Assembly: GCA_963721685.1 (NCBI GenBank)
Contig: CAVRJJ010000005.1
Coordinates: forward strand, 103,943 to 167,942
Reading direction: 5' to 3'
DNA length: 64,000 nucleotides
Origin: an uncultured bacterium
Lineage (GTDB): Bacteria > Patescibacteriota > Saccharimonadia > UBA4664 > SCTI01
Shown here: positions 1 to 64,000 of the stretch, piece after piece
How the letters are laid out: each line of letters starts with the position of its first letter
How positions within the stretch are numbered: position 1 is the stretch's first letter
Program-made: the position numbers and the translations under genes
The notes under the pieces: model-generated
Seen by the model: only the letters and a program-made list of their open reading frames with translations
Told to the model about the DNA's origin: nothing
Databases searched by the model: none

Positions 1-1402
1 AATACTCAAACTCATCAAGTCGTTGGGCAAATATCGGGTTATTGGTGGGGTTTGCGGACTTGGTGGTGGGTGAGGCGGGGGGCTTTGGCGGCTGGCCCGA
101 ATCATTGATCAAAGGCTCAGGCTCAGCATTAGGGGTTAGCGGATTGACCTGTAACGGTGTTTTCCCGGAACCATCCGAGGAAGTTGAAAGCTCAATATGC
201 TGGGGGGGCAGCAGGTCTTCCATGACCGCCTCGGGCTCCGCCGGCACGTCGGGTTGAGGCGGGACGGCTGGCAGGGGTTCAGCAGCCGGTAATGGCGCTT
301 CAAGCTGAAGCTTAGGCTCGGGGTTCTCAAGAACCGCCGGTTTTGTGGGCGGCGCAAGCTGCTCTGGCACAAGAGCCTCCCGGGTCGGTAACGGCTCGGA
401 ATCGGGCATTGCCGAGGCGGCCGCATCGCGCAGAGCCCGCGGGGTCTCCGCGGCTGGTTGCGGACGGCGTATTGAAAGGACAGCGCCCGGCTCAGGGTTA
501 ATTAAGTGCTGTAGTCGCATGGGCGGCTTTTGGTCGGCTGGGCTTTCAGAGTCGACAGAAGGTATTACCGGAGCCGGTTGATTAGCAGGCGGCTTAGATA
601 TTGGTGAAGGCTGCCCGCCCGAAGACTTCTTTTCTCCCCGGTCGCCTTTTGAAAAGAGATTTTTAACTACTTTTTGCTGGTCGGCCCCGCCGGCAACCAT
701 TTGGGCTGCCACCGTCATGGTTTTTGCGGTGGTATGCACAGCGGTGAAGCGGTCGGTGGAAGCGTAGAGCGCGGTCAGCATAGTAGTGGCAATATCGGCA
801 TCAATAAGTCCAGACTGCAGCGATTCGGCCAGCGCGATTAAAATTTCAGCTAAACTGGCCGCCGACGTTTCCAAAAGGTTGATAGCGCCATACTGCTCGT
901 TAATACGGTGGAAATCAATATTAACCAAGGGGATCTGGCGCATCATCTCAAGGTTTTGAGTATAAAGCTTATCGATCCGACTGAATGATGCCACGCCAAG
1001 GACGATTACCAGGTCAAAATGCAGGTCGCCGTAGCTGTAGCTTACATCACGCTGGCTAAAGCCGCCGGAAAGCGGCGTGACATTTATGTTCAGCTTGCCG
1101 CCCTCAATAACGTATTTCAACTTATCGACTTCGGCGTTGGCAAGGTCAATTTGGACAATAAAGTCGCGCATCGCGCCCAAATCCCGCTCCATCAAGTTGG
1201 TTGGCAAAAAGCGCGATGCGGGCGGAATGTCGTCGCTGATCACCGCGGTAACTTTCTTGCCAAACTTACGCAAGATAGCCGCCAGGGCAATAGTAGAGGC
1301 TACCTGGTCAATATTCGGGTGCTGGCCGGTAATTAACAGGATAGTTTCCGCTTGGCGGATGGCTTCGGAAGTTTGTTGTTTGGGAGTTAATTCTTTATCC
1401 AT
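1..1402 (-). CDS. DHH-family phosphoesterase-like protein with degenerate catalytic motifs and a long Pro/Ala/Glu-rich C-terminal extension; partial, runs off window start, start codon ATG at 1402
   Basis: Own translation of the minus strand from ATG 1400-1402 gives MDKELTPKQQTSEAIRQAETILLITGQHPNIDQVAS...VNIDFHRINEQYGAINLLE...; no stop before position 1. Not in the ORF track because there is no stop in the window. Resembles NrnA/DHH N-domain, but DxD is NID and DHH is DFH. Confidence 0.5.
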   Translation of the reverse strand, partial: MDKELTPKQQTSEAIRQAETILLITGQHPNIDQVASTIALAAILRKFGKKVTAVISDDIPPASRFLPTNLMERDLGAMRDFIVQIDLANAEVDKLKYVIEGGKLNINVTPLSGGFSQRDVSYSYGDLHFDLVIVLGVASFSRIDKLYTQNLEMMRQIPLVNIDFHRINEQYGAINLLETSAASLAEILIALAESLQSGLIDADIATTMLTALYASTDRFTAVHTTAKTMTVAAQMVAGGADQQKVVKNLFSKGDRGEKKSSGGQPSPISKPPANQPAPVIPSVDSESPADQKPPMRLQHLINPEPGAVLSIRRPQPAAETPRALRDAAASAMPDSEPLPTREALVPEQLAPPTKPAVLENPEPKLQLEAPLPAAEPLPAVPPQPDVPAEPEAVMEDLLPPQHIELSTSSDGSGKTPLQVNPLTPNAEPEPLINDSGQPPKPPASPTTKSANPTNNPIFAQRLDEFEY

Positions 1403-1620
1403 AATACGCTCACAGATTTTTACTATTGTATCAAAAAAACGCCTATCTGTCAATAGCTGTTGTGCTTTGCTTACCGGGTAGTAACTTTTCGGGCATAGGA
1501 TTGCTTAGCTAGCGCTAGCTGATATATGCCTCGAAAAGCTCTACCACGGCGCGCCAACCAGCAAATACACCGCATAATACCTTTACAGCACTCGCTTTTT
1601 CCGCTATAGTCTCATCTGTT

Positions 1621-2019
1621 ATGCCAATTATCAAATCTGCAATTAAACGGGTCAAGCAATCGGCTAAGCGCCGCAGCCACAACCTGCAAGTTAAACGAGC
1701 AATCCACCAGGATGTGCGCGCCTTTACTGATGCGTTAGCGACTGGGGATGCCAAATCCACAGCCGAAACCTTAACCGCGGCTATCTCTGAAATTGACCGA
1801 GCCGTTAAAAAAGGTACCCTCCACCGTAACACCGCTGCCCGCCGTAAATCCCGTCTTCAAAAGCAGGCTAATACTATTGGCGCCAAGCCGGCTGCTAAAG
1901 CTAAGGCTCCGGTTAAGTCAGCCAAAAAGCCAACTAAGGCCAAGGCCGCTCCCAAAGCCGAGGCTAAAGCTCCTGCCAAAAAGCCAACTGCAAAAGCTAA
2001 GCCTAAAAAAGGTGCCTAA
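1621..2019 (+). CDS. rpsT: 30S ribosomal protein S20 with Lys/Ala-rich (histone H1-like) C-terminal tail
   Basis: N-terminus MPIIKSAIKRVKQSAKRRSHNLQVKRA...KKGTLHRNTAARRKSRL is the canonical S20 signature; tail is AKPAAKAKAPVKSAKKPTKAKAAPK... Confidence 0.85.
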   Translation: MPIIKSAIKRVKQSAKRRSHNLQVKRAIHQDVRAFTDALATGDAKSTAETLTAAISEIDRAVKKGTLHRNTAARRKSRLQKQANTIGAKPAAKAKAPVKSAKKPTKAKAAPKAEAKAPAKKPTAKAKPKKGA

Positions 2020-2211
2020 GCGCGCCGAAGACGCCCAAAGTAAACTTTTAGATAGCTGTGAGCAGCTCGTGGCACATGTGAAGTTACTACGCGATTACGC
2101 TACTACGCCCGATAATATTTGGCTGGCTCGGGGCGAACTCAATAAAATTAATGAAATGAGTGCTGAAGTTGACGCGCTGCTAACCGAGATAAAGGATAGC
2201 GGCGAGAATTC

Positions 2212-3144
2212 TTAGGCTTTAACCCGTCCCGCAACTTTATAAATCAACTGCTCAACCAAGACTTCCGCAACCCCAGCTCCGGATTTAATTTGATAATCGG
2301 TATCAACCGCCTCTAAAAAAGCTTCCTTCAAAGCTTCTTCGGTGAATAAATGCCGTTTGGCCAGCATTTTGCCAGACACATAAGGCGACATACCGGCGGC
2401 CTTTGCCAGCTGGGACGAGGACATTGATCCGGCCGTCTTGGCTATTAAGAGATTACGCAGCTGCCAAATAACCATACTCAACATATAAACTTCATGCTGG
2501 CCATCTTGCCGCAGCTTATGGTAGCCTTGGAGCGCTTCGCTAATTTTGCCGGCAGTCATGGCTTCAACCAAGTTAAAAATGGTTTCAACATTTCCCTCTT
2601 CCACCTGCTCGTTCACCGTTTCAAAAGTAATAAGCGAACGGTACGCGACTAGCTTGGCGATCTCGTTGCTCAGCCGCCATTGGTCATCGCCAGCCAGCTC
2701 CAACAACCGAGCCAGTGCGGACCGTTCAATTTCCGCCCCCGCTTCCCGCGCCTGCCGGGTTACCCAGCCCTGGAGTTTGGCTGGCGCCAGCATTTCAAAC
2801 TTTACCGCCTTACCTTTGCTGCTCATAGTTTTAAAATAAGTTGTCCGCTGGTCCACCTGGGGATCGTAAAACACCGCGATGGTGGTTTTGGGAATATTCT
2901 CCAGATAGTCGCCGATTTTTGGGGCAACCGCCTTATTTGCACCAAGATCCTCTATAATTACCAAGCGGCTGTTTGCCAGAAATGGGGCTGCCTGCAACGC
3001 GTTTTGAAACTCATCGGCTTTAACCTTAGCACCATCAATCCGCTCCAGTCCAAAATTGCTCCCAGACTTTTGTTCATAGTCTGCCATGAGCTTGCTAATT
3101 TGCTGCCGGGCTTCATAGGTGTTAGGCCCATAAAAGAAAAAGAT
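2212..3144 (-). CDS. holA: DNA polymerase III delta subunit-like (HolA); ORF track extends to 3249 but MIFFFYGPN start near 3144 is more likely
   Basis: ...MIFFFYGPNTYEARQQI... N-terminal motif, ~310 aa length, sits with fpg/polA on the same strand; weak family-level recognition only. Confidence 0.45.
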   Translation of the reverse strand: MFFFYGPNTYEARQQISKLMADYEQKSGSNFGLERIDGAKVKADEFQNALQAAPFLANSRLVIIEDLGANKAVAPKIGDYLENIPKTTIAVFYDPQVDQRTTYFKTMSSKGKAVKFEMLAPAKLQGWVTRQAREAGAEIERSALARLLELAGDDQWRLSNEIAKLVAYRSLITFETVNEQVEEGNVETIFNLVEAMTAGKISEALQGYHKLRQDGQHEVYMLSMVIWQLRNLLIAKTAGSMSSSQLAKAAGMSPYVSGKMLAKRHLFTEEALKEAFLEAVDTDYQIKSGAGVAEVLVEQLIYKVAGRVKA

Positions 3145-4047
3145 CATCCTGTAAGTGTACCACTCCGAGAAAGCTTCAGCTTTTGACATTGGGGGCACAA
3201 ATGCGTGCCCCGGCCCGCCACCCGGGTTTTGATAATCACGCTTTGGCACACCGGGCAGGTTAGCCCCTGGCGGCGGAACACCCGGGCATTTTGGAGGTAG
3301 TCTCCTTTGCCGCCTAGCGCGTTCACATAAGAGGTAAAGCTGGTACCACCGTGCTCTACACCAAGAGCAATAATGGCTTTTATGGCTTCATAGAGGCGCT
3401 GAACTTCAACTTTAGACAAGCTTCCAGCCAGCCGGGCGGGATGGATTTTAGCCAAATGCAGAGACTCGTCGGCGTAGATATTGCCCACCCCTGCAACGGT
3501 TGACTGATCCAAGATCACACCCTTAACCGGTGAACCGCTACGGCGTTTTAAGATAACTGAAAACGGAACTAGCTCGAAGGCTTCGGTCAGCGGTTCGGGT
3601 CCCAACCGGGCAATTAGGCTATCGCGCAATACATCAGGGTTGGACACTAATTTTACCCAGCCAAAGACTCGTTGGTCGTTGAAGTACAATATTGAACCGT
3701 CACTGAACCTAAAAATAACTTTGGTACTTTTATCCGGTAGCTGATCGGCCATGCTTTTAGTAGGATGGCCGGCGGCGTAACGCTCTCCTCCCGACTTAAC
3801 CAACACCATTTGGCCAGTCATTTTCAGATGGAACAGTAAGCTATAGCCGGTATCAAGTTCAATAATTAAGACTTTACCCTTGCGGCCGATCTTGGTGATA
3901 TGTGGCGCCAATCGCCTGAGCATCGGCTAATTCAGCCGACGACTGGAACGACTTCGGGTGCAGCACTTCAATATCGGTAAACTTCAGCCCAACAATGTTC
4001 TGCTGTAATCCAAGACGGATGGTTTCAACTTCTGGTAACTCCGGCAT
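3144..4047 (-). CDS. mutM: formamidopyrimidine-DNA glycosylase (Fpg/MutM), interrupted by a +1 frameshift near 3890-3925 (N-terminal 52 codons in another frame)
   Basis: Minus-strand translation from ATG 4045-4047 gives MPELPEVETIRLGLQQNIVGLKF... (catalytic Pro2/Glu3), stop after ...AIGATYHQDRPQG. Downstream frame has IGRKGKVLIIEL...HLKMTGQ...C-terminal zinc finger CPVCQ...CPQC. Confidence 0.75.
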
Positions 4048-4094
4048 AGGAGTATTGTAACCTGGTACGAATGTTACTTAAATAAGTGCGCCTT

Positions 4095-4127
4095 CCGGCA
4101 CGGACACCGAGAGGGCGTCCGTGCCGT
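4095..4127 (-). terminator. GC-rich hairpin downstream of high-GC gene 4156-4596
   Basis: cggcacggac-accgagaggg-cgtccgtgccg 10-bp stem; weak U-tract. Confidence 0.3.
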
Positions 4128-4155
4128 GATGACGACGACCGGATCGGAAGATCCA

Positions 4156-4596
4156 TCAGGCAGCCGCGGCAACAGCGGTGGGGACAGCGCTGTTGACCGT
4201 CGCGCTCCACTTGGAGTCGTTGCTGGAGATCCGGCGCCTGATGTTCGGCTTCCTCTGGAGGAGGCGCTTACGCAGCGCAACCGTAAGGCAGACGACCACA
4301 CCGTCGTTAACTGCCTTGGGCAGCGCCTTCTCCTTGTCGGCGCCGATGCGGCTGATGTTGAACTGCTCGATGATCGCGAGAACCTCCTCCACCTGGAGGT
4401 CGTTGAGGATGCCCTCGATCACGTCGTCAAGCGTGTCGGTGGTCGCGAGGCGATGCAGCCAGTCCTCAGGCAGATCCCTTGCTCGGTCGAGTTCGACCAA
4501 GATCTGGCTGGCGGCGGCCTGCAGCACCTTGCTGAGCTCCGGCGTCTCGATGTACGTGCTCTCCGCGGTTGCGGGGAGTGCTGTAGCTGTCATGGT
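4156..4596 (-). CDS. hypothetical protein on a high-GC insert between fpg and polA (start MTATALPATAES with AGGAGG RBS)
   Basis: taggagggatcacc-ATG on minus strand at 4596; GC visibly higher than flanks; no recognisable domain. Confidence 0.4.
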   Translation of the reverse strand, partial: TMTATALPATAESTYIETPELSKVLQAAASQILVELDRARDLPEDWLHRLATTDTLDDVIEGILNDLQVEEVLAIIEQFNISRIGADKEKALPKAVNDGVVVCLTVALRKRLLQRKPNIRRRISSNDSKWSATVNSAVPTAVAAAA

Positions 4597-4742
4597 GATC
4601 CCTCCTAGGAATCGTCGTCGAGGTAAAAGCATTGTGCTCCACCCATACTTTATTTATAGTCCTCTCTCCAGCTATGCGCAATGCTTACGCTGGTGATAGT
4701 CACAGAACGAATTGCTTTAAAGATGCTTTTTATTAGAGCTAC

Positions 4743-7475
4743 CTACAAGTCGCCCCAGCTTTTGCCCACTTTGGTATCTACCGCGATTGGCACGCCAAGA
4801 TCATAGACGTTTTCCATGGTGTCGCGCATGAGGTATGATACTTCTTCGGCCTGGCTTTCCTCAGCCTCAACGATCAGTTCGTCATGGATTTGCAGGAGTA
4901 GCATAGCGCCTTCGGGCAGTTTGGGTACCAGGGCAATCATCGCCAGCTTGATGATATCGGCGGCGGTGCCTTGAAGAGGCACATTCACCGCTACCCGTTC
5001 CGCGGCGTTGCGGATTAAAAAGTTATTTGAGTTAATTTCCGGTGAAGGTCGCCTGCGCCCCAGTAAGGTTTCGGTGTACTCATTCTTATGGGCGAACTCT
5101 TTTAATCCTTCAATATATTCTTTTAGGGTTTTGCGGATTTCAAAGTAGCGCTCAATGAACTGCACCGCCTCTTCACGGCTGATACCGGTGGCTACACTTA
5201 ACCCATGCGGACTCATGCCGTACAAGACGCCAAAGTTAATGGTTTTAGCGCTGTAGCGCTGCTCCGGCGTAACCTTATCCAGCGGCACCCCAAACATCTC
5301 GGCGGCGGTTTGCTGATGCAGGTCGATCCCCTTCTTGAAGGTTTCAATCATGCCTTTATCTTTACTGAGGGCGGCGGCAATGCGCAATTCAATTTGCGAA
5401 TAGTCGGCGCTAATGAATACGCGGCCCTTTTGGCGCTACAAAAGCTTTACGGATCTCGCGGCCAATTTCGGTGCGGACCGGAATGTTCTGCAAGTTGGGG
5501 TCGGTAGAATTAAGCCGTCCGGTTTGGGCAATGGTTTGGTTAAAGCGGGTATGGATGCGATTGTTTTTATCAACCAGCTTGGGCAGTGTTTCAACATAGG
5601 TTGATTGCAACTTGGCAAACTCCCGATAGCTGGAAATCATTGGTATGATCGGATGCGCGTCTTGTAGCTTTTCTAGCTCGTGAGCAGCCGTAGAAAGGCC
5701 GCCGGTTTTGCCTTTTTTCACCCCATGCGAAGGAAGCTTCAACTGGTTGAAAAGAATGTCGGACAGTTGGGCCGGAGAAGCGATATTAAACTTCTGTCCG
5801 GCGGCTTCCCAGATTTGCTCTTCCAGCTTTGCCAAATCCTTGGTTAACTTTTCATTAAACTTATTAAGGAAAGCGCTATCAAGTTCAATGCCCGCTATTT
5901 CCATCTGACCCAAGTATTTCAATTAACGGCCACTCGGTGGCTTTGCCGATCCGGTCAAAGCCCTGCTCCTTCAGCTCCGGTTCCATTTTTTGAAACAGCC
6001 GCCAGGTTATATCGGCGTCTTCGGCGGCGTAGGTAGTAGCCTCATCAATGGCGACATCATCAAAGGTAATTTGAGTCCGGCCGCTGCCAATTACCTCAGA
6101 AATCGGGATCATTTCAATGCCAAACTCTTTATACGCCAGGTCGTCCAATGACTGGGAACGGCCCAGCGGATTCAGCAAAAAAGCCGCGATCATGGTGTCA
6201 AACGAAATGGGGCTCGGCGTGATCCCGTGGCGAACAAGAATTTTGTAGTCGTATTTGGCATTGTGCGCGATCTTGCCAATGTCGGGGTCTTCAAAGGCCG
6301 GGCGCAGACGCATCCAGAATTACTTTTTTATTCAACTGTGAACCCTTTTTGTGCGCAACCGGAATGTAGTAGGCTTCAGCCTCTTTTAAGCTGACTGAAA
6401 TGCCAACCAGCTCGGCCTCCATTTCATTCACGCTCGTGGTTTCAGTGTCGAACGCGAACTCCTTGCTAGCTTGAAGGCGTTCAGCGAGTCTTGTTAATGC
6501 CGCTTCGGTCGTAATAGCCGTATAAGATGCGTTTTCCAAGTGCACACGCTGCTTTGCCGGCACCTCTACCCCGGGACCATCAAAGAGGTTGGGAGCTGAT
6601 ACCGTCATCTCTGGAGGCAGCTTGGTGAGCAAGGCCTTAAACTCCATCCGCCGAAACAGTTCCTGAATTTGTTGCTTGTTATACTGGCCAACCTCGGCCG
6701 GCTGTAAGTCCAGGTTGATAGGCGCGTCGCAGACAATGGTGGAAAGCTTTTGGCTTAAATAGGCCATATCTTTGTTCACTTCCAAGCGCTCTTTGAGCTT
6801 GCCTTTCAGCTGATCCAAATTGTTATACACGCCATCCAAACTACCGTAGGTTACGATGAGGTCTTTGGCGGTTTTCTCCCCTACTCCCGCGACGCCGGGA
6901 ATATTGTCGCTGGCATCACCCTTTAAGGCTTTAAGGTCAATGAACTGCTTGGGATCAACCCCGTAGCGTTCTTTGAGTTCAGGTAATCCATAAATAACGG
7001 TATCGGTAAAACCGCGCTTCATAGTGTAGATCTTGGTGTTTTCATCGATCAGCTGCAGTTCATCAAGATCGCCGGTTACAATAATGGTTTCCAAGCCTTG
7101 CTGTTCGGCCTGACGGCCAAGCGTACCAATAATGTCGTCGGCTTCGTAGTTGTCCAGCTCGATCCACGGCAAGCCCAATGCCTCGGTGACCTGGCGGGTG
7201 TAAGGTATTTGGGCATACAGGTCGTCGGGCTGCTTTTTGCGGGTAGCCTTGTATTCCGGGTACATTTCTTTGCGGAACGTATCACTCGATTTGTCCCAGG
7301 TGACAATCGCGTATTTTGGTTTTAGGTCGGATAACACCTTAAGCAGGATCATGGTGAAGCCATAGGTAGCGTTGGTAGGTATGCCCTCCGCGTTGGAAAG
7401 GTGCGGAATGGCGTGGTAGCCGCGATGAAACACAGCACTCCCATCAACCAGGACTAAGCGGTCTTTTTTACTCAT
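4743..7475 (-). CDS. polA: DNA polymerase I (5'-3' exo, 3'-5' exo-like, polymerase domains), split into 4 ORFs by three +1 frameshifts (near 6291-6313, 5885-5922, 5387-5410)
   Basis: Pieces carry MSKKDRLVLVDGSAVFHRGYHA (5' nuclease), KYDYKILVRHG, motif A region ISADYSQIELR (visible only after skipping one nt at ~5392), and RRRPSPEINS...QGTAADIIK...QIHDELIVEAEE motif C. Confidence 0.85.
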
Positions 7476-7502
7476 AGGGATAGTATAGCGTAGGTAAGAT
7501 TA

Positions 7503-8135
7503 TCAAAGCTGGCTGGCGGCGTAGTGGGGGTGCGGCTTTTGGGGGTAAGCGTCCGCGATTTTCACGGCTACCGCCTCAAGCTGCTCCAGCGTGCCATCGT
7601 TGCTAATGGTGGTATCAGCCGCTTGGATAACCGCCTCAATCTGCTGCGCACTACCAGCCCGCTCGGCTTCTTCGGTGGCTTTAAAGGTTTCAAAGCTGAC
7701 GTCATCCCCTGCCCGACCCCGGGCTTGCGCCCGCTGATAGCGGATTTCAACCGGTGCATCAATTGCAATGATCGTGTCACCCCGCTCATGGATGTAGTCG
7801 GCCTCGACTTTCTGGCGCAATCCCGGATACAGCAGGATGTCGGTTCCTGCTTCAGCTGCCTGATGAATTGATTGCTCAAGCCAGTAGGTATAACCGTGCT
7901 CGGCACCCACTTCGTCAACGGTCTTGCGCAGCACATTCCGGTCGGACGGGTCACCAAGATCGTGGTCGCGCACGTACTGGCGGATCAGGTCACCCGAAGA
8001 CACCATACCAACCTTGTGTCCGCGGCTTTCCAGCTGCTCTTTCAGCATTTCAGCAAAGCGGTCCTTGCCGGCACCAAAGTAGCCGGCAATGCCAATAATG
8101 TGTGGATTTTGGTCAGGTGTTTCTGGTTGATTCAT
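7503..8135 (-). CDS. P-loop kinase, dephospho-CoA kinase-like (CoaE-like)
   Basis: Walker A IGIAGYFGAGKD at N-terminus; position immediately upstream of polA mirrors polA-coaE synteny in monoderms. Confidence 0.45.
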   Translation of the reverse strand: MNQPETPDQNPHIIGIAGYFGAGKDRFAEMLKEQLESRGHKVGMVSSGDLIRQYVRDHDLGDPSDRNVLRKTVDEVGAEHGYTYWLEQSIHQAAEAGTDILLYPGLRQKVEADYIHERGDTIIAIDAPVEIRYQRAQARGRAGDDVSFETFKATEEAERAGSAQQIEAVIQAADTTISNDGTLEQLEAVAVKIADAYPQKPHPHYAASQL

Positions 8136-8186
8136 TTACCCATTTTATCAGATAAGATTAGATTGAGTGAAAGAAGCGGCAGATGT

Positions 8187-8224
8187 GCATCAAATTTGCC
8201 ACTAAAGTGATGCAAATTTGATGC
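8187..8224. promoter_or_regulatory. perfect 13-bp inverted repeat GCATCAAATTTGC (12-nt spacer) GCAAATTTGATGC plus a third TTGATGC half-site
   Basis: Read directly in the intergenic region between rpoD end and coaE-like start; half-site TGCATCAAAT also forms the unit of the 11-bp tandem repeat at 33988-34129. Confidence 0.4.
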
Positions 8225-8317
8225 TATATTGATGCCAACTTTGGCCAACCTATATTACGTGTTGCAAAAGCCGTTGCTTCATTTTCATCTTCATCACGAC
8301 TCAGTCGGCCGAAAACC

Positions 8318-9427
8318 TTAAGCCAGGTAGTCTTTCAGCTTCTTGCTCTCACGGTGGCGGCGCAGCTTCATCAAAGCTTTAGCTTCAATTTGGCGGATGC
8401 GCTCACGGGTAACCCCAAACTCCAAGCCAACTTCTTCAAGGGTATGACTTTTGCCATCCTCGAGACCAAAACGCATACGTAAAATTTTCTGTTCACGTGG
8501 TGTTAGTAGGCTCAGAACACTAGCCACCTGTTCTTTAAGCAGTTGATTGGCAGCCACTTCCGGTGGTGTCGGCCGGTCTTCATCTTCAATAAATTCACTT
8601 AAGGTTGAATCTTTATCATCACCAACGGTGGAATCAAGCGATACAATATCCTGCTTGATCTTTAAGATATGGTTGACCTTTTCAACCTCAATCTCCATCT
8701 CCACGGCAATCTCTTCCGGTAAGGGTTCGCGGCCCAGCTCCTGGACTAAGCGGCGTTGGGTGCGGATCAACTTATTTATGGTCTCAACCATATGCACCGG
8801 GATACGAATGGTTCGGGCCTGGTCGGCAATGGCGCGGGTAATAGCCTGGCGAATCCACCACGTGGCGTAGGTTGAAAATTTAAATCCTTTAGTATAATCG
8901 AACTTCTCAACAGCCCGTAGCAAACCGCTGGAACCTTCTTGAATTAGGTCAAGCAGGTCAAGGCCGCGGCCAATGTATTTCTTGGCAATTGAAACGACCA
9001 GGCGGAGGTTTGCTTCAACCATCTTGTCTTTGGCAGCCTTATCGCCCTTGGCAATGCGTTTGGCAAGTTCAACCTCTTCCAGCGCGGTTAGGAGGGGAAC
9101 CCGGCCAATTTCGCGCAGGTACAAGCGCACTGAGTCATCAGCGATATCTTTAACATAATCGTCGCTTTCCTTGGGGGAGGCTTCATCTTCTTCCTCCCCT
9201 TCCCAAATCAAGCGGTCTTTTTGGTCGGTTAATTCTACCCCGGCCTCCATAAGTCCGGCGTACAGTTCATCAAGCTCCTCCAGGTTGTCTTCCGCGTCGG
9301 GAATAACCTGGGAAACCTCTTGCTGGGTAACAAACCCCTGTTCTTTGCCTTTTTGTAATAATCTTTCGACTGCTGGGGAATAATGATGTTCCCGCTCTTC
9401 AGTAATCGGTGCAGCTTTTTTGGCCAA
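8318..9427 (-). CDS. rpoD: RNA polymerase sigma factor, sigma-70 family (primary)
   Basis: Regions 2-4 motifs: [50 protein letters not shown] and C-terminal [24 protein letters not shown]. Confidence 0.9.
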
Positions 9428-9437
9428 AAAATTCTCC

Positions 9438-11219
9438 TTAATCGTCTTCGGTTATAAGTGTTTGGTACTGGGCCAATAGGCGCTTAGCCAAATCAGCGTC
9501 GCCTTTATCCTCAGCCTCGCGTAACTTGTGGCTGAGCTTGGTCTTCGTATCTTTGTTCGTAACTATTCGCAGACGTCCTGCCAGTTGAAATGCTTCAAAA
9601 CTGCGTTCTGCGGGAGCGAATGAGCTAAATTCTTCCTCGCCCCGTAGTGCAAGTATTTTTACATAATCAGCGGCACTTGGCAAGCCAGCGGCCACGTCGC
9701 TTGCAGGGGCTCGGGCTAGTTGCTGCAGCATGTCTAGGATAGCCTGGTGATCCGGGTCGGCAAAATGGGCTAATGTTAGATCGTCAAGGCTGCTGCGGAC
9801 TTCAGGAAATGCCAAATTGATAGCCAGGACCGATTCCTCGAGCAACCGGCGAGCGGTTTTTGATGCCGGTTTGATGATGGTAACCGCTGGACGCTGGCTG
9901 CTTATAAGATCTGTGGTTCCGGTTTCAGCTTTCTTGATTTTCTCCCGAACTGACTCTTGGCTGATTTCAAGTTTCTGGGTTAGGCGCTCAATATAATGCC
10001 CTTGCTCAACCGGATCCGCAAGCCGCTGCAAGCTTGCAGCTACACGTTCGCCATATTGACGCTTACCCGTGATGGTAGAAAGTTCATATACCTCCTCCGC
10101 TTGAGCGAACAAATAATCGAGCACATATTCGGCATCCCCGATCGCTTTTTGCCACGCCTGAACATCTTTTTGGATCAAGTCATCAGGATCTTTGCCTTGG
10201 GGAAGCCGAACCATTGAAAGGGTTAATCCCAGCTTTTGGCTGAGCTCGATGGCCCGTTCAGTCGCGCGTAATCCAGCGGCGTCGGCATCAAAGCAAATTT
10301 TAATGTTCTTGGTCAGGCGGCCAAGAGCCTTAAGCTGATCAAGCGTAAAGGCGGTGCCGCTGACCGCCACAACTTGCTTCACACCCACTTGGTGGCTAGC
10401 CACGACATCCATGTTGCCCTCCACAATAACCACCTCGTCATGCTCGCGAATGGCTGCCTTTGCTAGATGGAGACCAAAAATAATCCGGCTTTTATCATAA
10501 AGGTCGGTTTGGGGCGTATTAAGATATTTCGGCATTTGGTCGTCATCAAGTACCCGACCGGTAAAGCCCACGGGAGCGCCCGCGGCGTCGCAAATGGTGA
10601 ACATCAGGCGTCCACGGTAAAGGTCATAAATAGTGGAGCTACCGCTTTTTTGCCCAACTAAGCCGGCTTTAATAAGCTCGAGCGGACTAAAACCTTTTTT
10701 TAGCAGGAACTGGCCCAGTGCATTCCAGTCGTCCGGCGCGTAGCCAATTTGAAAATCAATAACCGTCTGCTTTTTAAGGTGGCGTTGCTTAGTGGCGTAT
10801 TCTAGTGCCGAGCGATTTTTGACTAGTGATGCCTGAAAATATCTAACAGCCCATTCCAGGGCTTCACGCGAGCGCTTCTGTACCTGTTTCGCTTCAGCAC
10901 TGGCTGGAGTGCGTTCTTTCAGCTCAATCCCGGCTTTGCGGGCCAGCAATCCCAACGCGTCACGAAACTCCAGGCCTTCGTACTGCATAACAAAAGTAAT
11001 TATGTCGCCGCCGGCGTTACAGCCGAAACAATGCCAAATCCCCTTTTCCGGGCTAACCATAAAGCTTGCCGATTTTTCCTGGTGGAAGGGACAGGGCGCT
11101 TTAAGGTTGCGCCCCGCTTGTTTTAACGGAATATAGCCGCCAATAACTTCCGCCACATCTAAGCGTTCTTTGACCTGCTCCACGTCGTTCATAGGAGTAT
11201 TATACCAGTAAACGAACAA
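9438..11219 (-). CDS. dnaG: DNA primase
   Basis: Zinc-finger [31 protein letters not shown] region ([17 protein letters not shown]). Confidence 0.9.
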
Positions 11220-11688
11220 AATACGAACACGGAATGTGAAAATAAGTGCGTGCTACGACCACCTGCCCCGCGAGGGAGGCAGATGGTCGTGGGCGCGAGT
11301 TGAAGCTGCGGAAGCTTCAGCAGATTGATGTGTTCATGGCCCCGCAGAGGGTCCTGCAGGCATCCGACTGCCCCTCGAGGTGGAAGGGCGTGAACGAAGT
11401 TCTCTCACGACTGCCGCGAGGCGGCCCTGATCGAACCTTCTGGCTGTTGCCGGACTCCTCTTGGAAGGTGCGGAGGAAGAGCCGGTACCTCCCGGTGAAA
11501 CGGAAGGTGGTGCCGGTGGAGACATCAAATGTTCCTCACTCGCGTTTGACATTCATAGCCGTTATGTCGCGATGACAACCGGTCAGAGGAATGTGTTTGG
11601 ATGGGATCCTGCGCAAAAGGAAGCCCTAAGCGCAAGGCTTTCATTTATACCTTTTACCCTTACTTTAAGAAAGCTTTTTATCGGAAAA

Positions 11689-12492
11689 TTAATGTTGCTT
11701 AAAAAAGCCTTCTTTTGTCAGTTGTTCCAACAACCTCGTAACCCGCTCGGGGTTTTCATCAGGAAAATGCTGCATTATGGCTTGGCCGGTAAGCACTGGA
11801 AACTCAAGCAGCAAGCGAATAAGCCGCCCGCGGAGCTGGCGGTCGGAGCCTTCAAACTTCGGCTGAGGGTTATAGTGCTGACTGCGGCGGTTGGGATTAG
11901 GGACTGTTTTAGCAAGATGGGTTCCGTAATCCATAAGCGCGTAATACCATTCGCGCGGGCTGGACTTATCCAGCGCCGCTTCAACTAGGGGCATAAGTTC
12001 CGTGTCGCTAACCGTGTCTGCGTTTGGAAAAAAATGATAAATAAAAACCCTCCGAATGTTGGTTTCAATAAATACTACTGGCTGGTTAAACGCGAAGGCC
12101 GCGATAGATCCGGCGGTGGCGGGGCCAATTCCTGGAAACAAAATGAGTTTAGCCGGGTCGTCCGGAAATATGGACCGATGCTTTTGAACAACAATCTGGG
12201 ACAAGCGTTGCAAATTAAGTGCCCGGCGATTATAGCCCATGCCTTGCCAAGCCGATAGCACCTTAGCGGTCCGGGCTGTTGCCAACCGGTGGAAGTCGGG
12301 AAATTCAGCAATAAATGCGGGGTATTTTTGCAGTACCCGCGCTACCTGTGTTTGCTGTAACATAACTTCAGAGATTACCACGTGGAAGGGTGTCGGCTGG
12401 TCGCGCCAAGGCATGGGCCGCCGCTGGTGGCGGTAATAGTCCCAAACGTGGTTTTGAAACTCTGTTATTAAGGCGGGCTTTTGGTTGGCCAA
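11689..12492 (-). CDS. HhH-GPD base-excision DNA glycosylase (Nth/MutY-like; no obvious C-terminal 4Cys Fe-S cluster)
   Basis: VMLQQTQVARVLQKYPAF...ILFPGIGPATAGSIAAFAF helix-hairpin-helix GPD motif. Confidence 0.65.
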   Translation of the reverse strand: MANQKPALITEFQNHVWDYYRHQRRPMPWRDQPTPFHVVISEVMLQQTQVARVLQKYPAFIAEFPDFHRLATARTAKVLSAWQGMGYNRRALNLQRLSQIVVQKHRSIFPDDPAKLILFPGIGPATAGSIAAFAFNQPVVFIETNIRRVFIYHFFPNADTVSDTELMPLVEAALDKSSPREWYYALMDYGTHLAKTVPNPNRRSQHYNPQPKFEGSDRQLRGRLIRLLLEFPVLTGQAIMQHFPDENPERVTRLLEQLTKEGFFKQH

Positions 12493-12495
12493 TAA

Positions 12496-12930
12496 TTACC
12501 CTAGATGGCTTGGTGCACCACCGAAGCTCCGCGGCATCGGATGGGGCGCGAGATGCAATGAAACCACCGGATGGCTTTCGGCACCAGGGCCATGAAGATC
12601 AAGAAAAGAATTTTTCATTTGGATTTTGTCGCGTGTACTTAAGTTGGAATGCTGGATCTGGTCAACCGCTTGGTGGATTGTGGGATGCTCCATGCGGTCA
12701 ACCACTTTAAAGCGTTGACGATCCATAACCGTATTATGCCCGCTGTATTCAACCAAACTACCAACCTGAAGTTGCTGATGGTGGGCGTCATTAAGCCGCA
12801 ACGCTAGCGGGTTTTTGTGCCTCATCAGCAGATCATAACTATGGTGCTGGAGCGGGACAACGGAAGACATATAGTTATTATAACGCAGATACTTCTTCTC
12901 TACTTGTGCCGCTTGGAAGCGTCCAGCCAT
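12496..12930 (-). CDS. hypothetical His-rich protein (true start uncertain)
   Basis: ORF only; no recognised motif. Confidence 0.2.
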   Translation of the reverse strand: MAGRFQAAQVEKKYLRYNNYMSSVVPLQHHSYDLLMRHKNPLALRLNDAHHQQLQVGSLVEYSGHNTVMDRQRFKVVDRMEHPTIHQAVDQIQHSNLSTRDKIQMKNSFLDLHGPGAESHPVVSLHLAPHPMPRSFGGAPSHLG

Positions 12931-13315
12931 GTGGTGGAGCGAAGGATGTCGGCCTGGGCAGCGGCAATATCCCGATCTTCTTGAGACGACTTAAGGCGCT
13001 CTTCGGCCTCGGCAAGTTTTTGGCGCTCATTGAACTCATCAATATCCCCTACCTGCGCGGCGTCATCAACCAGCAGGATTACCCGCTCGCCATCAACTTC
13101 AACCAGCCCGCGCGTAATGACAAGATGGTCCATGGTGCGGTCTTCAGCTTTATAGCGAATATCAACCGTACCGGCACTAGCCACCGCGGCTAGCGGGGCG
13201 TGGTGCGGCAAAATTCCCAGAGAGCCAGCAGTGGTGGGCACCACAACTTCGCGAACCTCCTGATTAAAGACCGGTCCACCAGGGGTTAGCACCTCAAACT
13301 GTAATGTGCCTGCCA

Positions 13316-13316
<1 letters not shown>
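12900..13316 (-). CDS. atpC: ATP synthase F1 epsilon subunit
   Basis: MAGTLQFEVLTPGGPVFNQEVREVVVPTTAGSLGILPHHAPL; last gene of atp operon. Confidence 0.85.
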
Positions 13317-14731
<1,415 letters not shown>

Positions 14732-15691
14732 CTATTGTTCCTCAATTGCAGCGGCGGCACCGGTAATTTCCGAGATTTCCTGGGTGATCCCAGCCTGCCG
14801 GATAGTGTTAATTTGCAGGGTAAGCGAGTCAATTAAATCGCTGGCGTTGTCGGTAGCATTACGCATAGCCAGCATCCTCATAGCGTGCTCACTAACGCCA
14901 GCCTCCTGGGCGGCATTTAAAACTGAGGCGTCAAACAAGCGCTCCAATGCCACATCCACCACCTCTTCGGCGCTGGGCTCCAGCAGGGCAATGACATGAG
15001 GTCGCTTTTGACTATTCGCGGGTGACGTGTGAGGCGGGGACCCCGGCTGCCCGGAGACTTTGTCGAGGACTTGCGGGGTGCCGACCACGGCAGGACCCGC
15101 CGTATTGAGATCTACCGGCCAGATTGGCAAGACACGGACTTCCTGTTTCAATGCAGAGTGGGAATGGGTGTAAATAACTTCAATGGCGTCAATGGTGCCC
15201 TCAACGTACTGGGTACGTAAATATTCTGCCAGAGGCTTAACGTCGTTTATGCCGGGATCGGTGGAACGGCCAACAATTTGCTCAAGGATGGTCGCGTATT
15301 TTAAATGCTTGGCAACCCGAATAGCCTGCGCACCGATAGCGATGAGCTTAACTTCAACTTTCTTTTCCTCATATTGAGCAACCTGCGAGCGGAGACGGGC
15401 TGCCACATTGTGGTTATAAGCGCCAGCCAATCCCCTGTCTGAAGCAATTACCATAATCGCAACACTGCGGACCTTGTCGCGCTTCCACAGAGTTAGGTCA
15501 CTTTGCTCAATATCCTGGCTGAGCAAGCGTTGCAGGGTAGCCATGGTGGCCTCAATATAACTGCGCGAGCGCTTGGAAGCGGCTTGAGCCCGGCGCAACT
15601 TCGTGGCGTCCACAAGCTGCATCGCTTTGGTTGTTTGGCGGGTGTTGCTGATTGAGCGGACCCGCCGTTGCAACTCTTGCATCTGAGCCAT
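14732..15691 (-). CDS. atpG: ATP synthase F1 gamma subunit
   Basis: MAQMQELQRRVRSISNTRQTTKAMQLV... and C-terminal ITQEISEITGAAAA. Confidence 0.9.
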   Translation of the reverse strand: MAQMQELQRRVRSISNTRQTTKAMQLVDATKLRRAQAASKRSRSYIEATMATLQRLLSQDIEQSDLTLWKRDKVRSVAIMVIASDRGLAGAYNHNVAARLRSQVAQYEEKKVEVKLIAIGAQAIRVAKHLKYATILEQIVGRSTDPGINDVKPLAEYLRTQYVEGTIDAIEVIYTHSHSALKQEVRVLPIWPVDLNTAGPAVVGTPQVLDKVSGQPGSPPHTSPANSQKRPHVIALLEPSAEEVVDVALERLFDASVLNAAQEAGVSEHAMRMLAMRNATDNASDLIDSLTLQINTIRQAGITQEISEITGAAAAIEEQ

Positions 15692-17226
15692 TAGGAAGCC
15701 TCGTGGGGTATTAGGTCTGCCAACGCGGTTTTGATGATTTTCTTCAAACTCTCCATCTCATCATCGCTAATCGCTCCAGACTTATTGATTGATTCAGCAA
15801 CTTTGGGATGCTTAGCCAGGTTTTTCAAAAGGCTTTCGCGGGCTTCGGCCATATCTTCAACTTTAACTTTATCGAGCGGCCCGGTCGTACCGGCAAGCAG
15901 GAGGATGCATTGCTCAGCTACGCTCAATGGCTGGTACTGCGGCTGCTTGAGCAGCTCAATCAAGCGCTGGCCGCGATCGAGTTGGGCCCGCGTGGCTTCA
16001 TCAAGATCACTGGCAAACTGGGTAAAAGCGGCTACCTCGTTGTATTGCGCCAAGCTCACCCGAAGCGGACCCGCCAACTTTTTAACGGCTTTTGGTTGGG
16101 CGGCGCCGCCAACCCGGCTCACCGAGTTACCAACATCAATCGCGGGGCGGATACCCTGGTTAAACAGGTCGGTCGTTAAGAAAATTTGTCCGTCAGTAAT
16201 TGAAATTACATTCGTTGGGATGTAGGCGGAGATATTGCCAGCTTGGGTTTCAATAATTGGGAGCGCCGTCAGAGAGCCCGCCCCTTTTTCGTCGCTCATT
16301 TTGGCAGCCCGCTCAAGCAAGCGGGAATGCAGGTAAAACACGTCGCCGGGATAAGCCTCACGGCCGGGAGGGCGGCGCAGCAATAACGACATTTGGCGAT
16401 ACGCTTGGGCATGACGGGTTAAATCATCATAAATTGCCAGCGCGTGGCCGCCGTTGTCGCGAATGTATTCCCCAATTGAGGCGCCGGCGTAAGGCGCAAG
16501 ATACTGTAATGTGACCGGATCGGTTGCTGACGTCGCCACAATAATACTTGAATCCAAGGCTTCAGCTTGGCGTAAGCGCTCAACCAAACGGGCAATGGTG
16601 CTGCGTTTCTGGCCAATAGCAACGTATATTGAAATAATGCCGCTACCCTGCTTCATCTGGTTAAGCATGGTATCTAAAGCAATGGCCGTTTTGCCGGTTT
16701 GGCGATCACCAATAATGAGCTGGCGCTGGCCGCGGCCAATCGGGACCATACCGTCAATCGCGAGAATCCCGGTTGCAACCGGCTCATGTACCGATTTCCG
16801 GCTCATTACATCGGGCGCGGGGCTCTCAATGGGGCGGTGTTCCTTGGCTTTTACCTCACCCAACCCATCCAAAGGGCGGCCCAATGGATCAATTACCCGG
16901 CCTAGCAAGGCGTCCCCTACCGGAACGGTTAGCTGCTTCCCGGTTTGGGTGACTTCAGCACCGGCTCCAATCATGTCGTTCTCATCAAGCAGGACAACGC
17001 CTATTTCATCCTCAAGCAAGTTGAGCACTAATGCTGTGGCGGTTTCGCCTCCTTGCTTCAGCTCGAGCACCTCACCCAGTTGGGCTTTCGGCAAACCCTG
17101 GATAGTTGCAACCCCGTCACCAAGCCGTGAAACCACCCCATGGCCCTTCAGTTCGGCAGGGCTTGGCAAATTAGAGATAGCGGTCTTCAGTTCAGCGGTA
17201 ATGTCGGAAATAGTAAGTTTAGCCAT
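15691..17226 (-). CDS. atpA: ATP synthase F1 alpha subunit
   Basis: GDRQTGKTAIA Walker A, overlap ATGA with atpG. Confidence 0.95.
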   Translation of the reverse strand: MAKLTISDITAELKTAISNLPSPAELKGHGVVSRLGDGVATIQGLPKAQLGEVLELKQGGETATALVLNLLEDEIGVVLLDENDMIGAGAEVTQTGKQLTVPVGDALLGRVIDPLGRPLDGLGEVKAKEHRPIESPAPDVMSRKSVHEPVATGILAIDGMVPIGRGQRQLIIGDRQTGKTAIALDTMLNQMKQGSGIISIYVAIGQKRSTIARLVERLRQAEALDSSIIVATSATDPVTLQYLAPYAGASIGEYIRDNGGHALAIYDDLTRHAQAYRQMSLLLRRPPGREAYPGDVFYLHSRLLERAAKMSDEKGAGSLTALPIIETQAGNISAYIPTNVISITDGQIFLTTDLFNQGIRPAIDVGNSVSRVGGAAQPKAVKKLAGPLRVSLAQYNEVAAFTQFASDLDEATRAQLDRGQRLIELLKQPQYQPLSVAEQCILLLAGTTGPLDKVKVEDMAEARESLLKNLAKHPKVAESINKSGAISDDEMESLKKIIKTALADLIPHEAS

Positions 17227-17611
17227 GAGATATCCTTAGGGTTTGTAGTTGATTATCTAGTGTTAGATCAAGCGAAACATCAGCGGTGGTTAAATGAGCT
17301 CCTCCCAGCAATTTGGGGTCAATACTGGATTGCAGCTCATAGCTGGTACCACTTAGCTTATGAGCGAGTTCCTGGCTGAAGCGCTCCAATATTCCGTCGG
17401 GCAGGTTGTGCGCGCTGGTAGCGTGTACCACAATATGTCCTTTCGTCTGGGCCAATTCACGCTCCAGCTCCGGAATTAAACGGTCGAGCTGAGGCCGCGC
17501 ACCGCCGGCCGACATAACCGCGGCGGCCGCGCCAGCAACCTCGCTTAACTCATGCTCTTCAAGCATTGAGATCATGGCGGCGGCTAATCGGCGATGACTA
17601 ATTTTAGCCAC
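17219..17611 (-). CDS. atpH: ATP synthase F1 delta subunit (short)
   Basis: Position between atpF and atpA; OSCP-like C-terminus. Confidence 0.7.
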   Translation of the reverse strand: MAKISHRRLAAAMISMLEEHELSEVAGAAAAVMSAGGARPQLDRLIPELERELAQTKGHIVVHATSAHNLPDGILERFSQELAHKLSGTSYELQSSIDPKLLGGAHLTTADVSLDLTLDNQLQTLRISHG

Positions 17612-18143
17612 GGCGTCCCGCCGCTACAAACGCTTTTTCCAGCAACGCGGCGTCCCGCTTTTCATCCAATTTTTCTTCAATCAACCGGGAAGTCGCGGCA
17701 ACTACTAATGTACGGGCTTCTGACGCCAGCTCTTTACGAGCTGCCTCTAACTGACGCGTGGTTTCGCGCTTAGCTTGCTCAATAATATGTTCGGCCGAAC
17801 TTTCAGCTTCCGAGATAATACCATTTTTCTTCTTTTCGGCCTCAAGACGGGCTTCAGAAATAATTTCGGCGGCATGGGATTTAGCTTCGGCCAAAATTTT
17901 CGTGCGTTGCTCAGAAATAGCTGCCTTTTCCGCTTGGGCCTCGGCGGCCGCTTTCAAGCTGTCTTCAATTGTTTTGCGGCGGCGTTCGAGCGCGCCCAAA
18001 ATTGGCTTATAAGCGTAGCGGCGCAACACCCAAAACAAGATTGCAAAGTTAATTAATTCAAAAATGAGCGCCGGCAAACTAATACCAAGCGCGCCTAGGC
18101 CGGAGCTATGGGTTTCCGCTGCAAACAATACCGGAAATGGCAT
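17604..18143 (-). CDS. atpF: ATP synthase Fo subunit b
   Basis: N-terminal TM then long charged coiled coil (AEAQAEKAAISEQRTKILAEAK...). Confidence 0.8.
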   Translation of the reverse strand: MPFPVLFAAETHSSGLGALGISLPALIFELINFAILFWVLRRYAYKPILGALERRRKTIEDSLKAAAEAQAEKAAISEQRTKILAEAKSHAAEIISEARLEAEKKKNGIISEAESSAEHIIEQAKRETTRQLEAARKELASEARTLVVAATSRLIEEKLDEKRDAALLEKAFVAAGRRG

Positions 18144-18146
18144 GGG

Positions 18147-18395
18147 CTACCCGAGAAACTTAATTATAAAACCAAAGACCAGCGCGAAAATGGCCAATGA
18201 TTCGGTGAACGCGATGGTTAGAATCATGAGACTGGTAACCCGTCCTTGGGTTTCAGGATTACGCCCAACCGCTTCAATAGCTTTAGCGCCAATTAAGCCT
18301 ATTCCAATGCCCGGGCCAATGGCTCCGATAGCTACCGTCAAACCGGCGGCTAGGTTCCTGACTTGTTCTGGATCAATTGCATATTCTGCTGCCAT
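18147..18395 (-). CDS. atpE: ATP synthase Fo subunit c
   Basis: Two-helix proteolipid with GIGPGIGIG loop and essential carboxylate helix (AFTESLAIFALV). Confidence 0.9.
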   Translation of the reverse strand: MAAEYAIDPEQVRNLAAGLTVAIGAIGPGIGIGLIGAKAIEAVGRNPETQGRVTSLMILTIAFTESLAIFALVFGFIIKFLG

Positions 18396-18397
18396 TA

Positions 18398-19168
18398 TTA
18401 CTCCTTTACTGCTTCTTTTATTACTTGATGCTCATCAGCCACGGGCGTTATTGCCAGCTTAATGAAGACAAGCGTTAATATACTAAACACAAAAGCTTGC
18501 ACCGCTCCAACGAAGAGCTCAAAACCCAAAAAGGGCGTTGGCCCAAGTATTGGCACCAGCCCACTGATAACGATGAGTAATACCTCGCCTGCAAAGATGT
18601 TACCAAATAACCGGAAAGAAAACGAGAGAATTCTGGTGAATTCCAGAACCATTTCCATAACCCCGGTTCCCCACATTATTGGTCCGCCATGAAAATAGCG
18701 CTTCAGCGTGCCGCCCACTCCCAGTGTACGGTAGCCAATAATCATGGTGACAAAGAACGAGATTAAGGCCAGAGCAATGGTGGTATTTAGATCGGAGGTC
18801 GTCCGCCTAAACAGCGGCACCTCGCCCGCGGGAGTATCAATCATAATATGGGTAAATCCCGGTATAAGTCCCAGCCAGTTATTGACAAGAATAAAGAAGA
18901 AAAAGGTAGCGATAAGCGGAAAGTACTTTAATGCAAGCTTGCGGGATTCAAATACCGTCGTCATCTGTTCAATAATGGCATCAACGGCGGTTTCAACCAC
19001 AAAGCCCAGTCCCCTGCCGGGTTTCTCAACAGTCCGCCGAGCTATGACTATCATGGTGATTGCCAAAATAACGGTGATAAGCGTACCCGCCAAGATGGAG
19101 TTGGTTACGGCAAAGGAGCCAATATGGAAGACGGTTTGCGAGGGCAGCGAAATGTGGACGTCATTCAT
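18398..19168 (-). CDS. atpB: ATP synthase Fo subunit a
   Basis: Polytopic; conserved R in LSFSFRLFGNIFAGE. Confidence 0.9.
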   Translation of the reverse strand: MNDVHISLPSQTVFHIGSFAVTNSILAGTLITVILAITMIVIARRTVEKPGRGLGFVVETAVDAIIEQMTTVFESRKLALKYFPLIATFFFFILVNNWLGLIPGFTHIMIDTPAGEVPLFRRTTSDLNTTIALALISFFVTMIIGYRTLGVGGTLKRYFHGGPIMWGTGVMEMVLEFTRILSFSFRLFGNIFAGEVLLIVISGLVPILGPTPFLGFELFVGAVQAFVFSILTLVFIKLAITPVADEHQVIKEAVKE

Positions 19169-19173
19169 GGACG

Positions 19174-19908
19174 CTAAAGGCTCCTTTTAGATGCGCGACG
19201 GTTTACCTCGGCCTGCATCCGGCGGACGGTTCCTCGCACGAGTACATATGATAACGCAATTGCCACAACACATCCACCCAAAAGGAATAGAGGTGTTGTG
19301 CCTAACTGCCGATCGAGCAGCCCACCTCCAAAACCTAATAGAATTAAAGGACCGGCGGCCTGCCAACCGACCGTACCAACCAACGCCCATACGCGCAAGC
19401 CGTCCAGCGGACTTGCCACTTGGCCCTCTGGATTACGGAATGCCAGCCACCCCAAAGCCCGATAGAGGGCTTGGCTAGGTGGACTTAACTCGTAGGTATG
19501 CAGCTGATTTGTTTCAACCCACACCGCCTCAACCAAATCGTCCGCCGCCTTCATTTCACCGCTGTCATATTCACAAAGGTATTCCAAACAGTAATGATAA
19601 ACCATTTCCCCATGCTTATTAGGCGCGTCCACTTCTTGGGGCTCATCCAGGTATTCAGGAACGACGCAGCGGATATTCTTCACCTCAATGCCCAGCTCTT
19701 CACGCAGCTCGCGGCGCAATTCCGCGTGCAAGTAGGCATTGTCGTAATCCTGGCGCTGCCACAGCTTGGCGGCCAAAGCAGCGTCTTCGACTCCCCCGCC
19801 CGGGGTGTGCCAGGTATCCGGGTACGGCAACCGGCCCTTGGCTTTGCGCCCGAGTACCACTTGTGTTCCCTTTTGGACGACGCCGCTGACGATATAGCGG
19901 GATTTCAA
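19174..19908 (-). CDS. Nudix hydrolase fused to an AtpZ/AtpI-like membrane domain (ATP-synthase gene-1 family) directly upstream of atpB
   Basis: Nudix box GGGVEDAALAAKLWQRQ...ELRRELREELGIEV; C-terminal 2-TM GLLDRQLGTTPLFLLGG matches AtpZ-type motif. Confidence 0.55.
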   Translation of the reverse strand: MKSRYIVSGVVQKGTQVVLGRKAKGRLPYPDTWHTPGGGVEDAALAAKLWQRQDYDNAYLHAELRRELREELGIEVKNIRCVVPEYLDEPQEVDAPNKHGEMVYHYCLEYLCEYDSGEMKAADDLVEAVWVETNQLHTYELSPPSQALYRALGWLAFRNPEGQVASPLDGLRVWALVGTVGWQAAGPLILLGFGGGLLDRQLGTTPLFLLGGCVVAIALSYVLVRGTVRRMQAEVNRRASKRSL

Positions 19909-20837
19909 ATGACTTCCTCATAGGTAACTGATACGTTTTCTGGGTAGTCTTTCTCGGATTTCTCTTCATCCGTACTATAGCGGCAGACAAAACGTATGGT
20001 GGGATATTTGACCTTCAGCACCCGGTGTACCATATCCATACCGGTTTCCGGATCCCGGCCGGCGGCGGCAAAATGGGCAAACATAGCTGAGGCCACCTTT
20101 AATGGCAGTTCATCTTTCGAAACTTCTTCTTGATAAGAACGCTTATTGGCCACCGCGTCGCACTTATCCGCGGCTTCAAACAGCGCTTGCATCGTTTCGA
20201 ACTTCCGAAAGCTATACGCGTCCGTCAAGCCAAGCTCAAACAACCGGTCTTTTTCTTTTTCCTTATCATATGATGGCTGGCCTTGGATTTGATGGTGCAA
20301 CTCCACCAACGCCCTAACCATGCGGTCGTTCTCAAAATCTTCGGAGATCATCTGGGCTGAGTATTCGGCGTGCTTGGCCATTACCACGCTTTCTTCGTCA
20401 GTCAGCTTGCGTGGGAGCTTCACCAGCGCGGCAATTTCTGGCTCTAGCTTGCCAATATCATGCAATAAGGCGGCATCTACCAAGGTTCGAAGATTATCCG
20501 GACTGAACTGAAGCTCCTTTTGGTACGTTCTTGCTACAGTTGCCACAAGCCTCGCTACGCCCAGGATATGGCTATAGGTTTCCTTGTCATATTTGGGAGA
20601 GGTTTCGTTTCCTAGCTGGTCCAACCACTTTTTAATGTCCGGATTCGCGATGGCTCGTTCAATGTCTACTTGAACTTCCTCTTCCAGGCCGCGGTTTGTC
20701 TCTGCCCATGCCCCTTCAACCTGCCGATCATCAATGTCAGCCGCCAACGCATCGAGTGGATCATGCTCAGCGGGTTCAAACGGCGGCTCAGTTGTTTCAG
20801 TTTCCGACACGTATGGGTTTTCCTTTACTTTCACCAA
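19905..20837 (-). CDS. HD-domain phosphohydrolase
   Basis: HILGVARL...LLHDIGK motif. Confidence 0.6.
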   Translation of the reverse strand: MVKVKENPYVSETETTEPPFEPAEHDPLDALAADIDDRQVEGAWAETNRGLEEEVQVDIERAIANPDIKKWLDQLGNETSPKYDKETYSHILGVARLVATVARTYQKELQFSPDNLRTLVDAALLHDIGKLEPEIAALVKLPRKLTDEESVVMAKHAEYSAQMISEDFENDRMVRALVELHHQIQGQPSYDKEKEKDRLFELGLTDAYSFRKFETMQALFEAADKCDAVANKRSYQEEVSKDELPLKVASAMFAHFAAAGRDPETGMDMVHRVLKVKYPTIRFVCRYSTDEEKSEKDYPENVSVTYEEVI

Positions 20838-20902
20838 GTATAGCGGATTACAGCAGCCGTTAAACGTGAAGAAGGCCCGAAGATGAGTTTCGAAATCCTT
20901 CT

Positions 20903-21328
20903 TCAGACCTTTCTGGTCGGGTCTTTGGCATGTCTCTTCCTGCGATGAGACGCCTTGTAGTTAATTGCGGCGATATGGGCGTGAGCTAGTACTTCCTCGC
21001 GCTTGCCTTCGCCGATGGCTCTGCGTGTCGTTAAGGACGAGCCGTCGAGCCATTCATGGGGCGCCCTTAGCCAGGCGACGGCGAACTTGTCGCTGCACTC
21101 ATGCAGGTAAAGAAGCGCTACCGCCAGAACAGAAAGGCGTTCGTAATACTCTACTTCAATTGCGTTGAATGGATCATCCAACCAGCTAGCGACTACTTCG
21201 TGGGTTGCTTGAGTTGCAAGCCGAAGATCCTTGGCGCTCAGGGCATAACGATCCCTGAGCACACATGCGAGATTGCGTGTTGCAGGGGTCACCCACTTCT
21301 CCTTAAGCCATGCCGATAGGAGCTGCAC
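20903..21328 (-). CDS. hypothetical protein, elevated GC, possibly Xre/MbcA/ParS-like antitoxin C-domain (orphan)
   Basis: ...AWLRAPHEWLDGSSLTTRRAIGEGKREEVLAHAHIAAINY weak similarity to DUF2384 pattern; adjacent to tRNA cluster. Confidence 0.25.
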   Translation of the reverse strand: MQLLSAWLKEKWVTPATRNLACVLRDRYALSAKDLRLATQATHEVVASWLDDPFNAIEVEYYERLSVLAVALLYLHECSDKFAVAWLRAPHEWLDGSSLTTRRAIGEGKREEVLAHAHIAAINYKASHRRKRHAKDPTRKV

Positions 21329-21467
21329 GGACGCAGTCCTTCTGCGGCGGATGGAATCGAGTGGTACTTACTACGAAAACCCCATGGAAAAGGGATTTAA
21401 ACCGACGGCTTAGATTACCATAAAAAGCGTCCCGTGGATAGATGTAGGTTTAACAAATAATGCCATT

Positions 21468-21557
21468 TGGCGGAGAGAGAGGGATTCGAACCCTCGGTAC
21501 GGTTGCCCGCACACACGCTTTCCAAGCGTGCTCCTTAAGCCACTCGGACACCTCTCC
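21468..21557 (-). tRNA. tRNA-Ser (anticodon GGA), long variable arm
   Basis: Manual fold of reverse complement: GGAGAGG acceptor, anticodon loop TTGGAAA, T-loop GGTTCGAATCC, CCA present. Confidence 0.8.
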
Positions 21558-21620
21558 AGACCTGGGAATTATAGAGGTTCTGGATTGATTTGGGTAGTCA
21601 GAGAAATTATTTAACCAGGC

Positions 21621-21651
21621 GTCTGGTGGAGGCACCGGGAATCGAACCCGG
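21621..21651. repeat. 31-bp direct repeat copy 1 (tRNA 3' end: gtctggtggaggcaccgggaatcgaacccgg)
   Basis: 29/31 identical to 22598-22628; corresponds to T-arm plus acceptor 3' strand of the tRNA-like gene. Confidence 0.8.
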
Positions 21652-21695
21652 CCGACCCGAGTCGCGATCAGGTCACGACGCCAGTCTGTACCCCC
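21624..21695 (-). tRNA. tRNA-like element, degenerate or noncanonical (good acceptor/T-arm/CCA, no canonical D/anticodon arms in 72 nt); probable integration-site remnant
   Basis: Reverse complement GGGGGTA...CCGGGTTCGATTCCCGGTGCCTCCACCA; middle 31 nt cannot be folded into standard D plus anticodon arms; 10-bp complement between flanks tgtctggtgg/ccaccagaca. Confidence 0.35.
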
Positions 21696-21807
21696 GAAAG
21701 GTACACCGTACCACCAGACATTTTTATCGTATCAATCCGACATTACATTAGAATTAAATGTTGGTGTTTTTATTGAAAAATATGATTCGAGGGATATAAT
21801 TGAAATT

Positions 21808-21833
21808 GACCCGAGTCGCAATCAGGATCGCAC
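21808..21833. repeat. internal partial copy of tRNA-like body (gacccgagtcgcaatcaggatcgcac vs 21655-21680)
   Basis: 22/26 match read directly. Confidence 0.6.
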
Positions 21834-21852
21834 GGCATCAGCCATACACACG

Positions 21853-21880
21853 AAAAGAGCAGCCATGCTGCTCTTTTCTG
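21853..21880 (-). terminator. hairpin aaaagagcagc-atg-gctgctctttt after asparaginase-like gene
   Basis: 11-bp stem flanked by A/T runs immediately after stop at 21881. Confidence 0.45.
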
Positions 21881-22393
21881 CTATTCAAACCTAAATAATT
21901 CCACATTCTTGTCCACTTCACTGGAGGCAAAAATCCCGCCGTTCATGGAAAGGTAAACGCCGGGTTTAATGTTAGCAAACGACGCAACTACAAACCCCAG
22001 GTTGAAGCCGGCATCGGACGCGGCGAAACCAGTCAACGGGATCATCGATCCGGTCACAATAATTTTCTTAAGCCCCCCCCCGCTAAATTCTTGATCTAAA
22101 AATTGGGCTGTGTCTCGCATGGTAAAGGTGCCGTGGGTTACGATAATATTCTCGTGCGGGCTGGCATTAATGGCTTTGACAAGCTTCTTCCGATCTTCGT
22201 CGTTAATGTCCCGGCTGTCTTTTTCGATGACACTTTCAGTACTAAAATTGAAATGAGGCTTTATGAGATTGTGAAAATAACTTTCAATTGATGAATCCAG
22301 CTTCATGAGCTTTTTATTAATAGCGTCGTAGGCCGGGTCAAAGAACTCAATAGTTCCACCCATTTTTACAATGTGGACGTGGCTGTTTGGCAC
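21881..22393 (-). CDS. L-asparaginase/glutaminase family N-domain-like protein (170 aa, short) on AT-rich cassette between tRNA fragment repeats
   Basis: KMGGTIE (TGGTIAG-like) and IIVTHGTFTM (hGTDTM-like) motifs. Confidence 0.5.
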   Translation of the reverse strand: MPNSHVHIVKMGGTIEFFDPAYDAINKKLMKLDSSIESYFHNLIKPHFNFSTESVIEKDSRDINDEDRKKLVKAINASPHENIIVTHGTFTMRDTAQFLDQEFSGGGLKKIIVTGSMIPLTGFAASDAGFNLGFVVASFANIKPGVYLSMNGGIFASSEVDKNVELFRFE

Positions 22394-22597
22394 GATTAAG
22401 CTCCCATTTTATAACTGACATTAGTATAACTCATGCTTACAATTGGATGAGCTGATAAAAAACGAGCTGGAGTCGCGATTTAGCCGGTAATTATTCTTGA
22501 TCTGCGTTGCTTCAGGCGGTAAAATGTAAACTAGTTCGTAGCCAAGTCTTGATACATAAAACCCAGCAATTGCTGGGTTTTATGTCAGTACTATGAT

Positions 22598-22628
22598 GTC
22601 TGGTGGAGCCACCGGGAATTGAACCCGG
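22598..22628. repeat. 31-bp direct repeat copy 2 (orphan tRNA 3' fragment, no tRNA body upstream)
   Basis: gtctggtggagccaccgggaattgaacccgg; sequence 5' of it in RNA orientation is not tRNA-like. Confidence 0.8.
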
Positions 22629-22657
22629 AAAAGTGCATATGTTGCTACAATTAAGTT

Positions 22658-23404
22658 GTGAGTAATATTTTCCATCCAACCAGTTTTAACAACATTTCCG
22701 GATTAACCGTTGCCCTAAGCCTGCGTGACCAGGCGCAGCCCGGCGAATTTAGCATGCTGCCAACCAACACCACCATGGATGTTGTCATGGCTAACCGAAA
22801 ACAGTTCGCAGAAACACTTGGCTTTAAGGAAACGAGTCTTATACGAGCTAATCAAGACCATACCAATCTAGTGGAGGAAGTTACCGACGCCTATCCTACA
22901 ACGGATCCGCCCCAGGCCGACGCCTTAATTTCTAAGACTCCTGGATGGCTCATCGGCGTCACTATTGCCGACTGTGTCGGGCTGGCACTGTATGATCCGG
23001 TGAATTCCGCCCTTGGCATCGTCCATTCGGGCCGCAAAGGGACGATTGGTCGTATCGCTTCCAACACGATCCACAAAATGCAAGAATCGTACGGTACTGA
23101 TCCTGCAGAACTCCTCGTGTATCTTTCACCCTGCCCAAACCCCGACGAATATCCGATTGACCTCGATACCGCCAAAGCTTGCGACCCCCGCTACCTATCC
23201 CCTACTTCCAACCCCAATGAGGTTTATTATGACAACCGCCTAGCGGTTTATGACCAACTAATTGAAGAAGGGGTTGCTCCTGAACATATTGAAATCGATG
23301 AACGCTCAACTATAAGTAACCCCCAGCTCCACTCTTATCGTCGTGACGGGGATAAAGCCGGGCGAATGATGCTCGCGATCGGTTTAAAAAATGAAAAGTT
23401 TTAA
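22658..23404 (+). CDS. pgeF: YfiH/PgeF family (DUF152) purine nucleoside phosphorylase/peptidoglycan editing factor
   Basis: TIADCVGLALYDP and IVHSGRKG motifs. Confidence 0.7.
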   Translation: MSNIFHPTSFNNISGLTVALSLRDQAQPGEFSMLPTNTTMDVVMANRKQFAETLGFKETSLIRANQDHTNLVEEVTDAYPTTDPPQADALISKTPGWLIGVTIADCVGLALYDPVNSALGIVHSGRKGTIGRIASNTIHKMQESYGTDPAELLVYLSPCPNPDEYPIDLDTAKACDPRYLSPTSNPNEVYYDNRLAVYDQLIEEGVAPEHIEIDERSTISNPQLHSYRRDGDKAGRMMLAIGLKNEKF

Positions 23405-23439
23405 TAATTGCTGGTAAACGGACCAGAACACAAACACGT

Positions 23440-23466
23440 GGGGGCGGAGCTCGTCGCTCCGCCCCC
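23440..23466 (+). terminator. GC hairpin gggggcggagc-tcgtc-gctccgccccc after pgeF
   Basis: 11-bp perfect stem 36 nt after stop; no strong T-tract. Confidence 0.45.
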
Positions 23467-23549
23467 AGTGTCACTCCAACCCACGCGGGCCTACGTGGGT
23501 TATGACTGGCGTGAATCGCCGGTCAGTTTGGTTTAGGCGCGGCAGGCGC

Positions 23550-23783
23550 CTAGGTGATCAGCGTGTCGCCACCGAGGTCGGGCGCGTCGCCGAGGGCGTC
23601 GTCGATGATGTCGTCGTCGGCCGCGTTCGAGGTGACCCGGAGGAAGCCGCCGTCGGGCGTGATGGGCAAGCCGGCCTCGAGGTGATGGCAGTGCGCGCCG
23701 CGCGTGTCGCGGTCGATCTCGTGCGCGATGCCGTCGCCGAGGGTGAGGCCATAGTCCTTCGGCGGTGCCAGAATTCCCAGCAT
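23550..23783 (-). CDS. small acidic hypothetical protein (77 aa, MLGILAPPKDYGL...) on high-GC cassette; ORF-track 151-aa version over-extended
   Basis: aggagcaggatc-ATG RBS at 23783; conserved 5' element lies upstream at 23891-23987. Confidence 0.4.
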   Translation of the reverse strand: MLGILAPPKDYGLTLGDGIAHEIDRDTRGAHCHHLEAGLPITPDGGFLRVTSNAADDDIIDDALGDAPDLGGDTLIT

Positions 23784-23890
23784 GATCCTGCTCCTCTTCT
23801 TGCGATGAATAGCAACGCTTAACGATCCCGTCAGCTTATCAGATGCTCCGATAGCTTCATTGGTCGTTTGGTGGTCGATCCTCGAATACG

Positions 23891-23987
23891 TTGCTGTAAC
23901 CCGAGCAAAAAATAACCATATAAAATGGTGAACTTTTGCTCGGGTTACGACGTTGTGTTCTGGTCTGTCAAAGAAATAATCGTAATT
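23891..23987 (-). promoter_or_regulatory. cassette 5' element copy A: TTTCTTTGACAGACCAGAAC plus 15-bp-stem hairpin GTAACCCGAGCAAAA/TTTTGCTCGGGTTAC
   Basis: Read directly; same architecture as 27659-27756 and 29313-29423. Confidence 0.6.
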
Positions 23988-24146
23988 TGCAATATGCATA
24001 ACCACAACTACTGGTAATAAAGTATATAATTCATTTTCGAAATGTCAACAAAAAGCACCGACACTTCATTTTTGTCTTGACTACTGCGTATCCTGATAGC
24101 AACCGATCAAACGATAGGCGCAGGCAAGTGAAGAACGTATTTGTGA

Positions 24147-25169
24147 CTAGCCCAGTTCTTTCTTTAGCTTTTCAACAAGCTCAACGGGGGTTGGATCAAT
24201 CTGATTGAGAAATGCCAGATAGGTCGCCACGAAATCCCCCAGCAAAACCGACCATAGCATTTGCTGTAACTTGGTTTCGCCTTGCGCCTCAACTACAATG
24301 GGTGCCGGCATAATACCGGAAAGCAAACGGTTAGAAACTTCAAAACGTTTTTTAACCCGGTCATTATCCAGGCTTGAATGCAACTGCACCACCGCCATGC
24401 CGCTGTCTTTGGGATGATACCAACCTATAAACTCATTGTGGTTAAATTCGGGAAAGGCATTCACAAATGCCTGGTTCTTGGCGTTTTCATTAAAATCGAT
24501 TTTCCACTTTACCGCTGGCATGGCCAGGGTTGGGCCGCCATACATAACAATGGGATGGCCCACCAGTTTTTTGGCAATTTGCTTGGCGGCGTTATCGGCT
24601 TCGGCCACATTGGGCAGAAAATACGACGCCTCGTGCAATACCCATTCAGCGCTGGTTTCAAGCTCTTCCGTTATACCCTTAACCAAGCCAAGCTCTTCAA
24701 GTAATGTTGCCAGGGCCTTTACGCCGTAAAAGACAGCCATGCGCGGCTGGATGCCGCTGGGAATTTTAATTACTGGAAACGCTTCCCCCTGTTCGGCTAG
24801 CTTGCCGCCCGCTGTCATGATAATTACACCGGCGCCGGTCGTCTTTGCCTGCTCAAAGCAAGACAGGGTTTCCTCGGTATTACCAGAATAACTGGATACA
24901 ATTACCAGCGTTTGGTCATTTACGTATTTGGGCAAGGTGTAATCCCGGACGATCTCAATGGGTATAGTTAAGCGATCTGACAGCCAGTGACGGATGAATT
25001 CGGCAGCAATAGCCGATCCGCCCATACCCGCCAAAACAATCTTATCAAGACCTTCAACCTCGGGCACATCAAATTGGTACTGTTCCCTTAGTTGCTCCCC
25101 TTCGCTGGCCACTACGGTAAGTAAGTCGCTGTGATCAAACTGGTGGATATATTTTGAGTCGTCTAGCAC
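24147..25169 (-). CDS. SIS-domain bifunctional phosphoglucose/phosphomannose isomerase family
   Basis: LAGMGGSAIAAEF, VIVSSYSGNTEET SIS motifs; host-like GC. Confidence 0.65.
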   Translation of the reverse strand: MLDDSKYIHQFDHSDLLTVVASEGEQLREQYQFDVPEVEGLDKIVLAGMGGSAIAAEFIRHWLSDRLTIPIEIVRDYTLPKYVNDQTLVIVSSYSGNTEETLSCFEQAKTTGAGVIIMTAGGKLAEQGEAFPVIKIPSGIQPRMAVFYGVKALATLLEELGLVKGITEELETSAEWVLHEASYFLPNVAEADNAAKQIAKKLVGHPIVMYGGPTLAMPAVKWKIDFNENAKNQAFVNAFPEFNHNEFIGWYHPKDSGMAVVQLHSSLDNDRVKKRFEVSNRLLSGIMPAPIVVEAQGETKLQQMLWSVLLGDFVATYLAFLNQIDPTPVELVEKLKKELG

Positions 25170-25237
25170 GTATGCCTCCGCTTAGTATCCTCGTATTGTA
25201 GCTTCTAGGCGCAGAGGAGTCGAATAATTGCTGAGTG

Positions 25238-26070
25238 TGACACATCAGAACATAGGAGACGCGGGCGGGGGCCGTCCAAAGCCCCCGCCTTGTGAATGCG
25301 CCTCTGGCACCGATCCAGAGGTAGGCGATAGGATCGGCATCAGCTGTGCCGCAGGTGCGGCAGAAACTACGGAAGATCCAGCGAACGGCAACTGAGGCCG
25401 ACGGGAGGGGAAACGACCCCAGCCACCGTTCGCTTTACAGGGCTTGACCTTCTCCAACGCGCGACTCCCTGAGTGACGCGCGGTATGCACGCGGTAGACA
25501 GCTAAATGTCACTGCCAAAGCCGCGTACGTTTGAGCGCCGAGGCGCGGCGCCTAGATCTGATTCGAACTGCCACCGCCGGATCGCTTCGAGGTGGAGACC
25601 ATCCCCGGAAGGTTCACGACCTTGCCGGTTGTGGACCTGATCGGCAGGCCAGGAGGCGGCATGCCGAACGGAACCTTCTCGGTCCCCCGATGTCGTGTCG
25701 TCATTTGACGCTCCTGATGGGCGCGCTGTTGCGCTGTCGGAGGTACCTCGTCGGACTGACCGCCGTCGACGATGTCGAGACCACGCTGTACGTAGTGGTC
25801 GGCCGCAACACGGCGACCGGAGTGGTACTGGGGCCCGCTGCAGACGAGCCGTTGGTATGGCCATTCATCGATGAATCCCCTCTTCTAGCTGCGCGAAGAC
25901 AGTGGCTGCCAAGCCACGAGACAACATTCCGTGATCCATCCTTGCAATCAAAGACGCTTGTCTCATCCGTAGATATATCGCGCATATATCCCGAACAGCT
26001 AACCGCCAATATAAATTAGAAGCTGGCTGTCCGGGACAAAAACCGAAATTCGCTATGTTCTGATGTGTCA
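25238..26070. mobile_element. 833-bp high-GC cassette bounded by 17-bp perfect inverted repeats TGACACATCAGAACATA; right end also carries the TTGACA-type cassette 5' motif; small Ser/Thr-rich ORFs inside (e.g. 25701-25868 minus, 56 aa, GAGGGGA RBS)
   Basis: IRs at 25238-25254 and 26054-26070 read directly; coding content ambiguous (all six frames open due to GC). Confidence 0.35.
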
Positions 26071-26264
26071 AAGAATGTCGCGAATACTTATAAATAACCG
26101 CAACTGGTAAGACATTGTAGTTATACTTGCCAGAAGCGTCAACCCAGCAAGCCGTTGCGGGCTCTGCACCTTTAACCTGGCCGCTTTGTCAAAAAGCTCA
26201 TAAAAGCGAATAATTGCTGTTAGAACAGGCTTGAACACAATAGCAGGCATAGCGAGGTGGACAT

Positions 26265-26739
26265 AGTCGACATGGTGGCGGGCCGAAGCCCGCCACCGGT
26301 CGAGTTGAAGGGCTAGATGCCCGGTTGCGGGTCACTCCACTTGCTGTATCGCTGGCCGACGATGCGGTACTCGATGACTCCGTTCACATACACCGGCTTC
26401 TTCTCGACGTAGTAGACGCAGTCCAGCGTCGTGATCTTCCAGCGCTGCCAGTCGACGCGCTTGCAGGCCCCGTAAGGCACATTCGTGGCGTTTGAAACGC
26501 CCCATGCCTGGACGACTGCATCTTGAGCTTCAAGGCATGTCGGCATCGCGGGGTGATCGATCTTGGCCGCGATGTTGAAGAACACCGCAGTCGGACTCGG
26601 AGACCAACAGGGGTTCCAGTCTGGGTCGCACTCGCCCCTTGTTCCGTAGTCGTTGTAGTCAGGTTGCACCTGGCTGACCGGCGTGCTCGCACCAGCCACT
26701 GGCCACGGCGAGTTAATCGGTTGCGCGTCGTAGTAGTAG
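26265..26739. repeat. 475-bp block nucleotide-identical to 27881-28355 (3' gene ends plus 3' hairpin); second identical block 26792-26873 = 28408-28489
   Basis: Direct base-by-base comparison; mosaic identity. Confidence 0.9.
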
Positions 26740-27602
26740 TCGACATAGGTTGCCGCCCCATCATCAAGATCCATGATCTTGATTTGGGCCCGCTGCTGTA
26801 CGGGGCCCCGCCCGTAGGTGTCCAGCGCCGGGTCATAGGCGTTGGGGTAGTGGTAGTAGATCGGGAACGGCGTCGAACCTTGGAGTTGGAAATCCTGGTA
26901 GTAGCCGTCGCCAGAGTGAATCCGAATCCGCCGACCCACACCATTGTCTGTGTTGGCCGTCCGCGGGACGTTGATGATCAACTCTGCCCGAATGAGCTTG
27001 TTCGAAGTACCCGTCGGGTGAGTCAATCCACTAGTCGTCGATTCCGTGTGGCTCCTTGTTGAAAACGAGGAAGACACAAGCTTGTCTTCCTTTGCCACGT
27101 AATACCCGCCTTGGAAGGAATCGATTACAGTCGATCTCGTATACGGAGACGTCGGTACAGGAGCCAAAGCCGAGGTTTGGCTCCCCCCGTATTGCGAAAC
27201 GTATGGAGCGCTGGCATTTGCGCGTGCGCGCGACTCAGCAGTGGAACTTCCTGGAGCTCCAAGCATGCCTTGTCCCGCTGCTTCTACTGCGCGACGGGCT
27301 GTGTCACCCCGAATTGACTGCTTTGAAGGGCAAGCCGATCCAGTTGTTTTGATGACGGTGATGACCCACTTGGTGCCGTCCCACTGAGCACGCAGGTAGA
27401 CATAAACGTCGCATTGCTGCCCGCTCGAGCAGAAGATGAGCTTCGTGGTTGGCGTAGCCGGATTTGCCGAGACAATGCAGTAGTGCGGCAAGCCCGTCAC
27501 CGGGTCCGGAATGTGGAAGGCGGCACTCGCTGGCGACGGCGCAACTGCCATTGCCACGGACACTACGATGGCGGCTGCCAACGTAGTAAATAGTCTTTGC
27601 AT
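26313..27602 (-). CDS. secreted Cys-rich hypothetical protein, paralog A (signal peptide MQRLFTTLAAAIVVSVAMAVAPSPASA)
   Basis: 429 aa; C-terminal 190 aa identical to paralog B; 6 Cys in last 90 aa. Confidence 0.6.
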   Translation of the reverse strand: MQRLFTTLAAAIVVSVAMAVAPSPASAAFHIPDPVTGLPHYCIVSANPATPTTKLIFCSSGQQCDVYVYLRAQWDGTKWVITVIKTTGSACPSKQSIRGDTARRAVEAAGQGMLGAPGSSTAESRARANASAPYVSQYGGSQTSALAPVPTSPYTRSTVIDSFQGGYYVAKEDKLVSSSFSTRSHTESTTSGLTHPTGTSNKLIRAELIINVPRTANTDNGVGRRIRIHSGDGYYQDFQLQGSTPFPIYYHYPNAYDPALDTYGRGPVQQRAQIKIMDLDDGAATYVDYYYDAQPINSPWPVAGASTPVSQVQPDYNDYGTRGECDPDWNPCWSPSPTAVFFNIAAKIDHPAMPTCLEAQDAVVQAWGVSNATNVPYGACKRVDWQRWKITTLDCVYYVEKKPVYVNGVIEYRIVGQRYSKWSDPQPGI

Positions 27603-27658
27603 CTGATGCTCCTCACATGTAGCTGGGCAGTGAAAGGCAATTACCTCGTTCTCGAGCT

Positions 27659-27756
27659 CACTGCTGTAACCCGAGAAAAAGCTTGCAATAGATTATCTAC
27701 AAACTCATTTTCGGGTTACAGCAGTGTTCTGATCTGTCAAAGAAAATGCCGTAATC
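27659..27756 (-). promoter_or_regulatory. cassette 5' element copy C (19-bp stem cactgctgtaacccga.aaa / ttttcgggttacagcagtg, then GTTCTGATCTGTCAAAGAAA)
   Basis: 57 nt upstream of paralog A start. Confidence 0.6.
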
Positions 27757-27928
27757 AAACCTAATAGGAGCAACTACGACAAGTGTAGGGATTCTAATGC
27801 TTACTGTTGCACTTCGTCAATAGCGCCAATTTAAATAATTGCATTTGAAACGGATCAGAAGACTTTTAACTTGAGTTGTTAGTCGACATGGTGGCGGGCC
27901 GAAGCCCGCCACCGGTCGAGTTGAAGGG

Positions 27929-29254
27929 CTAGATGCCCGGTTGCGGGTCACTCCACTTGCTGTATCGCTGGCCGACGATGCGGTACTCGATGACTCCGTT
28001 CACATACACCGGCTTCTTCTCGACGTAGTAGACGCAGTCCAGCGTCGTGATCTTCCAGCGCTGCCAGTCGACGCGCTTGCAGGCCCCGTAAGGCACATTC
28101 GTGGCGTTTGAAACGCCCCATGCCTGGACGACTGCATCTTGAGCTTCAAGGCATGTCGGCATCGCGGGGTGATCGATCTTGGCCGCGATGTTGAAGAACA
28201 CCGCAGTCGGACTCGGAGACCAACAGGGGTTCCAGTCTGGGTCGCACTCGCCCCTTGTTCCGTAGTCGTTGTAGTCAGGTTGCACCTGGCTGACCGGCGT
28301 GCTCGCACCAGCCACTGGCCACGGCGAGTTAATCGGTTGCGCGTCGTAGTAGTAGAACGCGTAGGACACGCTCCTGTCGTCGAGATCCTCAATCTTCAGA
28401 ACCGCATGCTGCTGTACGGGGCCCCGCCCGTAGGTGTCCAGCGCCGGGTCATAGGCGTTGGGGTAGTGGTAGTAGATCGGGAACGGCGTGGTGGTCGATA
28501 TGAACATGTCCACGTGCGAGCCGTCGCCGGCGGAGATCCTGATGCGCCGGCCGTTGATGTTGGTACGCGGCACATTGACTACGAGCCCCGCCTCCATCAC
28601 CTTGTTCGAAGTACCCGTCGGCTGCTTGAGCACAGCGGTCTCGGCGTGATTTCTTGGCGTGATCCCGCCCGTTGATCCGCCCTTTGCCCGGATGGTTCCA
28701 CCGTCGAAACTTTCGATAGCGGTGAACGGCCGTGCATATGGCGCCGGGGGTGTCTGGCTGGTCGACCATGTCGGATTTGAAGCGGTCAGATATGGGGCCG
28801 TCCCCTTCGCCCTTGCAGACGCCGCCGGCCCCCAGCCTGGCGGCGGAGGATTCGCTCCACCGGGATCACCCAACATCCCCTTGCCAGCCTGTTCGACGGC
28901 TCGCTTTCCCTTGGCCGCGCGTTGCGCTCGCCTGGCCGGGGTCGCACCTACCGCCGTCGATTCCGTCACGACCCACTTGCCGTTGATGAACTCAGCGCGC
29001 ATCCAGATGGAGACGCTGCTGCGCGTCCCGTCGACGCAGTGCACAACGGCTACGCGCGGCCCTTCGCCCCGATCGATGACGACGCAGGTCAACTCCTCTC
29101 CCGTTTCCGGGTCGGTGATGATGTAGGCCTCAATCCCTTCGCCACCGGGAATGAAGATGGGGCCGTTCGCGCTTGCTGGTGACGGCGAGAACGCCATGGC
29201 CAGCATCGCGGCAACGGTTACGCATAGAGCCATCCGACGTTTTCTCATTTTCAT
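27929..29254 (-). CDS. secreted Cys-rich hypothetical protein, paralog B (true start MKMRKRRMALCVTVAAMLAMAF at 29254; track ORF over-extended to 29449)
   Basis: gggagcattctc-ATG RBS; signal peptide; conserved blocks TGTSNK..VNVPRT, TPFPIYYHYPNAYDPALDTYGRGPVQQ shared with A. Confidence 0.6.
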   Translation of the reverse strand: MKMRKRRMALCVTVAAMLAMAFSPSPASANGPIFIPGGEGIEAYIITDPETGEELTCVVIDRGEGPRVAVVHCVDGTRSSVSIWMRAEFINGKWVVTESTAVGATPARRAQRAAKGKRAVEQAGKGMLGDPGGANPPPPGWGPAASARAKGTAPYLTASNPTWSTSQTPPAPYARPFTAIESFDGGTIRAKGGSTGGITPRNHAETAVLKQPTGTSNKVMEAGLVVNVPRTNINGRRIRISAGDGSHVDMFISTTTPFPIYYHYPNAYDPALDTYGRGPVQQHAVLKIEDLDDRSVSYAFYYYDAQPINSPWPVAGASTPVSQVQPDYNDYGTRGECDPDWNPCWSPSPTAVFFNIAAKIDHPAMPTCLEAQDAVVQAWGVSNATNVPYGACKRVDWQRWKITTLDCVYYVEKKPVYVNGVIEYRIVGQRYSKWSDPQPGI

Positions 29255-29312
29255 GAGAATGCTCCCTTGGTTGCTGGTAACAGTGTATGGTGAATCTTTA
29301 TCGACCTCAGGT

Positions 29313-29423
29313 CCACTGCGTAACCCGAGCAAAAAACCACCAAAAAAGTATGGTGGACTTGTGCCCCGGGTTACGCCCGGTAAATTTATGTGTCCTAACC
29401 TGTCAAAGAAACTAGTCGTAATT
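29313..29423 (-). promoter_or_regulatory. cassette 5' element copy D (imperfect hairpin gcgtaacccgagcaaaaaaccacca / tggtggacttgtgccccgggttacgc, then CCTGTCAAAGAAA)
   Basis: Upstream of paralog B start. Confidence 0.5.
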
Positions 29424-29558
29424 AGAGAAAAAGCTCTAATTGCGGCCACATGGTATTAGATTCTATAATGAATTTTTAATTTGTCAATATATGTTCAGCC
29501 AGCAGAAAGAGCCTACTATAGCTCTTTCTGCTCAATATCAATTATCCTGTTCTGAGCT

Positions 29559-31232
<1,674 letters not shown>

Positions 31233-31261
31233 TCAGGTTTAGATTGTAAAAAAATGTTACT

Positions 31262-31524
31262 TGCTTTTGGCAATTGCCAACACGTCTTCTTCTTTAATAA
31301 TCAGCATGTCCTGGCCATCAACACGTAATGGTGTCCGGTCCGTACTGCTTATAGACCACTTGGTCGCCAACTTTCACTTCCTTCACTTCCTTGCCCACGG
31401 CAATAACTTCGCCCATTTGAGGCTTTTCTTTGGCGCTATCCGGCACATAAAACCCGCTGCTGGTTTTATCCTGAGCCTCTAACGGCTTGGCAACTACACG
31501 GTCAGCTAATGGCTGTAACGTCAT
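31262..31524 (-). CDS. groES: co-chaperonin GroES, C-terminal 22 aa out of frame (+1 insertion near 31320)
   Basis: MTLQPLADRVVAKPLEAQDKTSSGFYVP...; after skipping one nt frame continues LRVDGQDMLIIKEEDVLAIAKSK* ending ~31262. Confidence 0.8.
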
Positions 31525-31646
31525 TTGGTAACTCCTCCATTTATCGCAATTATCATTTAGTCTAATTTAGCACTCACATGCCTAGACTGCTAGTAGCTAT
31601 CTTAGCGAGAGGATTTTTGCCTGTCAACAGCCTAAATGGAGAATCT

Positions 31647-32284
31647 TTAGGAGGATTTAACCCGTTCAAGAATAAACTTAATGACGTCTTCAACATTCCG
31701 GTGGGTGGTGTCGATTACCGTGGCATCTTCAGCTTGCTTGAAGGTTCCAACTTTTTTGGCGGCGTCGGCGGCATCCCGTTCAAGCAAAGAGGTGACGGTT
31801 TCATGGCCGCGGCCACCGGCGTTTACCCGCCGCACCCGCTCTTCAGGGTCGCACGTGAAATGAAACTTGTAGGGCGTATCGGGAAATACCCGGGTAGTTA
31901 TATCGCGCCCTTCCATAACTACACCATTTTCATTGGCGTAGTTACGCTGTAACGATAAAATTTGGTCGCGCACCTGCCGGATGGCTGGACACCACGGCAA
32001 CCTGGTTGTTGACATCTTCCAGATGAAGCTTGCCGCGGACATCTTGCCCGTTGACGGTTACTACGTTACCGCCGTCAAACTTAAACTTGATGGCTTTGGC
32101 GATTTCCAAATTTCCCTTGGCATCCTGGGGGTCAATGCCGGCCTGTAAACAAGCAAATGTAATGCCGCGGTAGAGTTCACCGGTGTTTAAATGCGGAAGA
32201 TTAAGTTTTTCGGCAACACCCCGAGCTACGGTGGAAGTTCCGGTTCCGGCTCCGCCGTCTATCGCGATAATCAGTCTTCGTCAT
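31647..32284 (-). CDS. cmk: cytidylate kinase, broken into three frames by two +1 insertions (near 32272 and ~32000)
   Basis: ATG 32284 overlaps Mur-ligase stop (ATGA); middle frame LIIAIDGGAGTGTSTVARGVAEKLNLPHLNTGELYRG; C-frame EGRDITTRVFPDTPYKFHFTCDPEERVRRV. Confidence 0.7.
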
Positions 32285-33588
32285 GCTTTCCCTTTGCTTA
32301 AAATTGCTTTTTTAGCCTCGGCAAACTCATTCCACGGCTCTTCCCCGCTTGCGCGTTCGATGGTTTTTTCGTGCCCCTTGCCCAGCAGCATGACAGTGTC
32401 GCCTTGTCCGGCTTGTTGCACGGCAAAGGCAATTGCCTCGCTCCGATCGTGCACCAAAAACAAGTTTTTGTCACGCGCTTTTCCGGCTTCCGCGGCTCCC
32501 GCGGCAATCTGCTCCAAGATAGCTTGGCCGTCAATGTCGCGGTCGTCCTCTTCGGTTACCACTACTATATCGGCGTAGGTCCCGGCGCTGCGTCCCTGCA
32601 TTGGCCGTTTGGCCTCATCACGCCGCCCAGCTGAACCGAACATGACAATAAGCTTATGGGGCGGCTTAACGGTGGCGCGCATATCGCTTAATAATTTTTC
32701 AAAGGAATCGGGGGTATGGGCAAAGTCGACAATTACGGTAAAGTCCTGGCCTTCCTCAATCTTGGTCATCCGCCCTTCAACCACCTTAAGGGCGGCGATC
32801 CCCTGTTCAATTTGGGCGTTGGTAAGGTTAAGCGTAATTCCAACGCTAACCGCCGCCAACGAGTTATAAACGTTAAAACTGCCAGGCAAATGCAGTGTGA
32901 TATGCAAGGTATCATTCCCACGCCGAACCAAGTAATGGCTGCCGGTAGGAGTTGTTGTAACGTCAACAGCTTTGATATCGCCAGACTTAACCCCATATGT
33001 CAGCGGATGCGGCACATCGCCAGCAAAGGCGGCGGCGCTAGGATCTTCGGCATTAATAACCCCAACTTGCAAGCCGTCCTTATTGCTCCGGGCAAGCTGA
33101 AACAGGCGGCGTTTCGCGTCCCGGTAGCGCTCAAAGGTTTCGTGGTAATCTAGGTGCTCATGATTGACATTGGTCATTACCGCCACACTAAAGGGCACGC
33201 CCCATACCCTGTGTTGAGCCAAAGCGTGGCTGGTAGTTTCCAGCACAAGCCATTCAATGCCATCGGCACGCATTTGCTTTATGCGCTGCATCAACGGAAA
33301 AGCCTGCATGCTCGTCATATGCACATGATTGTGATGCTGCCACTTAGGCGTTCCGTATCCTATAGTGGTCATATAGCCAACGTTATAACCAGCTTCCTTT
33401 AACGTGGTCCAAATCAAGGTGGTCGTTGAGGTCTTACCGTCGGTTCCGGTAACGCCAATTACCTTCAAGCCGCGGGCGGGAAACCCGTAATAAATGTTGG
33501 CAGCAACCGTTTCAAGCAGATGGCCATAGGGCTCAATTTGGCGGAAAAGTTGGCGAGGGATTAAAGATTTTACAACGCGGCGAAACAT
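32281..33588 (-). CDS. Mur ligase family protein (MurE/MurF/MurT-like, 435 aa)
   Basis: GVTGTDGKTSTTTLI P-loop, Mur ligase middle-domain pattern; exact member undetermined. Confidence 0.6.
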   Translation of the reverse strand: MFRRVVKSLIPRQLFRQIEPYGHLLETVAANIYYGFPARGLKVIGVTGTDGKTSTTTLIWTTLKEAGYNVGYMTTIGYGTPKWQHHNHVHMTSMQAFPLMQRIKQMRADGIEWLVLETTSHALAQHRVWGVPFSVAVMTNVNHEHLDYHETFERYRDAKRRLFQLARSNKDGLQVGVINAEDPSAAAFAGDVPHPLTYGVKSGDIKAVDVTTTPTGSHYLVRRGNDTLHITLHLPGSFNVYNSLAAVSVGITLNLTNAQIEQGIAALKVVEGRMTKIEEGQDFTVIVDFAHTPDSFEKLLSDMRATVKPPHKLIVMFGSAGRRDEAKRPMQGRSAGTYADIVVVTEEDDRDIDGQAILEQIAAGAAEAGKARDKNLFLVHDRSEAIAFAVQQAGQGDTVMLLGKGHEKTIERASGEEPWNEFAEAKKAILSKGKA

Positions 33589-33625
33589 TAGCTCACATTG
33601 TACCTTTCCCTAGGTAAGCCGTCGA

Positions 33626-33913
33626 CTAGCGAATAATCCCGATCTGTATATAAAAAGCGTAAAGTTCAGGGTCGGTGGTGGCAATGGTCGGAGCTACATT
33701 GGGAGGCCAATGGGTGAATTGGTCTGGGTGGGGTAGCTTGCCAAGCATCTTGAGAGGCTTCGATTGATTGGAGCGCACTTCATCTGTATCACGGTCAGCT
33801 AAAAGTGTAGCCATAACCTTAAGCAATGCAGCAAGCGATGCATAACCGAGTTTAAATGCCTGATTCTCGGCTGATAGCTTAGTGTGGTTTGAAAGCCGGA
33901 TAATTACTTGCAT
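33626..33913 (-). CDS. hypothetical small protein
   Basis: ORF only. Confidence 0.2.
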   Translation of the reverse strand: MQVIIRLSNHTKLSAENQAFKLGYASLAALLKVMATLLADRDTDEVRSNQSKPLKMLGKLPHPDQFTHWPPNVAPTIATTDPELYAFYIQIGIIR

Positions 33914-33987
33914 GCTGATATTTTATTTTCTAAAACTTAATTTTGAGTTAAATGAGGCTTGTTTATCTCTAAGGCAAGATAAGAGAC

Positions 33988-34129
33988 AAATCTGCATCAA
34001 ATCTGCATCAAATCTGCATCAAATCTGCATCAAATCTGCATCAAATCTGCATCAAATCTGCATCAAATCTGCATCAAATCTGCATCAAATCTGCATCAAA
34101 TCTGCATCAAATCTGCATCAAATCTGCAT
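33988..34129. repeat. 11-bp tandem repeat (ATCTGCATCAA)x~13, perfect
   Basis: Read directly; lies in intergenic region before divergent gene 34240(+); ORF 33882-34133 is an artefact of it. Confidence 0.95.
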
Positions 34130-34239
34130 TTAAGTTTAGTGCATCCCAAAAAATACTGTAAGAAAGTAAGCGCAGCCGTGTTGACTTAAATTAAGGTCTT
34201 TGACACCATGGTAACCATAGGCATTATGTAGGGGGAATT

Positions 34240-34467
34240 ATGAAAATTATTAGCTATCTTCGCGAACCAAATAACACCGGTATCGCTCTTTTTGGCTTAG
34301 CTGCCACAATATTAATCGCAATTATTGGAGCCGGTTCGCTCGGGCTTGTCGCAACCGCGCAACTCCTTAACCAAGTTGCCCAACCGATTTGCGCCGCGGC
34401 GATTGGCGTTTTGATGTACTTAGCATTGGTCGCCCGCCAGCTTGAAAAAGCTAACGCCGACCGCTAA
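34240..34467 (+). CDS. small two-TM membrane protein, hypothetical
   Basis: GGAATTATG RBS-like context; hydrophobic helices. Confidence 0.35.
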   Translation: MKIISYLREPNNTGIALFGLAATILIAIIGAGSLGLVATAQLLNQVAQPICAAAIGVLMYLALVARQLEKANADR

Positions 34468-35492
34468 TAAAACAGCCGGTGGTGCCGACGCGCCTCGTAG
34501 GCCATCACCAAGCGCTCCCCCATCTGGCGCCACAGCTGGTACGATCTAGAATTTAATACCAAGTCATAAGTACCAATAAATTCTGTGATTTCGGAATTAA
34601 AGCCTCGCTTAAAACGCGCCAATCCAGCTAATGGATGATCGGGATTATCAATTTCGGCTAGCGGCGGAACACCATGCAGGTCGTATTCTTCGACGCCCCG
34701 GCTCTTTAGCCAGCGCATAATTTCCCACTGCATAAGATAAGGCGCCTGCAATTCGGGATGATCGCGGTATGAGGCACCATCTTTATAAAGGCCTGATTTA
34801 CCAAGATACGTTATAAACGCCCCGGCTACCGGCTCCTCTTCAAAGTAAGCAAAAAACATTTGCCCGCTCCCCTGTTCGGCATGTAAGCTCCAAAAATCGG
34901 TAAAATAAGCCTCCTCCCGGGCATACACCCCGGCACGCTCATAGGTTGATTTTGCCATTCGGTAAAGCTGAGCCATGCTTTCCGAGTTTGTCTCTGCGGC
35001 CTTAACCGTGACACCTTTTTTAGCTGCTAGCCGAATATTGTAGCGGGTTTTTTGCTTAAACGAAGCTATTATTTCATCTTCACTGGGCTTTAAATCCACT
35101 ATTACCGTCGCCGTGTTGTACTGAATGTCCCGGGTTCTCAGCAGTCCGGCAGCGGCCATTTGAGCCGGCTCACCTTTTTCCTTTGCTATTTCCGGGTCCA
35201 TACGAACGCAGAATGCATTACTGCTGCGCAGCTCTTTAACAACTTTCTTTAAGCTTGGTAAATCATTCACGCCTGGCCCTTTAGGTATATAGGTATACTT
35301 TCCCAAAATCGGAATATGGCGCGACAGTGTTAGTATTGCCACCCCGCCGGACACAATATAGTCTGCCTCCCAACCGTGGCGGATCTTAAGTTCGCCAAAC
35401 GCCTTCGCCTGCAGGACATTGCCGCCATCCGGATTAGCGGTGATTAACCGGTCCCAGTCTTTGCGTTCTTCAGGTGTAGCCGTTCTTAGCAT
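34464..35492 (-). CDS. FemAB-family peptidoglycan interpeptide-bridge aminoacyltransferase (paralog 1)
   Basis: ~340 aa, FemAB-like architecture, tandem with paralog of same size. Confidence 0.55.
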   Translation of the reverse strand: MLRTATPEERKDWDRLITANPDGGNVLQAKAFGELKIRHGWEADYIVSGGVAILTLSRHIPILGKYTYIPKGPGVNDLPSLKKVVKELRSSNAFCVRMDPEIAKEKGEPAQMAAAGLLRTRDIQYNTATVIVDLKPSEDEIIASFKQKTRYNIRLAAKKGVTVKAAETNSESMAQLYRMAKSTYERAGVYAREEAYFTDFWSLHAEQGSGQMFFAYFEEEPVAGAFITYLGKSGLYKDGASYRDHPELQAPYLMQWEIMRWLKSRGVEEYDLHGVPPLAEIDNPDHPLAGLARFKRGFNSEITEFIGTYDLVLNSRSYQLWRQMGERLVMAYEARRHHRLFY

Positions 35493-35495
35493 TGC

Positions 35496-36464
35496 CTATC
35501 CCCTGCCTCGAAACTTCCGGTAAAGCGAATATGCGCGGTATTTAAGCGGTTTTACCGGGATATCCCAGGTACCAAGGTAATCCACCGGCTTACCGCCAAA
35601 CGCTACTTTGAACCGGCTTAAGGAAGCGAGTCTATGACCAACCTCATCCGCGGGAGCAACCCCCCATAAATCAAACCGCTTAAGGCCTGCAGTCTTGGCG
35701 TCTAATATCGCCTGCCAAACTAAAGAAACCGACGCTTTGGCTTGACGATTTTGCTGCTGGTGGGCTCCGGCATGCATGTAGTAGCGTGTCCCCTCCCAAT
35801 CGTAGAACAATGCTGCCGCCACAGGACGGCCGGCAACCTCAGCCACATACAGTTTGGCAATGCCTAATGGTTGAAGGACGCTCCACAGTTTCTGGTAGTA
35901 GCTGGCGGGATAAAAGGTTACGTTAGAATGCTTAGCGGTTTCAGCCAGCATGGCTTGAAACACCTCAAAGTCTGATTGCTTATTAGTTTGTCGAACGCTA
36001 ATCCCCCGCCGCTTGGTGCCGTTTATCAGATTACGATGACCCGACGCAAGATCAAACCGAAGCTTAGATTCAGGCTGAGTTAAATCAAGCACACGAGTAT
36101 GCTGCGGGTCGACTTCGGCAACCGGTCGACCACCAAGCTTAAGCATTTCTTTAGTGCTTATGTTTGCATGTGGCTCTATCCGAACAAAATCGGTACCCAG
36201 CTCTTTCGCCGCCGCCAGCGTTGACATGATCGCGGTACTCATTGCAGCCTCATCGCGCGCTACCGGACCGTAGCCGCACAGCAAATAACGCAGGCCATGA
36301 CTCCCCCGCACCGCACCCGCCCAGCGCCAGCCATCACCCATGTCCCACACAACTTCGCGTTCCAACTGTTGTTGAAATAACATCCATGATTGACTCTGCA
36401 AAATGCCGCCGCCCAGCTTTTGCAGTTGATTATCCCAGTCGTCGGGCGGCAGTCCGTGTTTCAT
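35496..36464 (-). CDS. FemAB-family aminoacyltransferase (paralog 2)
   Basis: As above; HAGAHQQ...RFDLWGV pattern parallel to paralog 1 (HGVPPLA..). Confidence 0.55.
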   Translation of the reverse strand: MKHGLPPDDWDNQLQKLGGGILQSQSWMLFQQQLEREVVWDMGDGWRWAGAVRGSHGLRYLLCGYGPVARDEAAMSTAIMSTLAAAKELGTDFVRIEPHANISTKEMLKLGGRPVAEVDPQHTRVLDLTQPESKLRFDLASGHRNLINGTKRRGISVRQTNKQSDFEVFQAMLAETAKHSNVTFYPASYYQKLWSVLQPLGIAKLYVAEVAGRPVAAALFYDWEGTRYYMHAGAHQQQNRQAKASVSLVWQAILDAKTAGLKRFDLWGVAPADEVGHRLASLSRFKVAFGGKPVDYLGTWDIPVKPLKYRAYSLYRKFRGRG

Positions 36465-36504
36465 ACTGCGTATTGTACGAGCAATCCTGATATACTTCTA
36501 CCCT

Positions 36505-37536
36505 ATGAGGATTCTGGGAATTGAAACCAGCTGTGATGAAACCGCCGCCGCGGTAGTAGAAGACGGCCGCCACATCCTTAGCAATGAAGTAGCTTCCCAA
36601 GCTGATTTACACGCTCAGTTCGGTGGCGTGGTGCCGGAGGTGGCCGCCCGCAGTCATATTGAAGTAATTTTGCCAATTATCGAAAAAGCCCTATCCCAAG
36701 CCAAAAATGATTGGAATGGTATTGACGCGATTGCCGTAACTCAGGGGCCAGGACTAATTGGCTCACTGATGATTGGCACCCTAACCGCCCAGGTGCTAGC
36801 GACCCTTAAAAATAAATCGTTGATTCCAGTAAACCACATTGAAGCCCACACCTACGCCAACTTCTTACTGCCCGCTCCCCTTCCCTTTCCACTTTTGTCG
36901 CTAACCGTTTCCGGCAGCCACACCCAGCTAGTATTATTCAGAGACCATGGGAAGTATCAGGTTTTAGGTAAAACTATTGATGACGCGGCTGGCGAAGCTT
37001 TCGATAAGGTAGCGCGTATGCTTGGGCTTTCGCGTGCCAGCGGCGCCGCTATTGAAAATGCCGCCAAGAGGGGTAATTCACAAGCTTTTACCTTTCCTAA
37101 GCCGCAATTAGGCAAGGAAAGTTTAAATTTCAGTTTTAGCGGCTTGAAAACCGCGGTACTACGAACCGCCCAAACAGCGGTTGGGCGCGACCACCGCACC
37201 CTATCCCATGAACTGCCCGTACTGCTGAGCGACCAGCAGCGCAATGATTTAGCCGCCAGCTTTCAAAAAACCGTAACAGAGATCCTGGCTGGACGCCTGC
37301 TCCAAGCTTACGAGGCCCACTCCCCCATCTCAGTAGTGATTGGCGGCGGAGTGGCGGCCAACCAGGCGCTTCGAAATGAAGTGGCGAAGCTGCTTCCAGT
37401 TGATGTCAGCTATCCCCCGCTTGAGTTATGTACCGATAACGCCGCGATGATTGCCAGCCTAGGATATTTCCAGACAAAAAACACCCGTACATCTGAAGTA
37501 TCCGTAATTACGCCCAACCCAATTTTATCAATGTAA
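36505..37536 (+). CDS. tsaD: tRNA N6-adenosine threonylcarbamoyltransferase
   Basis: MRILGIETSCDETAAAVV..., VIGGGVAAN. Confidence 0.85.
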   Translation: MRILGIETSCDETAAAVVEDGRHILSNEVASQADLHAQFGGVVPEVAARSHIEVILPIIEKALSQAKNDWNGIDAIAVTQGPGLIGSLMIGTLTAQVLATLKNKSLIPVNHIEAHTYANFLLPAPLPFPLLSLTVSGSHTQLVLFRDHGKYQVLGKTIDDAAGEAFDKVARMLGLSRASGAAIENAAKRGNSQAFTFPKPQLGKESLNFSFSGLKTAVLRTAQTAVGRDHRTLSHELPVLLSDQQRNDLAASFQKTVTEILAGRLLQAYEAHSPISVVIGGGVAANQALRNEVAKLLPVDVSYPPLELCTDNAAMIASLGYFQTKNTRTSEVSVITPNPILSM

Positions 37537-37594
37537 AAACCGTAAGGCAGCATTATTTTGATACCCCACCTGCTAACCTGATACACTTTATGCC

Positions 37595-40132
37595 ATGAGT
37601 GAGATGGAAAAAGCCTACGAACCGGCCAAATACGAAACCGACATTTACAAAATGTGGGAAGACTTAGGCGCGTTTAAACCGCTTGAGGAAGCCACAAAAG
37701 AACCTTTTTCAATTATCATGCCGCCGCCAAACGCCAACGGCAGCCTGCACACTGGGCACGCTATGTTTACGGTAGAAGATATTATGGTCCGCTATCGCCG
37801 CATGCAGGGCCATCCCACCCTCTGGCTACCCGGCACCGACCATGCCGGTATTGAAACCCAGGTAGTGTTTGAGCGTGAGCTGGCAAAAGAAGGTAAAAGC
37901 CGTTTTGACTTTACCCCCCAAGAGTTTTACCAAGCCGCGCTGGAATACACCAAGAGCAACCAACACCGGATTATTTCCCAGTTAAAAAGCCTGGGCTTCT
38001 CGGCCGATTGGAGTCGGCTCAAATTTACTTTGGATGATGACATCCTGGAAACTGTTTATCACACTTTCGGACGCCTTCACGATGACGGCTATATCTACCG
38101 CGGCAACCGCATTGTTAATTGGTGCCCCACCTGTAACTCGGCTTTTGCCGATATTGAAATCAGTTACCGCGAGCAAGCCGACCCCCTGTACTACCTCAAG
38201 TACGGCCCATTTGTGCTAGCCACCGTTCGGCCGGAAACTAAGTTTGGTGATACGGCGGTAGCGGTCCACCCCAAGGATGAGCGCTACCAAAAATATATTG
38301 GTAAAGAAATTGAAGCTGAAGGACTGCTTGGGCCATTCAAGCTTAAAGTTATTGCCGATGAGCACGTCAGTCCGGAGTTTGGTACCGGCGTTATCAAGGT
38401 TACTCCCGCCCATGACCCGAACGACTGGGAGATTGGATTACGCCACAACTTAGAAGTGAAACAGGCAATTGGAACCGATGGCAAGCTTACTAAATTAACC
38501 GGTAGATACGCCGGCATGACGGTCGCGGACGCCCGGGAGCAAGTGGTTCATGATCTGGAAGAACGCGATCTCATTGATCATATTGAAATGAACTATTCTC
38601 ACAGTGTTGCTTACCATGGCCGCTGTGGCACCCAGATTGAACCTCTTGTGACCGAGCAGTGGTGGTTGAAGGTTGACGAGTTAAAGAAGCCCGCCATAGC
38701 AGCGGTCAAAAATGGTGAAATTACGTTAATCCCCTCTCGCTTTAAGAAGGCTTACATCGACTGGTTGGAAGACTTGCGCGACTGGAATATAAGCCGGCAA
38801 AACTGGTTTGGTATTCGAATTCCGGTTTACTACAACATCTCAGATGACACGTCCAAGGCGCCGTACCGGGTGTTTTCACGTGAAAACTTAGCTAAAGAAT
38901 ATTACGGTGAAGGCAATTATGAGCAGGAAACCGATGTATTCGACACCTGGTTTTCCTCAAGTCAATGGCCTTACGCTACCCTGCAAGCTACCGGCGACTT
39001 TGACCGCTTCTACCCTACCTCAGTTATGGAAACTGGCAGGGACATCCTGTTTTTATGGGTAACCCGTATGGTTATGCTCGGTCTCTACGCTACCGATAAT
39101 GTTCCCTTCAAAAACATCTACCTTCACGGCATGGTAAACGATTCTCACGGTAAAAAAATGAGTAAATCTAAAGGCAATGTAATTAATCCTTTGGAGTGGA
39201 CGGCCAAATACGGAACCGATGCCCTTCGGCTTGCTCTAACCATTGGTATAACCCCAGGTAACGATGGGGCCTTATCTGAAAAAAAGGTTGAAGGTTACCG
39301 TAATTTTGCTAATAAGCTGTGGAATGTGGCTCGGTTTATTCTTGATAAGGTCGAAAGTAACTACACCCCTACCCCGCTTGCACCAGTTAGCTTGGCCGAC
39401 GCCTGGGTTTTAAGTAAGTTTTCACGTGAAAACGCCGCAATAACCGAAGCAATTGAAAATTACCGGTTTAGCGAAGCTGGCGAACGCGTATATTCTCTTC
39501 TTTGGAATGATTTTGCCGATTGGTATATTGAAGCTTCCAAAACTGAGGCTAACATGAGCGTACTGGTTTATTGCTTAGAAAATATCTTGAAACTTACCCA
39601 CCCTTTTGCTCCTTTCGTAACAGAAGCAATTTGGCAAAATATTCCTTGGCAAAGCCATAATCTTATATCTGAATCTTGGCCGGAAAATGGGGAGCAATAT
39701 GCACAAAAAACACAGCAATTTGAAATGATTATGGCTTTGGTAAGTTATATTCGCACTATTTCGAGCGATTTAGCTTTAACAAAACCAACCCTCCTGATAA
39801 AGGATTCCCTGCTAAGTGAAAACCAGTCCTTGCTGAAACGCTTAGCCCGCCTGGGTAAAGTGGTAGCAGTTCAAGAGGGGAGGGGACTTAGGGTTCCCGG
39901 CACCCATAACGCGTGGTTGGACATCGATGAAGCTACCATTAAACGCTACCATGACCGGTTAACGAGCCGTCGGGCCGAAGCAGCGCTGTATCTTAAAAAG
40001 CTAGAAACGCAGCTAGCAAATAAAGCGTATCTTTCAGGCGCCCCGGCAGAGCTTATTACCCAAACTAAAGACCGCGTGGCAGTTACAAAACTGCTACTAT
40101 TGCAGTTAGATGAGCAGATCAAAGCAATCTAA
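37595..40132 (+). CDS. valS: valyl-tRNA synthetase
   Basis: PPPNANGSLHTGHA (HIGH), KMSKSKGNVI (KMSKS). Confidence 0.95.
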   Translation: MSEMEKAYEPAKYETDIYKMWEDLGAFKPLEEATKEPFSIIMPPPNANGSLHTGHAMFTVEDIMVRYRRMQGHPTLWLPGTDHAGIETQVVFERELAKEGKSRFDFTPQEFYQAALEYTKSNQHRIISQLKSLGFSADWSRLKFTLDDDILETVYHTFGRLHDDGYIYRGNRIVNWCPTCNSAFADIEISYREQADPLYYLKYGPFVLATVRPETKFGDTAVAVHPKDERYQKYIGKEIEAEGLLGPFKLKVIADEHVSPEFGTGVIKVTPAHDPNDWEIGLRHNLEVKQAIGTDGKLTKLTGRYAGMTVADAREQVVHDLEERDLIDHIEMNYSHSVAYHGRCGTQIEPLVTEQWWLKVDELKKPAIAAVKNGEITLIPSRFKKAYIDWLEDLRDWNISRQNWFGIRIPVYYNISDDTSKAPYRVFSRENLAKEYYGEGNYEQETDVFDTWFSSSQWPYATLQATGDFDRFYPTSVMETGRDILFLWVTRMVMLGLYATDNVPFKNIYLHGMVNDSHGKKMSKSKGNVINPLEWTAKYGTDALRLALTIGITPGNDGALSEKKVEGYRNFANKLWNVARFILDKVESNYTPTPLAPVSLADAWVLSKFSRENAAITEAIENYRFSEAGERVYSLLWNDFADWYIEASKTEANMSVLVYCLENILKLTHPFAPFVTEAIWQNIPWQSHNLISESWPENGEQYAQKTQQFEMIMALVSYIRTISSDLALTKPTLLIKDSLLSENQSLLKRLARLGKVVAVQEGRGLRVPGTHNAWLDIDEATIKRYHDRLTSRRAEAALYLKKLETQLANKAYLSGAPAELITQTKDRVAVTKLLLLQLDEQIKAI

Positions 40133-41018
40133 AAAGTTTTGGTTAATTGCCGCGGGTACTTTTGCGGGGGCAATAGCAGTTAGTGTGGCTTTAACTCCCG
40201 TCGCAAGCGAATATGTAGCATTCCGAGCGGCAGAGTATGCAGCCACGGCCCGGAGCAGCCAAGACGAAGCTAAACAAATTGGCCACTACCGCTTAGCTTT
40301 AGCTTTAGATCCGCAAAAGAGCGCCTACCGAAGTGAATTAGCCTCGGTTTACCTCAAGCAAAACAACCTTGAAGCGGCCATTAGCGTGTTGGGAGATACA
40401 AAAGAGGAGCGAATACGCAAAGCTGGCTATCAGCTTAGTTTGGGCTTATTCAAGGAAGCGGAACAGAGTATCGCTCCACTGGATAGTCCTGAGGCAGCCA
40501 TAATACGGTCTAGAATCGCCTTGGAGCAGGGGAATGCCCCAAAGGCCTACCAAGCAGTAAAAAGCCCTAGAAACGACTCAGAACGGCTCCAATTAGGGCT
40601 TAGTTATACTCTTGCGGGCATGTCCGATAACGCCAGGGAGGTTTTGGTGCTTATGAAGGCGGGGGAGCAAAAACGCCGTCTCGAGCGAATTCAAGGTGGG
40701 GGAGTGGCATTGGCCCAAGAGCTCTACCGGGAAAGACTCTACCGCAGCGCTGAACGGGTACTAAAGCAGGCGGGGGAATCAGGCGAAAAGTACTTATTGC
40801 TGGCGCACGTACAACTGGAGCAGGCTTCTTCAGATAAGAAAAGCCGCCAAGCAGCGCTTAGCCAGGCAAAAACCAGTCTGGCCAAAGGAGTTGGACGCGA
40901 TCCGGCTAACCTGAAACTACGCGAGCTTCTTCGAGAAGTTTACCAGCATCAAGGTGATGAAACAGGCGTTTCACGTGAAAACCAAGCGATTCAAAAGCTG
41001 CGGACAGGTAAACTGTAG
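40110..41018 (+). CDS. membrane-anchored TPR-repeat protein
   Basis: N-terminal TM FWLIAAGTFAGAIAVSVAL then TPR-like helical repeats. Confidence 0.45.
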   Translation: MSRSKQSKKFWLIAAGTFAGAIAVSVALTPVASEYVAFRAAEYAATARSSQDEAKQIGHYRLALALDPQKSAYRSELASVYLKQNNLEAAISVLGDTKEERIRKAGYQLSLGLFKEAEQSIAPLDSPEAAIIRSRIALEQGNAPKAYQAVKSPRNDSERLQLGLSYTLAGMSDNAREVLVLMKAGEQKRRLERIQGGGVALAQELYRERLYRSAERVLKQAGESGEKYLLLAHVQLEQASSDKKSRQAALSQAKTSLAKGVGRDPANLKLRELLREVYQHQGDETGVSRENQAIQKLRTGKL

Positions 41019-41044
41019 CTATTCATTATACTAAAAATAAAAGC

Positions 41045-41134
41045 TGGCGGAGAGGGTGGGATTCGAACCCACGATACCGTTGCCGGTATACCGCTTTTCG
41101 AGAGCGGCGCCTTCAACCACTCGGCCACCTCTCC
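41045..41134 (-). tRNA. tRNA-Ser (anticodon CGA)
   Basis: Manual fold: anticodon loop CTCGAAA, long variable arm, T-loop GGTTCGAATCC, CCA. Confidence 0.85.
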
Positions 41135-41209
41135 TGGAGAAAGCTATTTTATTATCGGCTAACAGTAGGTTTGGGGCAAATAAACAGTATTTCCTCTAAG
41201 AGATTCAAG

Positions 41210-42271
41210 CTAATGCTTGGACGACTCCACGTGCTGGCGAATCATCTCAACAGCCTCAGGCGCGGGTTCCCCCGTGACAAAATCAATTTTAGAATACGGT
41301 ATTTGAACCATATAACCCCTCAATGGGCGTTTAATTTGGCGTGAATAGCTATTTACCTTAGCCCTGAACTGGTTAAGGGATTTCTCAGTCTGCGTACTAA
41401 AATGGCTAGCTTGGCCGTTCTCATCGAGCGTCACACCGGGAAATCCAATGGTGTCGGTTTCATAAACCGCCATTTCACCATCTCGCGTGCCTTTTACTTG
41501 CACAACCTCATCATCGGCCCCCCAAAGATCAATTGCATTAAAAGCATCCTCTTTTGGATGAGACCAGTGTGGATTACCTCCTATTTGAGCAAACGCTTTA
41601 TAGGTGGCGACTTGACTGACAACCGAGCGGCGCAGGGCTGGCATGGTTCGAACATTGCCGGTATGCCCAGCCAGCCGTTCAGCGGTGCTCCAGAACTTTT
41701 CTAAATATTCTTTATCGCCAGATTGAAGCTCAACGAAATGTGAGATAAGGAACTGGAACTGAGTAATCTCTTGTACCAGCCGCTTGGCTTCGTCTCGATC
41801 GCCGCGCTCCCTAGCGTCATATAATTGGGCGTTAGCAGCAAAAAAATCTTGAAGTCCAAACATTACTTCCACCGCCTCAAGCTGATCGGGGTAGTCCATC
41901 TCGTAAAGTCCCTTCTGTCTAGCGGTTTCGGCCAGGTCTCCGGCGGCGAGCACCTCAAACAGCTCCTTTTGACGCTCCCAGGCGGCCTGAAGCTGCTCGG
42001 AAGGAGAGTGCTTACGAGCTAAAACCTCAGCGCGAGCTCTTTTATCGCCATAGTTGAAACCAAATTTTTCCTCCCACCATTCCTCGAGGGCCTGTCTTGC
42101 GACTGCACTCTCCTCATCAGATAAGGGAAGACCTTCCATTCGGCGATAAAGAAGCTCTTGGACCCTACTATCAAACAAAGCCATATCTTGGATCAACTCA
42201 ACACGCTCATAGGCTTTTGTTGACTGAGGTTCACGTTCGTCTTCCGTAAAAATCGGGGTTTGAAGCTCCAT
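41210..42271 (-). CDS. hypothetical protein (353 aa)
   Basis: ORF with coding-like composition; no motif recognised. Confidence 0.35.
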   Translation of the reverse strand: MELQTPIFTEDEREPQSTKAYERVELIQDMALFDSRVQELLYRRMEGLPLSDEESAVARQALEEWWEEKFGFNYGDKRARAEVLARKHSPSEQLQAAWERQKELFEVLAAGDLAETARQKGLYEMDYPDQLEAVEVMFGLQDFFAANAQLYDARERGDRDEAKRLVQEITQFQFLISHFVELQSGDKEYLEKFWSTAERLAGHTGNVRTMPALRRSVVSQVATYKAFAQIGGNPHWSHPKEDAFNAIDLWGADDEVVQVKGTRDGEMAVYETDTIGFPGVTLDENGQASHFSTQTEKSLNQFRAKVNSYSRQIKRPLRGYMVQIPYSKIDFVTGEPAPEAVEMIRQHVESSKH

Positions 42272-42385
42272 GATCTGATAATATCATGATGTAGAGAAGG
42301 TTCAGCACGATGGCTGAAACTTAAACCGCTTTATTGCCATACAGCTGATCACTTTAGGCAAATAGCTTGCTTGATTATTGCGTGA

Positions 42386-42411
42386 GAACGCCCCCTCCAG
42401 GGCGTTCTCAA
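42386..42411 (-). terminator. hairpin gagaacgccc-cctccag-ggcgttctc downstream of 42453-43064
   Basis: 10-bp stem; weak U-tract. Confidence 0.3.
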
Positions 42412-42452
42412 TCGATTGACGGAGGTCGCCTGGAGGAGACGCTTGGATCGTG

Positions 42453-43064
42453 CTAGCAGCCGAGTGGCTTCAGTGCCGCTTCCGGCAGCGTATCCACGAG
42501 GTCTGCGAGGTGGCCCAGGTTGACCGGCTCCCTCAGCTGGTTGAAAGGACAGATCAGGACGAGCCCGATCTCGGTCTGCCGGTAGATGCACTCGTAGCAG
42601 ACCAGCCCATGGAACATGGCCAGCATCGCTGCGAGTTGCAGCATGGTGCCCACGTTGAAATCGGAGGTCGCGTACCTGCAGTTGTCCGTGAGTCCACCGA
42701 CGGTGACCAGCATCTCGTTGAGATCGAGGAACCCGCCGGAAACGTGCCTGTAGAGCAGCATGCTCCCGGAGCGAGGAACGCAGACGATCGCGTCCCCGAC
42801 CATCGGAGGCGAGACCACGGCGCGCGGCACGGTGTAGTCAGCTTGAACTCGCACCCGTGGCTGATGCCGCCGGGTGTGGTTCCTCATCAGCGTCAGGATG
42901 CCGACGGAGCCGAGCAAGGCGATCGTGGAGCCGAGGGGCATCCACTTCGGACCCTCGACCCAGCCACTGAGGTAGGCGGAGGTAATGATCGCGGACAAAC
43001 CTACGGCGATCAAAAAGAACGGCCACATGGGGCCGGTGTACGAAACCCTACTTGAAATCGACAT
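42453..43064 (-). CDS. high-GC membrane protein with C-terminal Cys-rich region, hypothetical (start MSISSRVSY, GGAGGA RBS)
   Basis: RBS plus ATG at 43064; 2 TM helices. Confidence 0.4.
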   Translation of the reverse strand: MSISSRVSYTGPMWPFFLIAVGLSAIITSAYLSGWVEGPKWMPLGSTIALLGSVGILTLMRNHTRRHQPRVRVQADYTVPRAVVSPPMVGDAIVCVPRSGSMLLYRHVSGGFLDLNEMLVTVGGLTDNCRYATSDFNVGTMLQLAAMLAMFHGLVCYECIYRQTEIGLVLICPFNQLREPVNLGHLADLVDTLPEAALKPLGC

Positions 43065-43180
43065 TGATGCTATCCTCCAGGTTGGGGTAGGCCCTATCGC
43101 TAGGGGGCTGACATCAGTCAACACATTGCAGATAATAATACCATATTTATACTAATATAGCAAATTTTGATATTTGAAAT

Positions 43181-43245
43181 AAGCATAAGTCCTATGGTGC
43201 AGCACACTGGCTGAGGTTAGAACCATTTTATTATCGTATGGCGTA
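43181..43245. repeat. tRNA-Arg-derived att-like repeat R1 (aagcataagtcctatggtgcagcacactggctgaggttagaacc...)
   Basis: Shares aagcataag..ctatggtgc with the 3' flank/end of tRNA-Arg (46234-46253) and a degenerate T-arm. Confidence 0.8.
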
Positions 43246-43258
43246 GGTTGGAGCCCAA

Positions 43259-43684
43259 CTAAGACTTTTTTATCCTGAGCGGGTTAACTAATTTGAGCCC
43301 CTCAATATGCTGAAAATCATCCTTATTTGCAGTCCATAGCGCAACATCATGCTCAAGAACCGTAGCCGCTATGATCGAGTCACCTAAGCTCATGCGTCTG
43401 GCCTGGCGGAGTTTAATTGCTCGATCAACGATTGCGTCAGTAAGCGCAAGGCTATACGACTCCCCAAAGAGAGCATCAAGCAGTAGCAGCTCATTGGCAG
43501 GAATTCGGGCGTAGCCAAGCGCTTCAATTTTTGTGATGCTGGCGTGAGCTATGTCAGTTTCTGCAATAACATGGCGATCGAGCGTACCGTTTGAAAGATA
43601 AATAAATATATTGGTGTCGAGAATGATCACCAGAATTACTCTCTTCCTGGTAGAGAACGATCCGCACGATTCGTGCGCTGCCAT
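43259..43684 (-). CDS. vapC: PIN-domain toxin VapC
   Basis: ILDTNIFIYL...TANKDDF PIN acidic residues. Confidence 0.75.
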   Translation of the reverse strand: MAAHESCGSFSTRKRVILVIILDTNIFIYLSNGTLDRHVIAETDIAHASITKIEALGYARIPANELLLLDALFGESYSLALTDAIVDRAIKLRQARRMSLGDSIIAATVLEHDVALWTANKDDFQHIEGLKLVNPLRIKKS

Positions 43685-43899
43685 GCAGCCGGGTCATGTA
43701 TGTCTGTATAAGCTCCAATTTCTTGCAGTTGCTTCAGTAGTTCTTGTATCCGCTTTCGATCCTGTATTGATTCCGAAGTTGGTAATGCAATAATGGCTTT
43801 TTGCCCTAACTCCAACTGCGCGTCCTCTACGTACTTTTTCGGTACGCGAAGGGCATAGGAATTACCAGTTTTAATAACGGTTGCAGTGTAATTACGCAT
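43636..43899 (-). CDS. vapB: AbrB/MazE (SpoVT-AbrB) antitoxin VapB
   Basis: MRNYTATVIKTGNSYALRVPKKYV swapped-hairpin motif; overlaps vapC. Confidence 0.7.
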   Translation of the reverse strand: MRNYTATVIKTGNSYALRVPKKYVEDAQLELGQKAIIALPTSESIQDRKRIQELLKQLQEIGAYTDIHDPAAWQRTNRADRSLPGRE

Positions 43900-43965
43900 T
43901 GTAACTACAATTATACTTACAACGCTATAAGCGTCAAGTCACATTTTGTACTGATAATGGAAAAT

Positions 43966-44020
43966 AAGCATAAGCCCTATGGTGCAGCACGTTGGCTGAA
44001 GTTAGAACCATTTTATGTGG
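43966..44020. repeat. att-like repeat R2
   Basis: aagcataagccctatggtgcagcacgttggctgaagttagaaccattttat. Confidence 0.8.
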
Positions 44021-44051
44021 TTAACCTGATGGGTGTTGACGAAATTGATGG

Positions 44052-44273
44052 TTACGCCCAAAACTCTTGGGCACCAAGGTTCGACTGCTGTATAATATTC
44101 CTCAAAGTACCGGGTAAGATATCCCGACTGTGGAATGGAACCACAACGATAGCTTTAGTATCTGGGCGATGATAAATGCGGTGACTGCCGGTTTGGCGTT
44201 TCAGCAGAAATCCTTTACCAAGCAGCACTTTCTCGAGTTCTTTTGGCGTGTACGAGCGGCTCTGCTTCGGCAT
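44052..44273 (-). CDS. hicA: HicA mRNA-interferase toxin
   Basis: GSHRIYHRPD...VVVPFHSRDILPGTLRNIIQQ. Confidence 0.75.
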   Translation of the reverse strand: MPKQSRSYTPKELEKVLLGKGFLLKRQTGSHRIYHRPDTKAIVVVPFHSRDILPGTLRNIIQQSNLGAQEFWA

Positions 44274-44286
44274 ACTTGAGTACTAC

Positions 44287-44553
44287 TTACAGCCTAGCCG
44301 GAGAGCCAAAAGCAATTTTCCTGGTCGTGATGTAGTAGTCATCTGCATCTGGCCGAGGTAATGGTTCCCCAAGTTCAACCAGCGTTTCCAGGTAAAGTTT
44401 GATGGCTTGCTCCATGTTGGTGACAGCTGTATCAATTGTTGCACCAAAATCGGACAAACCTAAAGAGGGTGCATAGGCTACATAGACAGTTTTGCCATCC
44501 TGCTGCTCTTGCTCGACGATAATTCTATAGTTAGATACTGTAGTTTTCATATG
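44287..44553 (-). CDS. hicB: HicB antitoxin (start MKTTVSNYRII; track ORF over-extended into repeat R3)
   Basis: UPF0150-like: YAPSLGLSDFGATIDTAVTNMEQAIKLYLETL. Confidence 0.65.
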   Translation of the reverse strand, partial: HMKTTVSNYRIIVEQEQQDGKTVYVAYAPSLGLSDFGATIDTAVTNMEQAIKLYLETLVELGEPLPRPDADDYYITTRKIAFGSPARL

Positions 44554-44617
44554 ACCAATTATATCATGTTCACCGACGCAATTATCTGTTGAAGTTGGCA
44601 GTCTCCACAGAAAGAAT

Positions 44618-44675
44618 AAGCATAAGCTTAATGGTGCGACACACTGGCTGCGGTTAGAACCTTTTATTATCGTAT
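44618..44675. repeat. att-like repeat R3
   Basis: aagcataagcttaatggtgcgacacactggctgcggttagaaccttttattatcgtatagc. Confidence 0.8.
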
Positions 44676-44818
44676 AGCAAATCATATCAGGCAAATGGGA
44701 TTGGAAGAAATTAGAACTTTCAATGGTGGAAGCCTATAGATTTTCGAGCTTTTGCCTAGACGTGCAGGCGCCCCGCTGGGCGAGGTGCCTGCGGGGCGCT
44801 AGTTGGACCTCTTGCTCT

Positions 44819-45355
44819 TTATGCGAACCCAGGTTCGGGAACGACGCTCGAGGAGCCGGGACGGCCGGTGACACGCATCTCGCGCATCCCCTTCCGTGCG
44901 CCCTCAAGCCACAGCCACTCGTTCGTTCCACCGTGGACGCAGATCAGGTGCCCGTGCTCGGGACATCCGAGGAGGTTGAGGGACTCGTGATCGATCCAGT
45001 CAACGTTCTCCATGCAGGTCGGGCAGACGATCTGGAGGTTGACCCACCCCTGCTTCCTGGTTGGGTTGTAGGTGACCTCAACCAGGTTGCCGGGACCGTG
45101 AACCTGCATGTAGCCCCGGGGAAGGGTCGTGGTGTAGCCACGCACCTCCCAGGGAGCCAGACTCGGGTACTTGGGCTTGTCAATGCCCTTGACCTCGAGA
45201 TGGATGTCACCTCCGCATGCCAGGGGGAAGCAGAGGTTGCGCAAGCCATGCGCTCCCGCCGGATGCTGATCGAAGAGGTTCAGGACGAAGTCCCACTTGG
45301 ACGGTCCCTTGCCGGTTTCCAGCGAAATGGGCAGAATGTAAGCCAATTGACTCAC
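44819..45355 (-). CDS. high-GC hypothetical protein with Cys/His clusters (CPTC...CPEHGHLIC)
   Basis: ORF only; start uncertain. Confidence 0.3.
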   Translation of the reverse strand: MSQLAYILPISLETGKGPSKWDFVLNLFDQHPAGAHGLRNLCFPLACGGDIHLEVKGIDKPKYPSLAPWEVRGYTTTLPRGYMQVHGPGNLVEVTYNPTRKQGWVNLQIVCPTCMENVDWIDHESLNLLGCPEHGHLICVHGGTNEWLWLEGARKGMREMRVTGRPGSSSVVPEPGFA

Positions 45356-45486
45356 CCTTCTATGGTTCGTACCTCGAGAGTGCGAGGAAACACGTTGCGC
45401 CGAAGCACCACCTAAGCCAGTTGACCCAGGAATAGGGAATATTATATCATGTATGTCTTAATAAGTCCAGGATTAAGATTGTAAAA

Positions 45487-45548
45487 AAGCATAAGCCCTA
45501 TGGTGCAGCACGCTGGCTGAGGTTAGAAGCATTTTAGTGTCGTATAGT
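45487..45548. repeat. att-like repeat R4
   Basis: aagcataagccctatggtgcagcacgctggctgaggttagaagcattttagtgtcgtatag. Confidence 0.8.
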
Positions 45549-45718
45549 GGTGCGGTAGCGGCAAATGGATAGTCCAGCCCGGATGAAAAGAACCTAAACG
45601 CGTTAAAGCCCCACTGGGCTTACATGTGTAGCTCCCAATGGGGCTGTTTGGACAGGCAGGTGGCGTAATATGCCATTTGAACTCGCCAACTGCGAGCCTG
45701 CCTTACTGAAGACGACGG

Positions 45719-46105
45719 TTACTTCCGTGCCCCGATGTGGTGCAGACGCTCTTTCTTGAGCTCCTGGATGCCCAAGTCGGTGTCCCAGATCCTGCTCAGC
45801 AGGGTGTGAAGGACGCTGTCGGCGAAGGCCACGAAGGAGTCCCACGACATATCGTCGTAGGGGGTCTTCACGGTCCAGGTGATGCCCTCTGCCTCCAGCT
45901 GAATCAGAACCATCATCGCAGCGCCATCGGTGGGAGTGATCTCCTCGATGGCCTTGTGGATGGCCTTGTCGAGGTCGTCCACGTTCCATGCTTCGGGGGT
46001 GGCGTGATCGGCGTTGTACCACGCGAAGGCGCGGATGCCGAGGAGTTCGAGAGTCTGGGACTCCCTGAGCTTGTCAATGGGGTCGGGATCGCATGTGAGC
46101 GACAT
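45719..46105 (-). CDS. high-GC hypothetical protein (start MSLTCDPDPIDKL, GGAG RBS)
   Basis: RBS plus ATG 46105. Confidence 0.35.
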   Translation of the reverse strand: MSLTCDPDPIDKLRESQTLELLGIRAFAWYNADHATPEAWNVDDLDKAIHKAIEEITPTDGAAMMVLIQLEAEGITWTVKTPYDDMSWDSFVAFADSVLHTLLSRIWDTDLGIQELKKERLHHIGARK

Positions 46106-46247
46106 CTGATCTCCAGAGGTTCGAAAGGGTTGCTTGACCTTCAGCGTCAACAATAATAACATATAGAGCATGATAAGTCAATGGCAGATTATGTGCGACG
46201 GTCATCGTCGAGGTATGAATAGGATGAAAGAATAAGCATAAGTGCTA

Positions 46248-46324
46248 TGGTGCGCCCGGCAGGATTCGAACCTGCGACCTCCAGTACCGCAAACTGACGC
46301 TCTATCCAGCTGAGCTACGGGCGC
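46248..46324 (-). tRNA. tRNA-Arg (anticodon reads GCG)
   Basis: Manual cloverleaf: GCGCCCG acceptor, D GCTC/GAGC, anticodon loop TTGCGGT, T-loop TTCGAAT, discriminator A, CCA. Confidence 0.8.
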
Positions 46325-46376
46325 ATGTGGGCTTAAGACTTCAAGAGATTATCATAATTTCAGGTCGGGCGGAAGG

Positions 46377-46931
46377 TCAAAACCTTACGTAGCGCGTTAA
46401 CTTTTCCACGAAATCCGGCTCGCGGTCGAGACGAGGTAAATGCTGGGCCAGGACTTCTTCAATATGATTAAAGTCTTCTTCTTCACACAAAACAGTAAGC
46501 CGTTGGGAAAAGCGCTTGGCCGGTTCAAAATCAATTTCCCGCCACCCCACTTGAGGGTGCAGGCTATAAGATTTAAATAGTCGGTAGTCATGCAGTTTAT
46601 CGTTAATATGAATGCCTTGTTCGTCCACCGCGTATTCCAACGTACGCGGGTCCTTCCGCGAATAAACAATTACTGCAAACGTCATTACTGCCACTAAGGC
46701 GGTTCCGGTCCATTGTCGAAACCATGCCAACCCGGCCGCTAGGATTGTTGCGATTACAAGCAGCCCGACATACCAAGCTGCCGACTTGGAATGGGCCACA
46801 TACTCTGAAGCCTCCCACGCGAAACCATCTATCTGATCGTCAGGCGCGGTGTCTTGCTCCAAAATCCGCTGCTCTAAATCGGAAGAGGGGAGTGGAGGTG
46901 TTTCTTGGACTGGCTGCTGCTGAGGGTCCAT
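46377..46931 (-). CDS. hypothetical 2-TM membrane protein
   Basis: AAWYVGLLVIATILAAGLAWF...ALVAVMTFAVIVY. Confidence 0.4.
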   Translation of the reverse strand: MDPQQQPVQETPPLPSSDLEQRILEQDTAPDDQIDGFAWEASEYVAHSKSAAWYVGLLVIATILAAGLAWFRQWTGTALVAVMTFAVIVYSRKDPRTLEYAVDEQGIHINDKLHDYRLFKSYSLHPQVGWREIDFEPAKRFSQRLTVLCEEEDFNHIEEVLAQHLPRLDREPDFVEKLTRYVRF

Positions 46932-47036
46932 TTAAAATCCTTACGCTTTTATTATGCCTGAGGCTGGTGCTGAAAACAATCGGTTGAAGCAATTGCCTGA
47001 AGCGGCGGGAGACTGTTATGCTGAGATGTGGCGTCT

Positions 47037-47126
47037 GGAGGGGTGTCCGAGTGGTTGAAGGAACCGGTCTTGAAAACCGGCAGGGTTGCAAGATCCTCGT
47101 GGGTTCGAATCCCACCCCCTCCGCCA
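47037..47126 (+). tRNA. tRNA-Ser (anticodon TGA)
   Basis: GGAGGGG acceptor, loop CTTGAAA, long variable arm, GGTTCGAATCC, CCA. Confidence 0.85.
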
Positions 47127-47242
47127 GCAATTGTGATAGTCTCGATCTTTTTTAGACGCAAGCCGGAAGTAGGCACAGCCGCATGTCAACTCATTGATTC
47201 AGCCCCTGCTCTCCTGTATGCTTTCATACTGTAACCGCCTAT

Positions 47243-47335
47243 GGAGAGGTACCCAAGTGGCTGAAGGGGCGGGTTTGCTAAACCTGTAGGGGGATGTAAG
47301 TCCCCGCGAGAGTTCGAATCTCTCCCTCTCCGCCA
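47243..47335 (+). tRNA. tRNA-Ser (anticodon GCT)
   Basis: GGAGAGG acceptor, loop TTGCTAA, long variable arm, AGTTCGAATCT, CCA. Confidence 0.85.
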
Positions 47336-47343
47336 GCACTAAT

Positions 47344-47949
47344 TTAATCCCGGGCAGCCACCGCCCCATAAGCTACTGTGGCGCCCGCTGCCCGCAGCAC
47401 TTGAGCGCACTCACTGAGCGTGGCTCCTGTTGTTAAAACGTCATCAATAAGCAGCACCCGTATTTCCTGCAAATTGCCCTTAGCGCCGAACGCGCCTTTA
47501 ATATGCTCGGCACGCTGGCGCCGCGACTTTCCAACTTGCTGGTTAGCGCGGGCACGGTATAGCAAGCGGCGATAGGGGAGTAGTAACTCACGAGCTAACT
47601 GTTTGGCAATAAGTTCCGCTTGGTTGTAACCTCGCTGACGAAAACGCGAAGTTACCACCGGAACTGCCGTCACCGCGTCTAACTCAAAACGCTTAGGCTC
47701 AAAATAGGGGAGAAGGGCATGAGCAAAAATGGTTGCCGCTTCACGCTGATGCTTGTACTTTAAACGCTTAACAAGTTCGCGCAGCGTTGTTTGGTAAGGC
47801 CCGGCAGCCACGATTTCTGGCACACCAGGGCATGATGCCTGGACCAGCTGAAAAACATCTTCCCAGCAGTTCTGGCAAACCAGGCTTCCTTCATAGTCGC
47901 AGCGCGCACAACATGGCGGCGCCAACAACCTTGCAAGTTGCTGTAGCAT
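47344..47949 (-). CDS. comFC: ComF-family phosphoribosyltransferase (competence protein ComFC-like)
   Basis: N-terminal 4-Cys zinc finger CCARCDYEGSLVCQNCW; PRT motif VLLIDDVLTTGATL. Confidence 0.7.
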   Translation of the reverse strand: MLQQLARLLAPPCCARCDYEGSLVCQNCWEDVFQLVQASCPGVPEIVAAGPYQTTLRELVKRLKYKHQREAATIFAHALLPYFEPKRFELDAVTAVPVVTSRFRQRGYNQAELIAKQLARELLLPYRRLLYRARANQQVGKSRRQRAEHIKGAFGAKGNLQEIRVLLIDDVLTTGATLSECAQVLRAAGATVAYGAVAARD

Positions 47950-48127
47950 AGACTCCTTTCATCCTGTTAGTATAGATAGAGATTATTACCATATTCTTAA
48001 GCCTTCACCATCAGCGCATCATACCTGTATTGCTTTTGCCTTTCAGGTGTGGAATAATCAGGCAAAAGGCCGATGTCGGTGAGCAGCATTACGCCTGGTA
48101 AGGTAGGAGTTTTAAGGAGACAAAAGC

Positions 48128-48559
48128 GTGGCACGAAAGAACCCAACCAACGACGAAACCATATTAGAGAATGAGTTTCTAAATGATGAAGAAGCCGGGC
48201 AAAACTGGCTGGAAGAAGAGCAGGAAGTAGAAGGCCAATTAGCGGTAGACGTATTCCAAACGAAAGAAAGCGTGGTTATTAAGGCTCCAATTGCCGGAGT
48301 TGACCCTAAGCAGCTGGAAGTAGCCATTGCTGAAGATGTGGTAACCATCCGCGGTGAGCGGGTTGACGACTCGGTTGTTGAACGCGAGAACTACTATGTG
48401 CAGGAATGCTACTGGGGGGCCTTTAGCCGCTCAATCATTATGCCGGTAAGCGTCAATGCCGATAAGGCTGAAGCGAGCTTAAAGAACGGTGTGCTCAGCA
48501 TCAGCATTCCTAAAGTCATTCAAGATAAGATTAAGAAAATCAAAGTTATCGCCGGCTAA
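48128..48559 (+). CDS. Hsp20/alpha-crystallin small heat-shock protein
   Basis: ACD pattern ...VDVFQTKESVVIKAPIAGV...GAFSRSIIMP...GVLSISIPK. Confidence 0.8.
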   Translation: MARKNPTNDETILENEFLNDEEAGQNWLEEEQEVEGQLAVDVFQTKESVVIKAPIAGVDPKQLEVAIAEDVVTIRGERVDDSVVERENYYVQECYWGAFSRSIIMPVSVNADKAEASLKNGVLSISIPKVIQDKIKKIKVIAG

Positions 48560-48571
48560 ACCGACAACCAT

Positions 48572-48602
48572 AAAAAAAGACCCTTTCGAGGGTCTTTTTT
48601 TA
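48572..48602. terminator. bidirectional rho-independent terminator (aaaaaaagaccctttcgagggtcttttttt) between convergent hsp20 and pilin P1
   Basis: 8-bp GC stem flanked by A-run and T-run. Confidence 0.8.
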
Positions 48603-48620
48603 TTGGCTTAAGTAGCCGAT

Positions 48621-49046
48621 TTATTCGCCGGCACCGGGAGCAAGCGACGAAGTAACGAAGTTTACTATGGCGTAGGCCAAAATCGCGACGATAATGCCAA
48701 TCACCGAATAGAGAATGGTATCTTTGGCTGAAGAAACATGTTCTTTATTACCCTGGGAAATAACGTAGCGCAAGCCACCGATAATCAACATGATAACGGC
48801 CACGGCACCCACTAGGAAAATGAGAATGTTGGCAATGGTGTGGAAGATACCACCGGCGCCAAACAAGTCGCCGCTGGTGCCTTTTGCTTGGGAACATTGG
48901 GCTCCGGCGTTAATAGGGTTCTCGGCAGAAGCCGGATCACTGCAGGTCTCTCCGGTAGTTTCACCGGCCAAGATCGCTGAGGGCAGAAAGCCGGCGGCAA
49001 CAATGCTGACCTTGAGCACCCTGTCGTTTAGAAGTAGTTTATTCAC
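48621..49046 (-). CDS. T4SS VirB2/TrbC-like pilin paralog P1
   Basis: Signal peptide, Cys-containing variable region, TM1 IANILIFLVGAVAVIMLIIGGLRYVISQG, loop, AKDTILYSVIGIIVAILAYAIVNFV TM2. Confidence 0.6.
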   Translation of the reverse strand: MNKLLLNDRVLKVSIVAAGFLPSAILAGETTGETCSDPASAENPINAGAQCSQAKGTSGDLFGAGGIFHTIANILIFLVGAVAVIMLIIGGLRYVISQGNKEHVSSAKDTILYSVIGIIVAILAYAIVNFVTSSLAPGAGE

Positions 49047-49119
49047 AATTTAATTTCCTTTTAAGTTGTTACGCTTATTTTGGTGCAATATTATCATAGT
49101 TTAATCCAGATGGCTACCA

Positions 49120-49518
49120 TCAAGGCTCGCGGGGCGGCGGGGGAGCCAAAGCTCCGGATACAAAATTAACGATCGCGTAGGCTAAAATCGCGACCACAAT
49201 CCCAATAATGCTATACAGCAGGGTGTCTTTAGCGGACTTAACTTGGGCCGCGTCGCCTTGGGAAATAACGTAACGCAATCCGCCAATGATCAGCATGATC
49301 ACGGCCACGGCACCCACCAGGAAAATAAGCAGGTTCGCGATTTGGGAAAAACTTCCCTGTAGGTCGCCCGAAACGCCAGCGGGTTTTGCATCCCTGGCAC
49401 CTTCGTCAATTTTTGTTACCGCCAGGGCCGATTGCGAGAGGGAAAGGCAAAAAAGCCCGGCCAAGAGTATTTTTTGCTTATACCGATTAATCATTAATCC
49501 TCCTTTATTACCCAACAT
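49120..49518 (-). CDS. T4SS pilin-like paralog P2
   Basis: Same architecture; GGLRYVISQGD...AKDTLLYSIIGIVVAILAYAIVNFV. Confidence 0.6.
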   Translation of the reverse strand: MLGNKGGLMINRYKQKILLAGLFCLSLSQSALAVTKIDEGARDAKPAGVSGDLQGSFSQIANLLIFLVGAVAVIMLIIGGLRYVISQGDAAQVKSAKDTLLYSIIGIVVAILAYAIVNFVSGALAPPPPREP

Positions 49519-49906
49519 TTTGACTCACAAACCGGACAATCGCGTAAGCCAAAACCACGACAATCAAACCGATAACGGCGTAAAGCAGCGTGTCTTTGGC
49601 GGCTTTAATCCTAGCCGCGTCGCCGGTTGAAGTAACGTAGCGAATGCCCGCTAAAATAATAATTATTACGGCAATGGCTCCGGCTACCAGCAGCAAGGTA
49701 TTGGTCACGTCTCCAAGAAAACCATTGTCACCGGTAAGTTCCTTTTGCCCGGTAATGTTGCATTTGCCATTAACAATGGTGCCGCCGGCTCCTTTGCACA
49801 GATTAATTTCTGTGGTTGTTGGAGGTGGAGGCGGCGGAGCTCCTGCAAAGGAAGCCCGCGACACGCCAAGCCAAAGCCCTGCCAGCAATAGCCCAATCCG
49901 TTGCAT
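49508..49906 (-). CDS. T4SS pilin-like paralog P3
   Basis: AGIRYVTSTGD...AKDTLLYAVIGLIVVVLAYAIV; poly-Pro after signal peptide. Confidence 0.6.
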   Translation of the reverse strand: MQRIGLLLAGLWLGVSRASFAGAPPPPPPTTTEINLCKGAGGTIVNGKCNITGQKELTGDNGFLGDVTNTLLLVAGAIAVIIIILAGIRYVTSTGDAARIKAAKDTLLYAVIGLIVVVLAYAIVRFVSQNVG

Positions 49907-50265
49907 TAAGCTATCTTCCCCACTACGAAGCCCACAATGGCCCGCGCCAAAATCACCACGATCAACCCGATAACCGCATAAAGGATGGTGTCTTTAGCGG
50001 CTTGGATGCGTTTGGCATCCCCCGTTGAGGTTATATAACGGATGCCGCCCATGATTAAAATCAGAACCGCGATGGCGCCCACCACAATGAATAGCGTATC
50101 TATTACCACATTGAGCTTTGTTGTAAGGGCGGTATCGCTGCAGGCCGCCGAACCCGCCACCGCTTTCAGCCCCTCGCATTGCTGGCTAGCGGCAAGGGCG
50201 CCTTGCGGGACAATCATAAGAATAAAAAGTCCGAGCCGCGTAAGTTTTTGCCGAATTGCTAACAC
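49906..50265 (-). CDS. T4SS pilin-like paralog P4
   Basis: GGIRYITSTGD...AKDTILYAVIGLIVVIL. Confidence 0.6.
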   Translation of the reverse strand: MLAIRQKLTRLGLFILMIVPQGALAASQQCEGLKAVAGSAACSDTALTTKLNVVIDTLFIVVGAIAVLILIMGGIRYITSTGDAKRIQAAKDTILYAVIGLIVVILARAIVGFVVGKIA

Positions 50266-50266
50266 C

Positions 50267-50677
50267 CTAGCCTCCTGCCGCGTGAATAATAAATGCCGAA
50301 ATCGGTACTGCCAGAAAGGTGACGATCAACCCGATAATAGCATAGAGCAGGGTATTCTTAGCGCTTTCTATACGAGTGGGGTCACCGGTTGAAGTGATAT
50401 AACGCACACCTCCCATAATGACAAAGATGAAGGAAACAATGCCAGCCGCGAACAAGAAAATATTTAAGAACACTTGGAAGTAGGTGAGCCCATCAGGGTC
50501 GCCATTGCTATCAAGCTTTTGGCCATCCGCGTCGCAGCCGCTCATGGCGGGAAGGGCGTCGCAAGCTTTCCCCACAATAGACGATGGCTTGCTGGCTGCC
50601 ACGGCAGGGGAGCTAGCGAAAATAAAACCACTTACCAACACTGTAAGAATAAGCATAAGATGTTTCATTGATTGCAT
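50267..50677 (-). CDS. T4SS pilin-like paralog P5
   Basis: GGVRYITSTGD...AKNTLLYAIIGLIVTFL. Confidence 0.6.
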   Translation of the reverse strand: MQSMKHLMLILTVLVSGFIFASSPAVAASKPSSIVGKACDALPAMSGCDADGQKLDSNGDPDGLTYFQVFLNIFLFAAGIVSFIFVIMGGVRYITSTGDPTRIESAKNTLLYAIIGLIVTFLAVPISAFIIHAAGG

Positions 50678-50710
50678 TGTAACTAAAACACCAGATAGGT
50701 GTCAAAAAGG

Positions 50711-51088
50711 CTAAGGGCTTTTAGCAATAATAAACCCAACAATAAAAGGAGCGAGCACCGACAGCAAAAGGCCAATCGAAGCGTAGATTAGCGTTTGTTT
50801 GGCTCCCTCAACCCGTTGGGCATTGCCGCTGGAAGCCGCGTAGCGTATGCCACCCAGGACCAGGAAAATTACCGACAGCACACCGGCAATCAGCGAAAGG
50901 GTATTAATAGCCCCCTTAGCTATATCGCTTGCCTTTACATTGGGAACATCAAGTTCGCTGGGGTCGTTGGCCAAACACCCGCTGGGGGGGCACTTAGCGT
51001 CGGGATCGGGAGCATCGGCAAAAGCCATTCCTCCCGCCAAAGTCAGGGAAACAAAGCCGCACATAAGCATAATAAAAAAGCGTTTCAT
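50711..51088 (-). CDS. T4SS pilin-like paralog P6
   Basis: GGIRYAASSGN...AKQTLIYASIGLLLSVL. Confidence 0.55.
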   Translation of the reverse strand: MKRFFIMLMCGFVSLTLAGGMAFADAPDPDAKCPPSGCLANDPSELDVPNVKASDIAKGAINTLSLIAGVLSVIFLVLGGIRYAASSGNAQRVEGAKQTLIYASIGLLLSVLAPFIVGFIIAKSP

Positions 51089-51402
51089 TCCAAACCTCTG
51101 GCGAGGAACTCAATTATTAAATAGGCTCCGGCGGATAACATAATTCCCACTACCGCGTGAATAAGTCCGGTTTTAGCCGCGGCGGTTTTGGCCGGTTCGC
51201 CCTGCGAAACAATGTAGAGAATACTGGCATAAATCACATAAATAACCGCCAAAATACCTATCAGCATGAGGAGGATTTCAACAACATTTGCTAAAATAAT
51301 GACGATTTGCTTAATACTGGTGAACTTAAGCTCCCCGGAACCATCCCGAGGGATGCCTTTATAGAGGTTGGGAAAGATATCGGCTAAGAGATGGGTATAC
51401 AT
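51085..51402 (-). CDS. pilin-like paralog P7, lacks signal peptide/Cys region (degenerate)
   Basis: ILYIVSQGEPAKTAAAKTGLIHAVVGIMLSAGAYLII core retained. Confidence 0.4.
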   Translation of the reverse strand: MYTHLLADIFPNLYKGIPRDGSGELKFTSIKQIVIILANVVEILLMLIGILAVIYVIYASILYIVSQGEPAKTAAAKTGLIHAVVGIMLSAGAYLIIEFLARGLE

Positions 51403-52056
51403 TTAAGAACTCGTAAACAGTTTAACATCCGGCGGCAGGATCATTTGAATCAGCCCGAACATAATTACAAACAAGACAAGGCCGGTAATTGCCCCTTTTA
51501 TCCGCTCTTTAGCTTCTTTGGCAATTTCAGGGTCATCGCCGGAAATAACGTACTGCAGCCCGGCAATCACCAGCACCAGCACAAGAATTACCCCAAAGAT
51601 TCCGGTTAAAAATTGCACGCCATATGCCACCAGAGCGAAAATCGGATTTTGGTCGCCGCCGCCGATGCAGCCGCCGGTTCCCAGGGCCTTGCTTACCTTA
51701 ACCCCTTTGCCGGTACAACCGCCGGCGCTGGGGTTGGCCGCCCGGTCGTTGCGACCGCTTTCAGCCCCTTTATCGTACGACTTGTTGCAGGATGTAAGCT
51801 TTGCCCCACGTAAACTGGAGGGCTTACACAGCGCGCTCTTGCTAACACCCCCCTCGGTGTAACCACCTACGAATGCCTTTTTGCACTGCGTTTCACTTAC
51901 CTTGGTTGAAGTGGGGGCGTTGGGGTAACTTCGGCAAAAGTCATTGGCCTGTTCGGTTTTGGAGGCTGGCGCGGCCGAAGCCGTTTCGGTAACCAGAACC
52001 CCGGGAACTCCCAAGGTCATAACCAGCACCATAAGCTGCAGAAGATAACGTTTCAT
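51403..52056 (-). CDS. pilin-like paralog P8 with long Cys/Gly-rich extracellular region
   Basis: Signal peptide, 8 Cys, AGLQYVISGDDPEIAKEAKERIKGAITGLVLFVIMF. Confidence 0.5.
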   Translation of the reverse strand: MKRYLLQLMVLVMTLGVPGVLVTETASAAPASKTEQANDFCRSYPNAPTSTKVSETQCKKAFVGGYTEGGVSKSALCKPSSLRGAKLTSCNKSYDKGAESGRNDRAANPSAGGCTGKGVKVSKALGTGGCIGGGDQNPIFALVAYGVQFLTGIFGVILVLVLVIAGLQYVISGDDPEIAKEAKERIKGAITGLVLFVIMFGLIQMILPPDVKLFTSS

Positions 52057-52108
52057 GGGCTTTATTTTAGGCTTCAGGTAGCCCAGCTGTCAAAGTTGTT
52101 ACGTTTAA

Positions 52109-55087
52109 ATGGTGCATTTCGGGGTAAAATCCATTACACTTATGCTTATGAAGAGGAGTAATTCCCGAGTACTCGCGGCGCTCGCCGTCTACCTGTTCGC
52201 GATGGTGGCATCTTTGCTCGTGCCCCTGTTTGCGCAGCCCGCGCAAGCAGCCACGGTAGAGCGCGACTGGGTAATGGTTTTCCCAACCGATAGGGAAGTG
52301 TTAGCTGAAATGAACCGGGAGCTTAGCACGGGCGTTACATCACAGCCTGGTTTTTCCCCGGGTCTGAGCCAAACCTATGTAATGCATAAAAACGACTTAT
52401 GGGATCCGGCCGGGTTTCGTAAGTTTAGCTTTAACCGGGCAGCATCGGACCAAGCAAATTTCCGTTTTTACGCCTTTACCACCTCTTATTACTGTGCCAA
52501 CGATAAAGTAGTTAAATCCAAGCCTTCATCGGGTGACTATTCATTTGTGGAGCTAAAGCTGAACGCGGTTATTAAGGCCGGTTTTGCCAGCACGCCGCCG
52601 CCCACCCACGACACGACCCTTACCGTTAAGCGCTTCACCCACTACAACTCAGCGGGCACCGGGGTGGATTACGAGGTTGGCAACAAAACCAAAACCGGAA
52701 CCCTGCAGCAAGTCGCCCGGCACCGCAGTTGTATGCCCGGGGAAACCGTCTTTTCCCCGACGTCGAGCGCCAGCGACCTATTTGCAATCCGTAATATTAA
52801 AGATCCGGCGGTAAACGATTCCACCTGGGCAAACGCCAAAGACAAGGTACGAGACCAAGTGGAAGCCGACCCGATTACCGGCTCCGACCCTTCGGCGGGT
52901 GGCGGGGGCAGCACCGGCTCAACCGGGGCCGACACCGACCAAGGAGACCAGTGCCCCCGAAAAGCCTTTAACTTTGGCTGGTTGATTTGCCCGGCGCTTG
53001 AACTGGTTAATAATCTCTTTGTGCAAAATTTCCAAAAATTTATGGCTGGCGCTCTCAGCATTGACCCCTTAGACCAAAACGGCGCCGATAAAAATATCTA
53101 CCTGGTATGGAAAAACCTTCGCGACCTCGCGAATGTGCTGTTCCTGCTTATTTTCATGATAATTGTGCTAGCCAACACCCTCTCCATTAATGTGCAGACC
53201 TACACCATTAAAAAGATGATCCCCAAACTGGTAGCGGCGGCGATACTGGTCCAGTTTTCCTTTATCATCAGCGCGGTCATTATAGACGTGGGTAATATCT
53301 TAGGGGATGGCATAGGCGACCTCATTAAGAGCGTGGCAAATACACCGGGAGGCACAAACGATAAAGCCATTGATGGCTTCTTCCAGAACTCCGCCGCCGC
53401 CATAACCGCGGTGGTGGGGGGAGGCTTAATTGTCGGTTCCGCGATTGCCACATCGGGAGCAACGGTTGGTGTGGCGATTGGTGCCATAATACTCGTCGGA
53501 ATAACCGCCTTCTTCGCGTTTTTGTCTATTCTCCTAACCCTCGTGCTGCGGAAGATGATAATCATCATTCTCATTATCGTTTCCCCGCTGGCATTCGCGG
53601 CCATGGTCCTTCCCAGCACCGACAAGTTCTTCAAGATATGGCTGGAAACGTTCATTAAAGTAATTATGATGTACCCGATCATCGTGTTTATGTTTGGGGC
53701 AGCCACCGTTTTGCAAAAAGCCGTGAGTGGCGGCGAAGGCGGCGTGGGCGATGACGCGGGACTGGTAAAAATAATGGCGGCGGCTATGCCAATTGTGGCG
53801 TGCTTTATGGTTCCGAAAGCCTTCGCCTGGGGAGGAAAGTTAATGAGTGGCGGATCTAACGCCATTGACAGTCTGGTGCGCGGTAAGATTGGCGGCAAAG
53901 CCACCGCTAAATTCAAAGCAAGCGACGCCTATACCGTTCCTCGGGCCTTGCGTGAGGGCAACAAGCAAGAAAAAACCGAAGGCCACGCGGGCTTGGACGG
54001 CAAAGATCCCCTCAGCAGGTACCGGCGCTATAAGGCTGGCGTTAAGCTTAGGGGTGACTACCTTGGGGGGAACCGGACCATAGCAAAGGGCGCGGATGGC
54101 AAGTACTGGCATATTGATCCTGATACTGGGAAAAGAACCTTAAATAAATATGGAGATATGTCACGCATGCAGACTAAGCAAAGAAACGCTTATTTGCAAA
54201 AAGGCATTGATGCCAACAAAGAACTTGACCGGAATGAAATACTTGGTCTCTTAGATCCGATGCGACAGGGTGCTCAACACGGAGACTTCAAGGACATTAA
54301 AGAGAATCCGCTGCTTTATGACCAAATGGTGAATGGCATTGGTAGCTATATTGAAAAAGAAGGCAAGCTTCCTTACGCCGAAGCACTCGATGATTTGGCA
54401 GACTTAGGGCATGCCCTCGGTAAAGGTAGTGAAAAGATAGGAATGGACAGGGACTTCCTGATGAGCCGGGACCATAAAGTAGCAGAGGCTCACCCCGTTT
54501 CATCGGAAGGTGCCCAAGTAATGCCGACCGCGCAAAGAGTCGAGCTGAATGACGACGGAACTACTAAAGTTGCCAATAAAGAGTTCCATGGCGTAGAGGG
54601 CTCAGAAGCTAAAAAAGCCACGGTCTTTAAAGAAGGAAGCCATGCACATGAAGATATCAAGAGAAAATTTGGCGCTGAAACATTCATGGGCGATAACCAC
54701 GAACAAGCGGTGGATCAGCTCGCCCACAATTATGTCCAAACTTCTTCAGGAGAACAACAGCGCCTTCTCGACCACCTGCTCGCGGACGATAATAATAAAT
54801 TCGTTCTTCATAACCTAAGAACAACCCCCACCGCCTACCGTAACGTAAAACCCGAAACGGCCGCTGCGGTCGTAAGTCACGCAAACAAGTCCTTGGCTCG
54901 CCTTGGACATCTTAAGTCGACTGGACCTAGTAACGACCAAGAAAGAGCGGAGCTGGCCCTCCTCACCAAAAATGAAAGTAGCTATATAGTTGCCTCCCAT
55001 TTTCAGGACGACCTTACGCAATATAATGACGAAGCCGGTAAGACTGGATCAAAACTCAATCTTGCACTGGAGGATCTAAGGTCATAA
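52109..55087 (+). CDS. VirB6/TrbL-like polytopic T4SS membrane protein with large N-terminal extracytoplasmic domain and C-terminal hydrophilic tail (992 aa)
   Basis: Signal/TM, then >8 TM helices in aa ~330-600; first gene of plus-strand T4SS operon; TAATG coupling to next gene. Confidence 0.5.
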   Translation: MVHFGVKSITLMLMKRSNSRVLAALAVYLFAMVASLLVPLFAQPAQAATVERDWVMVFPTDREVLAEMNRELSTGVTSQPGFSPGLSQTYVMHKNDLWDPAGFRKFSFNRAASDQANFRFYAFTTSYYCANDKVVKSKPSSGDYSFVELKLNAVIKAGFASTPPPTHDTTLTVKRFTHYNSAGTGVDYEVGNKTKTGTLQQVARHRSCMPGETVFSPTSSASDLFAIRNIKDPAVNDSTWANAKDKVRDQVEADPITGSDPSAGGGGSTGSTGADTDQGDQCPRKAFNFGWLICPALELVNNLFVQNFQKFMAGALSIDPLDQNGADKNIYLVWKNLRDLANVLFLLIFMIIVLANTLSINVQTYTIKKMIPKLVAAAILVQFSFIISAVIIDVGNILGDGIGDLIKSVANTPGGTNDKAIDGFFQNSAAAITAVVGGGLIVGSAIATSGATVGVAIGAIILVGITAFFAFLSILLTLVLRKMIIIILIIVSPLAFAAMVLPSTDKFFKIWLETFIKVIMMYPIIVFMFGAATVLQKAVSGGEGGVGDDAGLVKIMAAAMPIVACFMVPKAFAWGGKLMSGGSNAIDSLVRGKIGGKATAKFKASDAYTVPRALREGNKQEKTEGHAGLDGKDPLSRYRRYKAGVKLRGDYLGGNRTIAKGADGKYWHIDPDTGKRTLNKYGDMSRMQTKQRNAYLQKGIDANKELDRNEILGLLDPMRQGAQHGDFKDIKENPLLYDQMVNGIGSYIEKEGKLPYAEALDDLADLGHALGKGSEKIGMDRDFLMSRDHKVAEAHPVSSEGAQVMPTAQRVELNDDGTTKVANKEFHGVEGSEAKKATVFKEGSHAHEDIKRKFGAETFMGDNHEQAVDQLAHNYVQTSSGEQQRLLDHLLADDNNKFVLHNLRTTPTAYRNVKPETAAAVVSHANKSLARLGHLKSTGPSNDQERAELALLTKNESSYIVASHFQDDLTQYNDEAGKTGSKLNLALEDLRS

Positions 55088-55938
55088 TGGGTACCTATAA
55101 AGTTCCTCAAGATGTTGAGTCCGACGATAAGATCTTAGGGCCGTTAAGCATGAAGCAGTTCATCTATGCCATGATCGGCATAGGCTACGGGCTGTTAACC
55201 TTCGCGATTTTAAAATCAGTTATCATCATTTGGATCCTGGTGGGTGTTCCGCCCATGCTCGCGCTACTGGCACTTGGTTTGTACCAGAAAAAAGACCAGT
55301 CAATGGAAACCTACATTGTCAGCATCATCCAATTTATCGTCCGGCCAAAAGTCCGCTATTGGCAAAAGGAGCCAATTGCCGAAGTGTTCCACCTTGAACC
55401 GCCGCCGCCAAAACCGGCCATGGAAATGCGAGATTCGCGTAAAGTCCGCAGCCAGCTGGCGCAGCTAGCCAACGTGGTAGACACCCGCGGCTGGTCGGTT
55501 AAGCATCCCGAGCTGCAAGAGCTCCAGGAGCTGCACGATTTACCAACGGTTGATCTTGGTGGCAGGGTTGGCGGCGGCCAGTTAGGCGGCCCATCCACCG
55601 TGGGAATGGAGCCGCCGGAGGTTAGCGACGAGGATGACATGCTAAGCTCCACTACCACCAAAGCCGGGGAGTTGGACGCGCTGATTGCCAATAGCGTTAA
55701 AAGCCTACGCGCCGAGGTAATGGAGGGCATGGCAGCCGGCCATGTTCCAGGGGACGCTCCTGCCCTCTCAAGCACAAGCGGGATGACAGTGGCCCCATCT
55801 GGTGATATACTCAAATTAGCCGCGGAGGGTGGGGATTTGTCAGTTGCCCAAATTGCTGCCCAAGCCCACCGCTTTAATCAACCAACCGCCGAAGGGCAGC
55901 AAGTGAGCGTGCAGAATGCCAACAGCCAACCAGCCTAA
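55087..55938 (+). CDS. VirB3-like small membrane protein (2 TM near N-terminus) with disordered C-terminal tail
   Basis: FIYAMIGIGYGLLTFAILKSVIIIWILVGVPPMLALLALGLY; position immediately before VirB4. Confidence 0.45.
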   Translation: MGTYKVPQDVESDDKILGPLSMKQFIYAMIGIGYGLLTFAILKSVIIIWILVGVPPMLALLALGLYQKKDQSMETYIVSIIQFIVRPKVRYWQKEPIAEVFHLEPPPPKPAMEMRDSRKVRSQLAQLANVVDTRGWSVKHPELQELQELHDLPTVDLGGRVGGGQLGGPSTVGMEPPEVSDEDDMLSSTTTKAGELDALIANSVKSLRAEVMEGMAAGHVPGDAPALSSTSGMTVAPSGDILKLAAEGGDLSVAQIAAQAHRFNQPTAEGQQVSVQNANSQPA

Positions 55939-56659
55939 TCCCGCCCCCAAGCCCAGCACCCAAGATACACTGCTGATTTCCGAAATCCGCGACGGGGTAG
56001 TGGTGATGCGCGACGGTAGCTTACGCAATGTGCTTATGGCCAGCGCGGTAAACTTTGACCTTATGAGCGCGGGCGAGCGTGAAGGGGTGGAGTACGCCTA
56101 CCAAAGCTTCTTAAACTCGCTGCACTTCCCTATTCAAATTGTGGTTAAGTCGCAGCGGCTGGAGCTTGAAAGCTATATTGCCAATCTCCAGCAACTTCAA
56201 ACCGAGCAAGACAACCCGATGCTCGCTAATTTAATGGATGACTACATTGCCAATATCTTCAACCTGATTGACCAAGTTAATATCATGGATAAGCAGTTTT
56301 ATGTGGTAGTGCCGTTTTATCCGCCCGTGGTGGATAAAATTGCCAAAAAGAATATTGTCTCGAGCATCGCGGGATCATTTAAAAAAACCACTGTTACCAC
56401 CGTTAATGAAACCGACTTTAACGCTTATAAAGAAGAGCTGGCCCAGCGCGTGGGGTTGGTTTCCAGCGGTTTGGGGCAAATGGGGGTTCGTAATATCCCC
56501 CTCAACACCCAGGAATTGATTGATTTGTATTACTCCGCCTACAACCCGGACGCGGCTGAAAACCAAAAGCTGGTTGAGGCCGCCCAATTGCAAACCGCGG
56601 CGGTTACCAAGGGTGAGGGTGAGGCGCCGCGCCACTTGGCCGGCGGAGGGCCGTACTAA
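55916..56659 (+). CDS. probable VirB4 N-terminal domain encoded as separate ORF (247 aa), TAATG-coupled to ATPase ORF
   Basis: Length plus 621 aa = canonical VirB4 size; no TM; overlaps upstream gene by 23 nt in +1 frame. Confidence 0.4.
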   Translation: MPTANQPNPAPKPSTQDTLLISEIRDGVVVMRDGSLRNVLMASAVNFDLMSAGEREGVEYAYQSFLNSLHFPIQIVVKSQRLELESYIANLQQLQTEQDNPMLANLMDDYIANIFNLIDQVNIMDKQFYVVVPFYPPVVDKIAKKNIVSSIAGSFKKTTVTTVNETDFNAYKEELAQRVGLVSSGLGQMGVRNIPLNTQELIDLYYSAYNPDAAENQKLVEAAQLQTAAVTKGEGEAPRHLAGGGPY

Positions 56660-58524
56660 TGGGGGTGTTTGGCGGCAAAAAACCAGTTAATGACCCCATT
56701 GCGCTAGCCGAAGCCCAGAGGGCCAAAGAACAGCAGGAAGCCGAGGCCATTTACCGGCAGGGCATTGTGAGCCTGCGCGATCTTATAGCGCCGCCCAGTT
56801 TGCAGGTAACGGCCGACCACATCCAAATCGGTACCCGCTTCGCCCGGACATTATATGTGTACGGCTATCCCCGCCAGATTTTTACCGGATGGTTAAGCCC
56901 CCTGGTAAACCTTGATGAGGTCATGGACCTAAGCATGTTCATTATGCCGGTCGAAAGCCAAATTGTATTAAACAACCTGAGACGCAAAGTAGGCCAACTG
57001 GAGGCCAGCTACAGTATTAACCAGGAAAAAGGCCGGGTGCGCGATCCCGGCTTAGAAGCGGCCATTATGGACGCCGAGGAGCTGCGCGATAAGCTGCAAG
57101 TTGGTGAGGAGCGGTTTTTCCGCTTTGGTTTATATGCCACCATCTACGCCGACAGCCTGGAAGAGCTCAAGGACGTTCAGCGTAAGATTGAGGGTATTTT
57201 TGGGCAATCGCTGGTTTATACCAAAGCCGCGACCATGCAGATGGAGCCGGGCTTTAATTCTACTCTGCCGCTCGGCACCGACCAGCTTCAAGTAGCGCGC
57301 AACATGGACACCAATGCCCTTTCTACCAGCTTTCCGTTCACCTCAGCCGAACTCAGCCGCAACGAAGGCGTGCTCTACGGTATTAACCGTCACAACAATG
57401 GGCTGGTGCTATTCGACCGATTCAGCCTGGAAAACGCCAACATGGTGGTATTTGCAAAATCCGGAGCCGGTAAAAGCTTCGCAATTAAACTTGAGGCCAT
57501 CCGGAGCTTAATGCTGGGCACTGAAATTCTGGTTATCGACCCCGAAGATGAGTACCGGGCGCTATGCGAAGCCGTTGGAGGCAGCTACTTGCGCCTAAGC
57601 CTAGCCTCCGACAATCGGCTTAATCCATTCGACCTTCCTAGAGTCCTCGACAGTGAAGACGCCGACAATGCCCTGCGGGCCAACATTATCACACTGCACG
57701 GCTTATTGCGCCTGATGATGGGAGGCCAAGCCGCGCCGCTCGGTCCGGCCGAAGACGCCGACTTGGATGTGGCACTCATTAATACCTACGCTAAAGCCGG
57801 CATTACCAACGACCCCCTTACCCACGGTGCCACCCCGCCCACCATGAACGACCTGCATAAGACTTTGTCGGAAATGAGCGGCAACGGTCCCGCGCTGGCC
57901 CAGCGCCTGCGCCAGTACACTACCGGAACATTTGCCGGCATCTTCTCGGAACAATCAAACGTTGACCTCTACAACAAGTTTGTGGTGTTCAACATCCGTG
58001 ACCTGGAAGACGAGCTGCGCCCGGTTGGGATGTACATTGTTCTTAACTACATTTGGAACAAAGTAAAAAGTGACAAGAAGAAGCGCATCCTAATTGTGGA
58101 TGAAGCCTGGCAGCTCATGAAGTTTGAAGATAGCGCTAACTTTATGTTCAGCATTGCCAAGCGAGCCCGAAAATATTTCTTGGGCCTGACCACCATCACC
58201 CAGGATGTCGACGACTTTCTAAGCTCGCGGATGGGCCGCGCGATTGTATCCAACTCATCACTGCAGCTGCTGCTGAAGCAAGCCCCCAGCTCAGTGGATA
58301 TTATTGGCGAAACCTTTAAGCTAACCTCTGAAGAAAAAACCCGGCTTACCACGTTCCCGGTTGGAGAAGGCCTGTTCTTTGCCGGCCTTAACCACGTGGT
58401 GATGCGTATCCTAGCCTCCGAGACCGAAACTCGGCTGATTACCACCAACCCCCAGGCGGTAGCCAAGCAGGAGGCAGCCACACAGGCATACAGAGAGGCC
58501 CAGCAGGAAATAGCGGGGGGCTAA
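56659..58524 (+). CDS. virB4: VirB4/TraC/CagE-family T4SS ATPase (C-terminal ATPase domain)
   Basis: Walker A VVFAKSGAGKSFAIK, Walker B KKKRILIVDEAWQLM. Confidence 0.8.
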   Translation: MGVFGGKKPVNDPIALAEAQRAKEQQEAEAIYRQGIVSLRDLIAPPSLQVTADHIQIGTRFARTLYVYGYPRQIFTGWLSPLVNLDEVMDLSMFIMPVESQIVLNNLRRKVGQLEASYSINQEKGRVRDPGLEAAIMDAEELRDKLQVGEERFFRFGLYATIYADSLEELKDVQRKIEGIFGQSLVYTKAATMQMEPGFNSTLPLGTDQLQVARNMDTNALSTSFPFTSAELSRNEGVLYGINRHNNGLVLFDRFSLENANMVVFAKSGAGKSFAIKLEAIRSLMLGTEILVIDPEDEYRALCEAVGGSYLRLSLASDNRLNPFDLPRVLDSEDADNALRANIITLHGLLRLMMGGQAAPLGPAEDADLDVALINTYAKAGITNDPLTHGATPPTMNDLHKTLSEMSGNGPALAQRLRQYTTGTFAGIFSEQSNVDLYNKFVVFNIRDLEDELRPVGMYIVLNYIWNKVKSDKKKRILIVDEAWQLMKFEDSANFMFSIAKRARKYFLGLTTITQDVDDFLSSRMGRAIVSNSSLQLLLKQAPSSVDIIGETFKLTSEEKTRLTTFPVGEGLFFAGLNHVVMRILASETETRLITTNPQAVAKQEAATQAYREAQQEIAGG

Positions 58525-58527
58525 GCA

Positions 58528-61500
58528 ATGCAGCCAACGCTTTCCCCACAAGATGATGAGGAGCTCGATAACCCGGTTGACGACCATGACGCACTGGGGG
58601 AGGAGGACAACGCACCCTATAGCGATCTGCCGCGCAGCCACCAGCCGGCATCTTCACGCTTCCAGGATGATGCCCAGCGCGGTTTAGATGATATCCCGGT
58701 ACAAGACCCGGCCCACCGCAGCAACCGCCCGGGCGATGGAACAGCCAGGGCCAGTGATGGATCGCCCCTGCCGGGAGGACCCGCCAGCGAGGTCTCATCC
58801 ACGAAAAAAGGCGGGGTGAGTGACGAAGATGGCCCGGAGGGTGAAGAGGGCGAAAAACCAAAGCCCAAAACATCTGCCTACAAGAAATATAAAAGATACA
58901 AGCTGGCCAAAAATACCGCTAAGGCCATGCTGGGCAGCAGGCGGGCGATTTTCGGACTAATCTTCAGCGGCAGCATCATTGGTTTACTGATTGGCGGATT
59001 TTTTCTCCTAGCCCCCTTCAAGCTGATGTTTATGAAAGAAAACATCGATCAAGTCCGGATGGCGCGGATGTATTACATCTTGGATAGGCGCAGCGACCGG
59101 TTCCTGGTAACCATGCTAAAAGCCGAGATAGCGGGCGAAGACGCTGGCGGCCAAAACCGCTACTTTATTGCAAAGGGCTGGGTTGGATCAGAAAACCCCT
59201 TCACCCAGTGGTATAAAGACATGAGAACCGACAAGTTTTTTGAGCAAATGGAGCGCACCCAGGGCGTCCGCTTTATTCGCGAAAAACCGGCGGGTGGCGG
59301 CAAAGACCGCCTGGTAAAACTAAATGTTCGGGGCGAAATAATCGACTTTAGCGCCATAACCAACGATGGCGGCATGGTTTTTGAAGACACCGAACGGTTT
59401 GAGCGGCTGGTAGACACGCGCTACGCGAGCAACAAGGAAGCTCGCCGGGCCTGGAACGGAGCGGTTAAAGACGCCACCAAACGCCACCAGATCATCATGC
59501 GTTATACCATGCGTAAGTGGGGAAGGGAGCGTCTGGGTATTACCAAGTGGCGCTTTTTCGAAAACACCCGAGAGAAAGCCGACGACAAGGTGAGGGCGAC
59601 ATGGAATAAATCCGTCCGTAAGGCCGCGATCAGCGGCAAGGCCATCCGCTGCTTATTTGATGTGGGGCCGTGCCCCGACAGCGACAGCCTAAACGACAGC
59701 GACAACGCGACCGGCGCCCCCGACCCGGAATTTGAACAGGCCGCCAACGAAGCCGATGCCGAGGCGGAACAGGATAGCACGCCCGAAAATCCCAATGACC
59801 CCAGCAAATCGACCCGGCTGTTCGCGAAAAAGATTGTTTTAAAACTCATTCCGTTTGTAAACATTGCGGAGATAATTGACCTCGCGATGCATGTTGACAA
59901 GATGTTTGAAGAAAAGAAGCTGTCTAAAATGGTTGCCGCCTATCGCGCCGCCGAGTACGCGAGCGCCTATTTTACCTTCTCAACCCTTACCGACAACCTT
60001 AAGGCCGGCAAGGACGTGAGCGGCCCGGAGGCTGGCGCGGCGCTAGCGATGTTTAACGGTATGGAAAATAGCGACGGCTACCTGCAAGTTACCAAAAATT
60101 CATCGAGCACCGCCTTCCTTCCCAGCCTGAATAAGGCCTATGCCGCGGATTCTAACCCTATTGATCGGGTTGATGATTCATTCCGCGTTAATGGGTCATC
60201 AAACGCCTCAAAATTTGAAGCCCTTTACGAAAAAACGGTTGGCAAAATTCTTCGCCCCATCCTCAGGGAATGTGACGGACTTATCAATTTCTGTACTATC
60301 GCCAGCAAAATATCCGGCGTTATCGGATCGGTTATTGAAACGATTCTTAAGCCGCTGGTCGCGGTGGCCGCTCCGGTGGGAGGGTTCCTTTTTAGCGCGG
60401 TAGCCGGACAAAGCCCCCAAGAGGCGATGCAGGGAGTAATGGCCGATGCCACGGTTTTCATGGCGGGCTCATCAAAGTGCTCTACAAAATCAGTGAAAGA
60501 ACAGGAAAAAACCGGCAGGGGCGGTGGCCGCCTATTCAATTGTGTTGATGGGGGAGCATCGGTAATAACCGAGGCGGTAACGCAAAATATGGGTGGCGGG
60601 CCCGCCACCACCGTGACCATTAACGAGCTCAACGCCAACATCGCCCAGGCAAAGAGGGAGGAAGATACCGGTAGAAGCCTGTGGGACAAGATCGCTTCCT
60701 TAGAACGAGGGGATTCTTTGGTAGCCAAGCTCATTATGCGCGGCCCGTCATCCGGCAAAGAGCTGGCGGCAAACTTCCAGGGTATGCTTGCCTACATCAA
60801 CCCGGTCAACCTTTTAGATGCCGGCGGTGCCAGCATTGTGGCTCTTTCCAGCCAGCCTTCTTACGCTGATATATTAGATGACAATATGTACGGGGTGGCC
60901 CGGTACGCCGTAAGCGAAGAGGACCTTGCCAAAGAGCCTTATGGCAGCAAGAGCAAAGCCGAATGCGACAAGGAAATGGCCGAATACAAGACCGCCATGG
61001 AGGCCGGCGGCAGCCCCCCAACCAGCATGTGTACGCTGGACTCCGAGGTTGCCAACTCTCTTGCTTGCCTTAATAGTGAAGACCCCGATTGCGCCAGGGT
61101 AGGCGAGCAGGCCATGACACCCTGTCTTGCAGAGCAATCTACCGTAACCAGCCTAACCGGCCAAGCGCCCGTGGATGCCCCTGGCCAAAACCGAAAAATC
61201 GTCCTTATTGGTGATTCACTACTAACGGGTGCCGATGAAACCGGCGACCTCGGGGGCCGGCTTGAGGCCAAAGGTTTCAACGGCGTGGATATCGTAATTG
61301 AGGCATCAAACGGACGCTCAATAACCGGCGCTGGTACCAGCGGGAGCCGGCTTTCCGGGGAAGAGGCGGTTGAGCAGCTGGGCGAGCCTGGCGGGGCAAT
61401 CGACGGCGCCTCCGTGGTTGTGGTGGAGTTAGGCACAAACACCAGCGGAACCCCAGCCCAATTTAAGGCCCAGGTGCGCAAACTTGTTGAATCGATAAAA

Positions 61501-62268
61501 AACGCGGACAAAGAAAGTGATGCCCTAATTTATTGGGTAAGTATTGTGTCCAAAAAAGATGCCAGGTACGCCGCTTATAACGAGGCGATCGAAGAAGTCG
61601 CGGAAAGCGAAAATATCTCGGTAATTACCCCCAAGGACATTAGCCTGAACGCCGATAAAATCCATCCGACACCGGAAGGATATAAAAAGTACGCCCAAGC
61701 CATTGCCGGCGCGGTTGACGCCGACGGTTTAGGTGACGCGGCCAAGCCCGACTGTGGCAACCCGGATGACGCGGTTATTGCCGGCGACGCCCAAGAGATA
61801 GCGGGAAAGCTAAAAGAACTAATGGGCGGAAGCTCGCCGAAGGTGCTTGGCGACAGCCGTTACCTTAAGCAAATTACCAATATTGCTGACGGCAAAGCTG
61901 GCTGCAATGTTGACGAGGCCATCCTTAAGTTGATATATGGCATGACTACTAAAGGCTACCAAGTGAGCATTTCCTCCTTAAACCGCTTTTGCACAAAGGT
62001 GCTGACCGCCTCTGGCGAGGGAAGCAACCACTATAGAAATGGCGGCGGCCACGCGGTGGACTTTCAGGCGGTAAACGGGCAGGCGGTAAATGGCGGGAGC
62101 GCCTTATCGATCAAGTTTATTAAGGATATGGAAGATTTTATGCTAGACGGGACTGAGCTGGGGCAAGTAAACTGCCGCTCGGAACAATTAAGCTTCAGCA
62201 AAAAAGTAAGCCAGGTAAACGACTCTTGCAACCACATTCATGTCGGCTTTGAGCGAGGAGCAGAATAG
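58528..62268 (+). CDS. 1246-aa membrane-anchored multidomain cell-wall hydrolase: acidic disordered N-terminus, one TM, SGNH/GDSL esterase domain (~61190-61700), C-terminal M15-like zinc-peptidase-like region
   Basis: SGNH blocks read directly: IVLIGDSLLTG, ASNGRS, ELGTNT, DKIHPTPEGY; C-terminus SNHYRNGGGHAVDF...NHIHVGF resembles M15/VanY His-Asp-His pattern (weak). Confidence 0.6.
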   Translation: MQPTLSPQDDEELDNPVDDHDALGEEDNAPYSDLPRSHQPASSRFQDDAQRGLDDIPVQDPAHRSNRPGDGTARASDGSPLPGGPASEVSSTKKGGVSDEDGPEGEEGEKPKPKTSAYKKYKRYKLAKNTAKAMLGSRRAIFGLIFSGSIIGLLIGGFFLLAPFKLMFMKENIDQVRMARMYYILDRRSDRFLVTMLKAEIAGEDAGGQNRYFIAKGWVGSENPFTQWYKDMRTDKFFEQMERTQGVRFIREKPAGGGKDRLVKLNVRGEIIDFSAITNDGGMVFEDTERFERLVDTRYASNKEARRAWNGAVKDATKRHQIIMRYTMRKWGRERLGITKWRFFENTREKADDKVRATWNKSVRKAAISGKAIRCLFDVGPCPDSDSLNDSDNATGAPDPEFEQAANEADAEAEQDSTPENPNDPSKSTRLFAKKIVLKLIPFVNIAEIIDLAMHVDKMFEEKKLSKMVAAYRAAEYASAYFTFSTLTDNLKAGKDVSGPEAGAALAMFNGMENSDGYLQVTKNSSSTAFLPSLNKAYAADSNPIDRVDDSFRVNGSSNASKFEALYEKTVGKILRPILRECDGLINFCTIASKISGVIGSVIETILKPLVAVAAPVGGFLFSAVAGQSPQEAMQGVMADATVFMAGSSKCSTKSVKEQEKTGRGGGRLFNCVDGGASVITEAVTQNMGGGPATTVTINELNANIAQAKREEDTGRSLWDKIASLERGDSLVAKLIMRGPSSGKELAANFQGMLAYINPVNLLDAGGASIVALSSQPSYADILDDNMYGVARYAVSEEDLAKEPYGSKSKAECDKEMAEYKTAMEAGGSPPTSMCTLDSEVANSLACLNSEDPDCARVGEQAMTPCLAEQSTVTSLTGQAPVDAPGQNRKIVLIGDSLLTGADETGDLGGRLEAKGFNGVDIVIEASNGRSITGAGTSGSRLSGEEAVEQLGEPGGAIDGASVVVVELGTNTSGTPAQFKAQVRKLVESIKNADKESDALIYWVSIVSKKDARYAAYNEAIEEVAESENISVITPKDISLNADKIHPTPEGYKKYAQAIAGAVDADGLGDAAKPDCGNPDDAVIAGDAQEIAGKLKELMGGSSPKVLGDSRYLKQITNIADGKAGCNVDEAILKLIYGMTTKGYQVSISSLNRFCTKVLTASGEGSNHYRNGGGHAVDFQAVNGQAVNGGSALSIKFIKDMEDFMLDGTELGQVNCRSEQLSFSKKVSQVNDSCNHIHVGFERGAE

Positions 62269-62282
62269 TGGGTGGGCTTAAG

Positions 62283-64000
62283 ATGGTGGCGCCCCCCACG
62301 AGGGTCCACGGCTGGCGCTACGGCCTGTGCTGGGCGCTCATTATAGCGCTTAGCATGCTGGTGCCGGCGCAAGCGCTGGCCATCAGCAAGGCCGACAAAG
62401 AAGCCGTGCTGTATGACACCCCGTACTACGACCCCACCCAATGCCAGGAAGCTCCGGCGCAAGACCTAACCACCGACCCCAAAGGCTCAAGCTCCCAAGA
62501 GAAAGCCTTTGATTTTTACAAGAAACAGGGCGTAAGCGCTGAAGCGGCGGCCGGGATTGTTGGCAACCTTATTGTAGAGTCGGGCGCCAAGCTCAACACT
62601 AGGGCAACCAACGGTAGCCACTGGGGCATAGTGCAGTGGGATGCCGGCCGCTATGCCAAGATGCAAAAATACGCCAAAGACAACAACATGAGCGAATTCA
62701 ACCTGATCGCGCAACTGGAATATTCCTGGATAGAGGCAAAACAAAGGAATGTTCCCGAAGCCATGCGTTCGGCCGACACCCCTGAAAAAGCCGCCGTGGT
62801 GTGGGAAAATCTAGTTGAAAACTGCGGCTGCACCATAGACAAGCGCAAAACCGAAGCCGCGAAGGTGTTTAAAAAATATGGTCGATCTGCCGCGCCTGAC
62901 GACGATGCCGACACCGGTTCCAGCGTTGACCCCATTAACCCACGCTTAAGCTTGGCGGAGGTAGCTAATAAACACAGCCTACATTCAGCAATTATCAAAG
63001 AACTTGATGGCGACACCATAGGAAAATATAAAGCCACTACCGCGCCCAATGCCCCGGGCAGCACAATGAAGCTCATAATTGTAGATGTTGTTTTACAAGA
63101 CGAGCTGAGCCTAAATAAAACCCTTCGCGTATCAAGCGAGTTGCATTACGGCGGGGACAACGACCTGGGCGGCAACACCATATCGGTTCGTGACGCGATC
63201 AAAGCCACTCTTGGAGCCTCCAGTAATGTCGGGGCAAATGTTTTAATAAAAGCGCTGGGTGGCGTAGACGCGTTTAGCACAAAGGCCCATAAATACGGCT
63301 ACACAAAAACCACTATGGAAGAGTATTATCAGCCCGGTCCTGACAACAATACCAGCACGATTCGCGACCAGGCCGAAGCTATGAGCCGGATTTTTGACGA
63401 AACCGGCGAGGGCTACAAAATTGCGCAGAAGGCCTTGCAGGACGCCGCCAACGGAGAGGGCAACCACTTTAATGTTGAGGGAGTGATTGCCACTAAAGGG
63501 GCGTGGACCGACGAGGTGGCGGGCAATGTTGGTAAGTTTAAAATCAGCAACAAGGATTATATAATTGGCTTGTACTACGAGGGTAATTCATCCTCGGAAG
63601 CGGCCAAAAAGGCTATCCGTGAGGGGTCGGCCGACTTGGTCAAGCTAATTAAGACAGGGATACCCTCGAGCGCGGACAGCATAATCGCCAGCTGCTGCCC
63701 GAACGTAGCCACCGACGGCACTCCGGGAAACTCCAACGGTTCGGATGCCGGGGTGTGGAGCAGCGGCCTTAGCGCTCCCTTTATTGTGGAACAATACGCG
63801 ATTGAGGTGCTGAAGAACTTAGCAAAAAAGAAGGGGGTTGAGGAATCGAAGGCTGTTACCAAAGAGCACGTGCTCGCGCTGGTTACCTGGGTGCTTCTAG
63901 AGGGCGGTGATATCGCAAACGACGGCCGCTTTAACCTGTACAATACCGGCAAATCAGCGCCCGAGCTTAACGACGGCGCGCACACCGCTAACGGGCTTGG
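62283..64000 (+). CDS. secreted protein, partial (no stop in window): phage-tail-lysozyme-like domain plus class-A beta-lactamase/PBP-like serine hydrolase domain (SxxK, SxN, KTG)
   Basis: Own translation from ATG 62283: signal MVAPPTRVHGWRYGLCWALIIALSMLVPAQALA; AAAGIVGNLIVESG motif; STMK (63067-63078), SSN, KTG motifs; absent from ORF track. Confidence 0.6.
   Translation, partial: MVAPPTRVHGWRYGLCWALIIALSMLVPAQALAISKADKEAVLYDTPYYDPTQCQEAPAQDLTTDPKGSSSQEKAFDFYKKQGVSAEAAAGIVGNLIVESGAKLNTRATNGSHWGIVQWDAGRYAKMQKYAKDNNMSEFNLIAQLEYSWIEAKQRNVPEAMRSADTPEKAAVVWENLVENCGCTIDKRKTEAAKVFKKYGRSAAPDDDADTGSSVDPINPRLSLAEVANKHSLHSAIIKELDGDTIGKYKATTAPNAPGSTMKLIIVDVVLQDELSLNKTLRVSSELHYGGDNDLGGNTISVRDAIKATLGASSNVGANVLIKALGGVDAFSTKAHKYGYTKTTMEEYYQPGPDNNTSTIRDQAEAMSRIFDETGEGYKIAQKALQDAANGEGNHFNVEGVIATKGAWTDEVAGNVGKFKISNKDYIIGLYYEGNSSSEAAKKAIREGSADLVKLIKTGIPSSADSIIASCCPNVATDGTPGNSNGSDAGVWSSGLSAPFIVEQYAIEVLKNLAKKKGVEESKAVTKEHVLALVTWVLLEGGDIANDGRFNLYNTGKSAPELNDGAHTANGL

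What the first reader, a model, noticed from the sequence alone, without database searches (positions are those of the whole stretch)
4060..46200. Scattered high-GC inserts with AGGAGG RBSs in a ~49% GC backbone: possible acquisition from a high-GC (actinobacterial?) donor
Segments 4060-4640, 23500-24000, 25240-29450, 42300-43100 and 44700-46200 are visibly more GC-rich (~60% by eye). They produce ORFs in all six frames and encode small hypothetical proteins with strong consensus RBSs. Backbone genes (atp, polA, valS) are lower GC. Each insert ends in a GC-rich hairpin. If the organism is an episymbiont of high-GC hosts, these could be host-derived cassettes. This is inference only.
Basis: inference. 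Interest (0 to 1): 0.55.

Follow-up and report, generated by a model that had tools for sequence, protein, structure and literature searches.

The report
GC-rich gene cassettes in a Saccharibacteria genome
A small episymbiont-type (Saccharibacteria-like) genome carries at least seven genes with clearly foreign, high-GC composition, each packaged as a tiny stand-alone cassette bounded by conserved repeats at two insertion hot spots. This shows how such reduced genomes pick up new genes, although the donor was not identified.

Summary
The five segments are 57-62% GC against 51% outside. Seven ORFs inside them have GC3 of 0.68-0.92, against 0.55±0.05 for 35 backbone genes (pooled Fisher p≈1e-63). 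Their dinucleotide signature lies far from the backbone (δ*=212; null 30±10).

Next to tRNA-Arg, five one- or two-gene units are separated by a 59-105 nt direct repeat that resembles the tRNA's 3' end and flank. Three units are GC-rich; the other two are low-GC HicAB and VapBC-like modules. Around PGI, four units share a promoter, a 21-nt motif, a 23-bp leader hairpin, a GC-rich 3' hairpin and an inverted trailer motif.

The backbone is Saccharibacteria-like. Four of the seven proteins have no homologue among 1.84 billion representative proteins. One family recurs as GC-elevated single genes in related low-GC contigs. Another family also occurs on two 67% GC contigs.

Foreign origin from a common high-GC gene pool is well supported. 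A direct actinobacterial host origin is not shown. No recombinase lies in the window. I rate this a new variant of a known kind (integrative islets or cassette arrays).

The parts
4156..4593 (-). I1: 145-aa orphan ORF between polA and fpg. GC 0.635, GC3 0.84. An AGGAGG sits 7 nt upstream of the ATG.
   Evidence: annotated as P0004; only a self hit
4097..4125 (-). GC-rich hairpin after I1 with no T-tract (GGCACGGACgccctctcggtGTCCGTGCC).
23403..24048 (-). Unit D, a complete cassette. It holds a promoter-like site (24048-24021), the L motif (23955-23975), the leader hairpin (within 23885-23980), the 77-aa acidic orphan ORF 23550-23783 (GC3 0.92), GC-rich hairpins (about 23439-23500), and the R motif plus GCAATTATT (23403-23435).
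   Evidence: The same PGI-D-Cu-oxidase context occurs in an independent Logan contig.
25223..26142 (-). Unit C. It has the same frame (promoter-like site 26142-26114, L motif 26055-26075, leader hairpin, GC hairpin, R motif). The cargo at 25260-25930 has no clean ORF. Codon periodicity points to a frameshifted ORF remnant on the + strand. The unit is flanked by a perfect 18-bp inverted repeat, 25238-25255(+) and 26053-26070(-).
26209..27820 (-). Unit B. It holds a promoter-like site (27820-27791), the L motif (27724-27744), a 27-nt-arm leader hairpin (27659-27726), the 429-aa ORF 26313-27602 for a protein with a signal-peptide-like N-terminus (GC3 0.68), a GC hairpin (26274-26297) and the R motif (26209-26236).
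27834..29487 (-). Unit A. It holds a promoter-like site (29487-29460), the L motif (29390-29410), the leader hairpin, the 441-aa ORF 27929-29254 for a paralogue of B with a signal-peptide-like N-terminus (GC3 0.76), a GC hairpin (27890-27913) and the R motif (27834-27861).
   Evidence: (P0002)
26264..26563 (.). A 300-nt stretch that is 100% identical to 27880-28179. It covers the 3' end of ORFs A and B plus the hairpin, and indicates recent duplication or gene conversion.
46248..46324 (-). tRNA-Arg that heads the cassette array. Its last bases plus 3' flank (46225-46252: GCACCATAGCACTTATGCTTATTC) match the core of the array repeat.
45719..46105 (-). T1: 128-aa orphan ORF, GC3 0.85, with a weak DUF465 hit. 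It is the first cassette after the tRNA. Two GC-rich hairpins follow it (about 45609-45703).
   Evidence: (P0007)
45478..45536 (-). Repeat R4. Similarity extends over 45441-45545. A promoter-like site follows at 45469-45441.
44819..45355 (-). T2: 178-aa ORF with a zinc-ribbon-like CPxC...C motif, GC3 0.78. The family comprises about 16 representative proteins.
44609..44667 (-). Repeat R3.
44052..44551 (-). Low-GC HicB-like (44287-44551) plus HicA (44052-44273) toxin-antitoxin cassette. GC3 is 0.40 and 0.51.
43957..44015 (-). Repeat R2, followed by an 11/12 promoter-like site at 43937-43910.
43259..43899 (-). Low-GC cassette with an AbrB/MazE-like antitoxin (43636-43899) and a PIN toxin (ORF 43259-43684). 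GC3 is 0.38 and 0.45.
43172..43230 (-). Repeat R1. Similarity extends over 43135-43239.
42453..43064 (-). T5: 203-aa ORF with hydrophobic, membrane-like N-terminal stretches, GC3 0.83. It has no homologue anywhere. A GC-rich hairpin follows (about 42387-42443).
42296..42340 (-). Degenerate distal copy of the repeat, R0 (GGTTTAAGTTTCAGCCATCGTGCTGAACC), at the backbone junction.
11246..11575 (+). Candidate eighth islet between dnaG and an HhH-GPD glycosylase gene. GC is 0.61-0.64. The + strand ORF has GC3 0.72. It was not followed up.

Best explanation
Shown: the GC-rich segments are horizontally acquired genes from a compositionally distinct gene pool of roughly 60-67% GC. They sit in a Saccharibacteria-like genome of about 51% GC as small self-contained expression cassettes of 0.6-1.7 kb. 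Each cassette has its own promoter-like site, a Shine-Dalgarno sequence, one ORF (or one toxin-antitoxin pair) and a GC-rich hairpin without a T-tract.

Shown: the cassettes cluster in two places. The first is the 3' flank of tRNA-Arg. There, five units lie head to tail, separated by a 59-105 nt direct repeat whose core repeats the tRNA's 3' end and flank. The second is the region around PGI, between GroEL and a Cu-oxidase_4 gene. There, four units share a conserved frame: promoter, the motif TTCTTTGACAGATCAGAACAC, a 23-bp leader hairpin, cargo, a GC hairpin, and an inverted copy of the motif followed by GCAATTATT. I1 sits alone between polA and fpg and shares none of these flanks.

Inferred: the tRNA-Arg array grew by serial site-specific integration of circular cassettes at an att site next to the tRNA. 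The recombinase would be encoded elsewhere in the genome. The toxin-antitoxin cassettes would stabilise the array.

Inferred: the frame of the PGI-region units acts as a portable expression and exchange platform. Its conserved arms would allow duplication and cargo swapping by homologous or site-specific recombination.

Inferred: the cargo (proteins with signal-peptide-like or hydrophobic N-termini, a zinc-ribbon protein, small acidic proteins) serves the interaction with host cells or with mobile elements.
For: Composition:
- GC3, codon usage and dinucleotide signature all separate the islands from the backbone.
- Every island is closer to the other islands (δ* 40-124) than to the backbone (178-296). 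The pooled islands are almost identical in signature to the GC-rich gene cluster of an unrelated contig, L090 (δ* 36). This points to one common source pool.

tRNA-Arg array:
- The repeat core has 3 matches within 3 mismatches, with 0 expected.
- CTTATGCTTATT occurs 5 times in the array including the tRNA flank, within 7 matches overall against 0.42 expected.
- The repeats align with the tRNA 3' end.
- There are 14 promoter-like sites against 3.5±2.0 expected, several of them directly after repeats.
- HicA and PIN are confirmed by Pfam.
- GC-rich and GC-poor cassettes alternate in the array, so its units have heterogeneous origins.

PGI-region units:
- The L motif occurs 4 times with 0 expected. 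GCAATTATT occurs 4 times on the - strand at the unit ends.
- The frames align.
- The leader hairpin has compensatory changes at 11 of its 23 pairs.
- The same leader precedes a homologue of A/B in contig L086.

Hot-spot behaviour:
- The GroEL-PGI gap in Saccharibacteria MAG L002 holds three unrelated genes.
- In L086 the GC-rich genes start right after the tmRNA 3' end.
- In L091, a relative with AtpD 78% identical, a single GC-elevated T2 homologue sits between low-GC genes.
- L090 has four GC-rich genes separated by its own 50-nt repeat.

Not an artefact: unit D lies in the same context in an independent assembly.
Against: - No integrase, transposase or relaxase was found among the ORFs scanned with Pfam; several, including the two largest at 58528-62268 and 62268-63998, were not scanned.
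- Mobility was not observed. No empty site or alternative cargo at the same site was recovered. The repeat has no match in JGI metagenomes or IMG/VR.
- Only about the last 5 nt of the tRNA are part of the repeat, so the label 'partial tRNA att site' is weak.
- The repeat also carries or precedes promoters, so it could be a duplicated regulatory region.
- I1 shares no flanks with the other units.
- The donor is unidentified. Four of the seven proteins are complete orphans.
- The assembly has frameshifts (polA is split in four), so fine ORF details, especially in unit C, may be unreliable.
Confidence: 0.6

Rival explanations
1. This is the first reader's idea of direct, recent transfer from an actinobacterial host chromosome. 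The ORFs would be host genes taken up by the episymbiont.
For: - The codon usage is of the kind I know from high-GC Actinobacteria (CTC/CTG, GTC, ATC, AAG, GAG, TTC; TA dinucleotide 0.59). That comparison rests on my own knowledge.
- The 3' hairpins lack T-tracts. From my own knowledge, this resembles the 'I-shaped' terminators described in Actinobacteria.
- The backbone is Saccharibacteria-like. From my own knowledge, cultivated members of that group live on Actinobacteria.
- The A/B family occurs on two 67% GC contigs.
Against: - I1, D, T1 and T5 have no homologue beyond their own entries among 1.84 billion representative proteins, a set drawn from public genomes and metagenomes that should include sequenced Actinobacteria.
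- T2 homologues were found only in low-GC or mosaic contexts, one clearly related to the window.
- δ* to the one Actinomycetota MAG at hand is 157, against 36 to the GC-rich cluster of L090.
- The cassettes carry conserved low-GC flanks that are shared across Saccharibacteria-like contigs.
- The two 67% GC contigs have no taxonomic assignment, and none of L082's neighbouring ORFs matches a Pfam family.
Confidence: 0.2
2. The cassettes are leftovers or accessory genes ('morons') of a higher-GC phage, plasmid or other mobile element that circulates among Saccharibacteria. The high GC would be the signature of the element, not of the host.
For: - The dinucleotide signature is shared with the L090 GC-rich cluster (δ* 36).
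- Orphan small proteins, toxin-antitoxin modules and location next to tRNA or tmRNA genes are typical of integrated elements.
- A hammerhead type III-like motif lies next to the T2 homologue in L091.
- The A/B homologues on 67% GC contigs sit beside ORFs that, by my own reading, resemble a Cas4-type nuclease and the C-terminus of a DNA methylase.
Against: - There are no structural, replication or integrase genes.
- There are no hits in INPHARED, IMG/VR, PLSDB or PHROGs.
- From my own knowledge, phages usually have equal or lower GC than their hosts.
Confidence: 0.12
3. The genes are native, and their GC3 was driven up locally. One route would be GC-biased gene conversion at recombination hot spots. 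Another would be selection on codon usage.
For: - A and B share a 300-nt stretch that is 100% identical, which shows ongoing gene conversion.
- T2 homologues are GC-elevated in several related genomes.
- The flanks are native-like and conserved.
Against: - The dinucleotide signature differs even after normalising for GC (δ* 212).
- Single-copy orphans (I1, D, T1, T5) have no partner to convert with.
- The boundaries are sharp, at the RBS and at the 3' hairpin.
- The neighbouring toxin-antitoxin cassettes in the same array are GC-poor.
- An A/B homologue has native low GC3 (0.42) in contig L084.
Confidence: 0.05
4. The inserts are an assembly or binning artefact: chimeric joins with reads from high-GC organisms.
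For: The assembly shows indel-type frameshifts (polA is split in four, cmk and asparaginase are truncated).
Against: - Each GC-rich ORF sits precisely between conserved low-GC leader and trailer elements that recur four or five times.
- Unit D lies in the same gene context in an independent Logan assembly.
- The same mosaic pattern appears in unrelated contigs L081, L086, L090 and L091.
Confidence: 0.03

Closest known systems
tRNA-linked genomic islands built by serial integration, including tycheposon arrays in Prochlorococcus (bioRxiv 10.1101/2020.12.28.424599)
   Same: - The array starts at a tRNA gene.
- Direct repeats that resemble the tRNA 3' region separate successive units.
- The units differ in composition and cargo.
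- A similar island starts at the tmRNA 3' end in contig L086.
- The paper describes repeated integrations at one site, with new elements pushing older ones inwards, and scattered partial tRNAs as remnants.
   Different: - The units here are only 0.65-0.9 kb and hold one gene or one toxin-antitoxin pair.
- No tyrosine recombinase or replication module lies in or near the array.
- Only about 5 nt of the tRNA proper are repeated. The rest of the repeat is 3' flank plus about 25 nt of non-tRNA sequence.
- Each unit has its own promoter.
Chromosomal integron cassette arrays and CALINs
   Same: - Co-oriented single-ORF cassettes are separated by a conserved repeat of 60-100 nt.
- Many cassettes are orphans.
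- Toxin-antitoxin cassettes are interspersed.
- Cassette GC content is heterogeneous.
   Different: - There is no IntI, attI or Pc.
- The repeat is conserved in sequence rather than in structure. It has no attC-like palindrome (consensus fold -5 kcal/mol, no covariation) and no GTTRRRY core.
- The cassettes carry their own promoter-like sites.
Classical compositional genomic islands acquired horizontally and partly ameliorated
   Same: GC, GC3, codon usage and dinucleotide signature all deviate. One site is next to a tRNA. The cargo is accessory or hypothetical.
   Different: The insertions are extremely small and modular. The non-coding frames are conserved and shared by unrelated cargos and by different genomes.
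Invertible promoter or gene switches (invertons)
   Same: Inverted repeats of 13-18 bp (the L and R motifs) flank units C and D. The promoter lies outside the L motif. The cargo includes proteins with signal-peptide-like N-termini.
   Different: No invertase was found. The leader hairpin stays next to L in all units, so there is no sign that a whole unit has flipped. No read data were available to test for inversion.

Membership tests
Horizontally acquired genomic island (compositional definition) | Base composition, codon usage and oligonucleotide signature differ significantly from the host genome | tested here: met
   GC3 z-scores are 2.7-7.8. Fisher p=1e-63. δ* is 212 against a null of 30±10.
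Horizontally acquired genomic island (compositional definition) | Insertion at a tRNA or tmRNA gene with flanking direct repeats | tested here: met
   This holds for the 42.3-46.3 kb array: tRNA-Arg plus 4-5 direct repeats. It does not hold for I1 or for the units around PGI.
Horizontally acquired genomic island (compositional definition) | Mobility genes (integrase, transposase) inside or adjacent | tested here: not met
   Pfam scans of most ORFs in the window found no recombinase; a few, including 58528-62268 and 62268-63998, were not scanned.
Tycheposon-like tRNA-targeting elements | A tRNA-associated tyrosine recombinase carried by the element | tested here: not met
   None was found among the scanned ORFs of the window. 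The rest of the genome was not available.
Tycheposon-like tRNA-targeting elements | Elements flanked by a full tRNA on one side and a partial tRNA copy on the other | tested here: inconclusive
   The repeat shares GCACCATAG..CTTATGCTTATT with the tRNA end and flank, but only about 5 nt of this lie inside the tRNA.
Tycheposon-like tRNA-targeting elements | Excision and integration activity | not testable with these tools
   This needs reads or strain comparisons. Scans for the repeat in metagenomes and viral contigs found nothing.
Integron cassette array | IntI integrase with attI and the Pc promoter at the head of the array | tested here: not met
   tRNA-Arg heads the array, and beyond it lies a 184-aa ORF with only weak, sub-threshold transmembrane-domain hits. 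There is no integrase.
Integron cassette array | attC sites: imperfect palindromes with R''/L''-L'/R' boxes and a GTTRRRY core | tested here: not met
   The consensus fold is only -5.2 kcal/mol, and none of its 11 pairs covaries. No GTTRRRY core is visible in the alignment.
Integron cassette array | Co-oriented, mostly promoterless single-ORF cassettes | tested here: inconclusive
   The cassettes are co-oriented and hold one ORF or one toxin-antitoxin pair. However, each repeat is followed by a promoter-like site.
HicAB and VapBC toxin-antitoxin modules (the low-GC cassettes) | Toxin and antitoxin domains in adjacent small genes | tested here: met
   HicA E=3.4e-19 and PIN E=1.2e-6 are both above the Pfam cut-offs. 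HicB-like (25.4 bits against a 27-bit cut-off) and MazE/AbrB-like (E=0.023) are weak.
PKD-like domain (proteins A and B) | A match to a PKD or Ig-like family profile, or a confident fold | tested here: not met
   There is no Pfam hit. The AlphaFold model has mean pLDDT 51.5. The resemblance (GDG...YxYPNAYD...GxGPV...YDAQP) was judged by eye only.
Invertible DNA switch | Inverted repeats that flank the switched segment, plus a nearby invertase and both orientations in the population | tested here: inconclusive
   Inverted repeats are present: 18 bp perfect for unit C and 13 bp for unit D. No invertase was found. Orientation heterogeneity could not be tested.

The most novel reading that the evidence does not exclude
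Saccharibacteria may possess a dedicated cassette capture-and-expression system that has not been described. It would have two parts. The first is a conserved platform (sigma-70-like promoter, 21-nt L motif, 23-bp leader hairpin, cargo, inverted R motif). The second is att-type repeats next to tRNA or tmRNA genes. Through these, single ORFs from a high-GC gene pool would be installed, duplicated and swapped between genomes, serviced by a recombinase encoded elsewhere. That pool could be the actinobacterial host, its phages, or an unknown mobile element. A more speculative extension: the host-like codon usage, and the T4SS locus only 2.3 kb from the array, could mean that the cargo is exchanged with the host cell or acts in it.
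Probability: 0.2. Interest if true: 0.8.

Novelty: new variant of a known kind. Interest (0 to 1): 0.55.

Why it matters
From my own knowledge, Patescibacteria have tiny genomes, and few classical mobile elements have been described in them. How they gain new genes, and whether they take genes from the bacteria they live on, is still open.

This window shows a concrete and recurring format for gene gain: single-gene cassettes of 0.6-1.7 kb with a common foreign signature. They are installed at a tRNA flank and in a conserved expression frame. The same format appears in other Saccharibacteria-like contigs.

This gives testable handles on gene flow in episymbionts: the repeat sequences, the leader motif, and two protein families (T2 and A/B). 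It also identifies a set of lineage-specific proteins, some with signal-peptide-like or hydrophobic N-termini, as candidates for host interaction.

Tried and rejected
Dead ends:
- A chimeric query of six island proteins in the search for homologous proteins returned nothing, not even the proteins' own database entries. It collected 8000 candidates, which looks like a cap. I treat it as uninformative. The same trick worked in the exhaustive representative search.
- Exact-protein contig look-ups for window proteins failed, so the source record and organism name were not obtained.
- The GroEL genome scan gave only 50-55% identical hits.
- tblastn of the island proteins against INPHARED phages and PLSDB plasmids found nothing. 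Neither did PHROGs or PADLOC, nor IMG/VR protein and DNA-pattern scans.
- Both JGI metagenome scans found nothing.

Ideas rejected:
- Integron attC identity is rejected on structure.
- The high-GC stretch at 91-600 is not an island. It is the Pro/Ala-rich tail of a protein I read as DHH-family from its sequence.
- 'Tat signal' for I1 is rejected. The RRRFLGG motif lies upstream of the AGGAGG-ATG start, and the annotated protein begins at MTATALP.
- 44723-45415(+) is the wrong strand for T2. Codon-phase analysis supports 44819-45355(-).
- The I1 flanks share no repeat with the other units.
- The motif GCRCACTTATTT at two islet borders is not significant.
- The covariance model of the leader found no further copies in the 13 sources searched.

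Full report
**1. Checking the observation**

The window is 51.8% GC. The five flagged segments are 0.616, 0.571, 0.577, 0.599 and 0.566 GC. Pooled, that is 0.580 against 0.510 for the rest.

The excess is a coding signal. Within each segment one codon phase reaches 0.80-0.90 GC. The phase pattern (GC1 > GC2, GC3 highest) also fixes the real strand and frame at each site. Several of the longest ORFs, for example 4178-4696(+) and 44723-45415(+), turn out to be the shadow ORFs expected in GC-rich DNA.

With curated starts, the seven ORFs have these GC3 values:

| ORF | Coordinates | GC3 |
|---|---|---|
| I1 | 4156-4593(-) | 0.84 |
| D | 23550-23783(-) | 0.92 |
| B | 26313-27602(-) | 0.68 |
| A | 27929-29254(-) | 0.76 |
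| T5 | 42453-43064(-) | 0.83 |
| T2 | 44819-45355(-) | 0.78 |
| T1 | 45719-46105(-) | 0.85 |

The 35 backbone genes average 0.554±0.047, with a maximum of 0.65. Pooled GC3 is 0.772 against 0.560, Fisher p=1.4e-63.

Synonymous codon choice differs sharply: Ile-ATC 0.78 vs 0.30, Phe-TTC 0.91 vs 0.32, Lys-AAG 0.93 vs 0.47.

The GC-normalised dinucleotide signature differs by δ*x1000 = 212. Size-matched backbone samples give 30±10, maximum 57.

All seven ORFs are followed by GC-rich hairpins. Most of these lack a T-tract.

Shine-Dalgarno sequences are present, but many backbone genes use them as well, so they do not mark the inserts.

An extra high-GC stretch at 91-600 is only the Pro/Ala-rich tail of a protein that reads as DHH-family. 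A small candidate eighth islet lies at 11246-11575(+).

**2. The genome**

The backbone genes are ordinary housekeeping genes: the atp operon, GroEL, PGI, a class I aminoacyl-tRNA synthetase, TsaD, two FemAB genes, a Mur ligase, sigma-70, DnaG, Fpg and a T4SS with a pilin array.

GroEL is only 50-55% identical to anything recovered from the GTDB species set. However, six window genes are collinear with a 15.5-kb contig of MAG 'Candidatus Saccharibacteria' ELA467 (L002). AtpD is 78% identical to that of a metagenomic contig, L091.

The window therefore comes from a divergent Saccharibacteria-like (Patescibacteria) genome. It is represented in NCBI/ENA by a 466,349-bp contig.

**3. The array next to tRNA-Arg (42.3-46.3 kb)**

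On the minus strand, tRNA-Arg (46248-46324) is followed by five units:
- T1, GC-rich.
- T2, GC-rich.
- HicB-like plus HicA, low GC.
- An AbrB/MazE-like antitoxin plus a PIN toxin, low GC.
- T5, GC-rich.

The units are separated by a direct repeat at 45478-45536, 44609-44667, 43957-44015 and 43172-43230. A degenerate copy lies at about 42296-42340. The 44-nt core has 3 matches within 3 mismatches, with none expected.

The repeat's 3' part, GCACCATAGGGCTTATGCTTATT, matches the end of the tRNA plus its 3' flank, GCACCATAGCACTTATGCTTATT. CTTATGCTTATT occurs five times in the array including the tRNA flank, within 7 matches overall against 0.42 expected.

Several repeats are directly followed by a promoter-like site. 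The region has 14 such sites against 3.5±2.0 in shuffles.

The repeat is conserved in sequence, not in structure. Its consensus fold is -5 kcal/mol with no covariation. That fits a protein-binding or recombination site better than an integron attC.

The mix of GC3 0.78-0.85 cassettes with GC3 0.38-0.51 toxin-antitoxin cassettes shows that the units have different origins.

**4. The units around PGI (23.4-29.5 kb)**

Units A, B and C fill the GroEL-PGI gap. Unit D lies on the other side of PGI. All four share one frame, in this order:
- A promoter-like site, scoring 10-11 of 12.
- The motif TTCTTTGACAGATCAGAACAC, which occurs 4 times with 0 expected.
- A long leader hairpin.
- An RBS and the cargo.
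- A GC-rich hairpin.
- An inverted copy of the motif, followed by CAGCAATTATT.

The hairpin has 23 pairs, and 11 of them show compensatory changes.

A covariance model of the leader finds exactly these four copies plus one more in contig L086. There it precedes a homologue of A/B.

A and B are paralogues with signal-peptide-like N-termini. Their 3' 300 nt are 100% identical.

Unit C is bounded by a perfect 18-bp inverted repeat. Its GC-rich cargo has no intact ORF. The codon phase suggests a frameshifted remnant on the opposite strand.

In the Saccharibacteria MAG L002, the same GroEL-PGI gap holds three unrelated hypothetical genes. The gap is therefore a variable hot spot.

Unit D occurs in the same PGI / Cu-oxidase context in an independent Logan assembly, with a 2-aa deletion.

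**5. The cargo and its relatives**

None of the seven proteins has a convincing Pfam, PHROGs or PADLOC match. T1 has only a marginal DUF465 hit.

An exhaustive phmmer search against 1.84 billion representative proteins gave the following:
- I1, D and T1 matched only themselves.
- T5 matched nothing.
- T2 matched about 16 relatives at 28-51% identity.
- The N-terminal and middle parts of A/B matched six distant relatives.

T2 is a protein of about 165 aa with a zinc-ribbon-like motif. It has a confident AlphaFold model (pLDDT 81) but no fold match in PDB or BFVD.

A/B have a signal-peptide-like N-terminus, an N-terminal beta domain, a Ser/Thr/Pro-rich linker and a domain that looks PKD-like by eye. 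The two window copies add a private C-terminal domain of about 130 aa. The model of B is unreliable.

The contexts of the relatives are informative:

| Contig | GC | What it shows |
|---|---|---|
| L091 | 48% | AtpD 78% identical to the window. One T2 homologue (GC3 0.71) between genes with GC3 0.47-0.53 |
| L090 | 51% | Four consecutive GC3 0.73-0.83 genes, separated by their own 50-nt repeat, next to a GC3 0.44-0.62 backbone |
| L081 | 56.5% | T2 homologue (GC3 0.69) next to a GC3 0.42 gene |
| L086 | 53% | Three GC-richer genes start directly after a tmRNA 3' end and include an A/B homologue |
| L084/L085 | 45% | A/B homologue at native GC3 of 0.42 |
| L082/L083, L092 | 67% | A/B homologues in uniformly high-GC DNA. 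The neighbouring ORFs resemble, by my own reading, a Cas4-type nuclease and the C-terminus of a DNA methylase. Taxonomy unknown |

The pooled window islands have almost the same dinucleotide signature as the L090 GC-rich cluster (δ* 36). They are far from both backbones, and 157 from the one Actinomycetota MAG at hand.

**6. Interpretation**

Foreign origin is well supported by four lines of evidence: composition, sharp boundaries, hot-spot location, and recurrence of the same format in other Saccharibacteria-like contigs.

The shared signature indicates one source pool of roughly 60-67% GC, not a mix of donors.

The head-to-tail units with att-like repeats at a tRNA flank are best explained by serial site-specific integration. 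The recombinase would be encoded elsewhere, because none was found among the window ORFs scanned. This step is inferred and not shown.

The conserved frame of the PGI-region units is most simply a portable expression and exchange platform. Its arms would allow duplication (A and B) and cargo replacement. This is also inferred.

Direct host (actinobacterial) origin remains possible, but nothing supports it positively beyond the high-GC codon style and the two unclassified 67% GC contigs. Orphan status and lineage-restricted relatives argue against a simple recent transfer from sequenced Actinobacteria.

The native-gene explanation (gene conversion or selection) and the artefact explanation are unlikely.

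**7. Comparison with known systems and novelty**

The closest known systems are tRNA-linked islands built by repeated integration, including tycheposon arrays, and integron or CALIN cassette arrays. Membership in either fails on defining features:
- There is no recombinase.
- There is no attC structure.
- Only a marginal part of the tRNA is repeated.
- The cassettes have their own promoters.

The behaviour is similar, however. I rate this a new variant of a known kind, of moderate interest.

**8. Limits**

- The source record, the rest of the genome and the reads were not available.
- The assembly contains frameshifts (polA is split in four).
- All scans of public collections for the repeats came back empty.
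- Mobility, donor identity and cargo function are therefore unproven.

Noticed in passing
window 4743-7475 (-); also 31647-32042 and 21881-22393: polA is split into four consecutive ORFs by three frameshifts. cmk matches only the C-terminal half of its profile, and asparaginase is truncated to its N-terminal domain. This means either indel errors in the assembly or gene decay.
   Followed up: partly
window 33976-34140: An 11-nt unit (CAAATCTGCAT) is repeated perfectly about 13 times in tandem, in a 34% GC intergenic stretch.
   Followed up: no
window 48621-52056 (-) and 52109-64000 (+): A tandem array of six or seven paralogous T4SS pilin genes (at least four confirmed by Pfam T4SS_pilin) lies next to T4SS genes (PrgI, a VirB4/TraG-like ATPase). 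It starts only 2.3 kb from the tRNA-Arg cassette array.
   Followed up: partly
window 25238-25255 (+) and 26053-26070 (-): A perfect 18-bp inverted repeat (TGACACATCAGAACATAG) brackets unit C. Unit D has a 13-bp version. This could be an inversion or recombination site, but no invertase was found.
   Followed up: partly
L091 2324-2378 (+): A hammerhead type III-like motif (36.8 bits, E=1e-4, below the gathering score) lies immediately downstream of the GC-rich T2 homologue. No equivalent was found in the window.
   Followed up: partly
L090 379-428, 892-941, 1695-1744: The GC-rich genes of this contig are separated by their own 50-nt repeat (CCCCGAG...CAGGGGTYGYAAGACC). The 5' UTR of the T2 homologue is conserved between L090 and L091.
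   Followed up: partly
L086 1-27, then 60-2700: The contig starts with the 3' end of a tmRNA gene (E=7e-6). Three GC-richer genes follow directly, including an A/B homologue with the same leader motif as the window units.
   Followed up: partly
window 11246-11575 (+): A possible eighth GC-rich islet (GC 0.61-0.64, ORF GC3 0.72) lies between dnaG and an HhH-GPD glycosylase gene. ACGCACTTATTT at its border resembles GCGCACTTATTT after I1, but the motif count is not significant.
   Followed up: partly
window 41045-41134 (-) and 47037-47126 (+): Two tRNA-Ser genes in inverted orientation (92 nt, 79% complementary) bracket the whole cassette array together with tRNA-Arg.
   Followed up: no
window 21624-21695 (-): ARAGORN calls a 72-nt tRNA-Arg(GCG) here, but Rfam does not report it. 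It is unrelated to the tRNA-Arg at 46248-46324.
   Followed up: partly
window 50648-50659 (-): One more exact copy of the repeat core CTTATGCTTATT lies at the start of a T4SS pilin gene.
   Followed up: no
window 36505, 37595, 41210 gene starts: Several backbone genes have a -10-like box about 7 nt before the ATG and no Shine-Dalgarno sequence. Their mRNAs may be leaderless.
   Followed up: no
window 41210-42271 (-): A 353-aa backbone-composition ORF at the distal end of the array has no Pfam, PHROGs or PADLOC match. I considered it as a possible recombinase, but nothing supports that.
   Followed up: partly

Follow-up and report, generated by a model that had tools for sequence, protein, structure and literature searches.

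What is a 72-nt tRNA-like gene that lies among copies of its own parts? The gene is found in a 64,000-nt stretch of Saccharimonadia DNA, referred to below as the window, and an earlier note on that stretch took it for a degenerate tRNA-like gene at an integration hotspot. The explanation preferred here, which we hold to be moderately probable, is that it is a functional and conserved small RNA gene of a Saccharimonadia sub-lineage, that its product is an alanine-type RNA resembling a tRNA-like domain (TLD), and that the locus around it has been rearranged.

In bacteria tmRNA is seen as near-universal and indivisible, consisting of a tRNA part and an mRNA part. TLD-only forms have so far been a rarity, known from a single phage and a few organelles and mentioned in one line for one genus of Patescibacteria. 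What would be new here is a TLD-only RNA on the chromosomes of three Saccharimonadia, syntenic and under structural constraint, accompanied by a promoter-like box, a leader and a hairpin. Such an RNA raises the question whether a tagless, alanine-charged tRNA-like domain serves in rescue, as a decoy or in non-ribosomal transfer of alanine, and also the question of a reduced trans-translation in the ultra-small CPR cells.

The tRNA-Like Element

The element (Table 1) reads GGGGGUA...CCGGG-UUCGAUU-CCCGG-UGCCUCC-ACCA. Its acceptor stem (GGGGGUA/UGCCUCC) has 7 bp, two of which are G-U pairs and one of these G3:U70, the T arm (CCGGG-UUCGAUU-CCCGG) is canonical, and A73 and an encoded CCA follow, all as had been described. 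CCA is gene-encoded in all six tRNA genes of the window. It had also been claimed that the middle of the element cannot form standard D and anticodon arms, and this is borne out: the D arm is a 3-bp mini D stem with a UGGC loop, the central part is a closed hairpin of 7 bp with the loop UCGCGAC, and the fold proposed by ARAGORN, which makes it a tRNA-Arg(GCG) and puts the anticodon at position 31, is non-standard. A genuine tRNA-Arg(GCG) is located at 46248-46324 by both ARAGORN and Rfam.

When it comes to Rfam, the element is absent from every family list at gathering score, including that of tRNA. The tmRNA model (RF00023, gathering score 47 bits) aligns to its two ends with 25.3 bits (E=1.2e-7). 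Owing to the tRNA-Arg(GCG) label and to scores under every Rfam gathering threshold, the element is probably misannotated or overlooked.

Table 1. Features of the locus, with positions in the window and strand.
Feature	Position	Strand	Basis and remarks
tRNA-Ser(GGA), conserved neighbour	21468-21557	-	ARAGORN and Rfam; 66 nt downstream of the mini RNA
3-nt trailer GAC past CCA	21621-21623	-	Shared by the leader-trailer helix and the 31-nt repeat
Mature mini tRNA-like RNA, putative TLD-only type	21624-21695	-	Fold, ARAGORN and Rfam scans, homologues
5' leader	21696-21719	-	Pairing with the 3' end, conservation
Promoter-like extended -10 box TGATACGAT	21726-21734	-	Read from the sequence; 6 nt upstream of the leader
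Sigma-70-like promoter TTGAAA-16-TATAAT (11/12)	21773-21800	+	Consensus scan; faces the central-arm copy, which begins 8 nt past the -10 box
Copy of the mini-RNA central arm	21808-21833	-	Repeat search against shuffles
12-bp hairpin GAAAAGAGCAGC/GCUGCUCUUUUC	21852-21878		Inverted-repeat search and fold
170-aa single-domain asparaginase-family ORF	21881-22393	-	Pfam match, homologue lengths, GC
Perfect 16-bp palindrome hairpin, A-rich/U-rich flanks	22554-22585		Inverted-repeat search
Orphan 3' fragment (T arm, acceptor 3' strand UGGCUCC, ACCA, GAC)	22598-22628	-	Repeat of 21621-21651
pgeF promoter-like box TGCTACAAT	22643-22651	+	14 nt from the orphan fragment

Conservation in Three Genomes

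Homologues of the element, here called mini RNAs, were found in three genomes, all of them Saccharimonadia: the window, L002 (3212-3282, minus strand) and L110 (7339-7409, plus strand). They are 71-72 nt long and reach 25.3 (window), 25.7 and 20.4 bits with the Rfam tmRNA model (E 1e-7 to 5e-6), all below 47 bits. tmRNA is the sole Rfam model that matches each of them from end to end, and within the tRNA clan it is the top-scoring one for all three, with a presumably small margin over tRNA. ARAGORN makes its tRNA call for the window copy only and misses those of L002 and L110.

In each of the three RNAs the acceptor stem is paired at seven of seven positions and the T stem at five of five, and G3:U70, A73 and CCA are invariant. 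Of the D arm a mini-stem of 2-3 bp and a 'GG' remnant of the loop are left; in all three genomes the central arm forms a hairpin of 7-9 bp, unrelated among them in both sequence and loop. A canonical cloverleaf is not formed, as there is no 4-bp D stem and the central arm has 7-9 bp against the usual 5 bp. The central loops are 7-9 nt long (UCGCGAC in the window, CUUGUCAAU and AUUGCUAA in the other two) with no conserved U33 or anticodon. Since this loop is not conserved and the arm is kept merely as a hairpin, the mini RNA cannot decode.

Double compensatory changes are found at five pairs in four helices, namely acceptor pairs 5 and 7, T-stem pair 1, D mini-stem pair 2 and leader-trailer pair 2. 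The pairs were counted by script on a hand-made, sequence-verified partition of the three RNAs and not with a covariance model; MAFFT alignments were set aside because they mis-registered the 5' strand, the window copy having two extra nucleotides. As there are three sequences, the covariation is supported by few events. Protein identity among the genomes concerned is down to 62% for PgeF and 76% for PGI, their GroEL proteins are 82-84% identical, and neutral spacer DNA cannot be aligned between them.

Promoter-Like Box, Leader and Proposed Maturation

Upstream of the mini RNA a promoter-like box with a TACGAT core is present in all three genomes (TGATACGAT in the window, TGCTACGAT in L002 and GGCTACGAT in L110), and box and GKCUGGUGG leader are equally spaced in each. 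The box has no -35 partner and is for this reason not listed by the promoter consensus scan; its conservation suggests that it acts as the promoter of the mini RNA. The leader segment GUCUGGUGG (21711-21719), which is followed by a 15-nt linker, pairs with the 3' end CCACCAGAC (21621-21629). The resulting leader-trailer helix, which contains a U:A to G:C compensatory change, extends over 9 bp in the window copy and is longer in L002 (14 bp) and L110 (11 bp). A hairpin is found downstream of the gene in L002 (3178-3205) and L110 (7414-7445). Its counterpart in the window is the 16-bp palindrome, which lies 12 nt downstream, in the minus sense, of the orphan 3' fragment. With its conservation in three genomes, the compensatory changes in its helices, the promoter-like box and the leader, the element does not fit the label of a degenerate gene.

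It has no tag reading frame, conserved anticodon loop or pseudoknots. What it keeps is the acceptor stem with G3:U70 and A73, the CCA, the T arm, the GG remnant of the D loop and the central hairpin, hardly anything beyond the TLD of a tmRNA. Transcription from a TACGAT-type promoter of its own would give a precursor in which the 5' leader pairs with the CCA end, and this precursor would then be processed in the fashion of a tRNA. The product might be charged with alanine by AlaRS, an enzyme that requires the acceptor stem alone. Since codon reading is impossible, the role of the mini RNA is likely to lie outside normal decoding, and would most likely be that of a CDS-less tmRNA or of an SmpB-binding decoy. 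Such a role would agree with the TLD-only RNA of mycobacteriophage DS6A and with the no-CDS tmRNAs listed for one genus of Patescibacteria.

Relationship to Known RNAs

Standard tmRNA and the mini RNA match at their ends, that is the 5' GGGGGUA..CUGG and the 3' T arm with UGCCUCCACCA; both have the alanine identity elements, and the mini RNA shows the features that define a tRNA-like domain. Its D stem of 2-3 bp slightly exceeds that of a typical tmRNA. The 328 central positions of the tmRNA model, which hold the resume codon, the tag ORF and four pseudoknots, are represented by only 24 nt. The distance from D loop to T arm is about 24-35 nt in the mini RNAs and forms one closed hairpin, and a total length of 71-72 nt leaves no room for PK1-PK4 or the P2 helix. 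Like the mini RNA gene, standard ssrA is found in a spot with fragments and insertions. The window itself contains no standard tmRNA, either at Rfam gathering score or by ARAGORN, and a tblastn search of its 64 kb found no SmpB.

The nearest known counterparts of the mini RNA are the TLD-only or no-CDS tmRNAs, which have been recorded for phage DS6A, for some plastids and in three instances for Patescibacteria (PMC11915505, Supplementary Table 2). The latter, listed as 'standard, no CDS', belong to the genus 9FT-COMBO-53-11 (entry sp001772805; PMC11915505), and the plastid forms of Mallomonadaceae are about 65 bp long (PMC11915505, PMC4131195). As a group these RNAs resemble the mini RNA in having about 65-80 nt, an acceptor with G3:U70, a discriminator A, a T arm and a D arm shrunk to a GG loop, with one closed helix where the mRNA-like domain would be and without a tag reading frame. 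The no-CDS entries and the window belong to the same phylum, Patescibacteria, 9FT-COMBO-53-11 being compared by description only. The DS6A element was located at L098:28478-28560, and its overall three-way layout matches that of the mini RNA. However, there is no detectable sequence relation outside the generic tRNA-like parts, and DS6A keeps the D-loop motif GGUCGAC, which in the mini RNAs is loose or absent. Moreover, the DS6A element is phage-borne, while the mini RNA is chromosomal and sits in a syntenic setting. Two further features set the mini RNA apart from DS6A and the other known forms: its conserved leader base-pairs with the CCA end, and two of the genomes have a local copy of the central arm.

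Where PMC4131195 cites Mao 2009, it is stated that a TLD-like molecule inhibits tmRNA, perhaps via titration of SmpB. The reduced mitochondrial tmRNA, as far as the 2004 work is cited in PMC11915505, also consists of the tRNA-like domain alone, is nevertheless conserved, and is thought still to work with SmpB. The mitochondrial genes are usually permuted, two-piece and organellar, whereas the mini RNA gene is unpermuted and bacterial. A permuted or two-piece tmRNA was considered for the locus and rejected: the Rfam permuted model gives just 17.9 bits (E=0.81), there is no coding piece beyond the orphan 3' fragment, and candidate partner RNAs have no conserved tag-like ORF.

tRNA-Ala (RF00005) has the same acceptor with G3:U70, A73, CCA and T arm, and the last 28 nt of the mini RNA recur unchanged in some phage tRNA-Ala genes. 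The mini RNA departs from tRNA-Ala by lacking a 4-bp D stem, by its longer central arm and by falling under the Rfam tRNA threshold. Two observations count against a tmRNA kinship. The tmRNA scores derive largely from the acceptor and T arm, parts just as characteristic of tRNA-Ala, and the tmRNA D-loop motif UUCGAC is loose in the mini RNAs and absent in L110.

A phage origin found no support, as the matches to the 3' motif in IMG/VR are all ordinary phage tRNA-Ala genes, a pattern search with the whole architecture finds nothing, and blastn against 50,697 phage records yields merely short 3'-end matches. Y-RNA-like and mascRNA-like identities were likewise dismissed, with Rfam scores at chance level.

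A Probably Rearranged Locus

In the window and in L110 the mini RNA gene lies upstream of tRNA-Ser(GGA), which follows it in both and in the window has a TATAAT box of its own, and is divergent from the pgeF operon. The product of the neighbouring pgeF matches the NCBIfam model of the peptidoglycan editing factor PgeF under the model cutoff. At the syntenic spot in L003, L102 and L106-L109 the mini RNA is missing, and is thus either dispensable there or located elsewhere; tRNA-Ser stands alone at the spot in relatives without the mini RNA. The pgeF box TGCTACAAT also precedes pgeF in L003 and the ABC-FtsX-pgeF operon in L002, and it marks the right-hand edge of the inserted or rearranged block. 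In L003, the closest relative sampled, just about 96 nt separate tRNA-Ser from the pgeF promoter, so that the block of about 1 kb within the 31-nt repeats is an insertion relative to L003. The idea of a hotspot beside tRNA-Ser(GGA) is supported as far as rearrangement and insertion go. As had been noted, the segment between the repeats is AT-rich, with a GC content of 0.385-0.505 in 200-nt windows, mostly under the 0.518 of the whole stretch.

The recurrence of the last 31 nt of the element is also real: it includes the 3 nt beyond CCA, and the two copies agree at 29 of 31 positions where shuffles expect 0.00 such matches. The 5' part of the element occurs once in the window. A canonical fold without a duplicated 3' end is thus not what is found. 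The acceptor strand of the orphan fragment is of the L002 type, and the fragment and the nearby palindrome most plausibly represent what is left of a second, older gene copy. The second repeat reported for the body of the element was recovered as well. Positions 21654-21672 recur at 21808-21826 (18/19; 0.01 expected by chance), and a looser likeness stretches the copy to about 26 nt with one indel. L002 copies its own, unrelated central arm (3155-3173 and 3247-3265, 17/19; chance 0.00-0.01), and L110 has no such copy. That these copies are complete decayed 3' halves of the gene was rejected by local alignment against shuffles (p=0.67 and 0.17). The central-arm copy may be a scar of rearrangement; alternatively, its plus strand may provide a candidate antisense sRNA with its 5' seed.

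The observed order is orphan 3' end, foreign gene, central-arm copy and intact gene, and it fits no simple model of integration or duplication. As a rule the gene has tRNA-Ser(GGA) on one side and the divergent (ABC-FtsX-)pgeF operon on the other. Here this spot was probably rearranged, with a low-GC asparaginase-like gene gained horizontally and now lying upstream of the intact copy, an older copy trimmed to its last 31 nt and its terminator hairpin, and the central-arm copy lodged between the foreign gene and the intact one.

The Asparaginase-Like Gene

The earlier note described the gene between the repeats as a truncated asparaginase gene with a terminator. The family match stands (Pfam Asparaginase N-terminal domain, PF00710; 1.6e-19, 70.6 bits), as does the 12-bp hairpin; 'truncated' does not, as homologues across hundreds of Patescibacteria have 158-201 aa, mostly 168 aa, and the gene is complete by the measure of its family, a conserved one of single-domain proteins of 168 aa. 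The protein contains the motifs GGTIE and THGTFTM; GGTI is thus kept, and HGTDT has become HGTFTM with Asp replaced by Phe. It has no C-terminal domain of the type I/II enzymes and is far from reaching the NCBIfam equivalog cutoffs. The protein belongs to the asparaginase domain family, and asparaginase activity is doubtful.

The ORF has a GC content of 0.446 against 0.518 for the window, which makes horizontal acquisition probable. Its nucleotide homology to other loci ends at the ORF boundaries, and it is absent at the syntenic spot in L003 and L110. The 12-bp hairpin would act as a bidirectional terminator for this gene and for the candidate antisense RNA. The six contigs of the nearest homologue of the protein (80% identical) all start exactly 108 nt upstream of the gene, and no tRNA-like element can be recognised in the sequence available. 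A general functional tie between mini RNA and asparaginase-domain family was discarded, as strict and loose scans found such an RNA at none of 80 metagenome loci of the family; the association is therefore local to this lineage.

Alternative Explanations

That the mini RNA gene is a decaying pseudogene, either a degenerate tRNA-Ala or an internally deleted tmRNA kept by chance with the repeats as debris, is highly improbable. It would fit the scores under the threshold of every Rfam family, the non-canonical ARAGORN fold and the many fragments at the locus, but acceptor and T stems are perfect and show compensatory changes in three genomes diverged to 62% (PgeF) and 76% (PGI), and promoter box, leader and terminator are conserved where the neutral spacers of the same genomes are unalignable. 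The hotspot proposed in the earlier note, with the tRNA-like gene as attB, the 31-nt and 26-nt repeats as attL/attR remnants and the asparaginase-like gene as cargo, must be regarded as rather unlikely. The insertion relative to L003 and the compositionally foreign ORF remain from it, and so does its inclusion of the gene at 20903-21328, a genome-specific 141-aa ORF without counterpart in the relatives, which lies on the 3' side of tRNA-Ser, where the T arm of that tRNA also recurs in weak form (21391-21408, 78%). Genes for tRNA and tmRNA are customary targets of islands (PMC11915505), and the locus shares with such islands a foreign gene of deviating composition between direct repeats derived from the RNA gene's 3' part, at a site that varies among close relatives. 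The asparaginase-like family is often found directly after ordinary tRNA genes in metagenome loci, and in other Patescibacteria 26-48-nt direct repeats flank 5 of 64 family loci against 2 of 190 shifted controls. The att sites do not fit, however. Integration at a 3' end gives the order gene, island and displaced 3' fragment, whereas here both fragments lie upstream of the intact gene, the orphan one with the cargo in between, and the second repeat spans an internal hairpin only, its extension into a decayed T arm being insignificant. No integrase or recombinase domain was detected in the Pfam-scanned ORFs (nine at 19.2-29.4 kb and three at 32.3-36.5 kb), the 'island' is under 1 kb, and the tRNA-like RNA accompanies none of the 80 other loci of the gene family.

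The remaining alternatives concern what the RNA does. As a tentative but quite possible reading of the sequence, the central-arm copy would be the 5' seed of an antisense RNA from the opposite strand that pairs with the central hairpin of the tRNA-like RNA and controls or sequesters that RNA; the fragment would then be a gene and no scar. L002 has a parallel promoter (TTGACC-17-TAAGAT, 3120-3148) with complementarity from 3155, so that in both L002 and the window a plus-strand sigma-70-like promoter ends 6-7 nt ahead of the first complementary base, and a hairpin follows within 20-45 nt. The unrelated central arms each match their own local copy (18/19 in the window and 17/19 in L002), both L002 differences would become G-U pairs in the RNA duplex, and the predicted gain from co-folding over separate folds is 17.5 and 23.3 kcal/mol. 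Still, there are two such cases, L110 has the tRNA-like gene without the copy, and hexamers resembling promoters abound in AT-rich spacers. At the one core position where the window copy differs, the pairing would be an A-C mismatch. The copy is moreover confined to loci with an inserted asparaginase-like gene, as a rearrangement scar would be. It seems very unlikely that the RNA is a dedicated non-ribosomal alanine carrier, that is an anticodon-less mimic of tRNA-Ala charged by AlaRS that feeds transferases such as the FemAB-family peptidoglycan branch enzymes. It would resemble the non-proteinogenic tRNA-Gly species of staphylococci, and FemX of Weissella uses Ala-charged acceptor-arm helices, which counts in its favour. 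The alanine identity set and CCA are kept with no anticodon conserved, the gene adjoins pgeF, whose match to the PgeF model is below the cutoff, and two adjacent FemAB-family proteins (34464-36464) and a Mur ligase are encoded at 32.3-36.5 kb, as in all relatives examined. This is pure guilt by association, though, and relatives with the same FemAB genes lack the mini RNA at the locus.

The preferred reading of a functional TLD-like RNA can be extended, in what we consider an unlikely form, to a self-contained RNA pair of the CPR. It would be composed of an Ala-charged, anticodon-less TLD-only RNA and an antisense sRNA whose 5' end co-evolves with the central hairpin. The pair would move or rearrange in company with a small gene of the asparaginase-domain family. 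In SmpB-dependent ribosome rescue the tRNA-like RNA might then serve, under regulation, as a decoy or a substitute; alternatively, it might be dedicated to supplying alanine to the FemAB peptidoglycan transferases, whose genes lie 11 kb away. The antisense RNA would turn it off.

Structure of the Mini RNA

The 72-nt element, here called the mini RNA, reads GGGGGUA-CA-GACUGGCGUC-GU-GACCUGAUCGCGACUCGGGUC-GG-CCGGGUUCGAUUCCCGG-UGCCUCC-ACCA. Between the acceptor strand and the T arm are, in order, two nucleotides, a 3-bp stem capped by a UGGC loop, a 7-bp hairpin whose loop has 7 nt, and two more nucleotides. The good acceptor stem (seven pairs, two of them G-U), the canonical T arm and the encoded CCA noticed in the earlier note can be read directly from the sequence. 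The observation that the middle lacks standard arms also holds. No Rfam family reports the element at gathering thresholds, and the anticodon in the ARAGORN call is found at position 31 of the 72-nt RNA. The tRNA search proposed in that note does not refute its observation: it returned tRNA-Arg(GCG) with a non-canonical fold, and the 3' duplication is real. A genuine tRNA-Arg(GCG) gene is present elsewhere in the window and is duplicated by this label; automated annotation would give the mini RNA as a spurious second isoacceptor.

At permissive thresholds the top Rfam match is tmRNA (E=1.2e-7), with a score well below the gathering score of 47. The model matches at both ends only, and 24 nt replace 328 central model positions. 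With a G-U pair at acceptor position 3:70 and an A as discriminator, the mini RNA carries the alanine identity set, recognized by AlaRS and common to tRNA-Ala and tmRNA. Ordinary tRNA-Ala genes in large phages share its 3' half, and whether it derives from tmRNA or from tRNA-Ala can therefore not be decided from the ends alone. The 5' part occurs only once in the window.

Coordinates of the features discussed; positions are those of the window unless another sequence is named
Feature	Sequence	Position (strand)	Remark
Mini RNA	window	21624-21695 (-)	72 nt; tmRNA, 25.3 bits
Mini RNA homologue	L002	3212-3282	71 nt; tmRNA ends-only match, 25.7 bits
Mini RNA homologue	L110	7339-7409	20.4 bits
Orphan 3' fragment	window	22598-22628 (-)	31 nt, 2 mismatches
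Perfect 16-bp palindrome	window	22554-22585
Central-arm copy	window	21808-21826 (-)	19 nt, 1 mismatch
Asparaginase-like ORF	window	21881-22393 (-)	170 aa
TGCTACAAT box	window	22643-22657	directly ahead of pgeF
TGCTACAAT box	L003	1490-1515	directly ahead of pgeF
TGCTACAAT box	L002	3356-3371	heads ABC-FtsX-pgeF
T-arm copy of tRNA-Ser	window	21391-21408	weak (78%)
ORF without syntenic counterpart	window	20903-21328 (-)	141 aa, no family match
ORF without syntenic counterpart	window	23550-24005
ORF without syntenic counterpart	window	26313-27602
ORF without syntenic counterpart	window	27929-29449
High-GC segment	window	25200-29500	4.4 kb, GC up to 0.63
Mur ligase	window	32281-33588 (-)
FemAB-family genes	window	34464-35492, 35496-36464 (-)
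tRNA-Arg(GCG)	window	46248-46324	68 bits
'tRNA-???'	L108, L109	12435-12505 (+)	71 nt, two-base anticodon
TLD-only element, phage DS6A	JN698994	28478-28560
Direct repeats	L031	579/1270
Direct repeats	L026, L027
Direct repeats	L049	238/842
Direct repeats	L040	2841/3688
Direct repeat, weaker	L025	865/1461	12 nt, tRNA-Pro 3' end

Conservation in Saccharimonadia

The window encodes an F-type ATPase operon, pgeF, a bifunctional PGI, GroES/EL and two FemAB genes, and the named relatives of its GroEL belong to Candidatus Saccharimonadia and Saccharimonadales (Patescibacteria). Loci of relatives were retrieved via PgeF and GroEL. Homologues of the mini RNA were found in L002 (84, 76, and 62% identical to the window in GroEL, PGI, and PgeF, respectively) and in L110 (82, 76, and 44%).

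The three RNAs were partitioned by hand, each base being checked against the real sequence. The acceptor stem is paired at 7/7 positions in all of them; G3:U70 is invariant, pair 5 is G:C in one RNA and C:G in the other two, and pair 7 alternates between A:U and G:C. The T stem (5/5 in all three) alternates between C:G and U:A at its first pair. The mini D stem pairs at 3/3, 3/3, and 2/3 positions with one A:U to G:C switch, and the GG of its loop is retained. The central arm forms a hairpin in each RNA (7, 8, and 9 bp; loops UCGCGAC, CUUGUCAAU, and AUUGCUAA), and its sequences cannot be aligned. ARAGORN detects a tRNA in the window copy only, missing those of L002 and L110. With an 'anticodon' loop this free to vary in length and sequence, the mini RNA is not a decoding tRNA. 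The label 'degenerate tRNA' given to it earlier has to be abandoned, since the element is conserved in three genomes with its stems paired and is a tRNA-like gene of the TLD-only type, which resembles the tRNA-like domain (TLD) of tmRNA alone.

In the window and L110 the mini RNA is followed closely, on its own strand, by tRNA-Ser(GGA), and it is divergent from the (ABC-FtsX-)pgeF operon. At the syntenic position in L102, L106/107, L108/109, and L003 there is no mini RNA, only tRNA-Ser(GGA). L003 looks like the closest relative of the window, its PGI being 93% identical over 90 visible residues. Either the gene was lost several times or it is located elsewhere in these relatives. Judged from these comparisons, the mini RNA is a real gene of a sub-lineage. 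The 'tRNA-???' reported by ARAGORN in L108 and L109, a further unusual tRNA-like element among the relatives, is situated between GroEL and PGI, just upstream of tRNA-Thr and tRNA-Cys.

The Putative Transcription Unit

A promoter-like box, ATTG-N(1-2)-TACGAT, is found in all three genomes (window TGATACGAT, L002 TGCTACGAT, L110 GGCTACGAT) 6-7 nt ahead of a leader that starts with GKCUGGUGG. The box is similar to the TGCTACAAT boxes that these genomes carry ahead of pgeF and of the ABC operon. By sequence, the leader can pair with the 3' end over the last two acceptor bases, ACCA and at least three trailer nucleotides; this helix spans 9, 14, and 11 bp in the window, L002, and L110, respectively, and includes a U:A to G:C switch. 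Downstream of the gene, L002 and L110 have a terminator-like hairpin flanked by A-rich and U-rich stretches.

The TGCTACAAT box heads the ABC-FtsX-pgeF operon in L002, L102, and L110, while in the window and L003 it stands before pgeF alone. This pattern suggests a clean deletion of the two transporter genes that left their promoter fused to pgeF.

Relation to Known tmRNA Forms and Possible Function

A tmRNA database paper lists nine unique 'standard, no CDS' sequences, and names ~65-bp plastid forms, a TLD-only element of mycobacteriophage DS6A and two bacterial groups including the genus 9FT-COMBO-53-11 (PMC11915505). Its Supplementary Table 2 gives three 'no CDS' instances among 6765 Patescibacteria genomes, 5252 of which have standard tmRNAs (PMC11915505). 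The DS6A element has the same layout as the mini RNA: acceptor stem, GG loop, one closed helix and T arm. The mini RNA has neither the tag ORF and pseudoknots of a standard tmRNA nor a score at its Rfam threshold, and it also lacks the defining features of a canonical tRNA. It fits the TLD-only variant class, which is known but rare, and could be of the same family as the 9FT-COMBO-53-11 entry. This class is barely described in bacteria, and the locus provides a testable example with an unexpected possible antisense partner.

At the level of sequence, what is conserved is a chargeable tRNA-like shape with alanine identity elements, a promoter-like box, a leader and a terminator. The primary transcript would be a precursor whose CCA end is masked by the leader; RNase P-type maturation would release the mini RNA, AlaRS would charge it, and it would then take a non-decoding role. 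The role ranked first is that of a ligand of SmpB or the ribosomal A-site, i.e., a CDS-less tmRNA or decoy. The passage of PMC4131195 citing Mao et al. (2009) describes strong inhibition of tmRNA by a TLD-like molecule, perhaps via SmpB titration. The choice of role hinges first on whether standard ssrA and smpB occur in the same genome; the 64-kb window encodes no SmpB.

The mini RNA might alternatively donate alanine to the FemAB transferases (34464-36464), a role ranked second, ahead of some other, still unnamed one. The FemAB family comprises tRNA-dependent aminoacyl transferases. The two genes are adjacent and adjoin a Mur ligase gene, an arrangement kept in all Saccharimonadia relatives fetched (L100, L102, L103, L106, L108), which implies that these CPR bacteria may build branched peptidoglycan from aminoacyl-tRNA.

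Repeated Fragments and a Candidate Antisense RNA

Both repeats of the element reported earlier were recovered. The 31-nt 3' end, including 3 nt past the CCA, recurs as the orphan (0.00 expected by shuffles), and 19 nt of the body recur as the central-arm copy (0.01 expected). The orphan has the acceptor strand UGGCUCC, which is of the L002 type. The palindrome starts 12 nt downstream in the orphan's own sense, a position comparable to that of the hairpin after the intact genes of L002 and L110, and the orphan's 5' side is 14 nt from the pgeF promoter box. The orphan is read as the stump of an older copy of the RNA gene whose first 41 nt were probably deleted. In Logan contigs of ERR12037361, an independent assembly, the asparaginase-like gene is on a 957-bp contig, as expected if a k=31 assembler breaks at 31-nt repeats.

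In both the window and L002 the genome's own central arm recurs almost exactly (18/19 and 17/19; 0.00 expected in L002), although the two arms are mutually unrelated in sequence. Such a copy could be part of an antisense small RNA targeting the central hairpin. On the opposite strand each copy begins 7-8 nt past a sigma-70-like promoter (TTGAAA-16-TATAAT, 11/12, in the window; TTGACC-17-TAAGAT in L002) and is followed by a hairpin. In an RNA duplex, both positions at which the L002 copy differs would form G-U pairs, and co-folding with the tRNA-like RNA is predicted to be more stable than separate folding by 17.5 and 23.3 kcal/mol. However, the single core difference in the window is a true mismatch, AT-rich spacers often hold promoter-like hexamers, L110 has no copy, and copies are confined to loci with an inserted asparaginase-domain gene. 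The antisense reading counts as a rival explanation and a lead, somewhat less likely than not, and not as a finding.

The Asparaginase-Like Gene and Other Insertions

The segment between the repeats is AT-rich, as noticed earlier (0.385-0.505 GC in 200-nt windows, mostly below the 0.518 of the window). Its ORF carries an asparaginase N-terminal domain (Pfam), and a 12-bp hairpin immediately follows the stop codon. The gene was correctly assigned to the asparaginase family in the earlier note but is not truncated: homologues 65-80% identical, mostly of 168 aa, occur in many Patescibacteria and share the motifs GGTIE, THGTFTM, and SDAGFNLG. The C-terminal domain is absent throughout this single-domain family, and THGTFTM (TYTM in L002) replaces the HGTDT of asparaginases, so that the catalytic Asp is missing; in the window's ORF it is replaced by Phe. 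Asparaginase activity is thus doubtful, and the family may not be asparaginases.

The ORF has 0.446 GC, and the loci of its homologues 0.375-0.49; nucleotide similarity to these loci is at most 73% and stops at the ORF borders. The asparaginase-domain gene beside the L002 RNA is only 36% identical and lies on the opposite side of the RNA and on the other strand, and L110 has none beside its RNA. The two genes therefore look like independent insertions beside the same RNA gene.

Elsewhere in Patescibacteria direct repeats of local sequence flank the 168-aa gene in some cases (26-48 nt, at least 35 bits, in 5/64 loci vs. 2/190 shifted controls), and in at least six independent loci this gene follows an ordinary tRNA gene (Pro, Ser, Gln, Val, or Leu) by 33-81 nt. 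Repeats and position together suggest a cassette-like spread. The closest homologue is on six contigs (L111-L116), each beginning exactly 108 nt ahead of the gene, a hint of a repeat in that place as well.

The proposal of an integration hotspot is partly supported. Insertion and rearrangement are seen, with a foreign gene flanked by RNA-gene fragments, but the reading of the repeats as remnant att sites is not supported: the order orphan, cargo, central-arm copy, intact gene is not the product of classical integration into a tRNA gene 3' end. Of the ORFs scanned with Pfam (parts of 19-29 kb and 32-36.5 kb), none has an integrase domain. In the comparative genomics suggested as a check, the RNA homologues in L002 and L110 speak against degeneration and the ORFs without syntenic counterpart for a hotspot. 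These include the 20903-21328 ORF, assigned to the hotspot from the start. It lies on the 3' side of tRNA-Ser(GGA), with the T-arm copy in between, and the two may be the remnant of a separate insertion at tRNA-Ser.

The high-GC segment separates PGI from GroEL, which are ~0.8 kb apart in L002, and represents a second insertion specific to this genome. Two of its ORFs (429 and 506 aa) match nothing in Pfam and lack homologues in the syntenic relatives, and many overlapping ORFs are found on both strands.

Follow-up and report, generated by a model that had tools for sequence, protein, structure and literature searches.

A structured RNA leader precedes foreign-looking high-GC genes and non-coding cargo in small parasitic Saccharibacteria

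Known leader systems and the repeated element

Processive antitermination leaders of horizontally acquired operons include ops/JUMPStart with RfaH, the LoaP leaders (PMC12691694), EAR RNA and HK022 put, while hok (fbi/tac) and icaR (5'UTR-3'UTR) are mRNAs in which the two ends fold back on each other. The leader of an rRNA operon carries, in this order, a boxB hairpin, boxA and the 5' strand of a leader-trailer helix, and Nus factors on boxA are modelled to hold the leader until the trailer pairs with it (PMC10250234). boxA also precedes long non-coding CRISPR arrays, and is compatible with the presence of nusB and absence of rho, as in cyanobacteria (PMC7665894); copies outside rRNA operons follow the promoter at a distance of some tens of nucleotides (PMC7665894, PMC5725501). 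Its gamma-proteobacterial consensus is GYTCTTTAANA (PMC5725501), and the M. xanthus rrn and CRISPR boxA is GCTCTTTGAAA (bioRxiv 10.64898/2026.07.09.737519).

In a 64,000-nt stretch of saccharimonadial DNA (the window), the repeated box and hairpin reported by the initial annotation is real, with four copies (units A to D) that each lie 5' of a minus-strand ORF in a GC-rich segment. On the plus strand the box GTTCTGRTCTGTCAAAGAA occurs at 23957, 26057, 27726 and 29392, as against 0.00 occurrences expected from shuffles, and long imperfect hairpins with GTAACCCGAG-type arms span 23896-23948, 27659-27726 and 29319-29372. Copy B, which the annotation took to be partial, is full and diverged; its hairpin core at 25989-26036 reads UCCCGGACAGC / GCUGUUCGGGA and its full element scores 85 bits with a covariance model. 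The box consensus needs amending for copy D (TTTCTTTGACAGGTTAGGAC), and the cargo, described as unrelated, is so between some units but not between C and D, which carry paralogs. An element of ~100 nt was also too short an estimate, since the conserved unit adds an upstream promoter, a further hairpin (HP1) and a conserved 3' end.

Layout of the units

We read the element as a 5' leader that is transcribed with an expression unit and acts as RNA. Read 5' to 3', a unit consists of a sigma-70-type promoter, ~10 nt, HP1, the box, a short leader strand, the long hairpin HP2, 40-130 nt and the cargo; downstream of the cargo stand a 3' hairpin, a trailer strand whose sequence is complementary to that of the box and leader strand, and finally a terminator (Table 1). 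The trailer is frequent among units and not universal. Some units carry a non-coding RNA as cargo, others an ORF that has a Shine-Dalgarno sequence.

Table 1. Positions of the features of the four window units
Unit	Feature	Position	Strand	Evidence or remark
A	Promoter-like site TTGACA-16-TATACT	24021..24048	-	11/12 matches; -35 to box 77 nt
A	HP1, boxB-like position, ends at box	23975..24012	-	MFE -12.6, z -3.7
A	Box TTTCTTTGACAGACCAGAACACA, YTTGACA core and leader strand of long-range complementarity	23954..23976	-	
A	HP2 (GUAACCCGAGCAAAA...UUUUGCUCGGGUUAC)	23896..23948	-	Inverted repeat, covariation, fold
A	Cargo ORF, about 77 aa, orphan	23550..23783	-	GC3 0.91
A	3' end	23403..23467	-	GC-rich hairpin 23439-23467, trailer strand, motif CAGCAATTATT
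B	Promoter-like site TTGACG-17-TACAAT	26114..26142	-	Promoter scan
B	HP1	26077..26104	-	z -2.3
B	Box ATTCTTTGACACATCAGAACATA	26054..26076	-	
B	HP2 core, diverged, 6 G.U pairs on gene strand	25989..26036	-	85 bits
B	Cargo: two small overlapping ORFs, 55 and 50 aa	25552..25868	-	GC3 0.79 and 0.75
B	Trailer strand 25238-25255 (18/18 complementary to box) and motif CAGCAATTATT	25223..25255	-	
C	Promoter-like site TTGACG-18-TAGAAT	27791..27820	-	Promoter scan
C	HP1	27747..27781	-	z -3.3
C	Box TTTCTTTGACAGATCAGAACACT	27723..27745	-	
C	HP2, 28 bp	27659..27726	-	
C	Cargo: 429-aa secreted protein, very small uncharacterised family	26313..27602	-	
C	3' end: hairpin 26274-26297, degenerate trailer ~26226-26247, motif CAGCAATTATT	26209..26297	-	
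D	Promoter-like site TTGACA-16-TAGAAT	29460..29487	-	Promoter scan
D	HP1	29413..29448	-	z -1.9
D	Box TTTCTTTGACAGGTTAGGACACA	29389..29411	-	
D	HP2	29314..29372	-	
D	Cargo: 441-aa paralog of C	27929..29254	-	
D	3' end: hairpin 27890-27913, trailer ~27846-27863, motif GCAATTATT	27834..27913	-	

The four top minus-strand promoter-like sites found by scanning the region are those of Table 1, and across genomes the -35 lies 71-81 nt from the box in 10 of 11 units (57 nt at the related locus L050). Since a strong sigma-70-like promoter stands 71-81 nt upstream of each box, the box and hairpin fall within a predicted 5' UTR of 180-240 nt that begins at a predicted transcription start site. The site of unit D is directly downstream of groEL. 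HP1 ends 0-3 nt ahead of the box in 11/12 units (z -1.9 to -3.7), and the box, pyrimidine-rich with an invariant YTTGACA core, is single-stranded, being unpaired in local fold prediction. Each window unit has the conserved 3' end AATAATTGC (plus strand; at 23403, 25223, 26209 and 27834), which in unit A is the counterpart of motif CAGCAATTATT, and a 16-18 nt complement of the box was observed in unit A (23418-23433, 15/16 positions) and unit B (25238-25255). On the basis of their GC3, the small ORFs of unit B are probably coding; about 250 nt of GC-rich untranslated sequence follow them.

The TTGACA of the box, a perfect hexamer in all copies, had been proposed as the -35 of a promoter carried by the cassette, which would place the start of transcription in or near HP2. 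We consider this highly improbable, since a -10 at consistent spacing is missing and the scan left the box uncalled and, in every unit, picked a complete promoter lying 71-81 nt upstream of it. Moreover, TTGACA takes part in the box/trailer complementarity of several units (B, L049 and L046). The sequences 16-18 nt downstream of it, GTAACC or TGTAAC, are not -10-like hexamers, and the spacing varies by copy.

The HP2 hairpin and its occurrence in relatives

HP2 is a plain hairpin of 22-28 bp whose loop varies and whose unpaired nucleotides are not conserved. Both sides have changed in 18/24 pairs, and paired cells amount to 87.5%, as against 71% in shuffles (0/500) and 36-50% when the alignment was slid; HP2 is thus under structural selection. 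Among the 10 units with HP2, the gene strand folds more stably in nine and ties in one; G.U pairs number about 31 on this strand and 12 on the antisense. In unit B, the full 69-nt hairpin containing the HP2 core has a stability of -33.7 kcal/mol in sense vs -18.3 kcal/mol in antisense. The fold bias, the G.U pairs and the covariation point to HP2 acting as RNA and not as duplex DNA.

Covariance model R1 matched outside its training set at L054-L057 (65.9 bits) and L052/53 (23.8 bits), all in the groEL-PGI spacer, the same locus in other Saccharimonadales. It also scored 33.4 bits at L058, in a different context, directly 5' of a remote homolog of cargo C/D; control loci with an exact 20-nt box match reached at most 19.4 bits. 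The initial annotation had suggested such a search, which recovered the leader in other Saccharimonadales; its worry that the copies might not be conserved beyond this locus is therefore answered by their presence elsewhere. Its view of a structured leader common to different cargo is borne out by an element that covaries, is gene-strand-biased and is located downstream of a predicted promoter and ahead of the start codon. It could name no matching family, and searching Rfam with the element gave nothing at the gathering score and nothing at E<=5. The leader is a new RNA motif.

The PGI and Cu-oxidase_4 genes abut or overlap in L044, L046, L049 and L052 and are 742 bp apart in the window. Since these genes adjoin in the related genomes, unit A is an insertion, and this comparison shows that whole units are inserted relative to related genomes. 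Leader and trailer persist between genomes while the cargo is wholly different. That of relatives is for the most part non-coding: ORFs are absent or tiny, and a tRNA-like element occurs. The cargo in the window is compositionally foreign (GC3 of 0.91 for ORF A in a genome of about 50% GC).

Box-trailer complementarity and the readings of the module

Cognate leader-trailer complementarity was found in 7/12 units, being significant in window units A and B and at L049, L051, L054 and L052b (0/200 shuffles each) as well as L046 (1/200). It was absent or non-significant in the other five (window units C and D, L044, L050 and L058). Box and trailer covary, as in L046 (box TGACATAATAGACTG, trailer CAGTCTATTAGTCA), and in a duplex comparison the cognate duplexes were the best in their rows. 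Pairing is crossed between C and D: the trailer of C fits the box of D best, and the trailer of D fits the box of C above its own. The cargo proteins of these two units are 65% identical, and at the 3' ends a 300-nt stretch is the same in both (100% identity). In L046, L051, L054 and L052b the trailer lies inside the transcript, since it is <=6 nt ahead of a canonical intrinsic terminator. That of unit A may not always be transcribed, because a terminator-like hairpin precedes it. In the long-range helices of unit A, L049 and L052b, all three non-Watson-Crick positions (by eye) are A.C on the gene strand and would be G.U on the antisense, and the antisense duplex is the more stable in all three. 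With n=3, this is not what selection on sense-RNA pairing predicts.

These mismatches, few and not G.U on the sense strand, would fit a DNA recombination module in which the box and its 3' complement are inverted sites for site-specific inversion (a phase switch) or recombinase-mediated cassette exchange, with HP2 attC-like. The 13-22 bp inverted repeats around the cargo are unit-specific, as if partner sites need an identical core, and the reciprocal matching of C and D hints at past exchange. Such a module would explain why the ends are conserved around varied cargo and why the units have multiplied in the genome, in keeping with the insertion of whole units (the 742-bp gap) and the complete difference in cargo between conserved leader and trailer; inversion would uncouple the cargo from its fixed promoter. 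Integron attC arrays are similar in having an imperfect palindrome (52-77 nt) between unrelated ORFs, in tandem with variable cargo. We nevertheless regard recombination as unlikely, and the attC- or MITE-end-like site suggested earlier was not upheld. By eye, HP2 lacks RYYYAAC/GTTRRRY cores (R''/R' sites), and unlike attC it lies downstream of each unit's own promoter in the 5' UTR, with the strand bias of an mRNA and G.U pairs. Neither IntI nor any other integrase, invertase or transposase was found by Pfam among the called neighbours of related loci or the 18 window ORFs scanned. Of six near-identical contigs that come from different samples, all are colinear and none shows an inverted variant. 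The repeats are missing or not significant in 5/12 units, and where they lie <=6 nt ahead of terminators they are a feature of the transcript. Nor are they the tips of the element, since the inserted unit holds the promoter and HP1 outside them; no target-site duplication was seen by eye.

We tentatively favour a module of the rRNA-operon leader/trailer type placed on non-rRNA cargo, which would give antitermination together with processing or stabilisation of untranslated or foreign cargo. As in rRNA operons, a promoter is followed by a hairpin, a single-stranded U/C-rich box and the 5' strand of a long-range helix that covaries; the partner strand is 3' of the cargo, and in some relatives tRNA-like elements lie inside the bracket. 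HP1 would be the positional counterpart of boxB, and the box that of boxA. Through the box, NusB/NusE (S10) would be brought to RNA polymerase, which could then transcribe long, structured, high-GC cargo, untranslated or poorly translated, without premature stop. The leader strand would be kept near the RNA exit channel and pair with the trailer once this has emerged. Since the resulting helix overlaps the box, it could free the Nus factors just before the terminator. The cargo would thereby be bracketed by a 13-20 bp helix, a likely RNase III or stability element. After processing, HP2 would be left at the 5' end of the RNA or close to it, and may be a stem that protects the RNA or that RNase III recognises. 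The binding of Nus factors, antitermination and processing of any kind are putative.

The window box, (T/A)TTCTTTGACA, resembles published boxA sequences (UUCUUUGACA here vs GYUCUUUAANA / GCUCUUUGAAA in rrn), which come from other groups and may differ from the lineage's own boxA. Its identity as a boxA, suggested by this resemblance, is unproven. The window copies do not keep position 1 (G) of the consensus, relatives' boxes such as GCTTTGACAA need a 2-nt gap against that of E. coli, and only YTTGACA and the preceding pyrimidines are invariant in the family. The module further departs from rRNA operons in its cargo (a signal-peptide protein gene, small ORFs or unrelated GC-rich RNA), its shorter helix (13-20 vs 25-40 bp), a helix start within or next to the box rather than 18-19 nt after boxA, and the extra HP2; Nus binding is here only proposed. 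Non-rRNA boxA cases (CRISPR arrays, the suhB 5' UTR) likewise have long non-coding or non-rRNA transcripts with a boxA-like sequence in the leader. They differ in lacking a matched trailer and conserved flanking hairpins, and they are verified against the species' own rrn boxA, whereas our box is likened to those of other species. The processive antitermination leaders also share a short conserved 5' UTR element on unrelated, compositionally foreign gene clusters. However, ops (GGCGGTAG) has no sequence similarity to the element, put consists of two hairpins without a single-stranded box, and no NusG paralog is known here.

The same RNA evidence (leader position, covariation and sense bias of HP2, varied cargo and loci) would fit a cis-acting 5' UTR of a regulon, a possible though rather doubtful reading. 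Here a trans-acting RNA-binding protein, recognising YTTGACA between the hairpins, or a small RNA would regulate a set of host-interaction genes and ncRNAs at the level of translation or mRNA decay, with no antitermination. No candidate regulator is known, the cargo of most relatives has no ORF to regulate, and it would be by coincidence that the box looks like boxA and the layout like that of rrn leaders. HP2, a plain variable-loop hairpin as described above, is therefore not aptamer-like; it would serve as an RNase III or stability determinant, and the trailer as a fold-back inhibitor (cf. hok fbi, icaR). Fold-back mRNAs likewise have a 3' end complementary to the 5' leader and a local 3' hairpin as the alternative structure; here, however, pairing leaves the Shine-Dalgarno sequence free, the cargo is not a hydrophobic toxin and no antisense RNA gene is evident. 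The leader of L058 stands without a trailer, like a plain 5' UTR regulator. Elsewhere part of the trailer falls in a small local hairpin (CUGGU..ACCAG in unit A, CUGUU..AACAG in unit C) with CAAUUAUU after it, so that alternative structures are possible.

Anatomy of the leader-bearing units

The sequence GTTCTGRTCTGTCAAAGAA was found four times on the plus strand of the window, where shuffled sequences gave an expectation of none, and each copy was observed to lie 5' of a minus-strand ORF within a segment of 58-67% GC, in a genome of approximately 50% GC. Long imperfect palindromes stand beside three of these boxes. At the fourth, in unit B, a hairpin of diverged sequence occupies the equivalent place, and the whole B element scores 85 bits with the covariance model R1 described below. 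The initial annotation had counted three full copies and one partial copy; the four sites were confirmed, but the B copy can no longer be called partial. On the plus strand every GC-rich segment starts with AATAATTGC, a fifth match elsewhere in the window being on the opposite strand, and in units A and B this start is followed by the complement of the unit's own box.

A complete sigma-70-like promoter was predicted 71-81 nt upstream of each box, and these four sites were the best minus-strand sites in 10 kb, whereas no usable -10 was found after the TTGACA box itself in the window copies. This would place the box and the hairpin that follows it (HP2) within predicted 5' UTRs of 180-240 nt, and the earlier proposal that TTGACA serves as a promoter -35 is very unlikely to hold. 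Folding gave a first hairpin (HP1) whose end lies 0-3 nt ahead of the box; over all genomes it is present in 11 of the 12 units (z -1.9 to -3.7). The box is pyrimidine-rich, with the core YTTGACA, and is unpaired in local folds. HP2, of 22-28 bp, lies 3' of it and is followed by a spacer, a Shine-Dalgarno sequence and the ORF.

Coordinates and sequences of features in the window and in loci of other genomes
Feature	Locus	Position	Strand	Sequence or remark
Box copies	Units A / B / C / D	23957 / 26057 / 27726 / 29392	plus	GTTCTGRTCTGTCAAAGAA
Palindromes	Units A / C / D	23896-23948 / 27659-27726 / 29319-29372		GTAACCCGAG-type arms
Hairpin core	Unit B	25989-26036		UCCCGGACAGC / GCUGUUCGGGA
Predicted promoters	Units A / B / C / D	24048-24021 / 26142-26114 / 27820-27791 / 29487-29460	minus	sigma-70-like
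Starts of GC-rich segments	Window	23403, 25223, 26209, 27834	plus	AATAATTGC
Own-box complement and box	Unit A	23418-23433 and 23953-23968		15/16
Own-box complement and box	Unit B	25238-25255 and 26053-26070		18/18
Box and trailer	Unit A			GACAGACCAGAACAC, GTGTTCTGGTCCGT
Box and trailer	L051, L054			ACAAGACAGAACG, CGTTCTGTCTTGT
Box and trailer	L052b			CAAGACGGAACCAA, TTGGTTCCATCTTG
Box and trailer	L046			TGACATAATAGACTG, CAGTCTATTAGTCA
ORF A	Unit A	23550-23783		about 77 aa
Unit A insertion	Window	23405-24146		between PGI and Cu-oxidase_4 stop codons
PGI	Window	24147-25169		
Identical 3' blocks	Units C/D	26264-26563 and 27880-28179		300 nt, 100% identical
tRNA-like element	L051	9760-9830		
tRNA-like element	L054	5734-5806		
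tRNA-like element	L052	5829-5909		
Further GC-rich unit	L052	4700-5250		no called ORF
Box identity	L012	5998-6095		TTTCTTTGACACACCAGAACAC, 22 nt
tRNA-Arg	Window	21624-21695		
Copies of its 3' end	Window	21621-21651, 22598-22628		31 nt, 94% identical, 977 nt apart
Asparaginase gene	Window	21881-22393		
Tandem array	Window	33987-34129		CAAATCTGCAT, 11 nt, 13 perfect copies
Second array	Window	42300-46330		
Second-array repeat	Window	about 43178, 43960, 44616, 45487; partial ~42303		AATAAGCATAAGYCCTATGGTGC + AGCACRCTGGCTGAGGTTAGAACCATTTTAT, ~60 nt
Orphan ORFs	Window	42453-43124 and 45719-46171 (GC3 0.81); 44819-45355		GC3-rich
Recurrence of first 23 nt of repeat	Window	46231-46253		tRNA-Arg(gcg) 3' end and flank
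tRNA-Arg(gcg)	Window	46248-46324	minus	
Small-protein run	Window	48621-52056		
Cluster of large genes	Window	52109-62268	plus	

A structured leader RNA of Saccharimonadales

The closest relatives of the PGI of the window belong to Candidatus Saccharimonadales, with no more than 76% identity apart from itself. The exact pattern TTCTTTGACASRYYAGRACA being too strict for diverged relatives, these were found through protein-anchored synteny. In the related contigs groES-groEL is followed, after a gap, by PGI and a Cu-oxidase_4 gene. This gap measures 700-1350 nt and has no called ORFs or only tiny ones; by eye, each relative's gap carries a promoter, HP1, a YTTGACA box, HP2, a GC-rich body and a terminator. 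In the window the same gap holds three tandem units (D, C and B), unit A being additional. PGI and Cu-oxidase_4 abut or overlap in four relatives (L044, L046, L049 and L052) but are 742 bp apart in the window, and all of unit A lies in this interval, which identifies unit A, promoter included, as an insertion. Between groEL and the leader-bearing unit of L052/L053 we also observed a further promoter-led unit, without a recognisable box or HP2, so the window is not alone in having tandem units at the groEL-PGI locus.

Alignment of nine leaders (A5) and analysis with RNAalifold gave HP2 as a hairpin of 24 pairs, 18 of which change on both sides. Shuffling lowered the share of paired cells from 87.5% to 71% (0/500), and sliding the partner lowered it to 36-50%. 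R1 was built from the same nine leaders. Among sequences on which it had not been trained it scored 65.9 bits in L054-L057 and 23.8 bits in L052/53, all in the groEL-PGI gap, and 33.4 bits (E 6e-8) in L058, where the match lies directly upstream of P0123, a remote homolog of cargo C/D with a different gene neighbourhood. It found nothing further in the window. The covariance search and the search of related genomes, both suggested by the initial annotation, thus place the leader outside the window in Saccharimonadales, and the matches in L052-L057 and L058 answer its reservation that the copies might not be conserved beyond this locus.

Exact matches to TTCTTTGACASRYYAGRACA were obtained in 16 genome contigs, 27 metagenome contigs and 1 viral contig. 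These were rejected, since they look like chance: the majority fall within coding regions, all lack the hairpin, and control loci with such a chance 20-nt box match reach at most 19.4 bits with R1. A 22-nt box identity was noted in L012, a contig of Patescibacteria MAG041 (JBFLWV010000036.1), within a roughly 1.5-kb non-coding stretch having short overlapping ORFs only. This site has no HP2-like hairpin and scores only 15 bits with R1; it may be a coincidence or may be distantly related to the box.

HP2 was more stable on the gene strand than on the antisense strand in 9 of the 10 units having it, with one tie (-33.7 versus -18.3 kcal/mol in unit B and -37.8 versus -24.2 kcal/mol in L051), and about 31 G.U pairs were counted on the sense strand as against 12 on the antisense strand. 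This strand bias, together with the G.U pairs, is the signature of a gene-strand RNA and not of duplex DNA. Rfam gave zero matches in the window at gathering score, and at E<=5 over 23300-29600 only the generic hairpin mir-6302 (30 bits versus 90), in keeping with the initial statement that the element matches nothing that can be named. Its description as a structured leader in front of differing cargo is likewise upheld by the predicted 5' UTR position, the covarying HP2, the gene-strand bias and the relatives. We conclude that this is a lineage-wide structured leader RNA of Saccharimonadales, often with a matched trailer, which is new and more than a local repeat.

Box, trailer and the possible function of the module

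In units A and B of the window and in L049, L051, L054 and L052b, the reverse complement of the box region has a significant partner near the 3' end of its own unit (0/200 shuffles). With L046 (1/200), this makes 7 of 12 units; no significant cognate partner was obtained for units C and D, L044, L050 or L058. Box and trailer sequences vary by lineage yet co-vary, those of L046 and L052b being completely different with the pairing preserved. Whole-leader RNAduplex runs against long 3' regions allowed large loops and were uninformative; with short segments, the cognate duplexes were the best of their rows. The trailer lies no more than 6 nt upstream of a canonical intrinsic terminator in L046, L051, L054 and L052b, which places it inside the transcript, and the window trailers overlap a short local hairpin, after which comes CAAUUAUU. 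Homology between L051 and L054 extends over their full length, with leader, trailer and tRNA-like arms kept, the middle diverged, and compensatory changes in terminator and HP2; bodies of more distant units show no similarity. In unit A, L049 and L052b the few non-Watson-Crick positions of the long-range helix read A.C on the gene strand, and the antisense duplex is the more stable; on numbers this small, the strand test that is clear for HP2 is not clear for the long-range helix.

This module is arranged like the leaders of rRNA operons, where a hairpin, a single-stranded U/C-rich box and the 5' strand of a long-range helix precede the cargo, and the 3' strand follows it. In rRNA leaders boxB, boxA and boxC come after the promoter, boxC being in the 5' strand of the leader-trailer helix, and it has been proposed that boxA-bound NusB/S10 tethers the leader close to the RNA exit channel for as long as the trailer has yet to emerge (PMC10250234). 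boxA also serves to resist Rho ahead of long non-coding CRISPR arrays (PMC7665894). The window box, (T/A)TTCTTTGACA, matches TCTTT-A-A of GYTCTTTAANA, the gamma-proteobacterial consensus (PMC5725501); it has no G at position 1, and its G at position 8 is shared with GCTCTTTGAAA, the boxA of the M. xanthus rrn and CRISPR leaders (bioRxiv 10.64898/2026.07.09.737519). Only YTTGACA and the upstream pyrimidines are invariant across the leader family. The boxA of Firmicutes rrn operons is also of the ..TCTTTGAAAA.. type. With transcription starts as predicted, the box would lie in the transcript after the promoter, unpaired and beside a boxB-type HP1, and the covarying complementary sequences flank the cargo as a leader-trailer helix does. 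There is no rRNA gene in the window or in the retrieved Saccharimonadales loci, and neither nusB nor rho was noticed among the ORFs of the 64-kb window, which is part of a 466-kb contig (by eye, with Pfam on 18 ORFs).

Based on the leader layout, the resemblance to boxA and the use of boxA before CRISPR arrays, we propose an rRNA-type antitermination and bracketing module set on non-rRNA cargo, in which HP2 might act as a 5' stabiliser or RNase III site. By this analogy the element can tentatively be regarded as an rRNA-operon-like leader/trailer module, with a likelihood that we place a little short of even. In general terms it is a cis-acting leader and probably an antitermination/processing module, of a known kind in a form and use not described so far. 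Binding of the leader by another trans-acting factor accounts for the same RNA-level facts, and we rate it as rather unlikely, though a serious alternative. Should the box be a boxA, this phylum would be shown to have put Nus-factor antitermination and rRNA-style leader-trailer bracketing to new use on mRNAs and accessory RNAs, and R1 would give a handle for listing genes under shared control, possibly host-interaction factors.

Resemblance to an attC site or a MITE end, also raised initially, was not borne out. By eye, the HP2 bases (GTAACCCGAG/CTCGGGTTAC, TTACCTCGAG, GTTGCCCCG, ATCCTGAGG) are without the R''/R' cores RYYYAAC...GTTRRRY of integron attC sites, and no GTTRRRY is conserved among them. 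An integron cassette was also rejected: every unit carries a promoter of its own, the hairpin stands between this promoter and the ORF, and no Pfam recombinase was recorded among the called neighbours of related loci or among 18 window ORFs, including several flanking both arrays. For a MITE or TIR transposon, the repeats of unit A are internal to the insertion, with promoter and HP1 outside them, and no direct repeat was seen by eye at the insertion ends. As regards an inverton, L054-L057 (four samples) and L052/L053 (two samples) are colinear at 99.6-100% identity, and no inverted form was seen in these six near-identical contigs, in which consensus assembly could hide a minority orientation; no invertase was found among the called neighbours and the 18 ORFs. 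That box and trailer are a DNA-level site of inversion or exchange would fit three observations: the inverted repeats are specific to each unit, the cargo turns over, and the units have multiplied. Against this stand the lack of a recombinase among the ORFs and neighbours covered and of an inverted form in the six contigs, the position of the repeats within the inserted unit, the RNA-type strand bias of HP2 and the placing of the trailer ahead of terminators, and we consider it improbable; if the ends were exchange sites, they would represent a new mode of gene capture.

Cargo and other features of the window

The cargo had been described as unrelated, but C and D are paralogs (65% identical), to which A and B are unrelated. 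C and D are secreted proteins that have signal peptides. Their 3' ends share an identical block beside diverged 5' halves, which points to recent gene conversion. Just outside this block the trailers differ and appear swapped relative to the leaders, the D box pairing best with the C trailer (with two G.U pairs, by eye) and the C box matching the D trailer. Together with the identical 3' ends, this suggests that C and D are one unit that was duplicated and then partly converted. In a word-indexed search of 5.8 billion proteins cargo C retrieved only itself and D, while a full HMMER search gave eight remote, uncharacterised secreted homologs of C/D (118-356 aa, most about 320-356 aa). Pfam found no domain in these eight and no match for cargo A, B, C or D, and tblastn of the cargo against phages and plasmids was empty. 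The AlphaFold model was poor, with a mean pLDDT of 54.5, and a Foldseek search of PDB was uninformative, without any hit below E = 0.01.

ORF A has GC1/2/3 of 0.71/0.44/0.91, a codon signature typical of a high-GC donor, and its only database relative is a 97%-identical copy in Logan assembly ERR12037361, from the same or a closely related strain. Actinobacteria are known hosts of Saccharibacteria. Unit B carries two small high-GC3 ORFs followed by about 250 nt of untranslated sequence. Just ahead of the trailer, the bodies of L051, L054 and L052 contain a tRNA-like element, which scores 45-57 bits against the tRNA model and is called by ARAGORN as Val-aac, Asp-gtc and '???'. The acceptor, D and T arms are conserved, and the anticodon loops are aberrant and variable, with, by our own reading, A at position 33.

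A bolder reading, which taken as a whole we regard as a long shot, is that of a fixed expression dock of Saccharimonadales repeatedly receiving unrelated DNA. It would consist of a native promoter with an antitermination leader of rRNA-like type, and of a matching trailer followed by a terminator, its ancestral place being the groEL-PGI gap. Among the captured or swapped DNA would be genes, such as ORF A, whose codon usage points to high-GC actinobacterial hosts. The leader-trailer ends would have two uses, one in RNA processing and the other as arms for homology or recombination. In effect this would be an integrase-less, integron-like platform for gene capture and expression, giving an ultra-small epibiont the means to express genes and RNAs of foreign, host origin.

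The genomes of Saccharibacteria and other Patescibacteria are tiny, and very little has been learnt of their gene regulation or RNA biology. The leader RNA described here, conserved and covarying but without an Rfam entry, marks a hypervariable locus beside groEL and stands as well in front of orphan secreted proteins and genes of foreign composition. Whether the box is a boxA or the ends are exchange sites, R1 offers a practical means of probing such genomes.

A second array of small units adjoins tRNA-Arg(gcg) and has no sequence similarity to the leader-unit array. The start of its repeat recurs at the 3' end of this tRNA, GC3-rich orphan ORFs lie between the repeats, and small ORF pairs resemble toxin-antitoxin modules (putative). 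The array has the look of elements that integrated one after another at a tRNA att site, with no integrase. Elsewhere, the 3' end of another tRNA-Arg and a copy of it bracket an asparaginase gene, probably as an old integration scar, and a perfect tandem array was also noted (Table). After a run of small proteins with signal-peptide-like N-termini (by eye) comes a cluster of large plus-strand genes, one of which gave a weak TrbL/VirB6 match; the cluster may encode type IV secretion or something akin to conjugation.
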